Source of the DNA: Callorhinchus milii
Taxonomy: Eukaryota
DNA length: 64,000 nucleotides
NCBI RefSeq assembly: GCF_018977255.1
Contig: NW_024704742.1
Location: forward strand, 58,096,001 to 58,160,000
Direction: 5' to 3'
The notes beneath the pieces were generated by a model, which worked only from the letters and a program-made list of their open reading frames with translations, was not told where the DNA came from and made no database searches. A program made the position numbers and the translations under genes. This document shows, in pieces, positions 1-64,000 of the stretch (positions are counted from its first letter, which is position 1; every line of letters begins with the position of its first letter).

Positions 1-889
1 AACAACAACAATAATAATAAGCTGGGATGTGGACAATAAAAGACGGCACAAATGTCAATATCCAGTGGAGATATTTGAAAACAAGAATATTGAAAGTAAT
101 TCTCTGATGGAGACAGAACTAGCAAAGATAGTCAGGATTCAATGACAAAACCGTAGAATTGTAAATAATAATAATCCTTGTCTTTGATATAGTGCCTTTT
201 CATGTTGTCAAGACGTCTCAAAGTGCATCCCAAGAGTGAAGTGAAGACTGTATTTATCAGCAAACGCAGTAGCCAATTTATGCGTAGCAACATTCTATGA
301 ACAGCTATGAAGTGAATGATCAAATTTTGATCTGGAAGATTGTTGACCAGGATACCTTCTCTTTTCAAATAGTCCCAAAGTGCTGAAGTGTGCAAAAACT
401 GGGTGGAACCAAGGAGGTCAATGAGAGCATTGGTTTTAACCAAATCAAGTCTGTCCTTTGATTTGCCTGAAACTGGATGGTTTTCCTGAACATTGACATG
501 TCCAATGTTGCCTGATGCAGACTCACACATACCATTGTTTGGTTGAACATAGTTAGTGACAATCATATGACTGAATAATCTAGTCCTGTTGCTTTCACAC
601 ATTAACTCCTGGTGCAGTTGCCATGGGGCAAATTGGGGGATGGGACCTATTTGAAAGCAAAGTGCAGTCGCCAACGTAAAACGTTTGAATGTAAATAGCA
701 ATGAAAACGTGTTTTAAGATTGCCCATTGTAAATCTTTGCATCAAGTGTATCATCATATAGCTAAATATCTGTTGAATTGTGAAACTGATCATTAGGCAT
801 TGGAAATCGGTGTGTGTTTCAGTGTTGTGCACAAACAAATCTTCAAATGCCATTTGTAATAAGCTCTCTAAGCTCCAAGACTCTGCCGC

Positions 890-1425
890 TCGTGAACAGA
901 GGAGCAGGAGGAACAGGAGGAGGCCGTTCAGCCCTTTGAGTCTGTTCTGCCATTTAATTAGATCATGACTGATCTGTACCTCAGCTAATCCTTTCAATTC
1001 TAATTTCCCGCTTTTTCCCCATATCCCTTAATACTCTGACCTACCAAAAATCTATCAACTTCACTCTTCAAGGTATGGATGCATCCAGCATCCACGGTCT
1101 CTTGGGAAGAGAATTCCAGATTTCTACCACACTGAGTGAAAAAATGTTGTTTTTTATTCCCCCACCAGAGGAAATAGCTTCTCTGTATCTACCCTATCGA
1201 ATCCCTTTATTATCTTAAATACCTCAATCAAATCACCCCTCAAACTTCTAAACTCAAGGGAATACAATCCAAGTTTACACAGCATTTCCTCGTAAATTAA
1301 TCATTTTAGGCCTGGTAACATTCTGGTGAACCTACGCAGAACCCACTCCAGGGCCAATATATCTTTCCTGAGGTGTGGTGCCCAAAACTGAATGCAGTAC
1401 TACAGATGGGGTCTGACTAACGCTC
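890..1425 (-). mobile_element. Decayed CR1-type LINE, 3' fragment
   Basis: RT C-terminal and 3'UTR sequence resembles the CR1 3' end at 27450-27998. Confidence 0.7.
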
Positions 1426-1429
1426 TATA

Positions 1430-2975
1430 GGAACATAGGAACATAGGAATTAGGAGCAGGAGTATGCTATTTAGCCCCTTGAGCCTGCCCCGTCATTCAA
1501 TAAGATCATGGCTGATCTTCTAACCTAACTCCATCTGCCCGCCTTATCATCACTCCCACCCTCGCTCGCCTCCACTGGCTCCCCATCCCCCAGAGGATTG
1601 ATTTCAAGATACTCATCCTCACCTACAAGGCCATTCACGGCCTCGCTCCCTCCTACCTCTCCAACCTACTATCCCCCTACCTACCTGCCCGTACCCTCCG
1701 TTCCTCTGACTCCGGTCTGCTCCACATCCCCCGCCCCAATCGCCCTACCATCGGTGGTCGGGCCTTCAGTCTCTCAGCCCCGAGGCTCTGGAACTCTATC
1801 CCCCAGTGCCTTCGCCTTGCTTCCTCCCTCTCCTCCTTCAAGGCCGGTCTCAAAACCTTTCTCTTTGACCGAGCCTTCAGCTCCCCTCTCGCCTCTCTTT
1901 CCCCTTCTCGCTCCCTCCCATCCCTCCCCTCACCCTGACCATTTCCCCCTCCTCACTCCCTCCCCTCACCCTGACCATTTCCCCCTGCTCGGGTCATGAC
2001 CCAACTGTGCAGCGCCTTGGGACGTCCTCCTGACGTGAAAGGTGCTTTATAAATGGAATCTTGTTGTTGTTGTTGTTGTTATCCCCATATCCCTTAATCC
2101 TTTTATTCTTTAGAAACCTATCAATCTCAGTCTTGAATATGTTCAAGGATTGAGCAACTGCAGCCTTCTGTAGTGTTTCCTCAACTCTGTTGGAAAGGGC
2201 TGACCCTTAATCTTAAGACTGTGGCCCCTAGTTCTAGATTCTCCTACCAGGGAAACAGTCTCACACTGTCTACTCTGTCAAGCCCTATAAGAACCTTATA
2301 TGTTACTATAAGGTCACCCCTAATTCTTCTATATTCTAGAGAATATAGGCTAGTTTACTCAACCTATCCTCATAGGTCAACCCCCTCATCCCAGGAACTA
2401 ACCTAGTGAATTTATGCTGCACCCCCTCTAAGGCAAGTATGTCCTTTCTTAAATAAGGAGACCAAAACTGCACACAGTATTCTAGGCCCGGTCTCACCAA
2501 GGCCCTATACAGTTGCAGCAAGAATTCCCTGCTCTTGTATTCTAACCCTTTTGCAATAAATGCCAACATGCCATTAGCCTTCCAAGTTGCTTGCTGTACC
2601 TGCATATTAACTTTTTGTGACTGATGTACAAGGACACCCAAATCCCTCTGAACACGAACACTATCTAATCTTTCCCCTTCTAGAAAATAATCTGCTTTTC
2701 TGCTTTTACTACCTAGGTGAATAACTTCAAACTTCCCCACATTATATTCCATCTGCCATCTTCTTGCCCACTCACCTAGCCTATCTATAATCCCTTTGCA
2801 ATTTTTTTGTGTCATCCTTAGAGTTTACTCCACCCTATCTAACCTGCTAGTTACATCGTCAAAAACTCTAAAAGATTTGATAAGCATGACTTTCCTTTTG
2901 TAAAGCCATGTTGACTCTGCCTCATCATATTATGGTCTTCTAAGTACCATCTTCCCTACCACTGATGTCAGACTG
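1430..2975 (-). mobile_element. CR1 LINE 3' part (RT C-terminus + 3'UTR), interrupted by the L2 at 1549-2080
   Basis: ORF 2336-2815 (WQMEYNVGK...RDLGVLV...LEYCVQFWSP); (GTTCCTAT)n tail. Confidence 0.9.
1549..2080 (+). mobile_element. 5'-truncated L2 LINE insertion, left arm only
   Basis: LHWLP...FKIL C-terminal motif, (TTG)n tail, TTATC duplicated at 1544-1548 and 2079-2083. The empty site is visible in the right arm at ~27895. Confidence 0.88.
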
Positions 2976-2979
2976 AAAA

Positions 2980-5803
2980 ATATTGATTTCCTCGCCCTCA
3001 CCAAAACCTGGGTCACCCCAGACGACACCTTCCCACTAGTTGACCCTCCAGGTTACACTTTTCACCAAACCCCATGGCCTAATCATTGTGGCGGTGGTGT
3101 GGCGCTCATCTCCTGGTCCCCCCTAGGCCTTTCCCCTTTCTCCTCTGGAACCTTCCCCTCTTTTGAACACCTTACTTTCTACCACCCCTCCAGGTTTTCC
3201 TTCAAAATCCTCCTTCTTTACTGACCCCCCAAGCCTTCCCCACCTTCCTCTCGGACATCTCCACCCTCCTATCTTCCCTCTCCCTCTGCTCTGCACGCCT
3301 CCTAATCTTAGGCGACTTCAACCTCCACTTCACACCCTCTTGCTCTACCTCTGCTGACTTATCTTCCCTCCTCTCTTCCCTTAATCTCTTCATCCTCATC
3401 CACTCCCCAATACTGTGGCCACTCCTTTGACCTGGTGATCACCCGGGGCCTCACCGTCTCCGACATCACCATCATCGATAAAGCCATCTCGGACCACCAC
3501 TTCATCTCCTTCAGCACCTCCATATCCCTTCCCCTTTCTCAACCCTCCACCATCACATAATGTCCATGGAAAAAAGTTTCCTTCCTGTCCCTCTCCACTG
3601 CCCTGGAGTCATCTGAACTCCCACACCTCTGGCCCTCCCTGACCGATCTCCCCTCCTCACTCTTGTTTTTCCACAACTCCCTCTCCTCCATTCTGGACTC
3701 CCTTGACCACCTCACCTCCCAAACTGCCTCTTACTCCTGTAAATCCCTCTGGTACACCAGCCACCTCCATTTCTTCAAGGCACAAGTGCGAGCTGCTGAA
3801 CGCGCCTGGACCAAATCCAAACTATGGTTCATCAGCAGATTTGGCTTCACCATACCAAGACCTACCGCTGCGCTCTTTCCTCCACCAAATCCTCCTTCTA
3901 CTCCAAGGTTATCTTGGAGGCAAAGGACAACCCCAGGCTTCTCTTTTCCACCACAAACCGTCTCCTCCGTCCACCTTGCCACGCCTCGCCCATCCTCTCC
4001 TCAAACTCCAACTGTGAGGAGATGCTTGACTTCCTTGAATCCAAAATTGAGGGGATACATTCAGCCACCTCAGCCCCGTCCACCATCACCCCACATTACC
4101 TCTCCCTCATGACCAACACCCCACCCATCCCCCTATACTCCTTCGACCCTATCTCTACCTCCTCCCTCTCTGCGATTGTTCTCTAACTCAAACCCACCAC
4201 CTGCTCCCTCGATCCCATCCTCATCTCTCTCCTCATCTCCCAGCTCCACCTTCTGACCCCTCTACTGTCCAACGTCATCAACCTCTCCTTGTCCACCGGT
4301 TCAGTTCCCACCCCCCTAAAAACAGCCGTCATCACTCCCATCCAGAAAAAACCTTCCCTGGACCCATCCCTCCTCTCCAGCTACTGCCCCATCTCTAACC
4401 TCCCATTCCTCTCCAAGGTCCTGGAACGAGTTGTCGCGTCCCAGCTCTGCTCCTTTCTTTCTCGCCATTCCCTCTTTGAACCCCTCCATTCCGGCTTTTG
4501 CGCTGCCCATAGCACGGAAACAGCCCAGGTCAAAGTAACAATGACATTCTGAACATCTGAGATCAGAGCTCCCTCTGCCTCCTTGTCCTCCTCAACCTCT
4601 CTGCCACCTTCGACACTGTTGACCACTCCATCCTTATACACCTCCTCTCCTCTTGACTTAATCTTCGCGGACCTGCCCTTGCCTGTTTCGATTCCTATCT
4701 CTCTCACAGTCTCCACTTTGTTGCCTCTAACGGTTTCTCCTCCAGACCCCGCACTGTCATGTCTGGTGTCCCCCCAGGGCTCTGTCCTTGGCCCTCTCCT
4801 CTTTAATCTCTACATGCTCCCCCATGGTGACATCATCCGCAGACACGGGGTCAACTTCCATATCTTTCTGCCTCCACCCTCAACTCCAGGACCACTGCTG
4901 TCCTGACAGACTGTCTGTCGGACATCAAGTGCTGGATGAGGGCAAATTTCCTACAGTTGAATGTGAACAAGACTGAGGCCCTCCTGATTGGCTCACGCCA
5001 GCGCCTCAGCACTTCAGGCTCTGGCAGCATCAACCTCCATGGTTTCTCACTACAACTCACCAAGCCAGTCAGGAACCTAGGTTCAACCCTCAACTGTCTT
5101 TTCTTCCCCACATCCAAGCCATGATCCACTCTGCCTTCCCTCACCTCCGTAACATTGCCTGACTCTGCCACTACCTCACCCCTCTGGCCACTGAAACTCT
5201 TGTTCATGCCTTCATCACCTCCAGGCCCGACGATGCAAACGCCCTGCTTGTTGGCCTTCCCAACTCCTCCCTCCACAGGCTGCAGATAATCCAGATCTCT
5301 GCAGCCCGTGTCCTCTCCCGCACCAAACTCTGTGACCCCATCTCCCTCATCCTTACCCAACTCCACTGGCTCCCTACCCTTCAGAGGATTCAGTTCAAGG
5401 TCATGGTCCTCACCTACAAAGTTCTCCATGGCCTCACCCCACCCTACCTCTGCAACCTCCTAACCCCCTACCAACCCGCCTGCTCCCTCCGCTCAGCCGT
5501 CTCCAGCCTGCTCCACGTCCCCTGGCCCACCTGCCCCACCATTGGCGGGAGAGTTTTCAGTCACTCTGCCCCCAACCTCTGGAACTCCATCCCCGAATCA
5601 CTCTGCCTCTCCACCTCCTTAGCCTCCTTCAAGTCTCGCTTCAAAACCCTCCTCTTTCACCTTGTCATCAGCCACCCCCCTTCCCCTCCCCCCCGTTCTA
5701 CCCCCCTGACCCCATCTCGGGTCTGAAATGCTGTACACTGTCCAGCGCCTTGGGAATGTGAAAGGCGCAGTACAAATGTAATCTTGTTGTTGTTGTTGTT
5801 GTT
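2980..5803 (+). mobile_element. L2 LINE, decayed ORF2 (endonuclease + RT)
   Basis: Frameshifted motifs PISNLPFLSKVLE, HSTETA and [11 protein letters not shown]; (TTG)n tail. Confidence 0.92.
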
Positions 5804-7050
5804 ATCTATGGCTCCTCACCTTCTCTCTCCCACCCTTCTTAAATAGTGGTGTTACGTTTACGATCTTACAATCAATGGGAACCGTTCCAGAATCCAGAGA
5901 ATTTTGGAAGATCAAAAATGAGGTATCCACTATCTCAGCAGCCATTTAAAACCCTATGATGTAGGCCATCAGGTCCAGGAGATTTGTCATTTTTCAATTC
6001 CAACAGTTTCTCTCGTACTAATTCTTTACTGATGTTAATTTCCCGAAGTTGCTCACTAACATTAGCTTTTTGGATCCCCTCTATTTTTGGTAAGTTTTCC
6101 ATGTCTTCTAATGTGAAGACAGCAGCAAAGTATTTGTTTAATGCCATATCTTTGTCCCCCATTATAATTCCTCCTGTCTCTGCCTGTAATGGATTCACAT
6201 TCACGTTTGCTAGTCTCTTCCTCTTTATGTATTTGTAAAAACTCTTGCAGTCTGTCTTTATGTTCCTCACTAGTTTGCCCTCATAATCCATTTTCTCCCT
6301 CCTAATCATTTTCTTAGTTTTTCTTTGTTGGTCTCTGAAGCCCTCCCAATCCTCTGGTTTACTACTATTTTTGGCAGTACTATAGGTCTCTTTTAATTTT
6401 ATACTTTCCCTAAATGCCCTTGTTAGCCATGGTTGAACCGCTTTTCCCGTGATATTTTTATTCCTCAAGAGAATATGTAATCGCTGGGAATTATGTACTA
6501 TATCTTTAAAGATTTGCCATATCCTTTAATCTAATTCCCCAGTCTATTTTAGCTAAATCTTCTCTGATACCTGCAAAGTTGGCTCTATTTAAATTTAAGA
6601 CCTTTGCTTCAGACTTAACTACATCACTCTCTAACTTAATGTTAAATTCCATCATATTATGGATACTCTGCCCCAGAGGAGCCTTGACTTCCAGATTGCT
6701 CATTAACCATATATCCCCTTACCTGCCTGATTATCAGTTACTCTGTCCTGTCCCTCACTAATAACATAATCTATACGTTCCCTGAGCCTTAGGGGAGTAA
6801 CTGGCTCCAGGATGAAACTGTCGAGGAAGCTCCCCCTTTCCCTAATACTGCGCAATGTCTGCACCTCAGATTCCAGCTCAGCTACTCTGCTCAGCGGAGC
6901 TTCCTCAGTTGCAGACACTTGCTGTAGATGAAGTCGCCCGGGCTCAGGCTGCCCTCCATCAGCTCCCACATACCGCAGTCCTCGCACATCACCTGCCATG
7001 CCATCCTCCTCTCTCTCTCATTCTGGATTTTAGGGATTTTTAAAAAAAAT
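5804..7050 (-). mobile_element. CR1 LINE 5' part (ORF1 N-terminus, ORF2 pieces) with a 1.1-kb internal deletion
   Basis: KSPGPDGLH motif (ORF 5935-6468) and coiled-coil-like ORF1 N-terminus. Confidence 0.85.
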
Positions 7051-7067
7051 GTAAGTTTTTTTTAAAA

Positions 7068-7181
7068 GATGACGACCCTATCGCGCATATGGACAAATTA
7101 AAACAAGTGCTGCAGCCGCTGACCACTGCAGGCTTTAAAATAAATTTACGTAAAACCCAGAAAGGAAGATTCTAAGTGGAA
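7068..7181 (+). mobile_element. Short LTR-retroelement/retroviral RT fragment
   Basis: Translates to DDDPIAHMDKLKQVLQPLTTAGFKINLRKTQKGRF*VE, the pattern that follows YxDD in LTR-type RTs. Confidence 0.55.
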
Positions 7182-7240
7182 GATTCTACGTTTTCCAGGT
7201 TAAGTACGACGTCACGCTGATGTGCTTGTCGTTCTTTTAC

Positions 7241-7400
7241 AGCTCCCCCTCTCCACCCCGCTCTGGCCCAGCTCCGCCCTGCTCCGGCCCAGCTCCGACC
7301 CGCTCCGGCCCAGCTCCGACCCGCTCCGGCCCCGCTCCGGTCCCGCTCTGGCCCAGCCCCGCCCCGCTCTGGCCCAGCTCCGCCCCACTCTGGCACAGCT
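7241..7400. repeat. GC-rich 20-bp minisatellite (~8 units)
   Basis: Unit approximately GCTCTGGCCCAGCTCCGCCC. Confidence 0.9.
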
Positions 7401-7414
7401 CCATCCTCCGTCTC

Positions 7415-10400
7415 CTGTACAGCTGAAGCCTCATTTCTTCCCTTTGTATTCGAGGCCCTGTGAGATAACGGCTAACATTCCATTCGCCTTTTTGATCACT
7501 ATTTGCACCTGGGAACTAGTTTTTAGTGATATGTGGATATGGACATCCAAACCTCTTTGCTCCTCCACAGTTCTTAATTTCTCCCCATTAAGAAAATATT
7601 CTGCTTTATCTTTTTCTGGTCCATGGATGACCTCATATTTCTCTACATTGAACTCCATCTGCCACAGCTTTGCCCACTCACTTAATCTGTCCAAGTCCCT
7701 TTGTAACTTCCTACTCCCATCTACACAACTTACTGAGCCTCCTGCAAACTTGGGTATAAAACTTTCTATTCCTTCATCCAAGTCATTTATATGTATGGTG
7801 AATAGCTGGGGTCCCAGTACAGACCCCTGGGGGTCACCACTTGTCATGTCCCGCCAATCAGAGAACGTTTTCTTTATCCCTACTTTCTGTTTCCTGCCTC
7901 CCAAACAATTTCCAAGCCACGTCAAAAGGTTACCTCCGACTCCATGTGCTTCCATCTTCACTGATAATCTTTTGTGTGGAACCTTATCAAATGCCTTCTG
8001 AAAGTCCATATAAACAACATCAACAGACACTCTCTTAGCCACCATTTTAATGACCTCCTCAAAAAGTTTAACTAGATTAGTCAGACACGACCTACCCTTC
8101 ACAAACCCATGCTGACTCTCTTTGACTAGCTCATACCTGTCCAAGTGTTCAGTTACTCTGTTCCTGATGATGGATTCCAGTATTTTCCCTGCAACTGATA
8201 TTAATCTGACAGATCTATAGTTTCCTGGTTTCTCCCTCCCTCCCAGAGGATCAATTTCAAGATCCTCATCCTCACCTACAAGGCCATTCACGGCCTTGTT
8301 CCCTCCTACCTCTCTGACCTACTATCCCCTACCTACCTGCCCGTACCCTCCGTTCCTCTGGCTCCGGTCTGCTCCACATCCCCCGCCCCAACCGCCTTAC
8401 AATTGGTGGCCGGGCCTTCAGCCTCTCAGCCCCTACGCTCTGGAACTCTATCCCTCAGTGCCTTCGCCGCCTCCTCCCTTTCCTCCTTCAAGGCCGGTCT
8501 CAAGACCTTTCTCTTTGAATGAGCCTTCAGCTCCTCTCTCGACTCTCTACCCCCTCCTCGCTCCCTCCCTTCCCTCCCCTCACCCTGACCATTTCCCCCC
8601 TCCTCGCTCCCTCCCTTCCCTCCCCTCACCATTTCCCCCCCAATGCTCGGGTCCTGACCCAACTGTACAGTGCCTTGGGACGTCCTCCCGACGTGAAAGG
8701 CGCTCTATAAATGGAATCTTATTGTTGTTGTTGTAAAAATAAAGGAGTGACATTCACGATTTTTCAACCTTAAGGCACAATTCCCAAATCTAGTGAGCTT
8801 TGGAAAATTATGCTGAATGCATCAGCAATTTCCTCTCCTATTTCCTTTAACACCCTGGGGTGGAAACTATCAGGTCCTGGAGATTTGTCTATCTTGAGTC
8901 CCATTACTTTCTCCATTACCATTGTTTTATTTATATTAATTTTATTAAGCATTTCTCTTTGACGTATTTTTAGGTTCCCCTGAAGAGCTGATATTTTGTC
9001 CTCAACCTCTACTGTAAAAATGGTAACAAAGTATTTATTTAACAAGTCAGCCATTTCCTTAAATGGTAGCAGAGTACTTATTTAATAAGTCAGCCACTTC
9101 TATTATAGCCTCAACTCTAATGGAGCCACATTCCCCTTGACCTTTCACTTTCTTTTAATATATTTATTGATTAAAAGCATTTACTATTGGTTTTAATATC
9201 CCTTGCAAGTTTTTTTCATACTCCCTTTTTGCTCCTCTTATTACATTCTTTGTATCCATTTGTTGCCTTTTGTAATTCTCCCGGTCCTCTGCATTCCCAC
9301 TTTTTCTTGCATTTGAGTAAGCCTTTTCGTTTAGCTTGATACAGTTTTTAACTTCTTTTGTCCACCGTGGTTGCTTAACTATATGATTGGAGCTTTTGCA
9401 TTTTAGGGGTATGTATTTGTTCTGTATTGTATCAAATACTTTTTTGAATACTCCCATTGTTCATCTGCAGATTTACCCACTAACAGTTCAGCTCAGTTTA
9501 CTGTGGTCAATACATTTCTCATTCCATCGTAGTTTGCCTTCCTTAAATTTAAAACCTTGGTTTGGGATTCTCCCTTTTCCTTCTCAGACCCAATGTCAAT
9601 TCAATCATATTATGATCACTTTTTGCAAGATGTTCCTTTACTGTCAAATTGTTAACTAGTTCTGGCTCATTACTCATCACCAAATCCAGTATGGCTTGTT
9701 CCCTCCACTAAAGCATATTGCTCCAAAAAACTATGCTAAATACATTCTAGAAATGTGTTGCCTTTACTACCCGGAGGTGTCCTGCTTCTCCCAGTTATGT
9801 GAAAATTAAAATCTCTCATTATAACCACATTGCTTTTGCTACTTGCTTCCCTGATCTCCGATTTATACATTTCCCCACTACATCACAACTCTCTGGAAGT
9901 CTGTAGACTACTCCCAACAGAATTTTACCTCCTTTGCTGTTTCTTAATTCTAAACACAGTGTTTCCACTACCTGTTCGTCCTTATTGAAAGCTTTCCTTC
10001 CCTCTGCTGTAACAGTGTCTTTTATGAATATTGCTGCTCCACCTCCTTTCCCAATGACCCTGTCTTTTCTAAAGATCTTAGAGTCTGGAATATTTGCCTC
10101 TGTGCCCTGACGATGTTCTTCTCAAACTTTTTGACTTGTTATTTACACCTTTTGCCTTTTTCTTTCCTGAGTATTTACGTTATCTTTATCACTATTTGTA
10201 TTCTGACCGTTGCTCTCATCCTCGCTTTGCCTATATTTTGGTTTCCACCTGACCTGCCCCTCCACCTCCCCCCCCCCCCCCACCGCCCCTTACTGGTTTA
10301 AAGCTTTTTCTACTGTCATATTTGTCCATTTTGCTAGTACCTTGGTCCCAACCCTGTTCAGGTGCAGCCCATCCCAGCAGTACAGCTCATTCCTGTCCCA

Positions 10401-11530
10401 GTACTGGTGCCAGTGTCCCATGAAATGGAATCCCTCCTTCTCACACCACACTTTCAGCCACACATTAATTTCCCTGATCTAATTATCCCTATGCCAATTT
10501 GTACGTGGCTCAGGTAGCAATCCGGAGATTACTACCTTTGAGGTCCTGTTTTTTAATTTAATCCCTAGCTCTTTATACTCCCTTAGCAGGACCTCCTTCT
10601 TGCTCTTTCCTATATCATTAATTCCCGCATGGATAACAACTGTTTTTTTCCCCTCCTTTTCCAAGTTCCTTTCCAACTGCTTTGAACTATCCCTTACCCT
10701 GGCACCGAGAAGACAATACACTCTCCTGGACTCTTGATCTCGACTGCAGAGGATACCCTCGATCCCCTTAATTATTTCATCCCCTATAACTACAATGTTT
10801 CTATTCTGCTCCTCCCCTGCTTGCACTGCCTTCTGCTCTGTGGTGCTTTGTATTCAGTATATTCAAAATAGTATATATAAAAGTATTCAGAGCTCCTTCC
10901 CCACAGATTTCTCCCTCATCCAATTTAACAAATACATTGTACCTGTTGGAGAGGACCAGTGCCTCCTTCTCTGTCTCTACTAAGTAAATGCTACCCTGCT
11001 GGTTATCAATCTCACACTCCTCTTCCTTACCTCTCTATGTGGTGTGGCTATGTTCTGAAGTAAACTGTCCAAATATTCCTCCTCCTCCTTTATGTGTCGG
11101 AGTGTTCTCTAACACTTACTTCAGGTCAAAAATGCTGAGCCGGAGTCGACTCAAGACACGTGCACTTCTCACAGATGTGAGCATCAGGGACAGTCTTACT
11201 GTCCACAAATTCACACATACTGCAGCTTTAACACACTACCTGTGTTGCCACTATCCCTTTCTAGCTTCTACTCCACTTAACATTTAGGATTATTTATATA
11301 TATTTTTTAAATTTACGAGGTTTTACCTTTGCCATTTATTTGTTTTTAGTTATTTTCCCTTCAATCTATTTTACCCTTAACAATTTGAGGGTAAATAGGT
11401 AAACAAGTAATTTCACACCTTTTGCGCCCCATGTCTAGACCAAGTGAAACTCCCGTTTTCTACGCCTGACTTCACTTTCCGATCTCTCGCAGGCCCCAAA
11501 ATGGCTCCTGCACTGAGCTATCTCACTGGT
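7415..11530 (-). mobile_element. CR1 LINE (ORF1 esterase, ORF2 APE/RT), interrupted by the L2 at 8243-8733; left copy keeps the 5' end
   Basis: ORF1 motifs VVIGD/GARV/IHAGIND; RT motifs QHGFVKGRSCLTNL, DFQKAFDKVPH and PQGSVLGP. Confidence 0.88.
8243..8733 (+). mobile_element. 5'-truncated L2 LINE
   Basis: Very similar to 1549-2080; (TTG)n tail. Confidence 0.88.
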
Positions 11531-11967
11531 TCTGTTCCTCCTTTACAAGGACACACCCAAAAAAACAAAATAATAATAAATTGGTCATTTTCAATCCATA
11601 TGACTGGTTGTGGGACATTGCTGTGCGCAATTGGCTGCCGCGTTCGCTCACAAATATACAGTCAATTCACTTTACAGTGTGTTCTGTGAAGCGCTTTGGG
11701 ACATCCTCCCGACGTGAAAAGTGCTATATCAAATGCAAGGATTATTATTATTATTATCAAAACAAGTTCTCACCTGCACCTGGTTCCCACTCTCACCAAA
11801 TTCTTTAACAGAATTCTCACTCTATTCCACCTCACTCAGTTCCCTCCTCACGCTGCTGGGCTCTCTGCTCAAGGCGCATGAAGGGCGCTATATAAATGCA
11901 AGTTGCTGCTGTCGTATCTTTTTTAACACTAAAGTTTTTTTTGAATGAAAACAATTTAAATTCTTAC

Positions 11968-12333
11968 CTGAGTGACAATAGTAGAGATGTACCTGTCAGT
12001 GCTGTACTCCCAGCCATCCACACAGGGCTCAGTCTCACGTGTTGTGGCATTTAAAGCATCTGTTGCAGGAGTTTTGTATCTTCTACATCGACTGTAGATC
12101 ATCTCACCATCCACCTCCTCTACAGGCAGCAGTGAACTCAGATTAGCTTCTCCAGTGGTTCCGTTCAGAGAGTCAGGCAGACGGCAGTGGTGCTGAGGGG
12201 TGTCTGCCAGAAACACCATGGACAGACCCACATAGCCATTAGGGATAACTGAAACACTCAACAAAAAGAACACAGTTTTCTGGAAGGCTCCCCAATCTCC
12301 CAGGAAAGCGATGGCTTCATCATAGTCTTGCAT
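11968..12333 (-). CDS. SLC22A4/SLC22A5 (OCTN)-like organic cation/carnitine transporter, coding exon 1 (122 aa); later exons not in window
   Basis: MQDYDEAIAFLGDWGAFQKTVFFLLSVSVIPNGY...EPCVDGWEYSTDRYISTIVTQ|gtaaga matches the OCTN N-terminus (TM1 and Cys-containing loop) and ends at the usual exon-1 boundary. Paralog identity is uncertain. Confidence 0.92.
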
Positions 12334-15129
12334 TGTCCCTGGTGTTTGCTGTGTGCAGGGAGTTCAGTGAATGAGCTCACAGATCAACTGTGGCCACCGA
12401 CCCCTCCCCTCTCCCCCACAAGGAATCTGGATCCCCTGTCCAGCAGTGCTGTGAGTGCTTTCTCACTGAATGAACATTGTGTGGAAAATGGACGATCTAT
12501 TCCGAGGGCATTATTCTAGGAGTGGAAGGGGACCTGGATATAATCCAAGGAGTTTCTGACTCTGCCTTGAATCCAGTGTGAGCCCCTGGACTGCCTCTGT
12601 TTACACCCTCACGTTGGTGTCAAAGATTCATCCCCACTTTTGTGAACTGTGAGAAAGGCATCAGCTTTGGTTAAAAGTCAGGATCGCTCGAATTTACAGG
12701 AATAAACGGATCATCGACCTGTGAGTGCAACTCCTCACTGCTTTGCAAAGTTACTGGATTGTATTTTTTTTTAAAAAAAACAGCGGATCAAATAATTAGG
12801 AAAGTCTCCACACGTTAGTGACCCAACTCTCTAACGCTCTTCAATCTGGGCTTCTGGATCCACAAGTGGCTTTTTGCAGATTGCTGAGTTATTTTTTTTG
12901 TACGTTGGCTCCTGCACTGCTCTCAGTCTGTGCCAGGCTGCAGGTCGGTATGCCTTGTACTCCAGCATGTGAACAAACTGGCTGGAGCTGTTCAGAAATA
13001 AGTTAACCAGTTCAGCGTGTTAGTGATGCTCGATTCAACAACACGTTGCATTGATTCAACAACCACATTGCATTTTTTTTGTCATATTTTTTTGTTATAT
13101 ATTTTGTCATCCACAGAAATGAATTATGCACCGGAAGTATTCCAAAGGATATGGCATTTTCAGGGAACGGTTATGAGCTCCATTCTGCTCCAGAAGCATC
13201 AGCCTGCAGGCTAGACAGGCCGTCTGTTTTGTGAACACTATTTTTTCTGTACATATTTCTAGCATTGACTCTGATTCACAGTGTCAAAAAGGATCAGAGC
13301 AGAGGTACTCATGTGATTCTGGTAATAAGCTTAGTGTTATCTCTGACTGGCTTTCCAAGGCTCTGGAGTTCAAAAACTCCTCACAATTTTGTTTTCTTAC
13401 AGTAAGACCAACAGTTGGTGTCTGAACAATTTCGTCACTCAATTCCCACCCTGAAATCTCTTGCAGTTAGCCATGAGCCATATTTTGTGTCATCTTAAAT
13501 GTTGATATTATGCCTCCCTTACACCCATGTCCAGATCATTTATATACATTCAGAAGCTCCTATCACGAACCGCTGGGGGATACCACGGTTTACATCTCTC
13601 CAATCTGAAAAATAGTAATATTCAGCTCCTAGTCCTGCCGGGATATAGCTCAGACAATACTATCATATTCTCCTCCTTATAAAATTGCGGATTCACTTTT
13701 TGTTTGTGGGCAATTGCTGTGGCAGATGGGCTGCTGAGTTCACCTTCAAGTACACAGTCACTACTTTATGGTAAATGTTGTAAAGCGCTTTGAGATGTCC
13801 TCCTGACATTTGTCTATATCAAGTGCAAGTCTATTATCATACACCCGCCCCCCACCCCCTCACTGGAATTACACATTTTCAATATTATTTTACTTACTTC
13901 CAAGCAAATATTTCGATCCACCACCACCATGTCTGTGGTTATTTTGGAAGAAATAAATTGTGAAATACACAGTAAGTTTCATATGATCCAGTATTTCTTG
14001 ACATTTAACTGATCTGAGTTCTGATTAAAACTAATTCATAAATCAAGGTAATAAAAAATACTATCGGAAAAATTTTTTGTGTGGAAAAAATGACTTCCAA
14101 TTTGGCTAGTCCACATAACTAGCCCTGAACGATCCCACAGTAACATTGAATTTAGAGCAAGCATCCTTTCTATTTTAAATCTGCAAATCCCTGGTTTTAT
14201 ATATCCTGCTGAGTTTGGTTCCTGAAATCAAAGCTGAGCAGCATCTGTGTTGCTGCTGCTCATAATTCAATGTCCAGACATTGCTGCATAAAAATGACTG
14301 AAGGTCAATTCTTTGTATCCCTACTGAGCTCTGACAAGACACAGTAAGTTGGTGCAAGTCGGATTCACTGATTTACAGTGTGAGGGGAGTGGATGAGAAG
14401 GGGCAGTATGCAAAAGCTTCACTGAGGTGAGCTGGATCCTGCACTTACTGCCCGTCTACATCAGTGACGGTGGAACCGTGTTGAGAGGCACTGAAGTGTG
14501 TTTACGAAGGATGGCACCTTCAGATGAGATATCTGCCTATTCAGGAGACGTTAATGATCTCATGGTACTATTTGAAAGGAGAAGGGAGTTTCTCCTGGTG
14601 CCTTGATCAACACACTGTGTTTGCCAGCAAAAATACAGACACATTTTAAAGTCCTGTGAAGCACTTTTAAACATCCTCCCAACACTGTGTCAAATGCAAT
14701 GATTATTAATTATTATAATTCACCTTCACATCTGGAATGACTCCAAATTCTGAGCTAGAGATCATCATATTGTTCTGCAGATACTTCTAATTTTTTGTGT
14801 CTACAGTTTGAAGCAAAAAACATCTTAGGACTGTCTTGGCTAGAGGCAGACACCACCCTTTCACCCCCAAAATCAATATGTCCTCCTCGCTAATTGCTCT
14901 CTTGGGACAAAGTGAGTGTGTGAAGAGAGGGGGAGAATAACTTTTCAAGGTGTGAAAAACTGAATGTGAGAGAGGGGGAAGCACGAGTTTGAAGGTTTGT
15001 AAAAGTGTGAGAGAGGGAAGAATACAAAGTGTTTAAAAGTGAGTGTGAGAGGGGAGATGAATATGAAATATATGAAAAGTTACTGTGCATCAAACTAGCA
15101 CAACAAAAATGAGCAGCTGAAGACACTCT

Positions 15130-15820
15130 GCAAGGAGCCACTGCCATCTTATGATCACTCCACCTCACTGAGCCAGTCAGGAACCTTGACATCTTGTTTG
15201 ACCCTCAGCTGTCCTTTCCCCCTCACATCCGTGCCATGACCCGCTATGCCTTCCTCCACCTCATCACCAAAAATCCACCACTGCCTCACCCCAAAACCCT
15301 CATTCATGCATTCACCACATCAAGGCTCAACTACGCCAACTCCCTCCTTGTCGGTCTTCTCAACTCTTCCCTCCACAAGCTGCAGATCATCCAGAACTCT
15401 GCAGCTCATGCCCTCTCCCACACCAGCCTCCATGACCCTATCACCCCCACCCTCTCCCGGCTCCACTGACCCTCTATTCCTCAGGAGTTAAAAATCCTCA
15501 TTCTCACCTCCAAAACCCTCAGTGGCCTTTCCCCTTCCTAACTATGTGACCTGCTAACCCCATATCAACCTGTCCACTCCCTCTGTTCAGCAGGCTCTGG
15601 CCTGCCCCAGACTGCCCCACCATTGGCAGTCGGGAATTAAGCCACTCGGTCCCCACCCTTTGGAACTCCATTTCACATTCCCTTTGCCTCGCTCCCTTCC
15701 TTGCCTCCTTCAAGGTACATCTCAAGACCCGCCTCTTCAACCATGCCTTCGGCCACCCTCCTACTCTCGCTTATCCCAACCCCCACCACCCAGTTTGGGT
15801 CCAAATCCCTGATTGTCCAG
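15130..15820 (+). mobile_element. L2 LINE 3' fragment
   Basis: ORF 15194 (LIHAFTTSRLNYANSLL...LQIIQNSAA). Confidence 0.85.
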
Positions 15821-16769
15821 CATAAATATGAAAATATTTCATAGAACTATGGAAATTTATGGCACAAAAAGCAATTTGATTCATCATGTCCACACTGGCC
15901 ATTTGGCTCACCTTGTGGTCAGGCTGACTCTTATGATGTTTAATTTCAGTTCTGCCTTCAATTATATAACTCTAATCGATTAAATAATAATCCTTCCATT
16001 TGATATAGTGCCTCTCATGTCAGGGGCATGTCTCAAAGTATATCATAGGATACACTGTAAAATGTAGTGACTATCATTTGTGGGCAAACAATTTTCACAG
16101 CAATGTTCCACAAACACTCATATCCCACCAACAACCAGATCGTTTTGGGGTGGAAAATGCTATCCAAGACATTCTTCTCTTTTCGTAGTGCCATGGGATC
16201 TTTAACATCTACCTGAACAGGCAAACAGGAATTTAGTTTAACATCTCATCCCAATGCACCTTTATCTGTGAAAGAAAAAATGAATCACTCCAAGGTGTTT
16301 AATTATTTTTGTTGTGGTTTCAGTTGTAAAACCAAGAATAATTGACAACATCACCTTGGTGAAGAAGTGCTGAACAGGAACAGTGGAACTTCAACGAGTG
16401 TAATCTTCAGGAAATGGGAGTGAAGTGGGAAAATATTTAAAAAGTCAATTATGCAATCAACATTTTTCAGAAAAGGTCATTCAATCCCAGTTAAACATCT
16501 TTTGTTCCCCTTAATATTTTGCATCTACATTTTTTTCAAACATCTGCAGTTAAAAGTTTGTCCATGGTGGGGTTAAAAGTATGATATTTGCACACTGGAA
16601 TTTGCTGTGCTTATAGTGTCTTCTGGTTTACGACTGTCAATTTGTTAAAAACACATTTAAATTAAGAATAGTATACGTATAGACACATGTCTATAAATGC
16701 ACTTATTTTCGGTTTCCTATTGTTTATTTGTTACTATATTTGAAACTGTGCACTTCTCAGGAAATGAAC

Positions 16770-16844
16770 TGCACTAAAGATAGATACTGTAACAGTGCAC
16801 TAAAGATAGGTACTGTACCAGTGCATTAAAGATAGATACTGTAC
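16770..16844. repeat. 26-bp tandem repeat, about 3 copies
   Basis: Unit TGCACTAAAGATAGATACTGTAACAG. Confidence 0.8.
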
Positions 16845-16959
16845 TTCCATGTAAACTTCAGACTGTCCATCACCTTGACACGTCCTCTGGATGTGAACAA
16901 TGATATATATTATACATGTGTGTATGTAAATTTGCATTGTAATTTACTATATGTATAGT

Positions 16960-17100
16960 AATAAGGTTCCTACTTACTGCTAGGTAAACAGAGGCGTGAG
17001 GAGTAAGGAAATTTGCCCAATGTATCACTCTGCCCAGGAATTGAACCCAGGTCCTCTCGCTTACGAGGTGAGTGCGCTAACCACTCTGCCATAGGACTCC
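16960..17100 (-). mobile_element. tRNA-derived SINE, 5' part
   Basis: Reverse complement of the GGAGTCCT...TGGTTAG...GGTTCAATTCC head. Confidence 0.75.
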
Positions 17101-17239
17101 ACATTGGAATTGATAGTCCAGAAGAACAGGATGGTTACAACAATTTGAAGGCTCCTGCGAAAAGTTAGGAAGCTTCTAGAAAGTCATGAAGCTTGAAAAG
17201 TTTAATACCTAGCTTTGCAGCATTGGCTTTTAATCATAA

Positions 17240-17563
17240 TAATAATAATAATAATCCTTGCATTTGATATAGCGCTTTTCATGTCGGGAGGACGTCCCAA
17301 AGCGCTTCACAGAACACACTGTAAAGTGAATTGACTGTATATTTGTGGGCGAACGCGGCAGCCAATTGCGCACAGCAATGTCCCACAAACAGTCGTAAGT
17401 TGAAAATGACCAATTTATTATTGTTTTTGGTTTTGGAGGGATTATTATTAGGGCTCTGTGTGGGGTAAGGAAACTTGCCCAAGGTTTCGCCCTGTGCCTG
17501 GAATTGAACTCAGGTCTCTCACTTGCAAAGCGAGTGCTCTAACCACTGAGCTACAGGACTCCA
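17240..17563 (-). mobile_element. tRNA-headed SINE with L2-like 3' tail
   Basis: A box TAGCTCAGTGG, B box GAGTTCAATTCC, tail ...GCGCTATATCAAATGCAAGG(ATT)n. Confidence 0.88.
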
Positions 17564-18177
17564 TTTTGATACTATGCAATTACTGTGGGCTATAATTAGA
17601 AAGGACTTTGGAAGAAGCAGCCATAATACGGGTTCAAGGTCATCCTTTCTATGGAGAACAGTTCAACATTAACTCAACTTCAAAGGAAGTTTTAAAGAAT
17701 GAGGAGGGAATAAGTGGCTGCAATGGATCAGATTGCTGGAAGAACACAAGCAAAACAGAATTACTTCAAAAATACACAAATAAGATACACAAAAATACAC
17801 AATTTATAGTACATAATTCCCAGCGATCACATATTCCCTTGAGGAATAAAAATACCACTCTAACAGTGGTTCAATCATGGCTAACAAGAGCAATTAGGGA
17901 AAGCATAAAATTAAGAGACCTATAATACTGCCAAAAAGAGCAGTAAAACCGAGGATTGGGAGGGCTTCGGAGACCAACAAAAAAAAATCGAAGAAACTAA
18001 TTAGGAGGGAGAAAATGGATTATGAGGGCAAACTAGCGAGGAACATAAAGACAGACTGCAAGAGTTTTAGCATAGGTATAAATAGATCAGGGAAATTAAT
18101 GTGTGGCTGAAAGTGTGGTGTGAGAAATGTGGGAGTAGTCACAGACTTCCAGAGAGTTGTGATGTAGTGGGGAAATG

Positions 18178-21100
18178 TATACTGAATACAAAGCACCACA
18201 GAGCAGAAGGCAGTGCAAGCAGGGGAGGAGCAGAATAGAAACATTGTAGTTATAGGGGATGAAATAATTAAGGGGATCGAGGGTATCCTCTGCAGTCGAG
18301 ATCAAGAGTCCAGGAGAGTGTATTGTCTTCTCAGTGCCAGGGTAAGGGATAGTTCAAAGCAGTTGGAAAGGAACTTGGAAAAGGAGGGGAAAAAAACAGT
18401 TGTTATCCATGCGGGAATTAATGATATAGGAAAGAGCAAGAAGGAGGTCCTGCTAAGGGAGTATAAAGAGCTAGGGATTAAATTAAAAAACAGGACCTCA
18501 AAGGTAGTAATCTCCGGATTGCTACCTGAGCCACGTACAAATTGGCATAGGGATAATTAGATCAGGGAAATTAATGTGTGGCTGAAAGTGTGGTGTGAGA
18601 AGGAGGGATTCCATTTCATGGGACACTGGCACCAGTACTGGGACAGGAATGAGCTGTACTGCTGGGATGGGCTGCACCTGAACAGGGTTGGGACCAAGGT
18701 ACTAGCAAAATGGACAAATATGACAGTAGAAAAAGCTTTAAACCAGTAAGGGGAGGTGGGGGGGGAGGTGGAGGGGCAGGTCAGGTGGAAACCAAAATAT
18801 AGGCAAAGCGAGGATGAGAGCAACGGTCAGAATACAAATAGTGATAAAGATAACGTAAATACTCAGGAAAGAAAAAGGCAAAAGGTGTAAATAACAAGTC
18901 AAAAAGTTTGAGAAGAACATCGTCAGGGCACATAGGCAAATATTCCAGACTCTAAGATCTTTAGAAAAGACAGGGTCATTGGGAAAGGAGGTGGAGCAGC
19001 AATATTCATAAAAGACACTGTTACAGCAGAGGAAAGGAAAGCTTTCAATAAGGACGAACAGGTAGTGGAAACACTGTTTAGAATTAAGAAACAGCAAAGG
19101 AGGTAAAATTCTGTTGGGAGTAGTCTACAGACTTCCAGAGAGTTGTGATGTAGTGGGGAAATGTATAAATCGGAGATCAGGGAAGCAAGTAGCAAAAGCA
19201 ATGTGGTTATAATGAGAGATTTTAATTTTCACATAACTGGGAGAAGCAGGACACCTCCGGGTAGTAAAGGCAACACATTTCTAGAATGTATTCAGGATAG
19301 TTTTTTGGAGCAATATGCTTTAGTGGAGGGAACAAGCCATACTGGATTTGGTGATGAGTAATGAGCCAGAACTAGTTAACAATTTGACAGTAAAGGAACA
19401 TCTTGCAAAAAGTGATCATAATATGATTGAATTGACATTGGGTCTGAGAAGGAAAAGGGAGAATCCCAAACCAAGGTTTTAAATTTAAGGAAGGCAAACT
19501 GCGATGGGATGAGAAATGTATTGACCACAGTAAACTGAGCTGAACTGTTAGTGGGTAAATCTGCAGATGAACAATGGGAGTATTCAAAAAAGTATTTGAT
19601 GCAATACATAACAAATACATACCCCTAAAATGCAAAAGCTCCAATCATATAGTTAAGCAACCACGGTGGACAAAAGAAGTTAAAAACTGTATCAAGCTAA
19701 ACGAAAAGGCTTACTCAAATGCAAGAAAAAGTGGGAATGCAGAGGACCGGGAGAATTACAAAAGGCAACAAATGGATACAAAGAATGTAATAAGAGGAGC
19801 AAAAAGGGAGTATGAAAAAAAACTTGCAAGGGATATTAAAACCAATAGTAAATGCTTTTAATCAATAAATATATTAAAAGAAAGTGAAAGGTCAAGGGGA
19901 ATGTGGCTCCATTAGAGTTGAGACTATAATAGAAGTGGCTGACTTATTAAATAAGTACTCTGCTACCATTTAAGGAAATGGCTGACTTGTTAAATAAATA
20001 CTTTGTTACCATTTTTACAGTAGAGGTTGAGGACAAAATATCAGCTCTTCAGGGGAATCTAAAAATACGTCAAAGGGAAATGCTTAATAAAATTAATATA
20101 AATAAAACAATGGCAATGGAGAAAGTAATGGGACTCAAGATAGACAATTCTCCAGGACCTGATAGTTTCCACCCCAGGGTGTTAAAGGAAATAGGAGAGG
20201 AAATTGTTGATGCATTCAGCATAATTTTCCAAAGCTCACTAGATTTGGGAATTATGCCTTAAGGTTGAAAAATTGTGAATGTCACTCCTTTATTTTTACA
20301 ACAACAACAATAAGATTCCATTTATAGAGCGCCTTTCACGTCGGGAGGACGTCCCAACGCGCTGTACAGTTGGGTCAGGACCCGAGCATTGGGGGGAAAT
20401 GGTGAGGGGAGGGAAGGGAGGGAGCGAGGAGGGGGGAAATGGTCAGGGTGAGGGGAGGGAAGGGAGGGAGCGAGGAGGGGGTAGAGAGTCGAGAGAGGAG
20501 CTGAAGGCTCATTCAAAGAGAAAGGTCTTGAGACCGGCCTTGAAGGAGGAAAGGGAGGAGGCGGCGAAGGCACTGGGGGATAGAGTTCCAGAGCGTAGGG
20601 GCTGAGAGGCTGAAGGCCCGGCCACCGATAGTAGGGCGGTTGGGGCGGGGGACGTGGAGCAGACCGGAGCCAGAGGAACGGAGGGTACGGGCAGGTAGGT
20701 AGTGGGATAATAGGTCGGAGAGGTAGGAGGGAACAAGGCCGTGAATGGCCTTGTAGGTGAGAATGAGGATCTTGAAATTGATCCTCTGGGAGGGAGGGAG
20801 AAACCAGGAAACTATAGATCTGTCAGATTAATATCAGTTGCAGGGAAAATACTGGAATCCATCATCAGGAACAGAGTAACTGAACACTTGGACAGGTATG
20901 AGCTAGCCAAAGAGAGTCAGCATGGGTTTGTGAAGGGTAGGTCGTGTCTGACTAATCTAGTTAAACTTTTTGAGGAGGTCATTAAAATGGTGGCTAAGAG
21001 AGTGTCTGTTGATGTTGTTTATATGGACTTTCAGAAGGCATTTGATAAGGTTCCACACAAAAGATTATCAGTGAAGATGGAAGCACATGGAGTCGGAGGT

Positions 21101-21620
21101 AACCTTTTGACGTGGCTTGGAAATTGTTTGGGAGGCAGGAAACAGAAAGTAGGGATAAAGAAAACGTTCTCTGATTGGCGGGACATGACAAGTGGTGACT
21201 CCTAGGGATCTGTACTGGGACCCCAGCTATTCACCATACATATAAATGACTTGGATGAAGGAATAGAAAGTTTTATACCCAAGTTTGCAGGAGGCTCAGT
21301 AAGTTGTGTAGATGGGAGTAGGAAGTTACAAAGGGACTTGGACAGATTAAGTGAGTGGGCAAAGCTGTGGCAGATGGAGTTCAATGTAGAGAAATATGAG
21401 GTCATCCATGGACCAGAAAAAGATAAAGCAGAATATTTTCTTAATGGGGAGAAATTAAGAACTGTGGAGGAGCAAAGAGGTTTGGATGTCCATATCCACA
21501 TATCACTAAAAACTAGTTCCCAGGTGCAAATAGTGATCAAAAAGGCGAATGGAATGTTAGCCGTTATCTCACAGGGCCTCGAATACAAAGGGGAAGAAAT
21601 GAGGCTTCAGCTGTACAGGA
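18178..21620 (+). mobile_element. CR1 LINE (mirror of 7415-10861), with an L2 inserted at 20297-20790 (-)
   Basis: ORFs 18213, 19978, 20741 and 21251. Confidence 0.88.
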
Positions 21621-21630
21621 GACGGAGGAT

Positions 21631-21898
21631 GGAGCTGTGCCAGAGTGGGGCGGAGCTGGGCCAGAGCGGGGCGGGGCTGGGCCAGAGCAGGACTGGAGCT
21701 GGGCCAGAGCGGGGCGGAGCTGGGACAGAGCGGGTCGGAGCTGGGACAGAGCGGGGCGGAGCTGGGACAGAGCGGGGCGGAGCTGGGACAGAGCGGGGCG
21801 GAGCTGGGACAGAGCGGGGCGGAGCTGGGCCGGAGCGGGGCGGAGCTGGGACAGAGCGGGGCGGAGCTGGGACAGAGCAGGGCGGAGAGGCGGAGCTG
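21631..21898. repeat. GC-rich 20-bp minisatellite (~13 units)
   Basis: Unit approximately GGAGCTGGGACAGAGCGGGG; counterpart of 7241-7400. Confidence 0.9.
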
Positions 21899-21919
21899 TA
21901 AAAGAAATACAAGCAACAT

Positions 21920-24900
21920 CAGCAAGTGTCTGCAACTGAAGAAGCTCCGCTGAGCAGAGGAGAATCTGAGGTGCAGACATTGCGCAGTATTAGGGAAAGG
22001 GAGAGCTTCATGGACAGTTTCATCCAGGAGCCAGTCACTCCCCTAAGGCTCAGGGAACGTATAGATTATGTTATTAGTCAGGGACAGGACAGAGTAACTG
22101 ATAGTCAGGCAGGTAAGGGGATCCCAGAGAGAGAGGCGGAGAAGCCCCAGCCTTTAACCTTGGCCAACAAGTACGAGATACTTGCAACCTGTGTGGACAA
22201 GGAATCCTGTGAGGAGGGTGGGCAAACTGACTCCAACACCTCTATACAGGAGGCCACACAAGTGGGGAGAAATAGGCGGAATTTAATTGTAATTGGGGAC
22301 GAGACAGTCAGGAGGACAGACACACTTCTCTGCAGGCGCAACCAGGAGACACAATGGCTCTGTTGCCTTCCTGGGGCCAGGGTGAAGGAAGTGTCTCTTC
22401 AGGGCTGGAGAAGAATCTGAGGCAGGAGGAGGAAGATCTAATTGTGGTAATCCACATAGGCACCAATGACATAGGTAGTACTAGTAGGGACGACTTGAGG
22501 AGTGAGTTCAAGGAATTGGGAATGACATTAAAAAGGAGAACTTACAAGGAATAATATCGGGATTACTGCCTGAGCCATGTGCAAATTGGTACAGGCACAA
22601 ACAAATTAAAGAACTAAATGCGTGGCTGAAAGAGTGGTGCGGAGGGCAGAGGTTTCATTTTATGAGCCACTCGCACCAGTATTGGGAGGAAAGGGAACTA
22701 TTCCATAGAGATGGGCTCCACCTAAACTGGGCTGGGGTCAATGTCCTGGCAAAATGAATAAATAGGGAGGTAGGCAGAGCTTTAAACTACTAAGGGGGGT
22801 GGAGGGAAAGCTACAACTACAGTTAGATGTAAACCGGCAAAACTAAGAACGATGAAGGTGGTAGAGCAGATTAATGAGGGAGATAAACAGTGTGTCAAGG
22901 AGGGACAAGAAGCTCACAAAAGAAAATAGGACATTAGTGAGTAGGGGAAAAAGCAAGAAGTGGAAATTAAAGGCGCTATATCTGAATGCTCGAAGCATTC
23001 GTAATAGGATAGACAAATTAATGGCACAAATAGAAACAAACGGGTATGATCTAGTAGGCATTACTGTGACATGGTTACAGGGAGATCAAGGGTGGGAGCT
23101 AAATATTCCGGGGTATTCAGCATATAGGAAATATAGGCAATGTGGAAAACGAGGTGGGGGGCTTTGTCCTGCTAATAAAGGATGGGTGGAATCAGGAAAT
23201 ATCCTAGATCTTGTTTTGTGTAATGAAATAGGGTTAATGAGCAATCTGGAAGTCAAGGCTCCTCTGGGGCAGAGTGACTATAACATGATGGAATTTAGCA
23301 TCAAGTTAGAGAGCGATGTAGTTAAGTCTGAAGCAAAGGTCTTAAATTGAAATAGAGCCAACTTTTCAGATATGAGAGAAGATTTAGCTAAAATAGACTG
23401 GGGAATTAGATTAAAGGATATGACAGTAGACCAGCAATGGTGAATCTTTAAAGATATAGTACATAATTCCCAGCGATTGAGGAATAAAAATATCACGGGA
23501 AAAGTGGTTCAATCATGGCTAACAAGAGCAGTTAGGGAAAGTATAAAATTAAAAGAGACCTATAGTACTCCCAAAAATAGCAGTAAACCCGAGGATTGGG
23601 AGGGCTTCAGAGACCAACAAAGAAAAACTAAGAAAATGATTAGGAGGGAGAAAATGGATTATGAGGGCAAACTAGCGAGGAACATAAAGACAGACTGCAA
23701 GAGTTTTTACAAATACATAAAGATGAAGAGACTAGCAAACGTGAATGTGAATCCATTACAGGCAGAGACAGGAGGAATTATAATGGGGGACAAAGATATG
23801 GCATTAAACAAATACTTTGCTGCTGTCTTCACATTAGAAGACATGGAAAACTTACCAAAAATAGAGGGGATCCAAAAAGCTAATGTTAGTGAGCAACTTC
23901 GGGAAATTAACATCAGTAAAGAATTAGTACGAGAGAAACTGTTGGAATTGAAAAATGACAAATCCCCTGGACCTGATGGCCTACATCATAGGGTTTTAAA
24001 TGGCTGCTGAGATAGTGGATACCTCATTTTTGATCTTCCAAAATTCTCTGGATTCTGGAACGGTTCCCATTGATTGTAAGATCGTAAACGTAACACCACT
24101 ATTTAAGAAGGGTGGGAGAGAGAAGGTGAGGAGCCATAGATAACAACAACAACAACAACAAGATTACATTTGTACTGCGCCTTTCACATTCCCAAGGCGC
24201 TGGACAGTGTACAGCATTTCAGACCCAAGATGGGGTCAGGGGGGTAGAACGGGGGGGAGGGGAAGGGGGGTGGCTGATGACAAGGTGAAAGAGGAGGGTT
24301 TTGAAGCGAGACTTGAAGGAGGCTAAGGAGGTGGAGAGGAAGAGTGATGCGGGGATGGAGTTCCAGAGGTTGGGGGCAGAGTGACTGAAAACTCTCCCGC
24401 CAATGGTGGGGCAGGTGGGCCAGGGGACGTGGAGCAGGCTGGAGACGGCTGAGCGGAGGGAGCAGGCGGGTTGGTAGGGGGTTAGGAGGTTGCAGAGGTA
24501 GGGTGGGGTGAGGCCATGGAGAACTTTGTAGGTGAGGACCATGACCTTGAACTGAATCCTCTGAAGGGTAGGGAGCCAGTGGAGTTGGGTAAGGATGAGG
24601 GAGATGGGGTCACAGAGTTTGGTGCGGGAGAGGACATGGGCTGCAGAGATCTGGATTATCTGCAGCCTGTGGAGGGAGGAGTTGGGAAGGCCAACAAGCA
24701 GGGCGTTTGCATAGTCGGACCTGGAGGTGATGAAGGCATGAACAAGAGTTTCAGTGGCCTGAGGGGTGAGGTAGTGGCAGAGTCAGGCAATATTACGGAG
24801 GTGAGGGAAGGCAGAGTGGATCATGGCTTGGATGTGGGGAAGAAAAGACAGTTGAGGGTTGAACCTAGGTTCCTGACTGGCTTGGTGAGTTGTAGTGAGA

Positions 24901-27900
24901 AACCATGGAGGTTGATGCTGCCAGAGCCTGAAGTGCTGAGGCGCTGGCGTGAGCCAATCAGGAGGGCCTCAGTCTTGTTCACATTCAACTGTAGGAAATT
25001 TGCCCTCATCCAGGACTTGATGTCCGACAGACAGTCTGTCAGGACAGCAGTGGTCCTGGAGTTGAGGGTGGAGACAGAAAGATATGGAAGTTGACCCCGT
25101 GTCTGCGGATGATGTCACCATGGGGGAGCATGTAGAGATTAAAGAGGAGAGGGCCAAGGACAGAGCCCTGGGGGGACACCAGACATGACAGTGCGGGGTC
25201 TGGAGGAGAAACCGTTAGAGGCAACAAAGTGGAGACTGTGAGAGAGATAGGAATCGAAACAGGCAAGGGCAGGTCCGCGAAGATTAAGTCAAGAGGAGAG
25301 GAGGTGTATAAGGATGGAGTGGTCAACAGTGTCGAAGGTGGCAGAGAGGTTGAGGAGGACAAGGAGGCAGAGGGAGCTCTGATCTCAGATGTTCAGAATG
25401 TCATTGTTACTTTGACCCGGGCTGTTTCCGTGCTGTGGGCAGCGCAAAAGCCGGAATGGAGGGGTTCAAAGAGGGAATGGCGAGAAAGAAAGGAGCAGAG
25501 CTGGGACGCGACAACTCGTTCCAGGACCTTGGAGAGGAATGGGAGGTTAGAGATGGGGCAGTAGCTGGAGAGGAGGGATGGGTCCAGGGAAGGTTTTTTC
25601 TGGATGGGAGTGATGACGGCTGTTTTTAGGGGGGTGGGAACTGAACCGGTGGACAAGGAGAGGTTGATGACGTTGGACAGTAGAGGGGTCAGAAGGTGGA
25701 GCTGGGAGATGAGGAGAGAGATGAGGATGGGATCGAGGGAGCAGGTGGTGGGTTTGAGTTAGAGAACAATCGCAGAGAGGGAGGAGGTAGAGATAGGGTC
25801 GAAGGAGTATAGGGGGGATGGGTGGGGTGTTGGTCATGAGGGAGAGGTAATGTGGGGGTGATGGTGGACGGGGCTGAGGTGGCTGAATGTATCCCCTCAA
25901 TTTTGGATTCAAGGAAGTCCAGCATCTCCTCACAGTTGGAGTTTGAGGAGAGGATGGGCGAGGCGTGGGAAGGTGGACGGAGGAGACGGTTTGTGGTGGA
26001 AAAGAGAAGCCTGGGGTTGTCCTTTGCCTCCAAGATAACCTTGGAGTAGAAGGAGGATTTGGTGGAGGAAAGAGCGCAGCGGTAGGTCTTGGTATGGTGA
26101 AGCCAAATCTGCTGATGAACCATAGTTTGGATTTGGTCCAGGCGCGTTCAGCAGCTCGCACTTGTGCCTTGAAGAAATGGAGGTGGCTGGTGTACCAGAG
26201 GGATTTACAGGAGTAAGAGGCAGTTTGGGAGGTGAGGGGGTCAAGGGAGTCCAGAATGGAGGAGAGGGAGTTGTGGAAAAACAAGAGTGAGGAGGGGAGA
26301 TCGGTCAGGGAGGGCCAGAGGTGTGGGAGTTCAGATGACTCCAGGGCAGTGGAGAGGGACAGGAAGGAAACTTTTTTCCATGGACATTATGTGATGGTGG
26401 AGGGTTGAGAAAGGGGAAGGGATATGGAGGTGCTGAAGGAGATGAAGTGGTGGTCCGAGATGGCTTTATCGATGATGGTGATGTCGGAGACGGTGAGGCC
26501 CCGGGTGATCACCAGGTCAAAGAAGTGGCCACAGTATTGGGGAGTGGATGAGGATGAAGAGATTAAGGGAAGAGAGGAGGGAAGATAAGTCAGCAGAGGT
26601 AGAGCAAGAGGGTGTGAAGTGGAGGTTGAAGTCGCCTAAGATTAGGAGGCGTGCAGAGCAGAGGGAGAGGGAAGATAGGAGGGTGGAGATGTCCGAGAGG
26701 AAGGTGGGGAAGGCTTGGGGGGTCAGTAAAGAAGGAGGATTTTGAAGGAAAACCTGGAGGGGTGGTAGAAAGTAAGGTGTTAAAGGAGGGGAAGGTTCCA
26801 GAGGAGAAAGGGGAAAGGCCTAGGGGGGACCAGGAGATGAGCGCCACACCACCGCCACAATGATTAGGCCATGGGGTTTGGTGAAAAGTGTAACCTGGAG
26901 GGTCAACTAGTGGGAAGGTGTCGCCTGGGGTGACCCAGGTTTTGGTGAGGGCGAGGAAATCAATATTTTTCAGTCTGACATCAGTGGTAGGGAAGATGGT
27001 ACTTAGAAGACCATAATATGATGAGGCAGAGTCAACATGGCTTTACAAAAGGAAAGTCATGCTTATCAAATCTTTTAGAGTTTTTGACGATGTAACTAGC
27101 AGGTTAGATAGGGTGGAGTAAACTCTAAGGATGACACAAAAAAATTGCAAAGGGATTATAGATAGGCTAGGTGAGTGGGCAAGAAGATGGCAGATGGAAT
27201 ATAATGTGGGGAAGTTTGAAGTTATTCACCTAGGTAGTAAAAGCAGAAAAGCAGATTATTTTCTAGAAGGGGAAAGATTAGATAGTGTTAGTGTTCAGAG
27301 GGATTTGGGTGTCCTTGTACATCAGTCACAAAAAGTTAATATGCAGGTACAGCAAGCAACTAGGAAGGCTAATGGCATGTTGGCATTTATTGCAAAAGGG
27401 TTAGAATACAAGAGCAGGGAATTCTTGCTGCAACTGTATAGGGCCTTGGTGAGACTTCCTAGAATACTGTGTGCAGTTTTGGTCTCCTTATTTAAGAAAG
27501 GACATACTTGCCTTAGAGGGGGTGCAGCATAAATTCACTAGGTTAGTTCCTGGGATGAGGGGGTTGACCTATGAGGATAGGTTGAGTAAACTAGGCCTAT
27601 ATTCTCTAGAATATAGAAGAATTAGGGGTGATCTTATAGAAACATACAAGATTCTTATAGGGCTTGACAGAGTAAACAGTGTGTCCCTGGTAGGAGAATC
27701 TAGAACTAGGGGTCACAGTCTTAGGATTAAGGGTCAGTCTTTTCGAACAGAATTGAGGAAACACTTCTTCACTCAGAGGGTGGTGAATTTATGGAATTCT
27801 CTACCCCAGAAGGCTGTAGATGCTCAGTTCTTGAACATACTCAAGACTGAGATTGATAGGTTTCTAAAGGATAGAGGGATTAAGGGATATGGGGATAAGG

Positions 27901-27998
27901 CGGCAGATGGAGTTAGGTTAAAAGATCAGCCATGATCTTATTGAATGGTGGGGCAGGCTTGAAGGGCCGAATGGCCTACTCATGCTCCTAATTCCTAT
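21920..27998 (+). mobile_element. Near full-length decayed CR1 LINE split by the L2 at 24142-26968
   Basis: ORF1 esterase motifs (IVIGD, LPGA, IHIGTND), APE motif LYLNARSI, RT C-terminus, and a 3' end CTCCTAATTCCTAT. Confidence 0.88.
24142..26968 (-). mobile_element. L2 LINE (mirror of 2980-5803)
   Basis: Mirrored ORFs; (AAC)n tail at 24142. Confidence 0.92.
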
Positions 27999-28356
27999 AA
28001 AAATACAAAGTATATACGTACACTTGAGAAGTACAGCAGAGGAAAGGAAAACAGTGGTAAGCTTGCCAATCAGTGTTCAAATTGGCAAGCTTCACGGTTG
28101 GGCTGGTTAAACTCCAGCAACATCCCAATGCACACACTGGAGTATTAAACCTTGACTCTTGCCAAACCTGCACCTAATACTTCCTGAAATTCAACGACCA
28201 AGGTACTACTGCTGGGGAGCCCACATTCCATTCCACAAATACGCTGATTATTTTCCTCATGTCTAAAGCATCTGATCAAAAAAAACATAATCAGATTGTT
28301 AGTTTATGCATTTTCTATATGCAAAAATACTTAAAAGATCCATTACAGGAATTTTT

Positions 28357-28694
28357 TTTATTGTGATCCACAATCTGAAATGAGTTACAGTATAGGTTAT
28401 ATAAACTTTACCGATCTGCTTTTTAATTCATAACGTTTGCTAATAGTTTAACAAAACTGACACTTAATTTTAGTTAAATACATGGAACTCAGAATTTAAC
28501 ATGGAATTTGTGCTCAAACATGAATTGCTGTAAAATATACATTACAGTTCATCATTAAATAGCATCTCAAGGGTGCACATTACAATGGCACATCCCCAAA
28601 TTGTGATCACTTATTCTGAACTATAAAACTCAAGTGAAGATCATGCAACAACTGAAAATAAACATTTAGTTCATTAATGCAAATAGAATTTATT
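28357..28694 (-). terminator. Candidate TRAPPC11 polyadenylation signals (AATAAA at 28689-28694 and 28357-28362)
   Basis: Minus-strand AATAAA hexamers in the AT-rich region after the stop codon. Which one is used cannot be told from sequence. Confidence 0.45.
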
Positions 28695-28898
28695 AATCAA
28701 ATCATTTTTGTTTCACTAAGGAAGAGTAACTTCAGGCTCAAGTCTTCATGTTTTCCTTTTATACGAGCATGAATGAATGCATCAATCAGAAAAATCTAAC
28801 TTGCAAATGTTGCAACTCAAACAGTGGGTTGGTTTTCCATTCTTTGCAGGTGCTGACATTTTACATGTTTTCAGCAAAATTGTTTCTTTCATCTTCAA

Positions 28899-58760
<29,862 letters not shown>

Positions 58761-59946
58761 TTAAACTTGACAACCTGAAATGCACAAGAAAGCAGAAAGT
58801 TAATTTATGTGAAAGTACAAGATTAATAATAATAGTAAATCTTTCATTTGGTACAGTGCTTGTTACGTGAGGAAGATGTCGCAAAAGTGCTTCACAGGAT
58901 ATATATTGAGTGACCAAGCATTTTGGGGGCAAACTAGTGGGCTTAAGTAAAGATAAGATTATTCTAGTGGTAAAGGTTAACATTCTTTAATTTGGCTGTG
59001 TTTCAAAACTACTGTTTTAGTATTAAGAATTTAACTTTATTGGATTTTTAGGTAGATGAAACAAGGAAGAAATCCATACATACAGACTTAAAAACAACTG
59101 AAATACAACAAAGTGACAAAGAAAAAGATACCATTACAACAAATTACATTTAGATAGCATTTATCCTAAATGTTAGCACAATCATCCACAAAGGGCAAGT
59201 AACTTCCTAGTTTTATTTAATCAAACTGAATGTTACAATTCTTGCTCCCAATAACTTGTCTGCCCCCTCCAAATCCTATCAATGACCAGGCTGGCTGGTC
59301 TGTCCTCAGCAGTATTCAAGAGCACTGTTAACCCGCCTGGCTCAGCAACCAGACAACTGAGACCGAAGCAAAGGCTTCTGATATTCCATTTCCAATCATG
59401 TCACCGTGGAACCATTTGAGCCGTAAGGAGATCTCGCTTACCTTTCCTCACAGGACAGTCACAAGTTAGTCATCAGAAATCTGACAAACACAATTCAGCG
59501 AGGACACCAGGATCAATACTTACTATTAACAAAAAAGTTCAGATCAGAGGCATAGTGCAGTTATCATTCAGCCAGCAATACACAGGAAACTCCTGATAAC
59601 TCGGCCCTGACTTAACTTGTCACTGCCACTTAAATCATCATGCGGTCAATATCTCGGTCTCATTTATGTATGTATTTATACATATGCTTAGCACACACAT
59701 AATAAATTGGCTGCACCATTTGGCCCACAAAACAGTCATCCACTTGACAGTACAGCATATCCTGTGAAAGCTTTGCTACGTCTCAACGCCATGATAAGCG
59801 ATATCAAACGCAAAGATTATTATTACTGTGATATGATAACATAATAACACACATTTGAGGATCCATAATTGTCCTGTGGCGAGGGTCAGCGGCACAGAAC
59901 AACCTTCTGCAGTAAATATTGAAATATAAAAACACTGACAGTGTAC

Positions 59947-60312
59947 AACCCCCTCCCCACTCCAACCCCCCCCTCCCCACTCCAACCCCTCCTTCCCCCT
60001 CCCCAACCCCTCCTCCCCACTCCAACCCCTCCTTCCCTACTCCAACCCCTCCTCCCCACTCCAACCCCTCCTTCCCCTCCAACCCCCCCACTCCAACCCC
60101 CCCACTCCAACCCCCCCCCCCACTCCAACCCCCCCCCCCCCCACTCCAACCCCCCCACTCCAACCCCCCCCACTCCAACCCCCCACTCCAACCCCCCCCA
60201 CTCCAACCCCCCCACTCCAACCCCCCCCACTCCCCAACCCCTCCTCCCCACTCCAACCCCCCCACTCCAACCCCCCCCACTCCAACCCCCCCCTCCTCCC
60301 CCACCCTCTCCT
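59947..60312. repeat. C-rich/G-rich minisatellite, (CnACTCCAAC)n
   Basis: Seen directly in sequence; G-runs lie on the minus strand. Confidence 0.95.
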
Positions 60313-60379
60313 CAACCAAAAACAACTGAGGTTCCCGACAAGATCAGGCCGGGGGAGGGAAGGGGCAGTCGGGAAGATC

Positions 60380-60730
60380 TCCTTCTCCCCTCCCCAGGGC
60401 TTGACCCCCCGCTCCCCCCCGCTGGCCCCCCCGCCCGGCCCCCGCCCCCCCGGGGGAAGCCGCTGTCAGTGCTGCACTGATCACTCACCGCTTCTCTCTC
60501 TCTCTCTCCGCTCAGCTGAGGCCGCCGTCGAAATCGCGCGCATGCGTACAGCCTCTCAGCCCCACTGGGATCTGCGCACGCGCTATCTCGCCACAGTGAC
60601 ACCCTTCCCTCCAAGGAAGGGGCGCGGCTATCAGTCTGCGTGTGATTGACAGCCCCACTGATCCAATGGGCCGGCAAGGCAGTGGGAAGGGGAGGAGGAG
60701 TGGCTCAAGCTCTTGGCTCCGCCCACGAGA
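60380..60730 (-). promoter_or_regulatory. TRAPPC11 CpG-rich promoter
   Basis: CpG-dense. NRF1-like GCGCATGCG (~60538-60546) and TGCGCACGCGC (~60573), CCAAT at ~60663, GC boxes. Confidence 0.7.
60489..60545 (-). other. TRAPPC11: TRAPPC11 non-coding exon 1 (5' end approximate)
   Basis: Strong donor GCG|gtgagt at 60489/60488 inside a CpG-rich promoter. The next exon has an acceptor at 58774, upstream of the ATG. Confidence 0.65.
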
Positions 60731-60799
60731 GGTCAGGTGACTGTAAGCAATGTGAGGTCACAATCAAAAGTCCCTGATGCTCCTTGTCAGCGACATGAC

Positions 60800-61548
60800 A
60801 CGTGTAAAGCGCTTCACACCAGGACCCGAGGCGCTGACACACAGAGTTACAGACCGGGGGGGGGGGCGAAGAGGAGGGTCTTGAGATGGGTCTTGAAGGA
60901 GGTGAGGGAGGGGATGAGGCGGAGGGACTGCAGAATGGAGGTCCCGAGGGTGGGGGCGGAGTGGCAGAGAAGGCCCCAATGCCAATGGTGAGCGGGTGAG
61001 GCGGGGGACCTGAAGCAGCCGGAGCCCACTGAGCGGAGGGAGCGAGCGGGATGGTAGGGGGTTAGGAGGTCGCAGAGGTAGGGGGGAGCGAGACCGCGGA
61101 GGGCTCAAAAGTGAGGACGAGGATCTTGAACTGTGTGATGTTGGGCGAGGATGGGGGTGATAGGGTCAGGGAGCCTGGTGAGGGAGAGGACATGGGCCAC
61201 AGATTTCTGGATGACCTGCAGCCTATGGAGGTGGGGAGGCTGACAAGCAGGAGTTTGCGTAGTCATGCATGCCTCGAGGGTTTCCACAGCCTGTGGGGCG
61301 AGGTGGTGGCGGAGCCGGGCAATGTTGCAGATGTGGGGGAAGGCAGAGCGGCTCATGGCACGGATGTGGGGTAGAAAGGACAGTTGAGGGTCAAACAAGA
61401 TGTCAAGTTTCCGGACTGGCCTCCTGCCCTCCCCGACCCCCACCCCCAGCTCGGGTCCGTAACTCTGTCTGTCCAGCCCCTTGGGACGTCCTCCCGAGGA
61501 GAAAAGCGCTTTACAAATGTCATGTTGTCGTGGTTGTCCTCTGGAGTT
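60800..61548. mobile_element. Back-to-back L2 fragments (- ~60800-61420, + ~61420-61548)
   Basis: ORF 61105-61443 carries L2 motifs; an L2 3' terminus faces outward at each end. Confidence 0.8.
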
Positions 61549-61619
61549 GCCTTATTATTATTATTATTATTGCCTTGAGGGGGGGGTGGGGGGAAAGGGG
61601 GCATTTTTGCTTTGAAAAG

Positions 61620-61820
61620 TGCATGTTGTGTCACGTGCTCAGAGGGGGCGGGGTCAAAAGACCTCGGCTGCCGATTGGCGGAACTCCCGGTCCACGTGGG
61701 CGTGGCCGGGAAAGGTCAGAGGGTGGAGGTGGAGGGTCAGCGGGTGTCACGGCAACAGCCCTGGGCATGGCGGCGGCTTAGCGGCGGCGCCCGAGAAATC
61801 TCCTCTCCCAGGACAGCAGC
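61620..61820 (+). promoter_or_regulatory. RWDD4 CpG-rich promoter / 5'UTR
   Basis: Two CACGTG E-boxes, a GGGGCGGGG Sp1 box, an inverted CCAAT (ATTGG), an X-box-like GTGTCACGGCAAC and a YY1-like ATGGCGGC upstream of the ATG. Confidence 0.7.
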
Positions 61821-61844
61821 ATGACGGCCAACGAGGATCAGGAG
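61821..61844 (+). CDS. RWDD4: RWD domain-containing protein 4, coding part of exon 1 (MTANEDQE); the rest lies beyond the window
   Basis: ATG ACG GCC AAC GAG GAT CAG GAG|gtggg matches the RWDD4 N-terminus MSANEDQE. It lies head-to-head with TRAPPC11, as in human. Confidence 0.85.
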
Positions 61845-61924
61845 GTGGGCTGTGGCTCAGATAGACAGCCTGAAAGGGGGGGGGGGGAGAGAAAAGGACA
61901 CAGAGAAGAAGGGGGGCGAGGGGT

Positions 61925-63965
61925 ATCGAGAGAATATATATATAGAGAGAGAGAGAATATATATTTATAGAGAGAGAAGGGTATAGGGAGAGAATATATA
62001 TATACAGAGAGAGAGAGAAGGGTATAGAGAATTATGTATATATCGAGAGAAGGGTATAGAGTAGATATGTAGAGAGAGAAGAGTATAGAGAGAATATATC
62101 TATATAGAGAGAAGGGTATAGAGAATATATATATAGAGAGAATGGTATAGAGAGAGAAGGGTATAGAGAATATATATATAGAGAGAGAAGGGTATAGAGA
62201 GAGAAGGGTATAGAGAGAGAAGGGTATAGAGAGTATATATTTATACAGAGAGAGAAGGGTATAGAGTATATATATAGAGAGAAGGGTATAGAGTATATAT
62301 ATAGAGAGAAGGGTATAGAGTATAGAATATATAGAGAGAATGGTATAGAGAGAATATATATAGAGAGAGAAGGGTATAGAGTATATATAGAGAGAAGGGT
62401 ATAGAGAGAATATATATATAGAGAGAAGGGTATAGAGAATTATATGTATATATAGAGAGAGAAGGGTATAGAGAGAGTATATATTTATATAGAGAGAGAA
62501 GGGTATAGAGTATATATAGAGATAGAATGGTATAGAGTATATATATAGAGAGAAGGGTATATAGAGAATATATAGAGAGAAGGGTGTAGAGAGAATATAT
62601 ACACATAGAGAGAAGGGTATAGAGTATATATATATAGAGAGAATATATATAGATAGAGAGAAGGGTATAGAGAATATATAGAGAGAGAAGGGTATGGAGA
62701 ATATGTATATATATAGAGAGAGAAGGGTATAGAGCGAATATATATATAGAGAGAGAGAAGGGTATGGAGCGAATATATAGAGAGAGAAAGATAGAGAATA
62801 TATATATAGAGAGAGGGAGAGAAAGGTATAGAGAGAATATATATTATATATAGAGAGAAAGGTATAGAGAATATATATAGAGAGAAGGCTATAGAGAGAA
62901 TATATATAAAGAGAGAAGGGTATAGAGAGAATATATATAGAGAGAGAGAAGGGTGTAGAGAGAATATGTACACATAGAGAGAGAAGGGTATAGAGTATAT
63001 ATATATAGAGACGGGTATAGAGAGAATATATATAGATAGAGAGAAGGGTATAGAGAGAATATATATAGAGAGAAGGATAGAGAGTATATATATATAGAGA
63101 GAGAGAAAGGTATAGAGAGAATATAATATATAGAGAGAAAGGAATAGAATATATATTATATAGAGAGAGAAAGGTATAGAGAATATATATACATAGAGAG
63201 AGAAAGGTATAGAGAGAATATATATATATAGAGAGGGAAAGATATAGAGAATATATATAGAGAGAGAAAGGTATAGAGATAATATATATACAGCGAGACA
63301 AAGGTAGAGAGAATATGTATATACAGAGAGAAGGGTATAGAGAGAATATATGTATATATAGAGAGAAGGGTATAGGGAGAATATATATGTGTATAGAGAG
63401 TGAGAAGGGTATATAGAGAGAATGTATATATACAGAGAGAATATAAGTGTATATATAGAGAGAGGGGTACAGAGAGAGAGTGAAAGGTACAGAGAGAATG
63501 TATATTATATATAGAGAGAAAGGTATAAAGAGAATATATATATACAGAGAGAGAAAGGTATAGAGAGAACATATACATATATACATATATATATAGAGAG
63601 AAAGGGGTAGAGATAATATATATAGACAGAGAGAAAGGCATAGAGAGAGTATATATTATACACATAGAGAATATATATAATAATTCTTGCATTTGATATA
63701 ACTATATATCTATATATCTCTTCACGTCTTCTAGACATCTCAAAACGCTTAACAGATATATATATAGAGAGAGAGAGACATAAAGGTGTGTTTATATATA
63801 TATACATTATATATTTTATTTATTATAATATGTAATATATAGTATATTTACATTTGTATAGCGCCTTTCACGTCAGGAGGACGTCCCAAGGCGCTGAGAC
63901 ATCTCAAAGCGCTTTATATATATATATAAATAGAGAGAGAGAGAAAAGTATAGAGAGAAAAGGTA
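61925..63965. repeat. ~30-bp degenerate satellite (AGAGAGAAGGGTATAGAGAGAATATATATAT)n in RWDD4 intron 1, with SINE tails near its end
   Basis: Seen directly in sequence. Confidence 0.95.
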
Positions 63966-64000
63966 TAATAATAATAATCCTTGCATTTGATATAGCGCTT

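Follow-up and report, generated by a model that had tools for sequence, protein, structure and literature searches.

Results

Within the window, the 64,000-nucleotide stretch of the Callorhinchus milii genome analysed here, self-BLAST and global alignment delimit a large inverted repeat and reproduce the arm and spacer coordinates of a preliminary description of this DNA. The repeat is real, is present in two copies and consists of nested dead LINEs. Its main parts are as follows.

1443..10861, minus strand: left arm (original copy, as argued below), 9,419 bp, in the intron after the OCTN-like first coding exon; nested CR1-like elements on the minus strand, with antisense L2-like inserts
10862..18177: spacer between the arms, 7,316 bp, single-copy in contigs from other samples
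18178..27998, plus strand: right arm (derived copy), 9,821 bp, ending precisely with the 3' tail of the inner CR1-like element
2321..6350: outer core, 99.38% identical to ~23595-27624 (25 substitutions in 4,027 columns)
7361..10861: inner core, 99.08% identical to ~18178-21672 (32 substitutions in 3,492 columns)

Arm-to-arm identity is 98.43%, with 134 substitutions (86 of them transitions) and 21 indel events over 8,548 aligned columns. Identity above 99% extends over 7.5 kb in the two cores, around the 7.3-kb spacer; the longest perfect run is 420 bp, and the 401 columns adjoining the inner edge of the inner core hold one substitution. The earlier term palindrome fits the inverted arms yet overstates their uniformity, as a 1,105-bp gap and a ~294-bp gap interrupt the two cores and the arm edges are only 87-95% alike. 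With more than 90% identity over more than 0.6 kb on either side of unique DNA, the repeat has the form of a substrate for NAHR.

The spacer holds the start of an OCTN-like gene, and TRAPPC11 ends beyond the right arm.

11968..12987, minus strand: first coding exon of the SLC22A4/5-like gene (CDS 12333-11968; acceptor AG 12989-12988; donor GT 11967-11966)
13898..13938, minus strand: upstream non-coding exon (donor GTAAGT; the RNA-like contig stops at 13938; putative join)
13823..14899, no strand assigned: likely promoter region with two deep haplotypes, from contigs of X1-X3
28899..28943, minus strand: last coding exon of TRAPPC11 with its stop (28899-28901); poly(A)-like signals at 28357 and 28689

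The coding exon (12333-11968, minus strand) matches residues 1-122 of C. milii SLC22A4/5-like XP_007905056/57 at 100% identity, bearing out the gene assignment made earlier. The gene, whose RefSeq model is intact, is one of six OCTN-like paralogs in C. milii, which the earlier single-gene framing had missed. An RNA-like contig joins the non-coding exon (donor 13898) to the acceptor at 12987, and contig rows 13918 and 13932 share its depth, 60.2. The exon formerly called exon 1 is thus the first coding exon and does lie in the spacer, but it is at least the second exon of the gene. The left arm lies in the intron that follows it. RNA-like contigs come from X5, a presumed RNA run, taken as such since its contigs break at GT/AG sites, although none of the listed runs carrying this DNA is annotated as RNA. 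A further X5 contig, 11968-12219, was set aside as proof of the exon junction: its 5 differences indicate a collapse of paralogs. Later OCTN exons were not found within the window by tblastn and a motif scan, nor was a CpG island in 11800-17000. The right arm ends 901 bp from the TRAPPC11 stop, close to the ~900 bp first reported. Short-read contigs of three other fish (DNA runs X1, X2 and X3) cover the left arm and spacer; over the promoter region they diverge from the window by 2.5% (X1), 2.2% (X3) and 0.4% (X2), against a background of 0.3-0.4%.

The arms contain only broken LINE frames and no genes, and their description as LINE debris holds.

900..1427, minus strand: 3' end of CR1-A, the host CR1-like element, left over beyond the left-arm border and absent on the right; its translation matches the CR1-B C-terminus at 60%
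10862..11290, minus strand: 5' part of CR1-A ORF1, by translation, continuing from the left arm into the spacer and absent on the right
1428..7400, minus strand: inner CR1-like element CR1-B, inserted in CR1-A ORF2, with a 5' 21-bp tandem array and a 3' octamer tail
1543..2078, plus strand: L2-like 3' fragment, 536 bp, left arm only, with a 5-bp target duplication, TTATC
2926..5806, plus strand: L2-like insert in CR1-B, 2.9 kb; right copy ~24139-27020
8242..8734, plus strand: L2-like 3' fragment in CR1-A; right copy 20298-20790
6925..7222, minus strand: CR1-B 5' region, ~294 bp, retained in the left arm only and deleted on the right
22123..23227, plus strand: CR1-B ORF1 end and endonuclease, 1,105 bp, retained in the right arm only and deleted on the left

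We take CR1-B to belong to the CR1 family from its motifs, and the arm ORF1 presumably carries esterase-like and zinc-finger-like motifs; the CR1 and L2 labels reflect such motifs and two groups among the compared pieces, rather than a reverse transcriptase tree or a library match. Of 12 arm pieces searched against Pfam, three carry RVT_1 (best E 2.6e-15), as expected of CR1-group remnants; 9 of 16 pieces, the OCTN exon among them, had no match. The RVT_1 fragments, the ORF1 with its presumed motifs and the ORF1-less antisense inserts resemble CR1-group LINEs as treated in part of PMC13343379, which describes chondrichthyan canonical CR1 (with an esterase ORF1) and L2. Here, by contrast, every frame is broken, and the whole arm, which contig depth puts at two copies, does not qualify as a mobile unit. 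The depths at locus level (6756, 9523 and 10000) indicate two arm copies only, bearing in mind that contig depth does not equal copy number. A multi-copy composite mobile element was accordingly rejected, the summed X1 depth reaching 19-29 at 6756 and 10000 where unique contigs have 9-12.6, a rough comparison.

CR1-A ORF2 reads ...LQLYR / CR1-B / ALVRPHL... across 7400/1427 of the left arm, and ORF1 of the same element runs on into the spacer; CR1-A does not continue in the right flank. Because the host CR1-A continues past both left-arm ends, the left arm is shown, by sequence context, to be the original and the right arm the copy. The borders of the right arm carry further marks.

17791..17799, plus strand: AAAAATACA, left copy of a 9-bp target-duplication-like repeat, with a further copy at 17768
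27999..28007, plus strand: AAAAATACA, right copy of the 9-bp repeat, directly after the CR1 tail
17805..18068, plus strand: CR1-B-family 5' remnant, 90% to left-arm 6238-6502 and 88% to right-arm 23455-23707; outgroup to both arms
18067..18181, plus strand: two short pieces at the right inner junction, templated by right-arm 18542-18601 and 19115-19167

The 9-mer flanks 17800-27998 and occurs four times on the plus strand of the 64 kb. In 200,000 draws, a randomly chosen 9-mer landed within a randomly placed 25-bp window 33 times, a figure to be read with the knowledge that the repeat is A-rich and was spotted post hoc. The remnant at 17805-18068 has ~20 private sites. Its divergence from the left arm (23/263) is similar to that of the outer edge (33/334; p=0.67), and both exceed the middle (29/553; p=0.01). 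Unconverted islands differ from one another, at 9/203 (4.4%) vs 13/100 (13%; p=0.01). The inner-junction pieces are young, with 0 substitutions in ~96 bp (first 16 bp excluded), where the probability of 0 in 96 at 5.2% is 0.006. Two candidate marks were discarded: a shared 1-bp gap at left-arm 2249 does not mark common descent, the base being present in 3,059 of 4,081 of family depth and absent from about a quarter, and the excess of left- over right-private changes in 6238-6502 (6 vs 1) is not significant (p=0.125).

Substitutions crowd around gaps of more than 100 bp, declining from 7.68% at 0-100 bp to 4.22% at 101-250 and 1.56% at 251-400, then to 0.83% at 401-800, 0.95% at 801-1500 and 0.72% over 1500 bp. 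The densest 350-column window holds 33 substitutions, matched by 0 of 2,000 permutations. This gradient, rather than any polarised shared mutations, points to an old duplication that gene conversion has probably homogenised, and it suggests that the arms recombine with each other. A C-T haplotype at 9523/9530 in X2 was not accepted as proof of conversion, as a simple mutation path suffices and contigs drop variants.

Discussion

We propose a model where the right arm is probably a DNA-repair copy of the left arm, subsequently kept ~99% alike by conversion. The left arm came first, its host CR1-A extending beyond both arm ends. A separate, 5'-truncated CR1-B-family copy would have inserted, oppositely oriented, at a distance of 16 kb, as suggested by the 9-bp target duplication and by remnants at 17805-18068 and ~27600-27998, each 9-10% from the left copy. 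A break in this seed copy may have been repaired by invading the 3' end of the left CR1-B and copying inwards through the nested inserts. The arms gained independent deletions and an L2 insertion thereafter, with divergence high beside the gaps and low between them; the reciprocal deletions and the left-only insertion with its 5-bp target duplication imply that time has elapsed since the duplication. Arm-to-arm conversion would account for the gradient, and the right inner junction may have been remodelled recently (at most ~3% divergence) with templated inserts. As the inner edge lacks decay and the junction pieces are young, this explanation requires an extra, late event. Divergence within 100 bp of the middle deletion is ~8%, near the outer-edge level, so the whole arm may be of a single age.

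A crossover in either core is predicted to invert the promoter and first exons, silencing one of the six paralogs. The anatomy supports the original proposal that such an event would leave the first exons facing away from the gene body. The proposed active toggling, or any function, finds no such support: the reference orientation is ancestral, because the host LINE is contiguous across both left-arm ends and the target-duplication copies are direct; the RefSeq gene is intact; and no inverted allele was seen among the short contigs, none of which spans an arm. On the repair model, the locus would lend itself to inverting the gene's first exons from time to time, without having evolved as a switch. 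A programmed invertible switch of the phase-variation type would need its own recombinase, short specific sites and a different product when flipped; neither a recombinase frame nor an alternative exon 2 lies in the window. Recurrent flipping, with an inverted silent allele at measurable frequency as an on/off polymorphism, would be a compatible consequence of the repair model, and we give it a small but appreciable chance. The 7.5 kb above 99% around a 7.3-kb spacer, with perfect runs to 420 bp, would favour it, as would five other paralogs that could buffer a null, and human inversion frequency rises with the ratio of inverted-repeat to inversion length, according to a portion of PMC6748972. 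Against this stand the ancestral reference orientation, the intact gene model, the spliced RNA-like contigs from the spacer and the shallowness of most of the spacer in three fish, although short contigs cannot reveal an inverted allele. Spacer segments 12308-13805 and 16201-16990 diverge by 0-0.5% in all three fish, and only 13823-14899 is deep; an old single-origin dimorphism would give deep divergence across the whole spacer, which none of the three DNA runs shows. The shallow segments argue against such a dimorphism in these fish, not against recurrent flipping. With six paralogs, a null of this gene is likely buffered. It is tempting to speculate that germ-line flipping with a segregating silent allele acts as a recombination-driven dosage dial, made from LINE debris, in a six-gene OCTN array with conversion homogenising its extracellular-loop exon, although we regard this as doubtful.

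Could the right arm instead be a single 10-kb retrotransposition product, in which a read-through RNA extending to the CR1-B tail was inserted nearby in reverse, with conversion following? In favour of this, the right arm has no host 3' remainder and stops precisely where the CR1 3' tail does; it is truncated at its 5' end, and a 9-bp direct repeat brackets it. The left arm reads in the sense direction of the OCTN pre-mRNA, and divergence beside the middle gap (~8%) nears that of the outer edge. Yet a landing only 7-16 kb from the source in a ~1 Gb genome is improbable on general grounds, a template jump would be needed for the 17805-18068 piece, and the unconverted islands are of unlike age (4.4% vs 13%, p=0.01). 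We consider this route unlikely. Quite unlikely, too, is a single recent copying event whose template was an allele of the left locus that had diverged deeply; the cores would then be alike through the youth of the event, and the diverged patches would be old allelic indel haplotypes instead of traces of conversion. The inner junction is young (0/96), core divergence of 0.76% is merely ~2x the allelic background of 0.3-0.4%, deep allelic patches exist at the locus (promoter, 2.2-2.5%), and substitution density is reportedly raised near indels between alleles. However, this reading requires allelic divergence of 5-8%, 15-20x background, plus reciprocal deletions of 1,105, 294, 17, 12 and 9 bp; a weak further point is that the right-type contig at 6756 is roughly single-copy in X2 and X3, not double. 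The missing left-type contig there in X2 and X3 is a gap in coverage and proves nothing.

In contigs from the three other fish, right-arm letters occur at 4 of 4 listed locus-depth arm sites, the left inner junction (10861/10862) is bridged among listed contigs in two of three runs, and depth is about double on 3 of 5 listed inner-core contigs (9386-10208). In each of the three DNA runs, the contig at 9875-10208 combines left states at 9954 and 10100 with the right letter at 10000, that of X3 at about single-copy depth; some arm differences may therefore be private or assembly errors. Such errors, and the confinement of these contigs to the left arm and spacer, would fit one arm having been duplicated or cross-polished by the assembler, but this is very unlikely given indels with biological signatures, transition-rich substitutions (86/134) and right-arm letters and ~double depth in unrelated contigs. 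The repeat is not an assembly fold-back: the arms are distinguished by insertions that carry target duplications, and other samples bear right-arm letters.

The locus and its proposed origin have parallels elsewhere. In the relevant part of PMC7507428, F8 int1h-1 lies in intron 1 and int1h-2 outside the gene, and a duplication is described that has microhomology/template switching at one end and homology at the other, as we propose for the C. milii arms. At F8 one repeat lies in an early intron and its inverted partner upstream of the promoter, so that NAHR would sever the first exon(s), and the C. milii layout is probably of this kind; here the left arm follows the first coding exon, and the RNA-like contig reaches 13938 in the spacer. 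In the same portion of PMC7507428, int1h-2 is ~126 kb off and the F8 inversion is a demonstrated disease allele of a single-copy gene, whereas the C. milii locus has ~9-kb LINE-debris arms around 7.3 kb and five paralogs, and is known from the reference orientation alone. Human inversions flanked by inverted repeats of 654 bp-24.2 kb at >90% identity are mostly recurrent, and gene disruption or first-exon exchange is known among those arising by NAHR, on the sections of PMC6748972 and PMC3961182 used here. Our repeat falls within the size and identity range of recurrent InvFEST inversions such as HsInv0030 (CTRB1/CTRB2) and HsInv0340 (LINC00395) in those sections; these differ in being genotyped polymorphisms, and HsInv0030 swaps a first exon and promoter between two genes, whereas the far side here offers only the TRAPPC11 3' end. 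Primate X palindromes, including P24 (FLNA/EMD), likewise have long ~99% arms and instability of spacer and inner edge, as well as arm conversion, which the C. milii arms probably share, in the passages drawn on from PMC8327919 (see also PMC8981503); there, P24 has whole genes in its spacer and X-palindrome arms mostly hold selected genes, unlike the gene-free C. milii arms. Measured against the filter of Jackson et al. 2021 (arms >8 kb, identity >99%, as given in part of PMC8327919), both C. milii arms are long enough, while overall identity (98.43%) falls short and the 4.0- and 3.5-kb cores alone pass.

The layout is already known from human genes, and the C. milii case is a further example. 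It illustrates in well-resolved detail that scattered LINE copies can give rise to a long inverted duplication whose age conversion then masks, and it offers a concrete site for measuring NAHR inversion rates outside mammals. An inverted allele at real frequency would be a recurrent, tolerated knock-out, of greater importance. The elephant shark genome is the slowest-evolving among vertebrates, as stated in an excerpt of PMC3964593.

Literature searches gave nothing relevant, among the papers listed, on OCTN/SLC22 in elephant shark or cartilaginous fish, and no precedent for exon-limited concerted evolution of an OCTN extracellular loop. The evidence for such evolution among the six old OCTN paralogs is stronger than that for a switch. 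The loop-coding part of the first coding exon is homogenised across all six.

Results

The arms, spacer and coding features lie in the window as follows.

1443-10861, left arm
10862-18177, spacer (7,316 bp)
18178-27998, right arm, inverted relative to the left
12333-11968, minus strand, first coding exon of the SLC22A4/5-like (OCTN-like) gene
12334-12987 and 13898-13938, minus strand, 5' UTR
13823-14899, likely promoter
28899-28901, TRAPPC11 stop codon

Self-BLAST of the window gave two long minus-strand matches (23225-27898 with 6715-2079; 18178-21782 with 10861-7251) and extra short ones in the outer and middle arm parts. When 1443-10861 was aligned globally to reverse-complemented 18178-27998, arm identity came to 98.43% (8,548 aligned columns, 134 substitutions, 86 of them transitions, and 21 indel events). 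The two methods agree, upholding the arm coordinates and spacer length of the preliminary description; its ~900 bp from arm to TRAPPC11 stop codon is also right. TRAPPC11 gives Pfam matches to Foie-gras and Gryzun-like domains on three exon frames. The arms are non-uniform: near-identity holds in two cores (left-arm 2321-6350, 4,027 columns at 99.38%; 7361-10861, 3,492 columns at 99.08%) but not in the outer 334 columns (90%), the middle 553 (95%) or the large one-sided gaps, with 536 bp and ~294 bp present only on the left and 1,105 bp only on the right.

Five runs from two studies contain all or some of the spacer. Three of the four DNA-like runs (X1, X2 and X3, from three other fish) and the single RNA-like run were compared with 1-18177, that is, left arm and spacer only; all consist of contigs too short to span an arm, and results come from 40 of 93 letter rows and 32 of 251,085 pieces. 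Among the pieces listed, the 10861/10862 junction is bridged without differences in X1 and X3. The right-arm letter occurs in the DNA runs at all four arm sites of locus-level depth among the 12 arm rows listed (6756, 9523, 9530 and 10000). Half-depth arms had been suggested as the mark of an assembly artefact. Among the contigs listed, inner-core depth is 18.8 in X1, 14.2 and 11 in X2, and 16.6 and 10.7 in X3, against 9-12.6, 5.8-7.9 and 5.6-10.8 for unique contigs in the same order, so that three of five are near double and none is halved; because contig depth is not copy number, this is a hint. In each of the three fish, contigs at 9875-10208 combine left-arm with right-arm states, and part of the reference's arm differences may for this reason be private or errors. 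At 6756 (region 6713-6800), X2 and X3 give the right-arm letter only, at about single-copy depth, among the rows listed; the deletion form of the left arm may vary among fish there, or it simply went uncounted.

The first coding exon matches residues 1-122 of C. milii XP_007905056.1/57.1 at 100%. The 139-Mb contig that carries this gene has five more C. milii genes with 84-91% matches to the exon. From the common contig and near-consecutive accessions, we infer a tandem array of six OCTN-like genes. No later OCTN exon was found in the 64-kb window, and the RefSeq model would place exon 2 to its left. In the RNA-like run, a locus-specific contig at 12480-12987 carries 40 further letters, and one of equal depth (60.2) includes positions 13918 and 13932 and stops at 13938. 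Because of this equal-depth contig, and of AG and GTAAGT at the two ends of the putative intron between 12987 and 13898, we infer an upstream non-coding exon; what had been called exon 1 stands as the first coding exon, apparently preceded by another. RNA depth is almost none across 13939-14544, and transcription probably starts near 13.94 kb. The 5' UTR, of at least 695 nt, contains 7 upstream ATGs in reference letters. An inverted SINE-like pair in the spacer (11562-11757 and 17239-17434; 196 bp, 94%, by self-BLAST) has the exons between its members.

The likely promoter holds two deep haplotypes. In the longest contigs listed there are 19 substitutions in 770 bp in X1 (2.5%) and 13 in 587 in X3 (2.2%; p = 6e-8 and 1e-5), and 3 in 748 in X2 (0.4%), against a background of 0.3-0.4%. 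The deep haplotype could be an old balanced one or a paralog-derived tract.

Loop residues 41-120, encoded by the 3' two-thirds of the exon (11968-12213, minus strand), differ little from one C. milii paralog to another: identity among the six in 20-residue windows is 85-100%, down to 65% at the exon end, against 53-72% over residues 123-515. The paralogs group together in a 26-row tree of this loop (97/95) and scatter over shark orthologous groups in a 26-row tree of the remaining protein, where their monophyly is rejected (p-AU 1.5e-4, 16-row test). DNA contigs are about five-fold deep over the loop-coding part (55 against 9-12 in X1), and loop homogenisation is much weaker among shark paralogs. 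Exon-limited gene conversion among the six is likely, judged at the protein level with one isoform per gene. A search of CC-licensed PMC and bioRxiv found no paper on either the loop homogenisation or the promoter haplotypes. Three UniRef entries (A0A4W3GC21, 97% to the window exon, A0A4W3GPR7 and A0A4W3GAH7) are C. milii models of the first coding exon only (114-125 aa), which may be orphan copies of the exon, allelic forms or pieces left by the assembly.

The array adjoining TRAPPC11 forms a clade separate from bird SLC22A4/5-type genes and a second shark locus. Because human 4q35 (TRAPPC11, IRF2, ACSL1, PDLIM3) and 5q31 (SLC22A4/5, IRF1, ACSL6, PDLIM4) are paralogous regions, the array may represent an ohnolog that mammals no longer have, and SLC22A4/A5 names do not denote orthology.

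Discussion

The arms are nested LINE remnants with Pfam RVT_1 matches, whose elements we take from their motifs to be CR1-like and L2-like. These labels agree with a published account of chondrichthyan elements (PMC13343379). In the left arm, an element of another family (CR1-B; 46-60% identical in protein) splits ORF2 of a host CR1-like element (CR1-A). On translation, CR1-A is back in frame at 1427 and continues to ~900, and its ORF1 extends into the spacer to ~11290. As the right arm has neither extension, it is the copy. It ends exactly with the CR1-B tail, then AAAAATACA; a second AAAAATACA lies at 17791-17799, shortly before a 264-bp CR1-B-family piece (17805-18068) that is an outgroup to both arms (~20 private sites; 23/263 from the left). 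Two short arm-internal copies follow before the right arm, in the same orientation and with 0 substitutions in ~96 bp. That the right arm is a 10-kb retrotransposed read-through copy seems unlikely. The reference carries the ancestral orientation, because neither the host element nor the target duplication has lost its original register. Antisense L2-like inserts at 20298 and 24139 (with mirror copies) are two independent events, each in a different CR1-like family and both at most ~10 codons from the motif VTPLF..GGREK.

With rising distance from gaps of >100 bp, arm substitutions run 38/495 (0-100 bp), 17/403 (101-250), 7/450 (251-400), 10/1198 (401-800), 20/2098 (801-1500) and 27/3762 (>1500), leaving out the tandem repeats at 7216-7360 and a spurious island of 4 columns; their clustering exceeds 2,000 of 2,000 permutations. 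Both arms carry independent deletions, and the left an insertion with a 5-bp target duplication, all of which need time; a young copy taken from a deep allele also seems unlikely. The simplest reading is an old duplication whose gap-free stretches were homogenised by conversion.

A seed role for a separate CR1-B copy fits the distances to the left copy: the 17805-18068 remnant lies as far from it as the outer edge does (p=0.67), and each is farther than the middle (p=0.01). In the islands the contrast is 13/100 against 9/203 for the middle (p=0.01). We propose a model where this CR1-B copy primes copying of the arm by homology and conversion then homogenises the gap-free stretches. The inner edge lies off the gradient, and because it shows 1 substitution in 401 columns and the junction pieces are young (upper bound ~3%), a later repair event must have reset it. 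A study of primate palindromes reports unstable inner arms and spacers (PMC8327919), to which the reset inner edge of the right arm may be likened.

From what is established of NAHR, crossing-over within either core would invert the first exons. In humans, 24 inversions with inverted repeats of >90% identity and 654 bp-24.2 kb were mostly recurrent, and their frequency climbs with the ratio of repeat to inversion length (PMC6748972, PMC3961182). The C. milii locus appears to match F8 Inv1 (PMC7507428) in layout. Since the ratio here exceeds 1, occasional inversion is likely as a mutation. The gene is modelled whole in RefSeq, and in three fish the bulk of the spacer differs from the window by 0-0.5%, shallow divergence that argues against an old dimorphism among them and is still compatible with recurrence. 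The locus had been pictured as a potential on/off cassette. An inversion substrate around the gene start it is, but the window contains neither a recombinase nor an alternative gene body beyond the spacer, so flipping would do no more than remove one of the six paralogs. A recurrent on/off allele segregating within a converting array is improbable, and a selected or regulated switch very improbable. The type is known, an inversion-prone inverted duplication around a gene start, here with an unusually readable origin.

Elsewhere, the window carries three simple-sequence arrays.

55950-56520, AC/AG-rich
59946-60311, C-rich 14-15-mer
61918-63680, 1.7-kb AG/AT-rich
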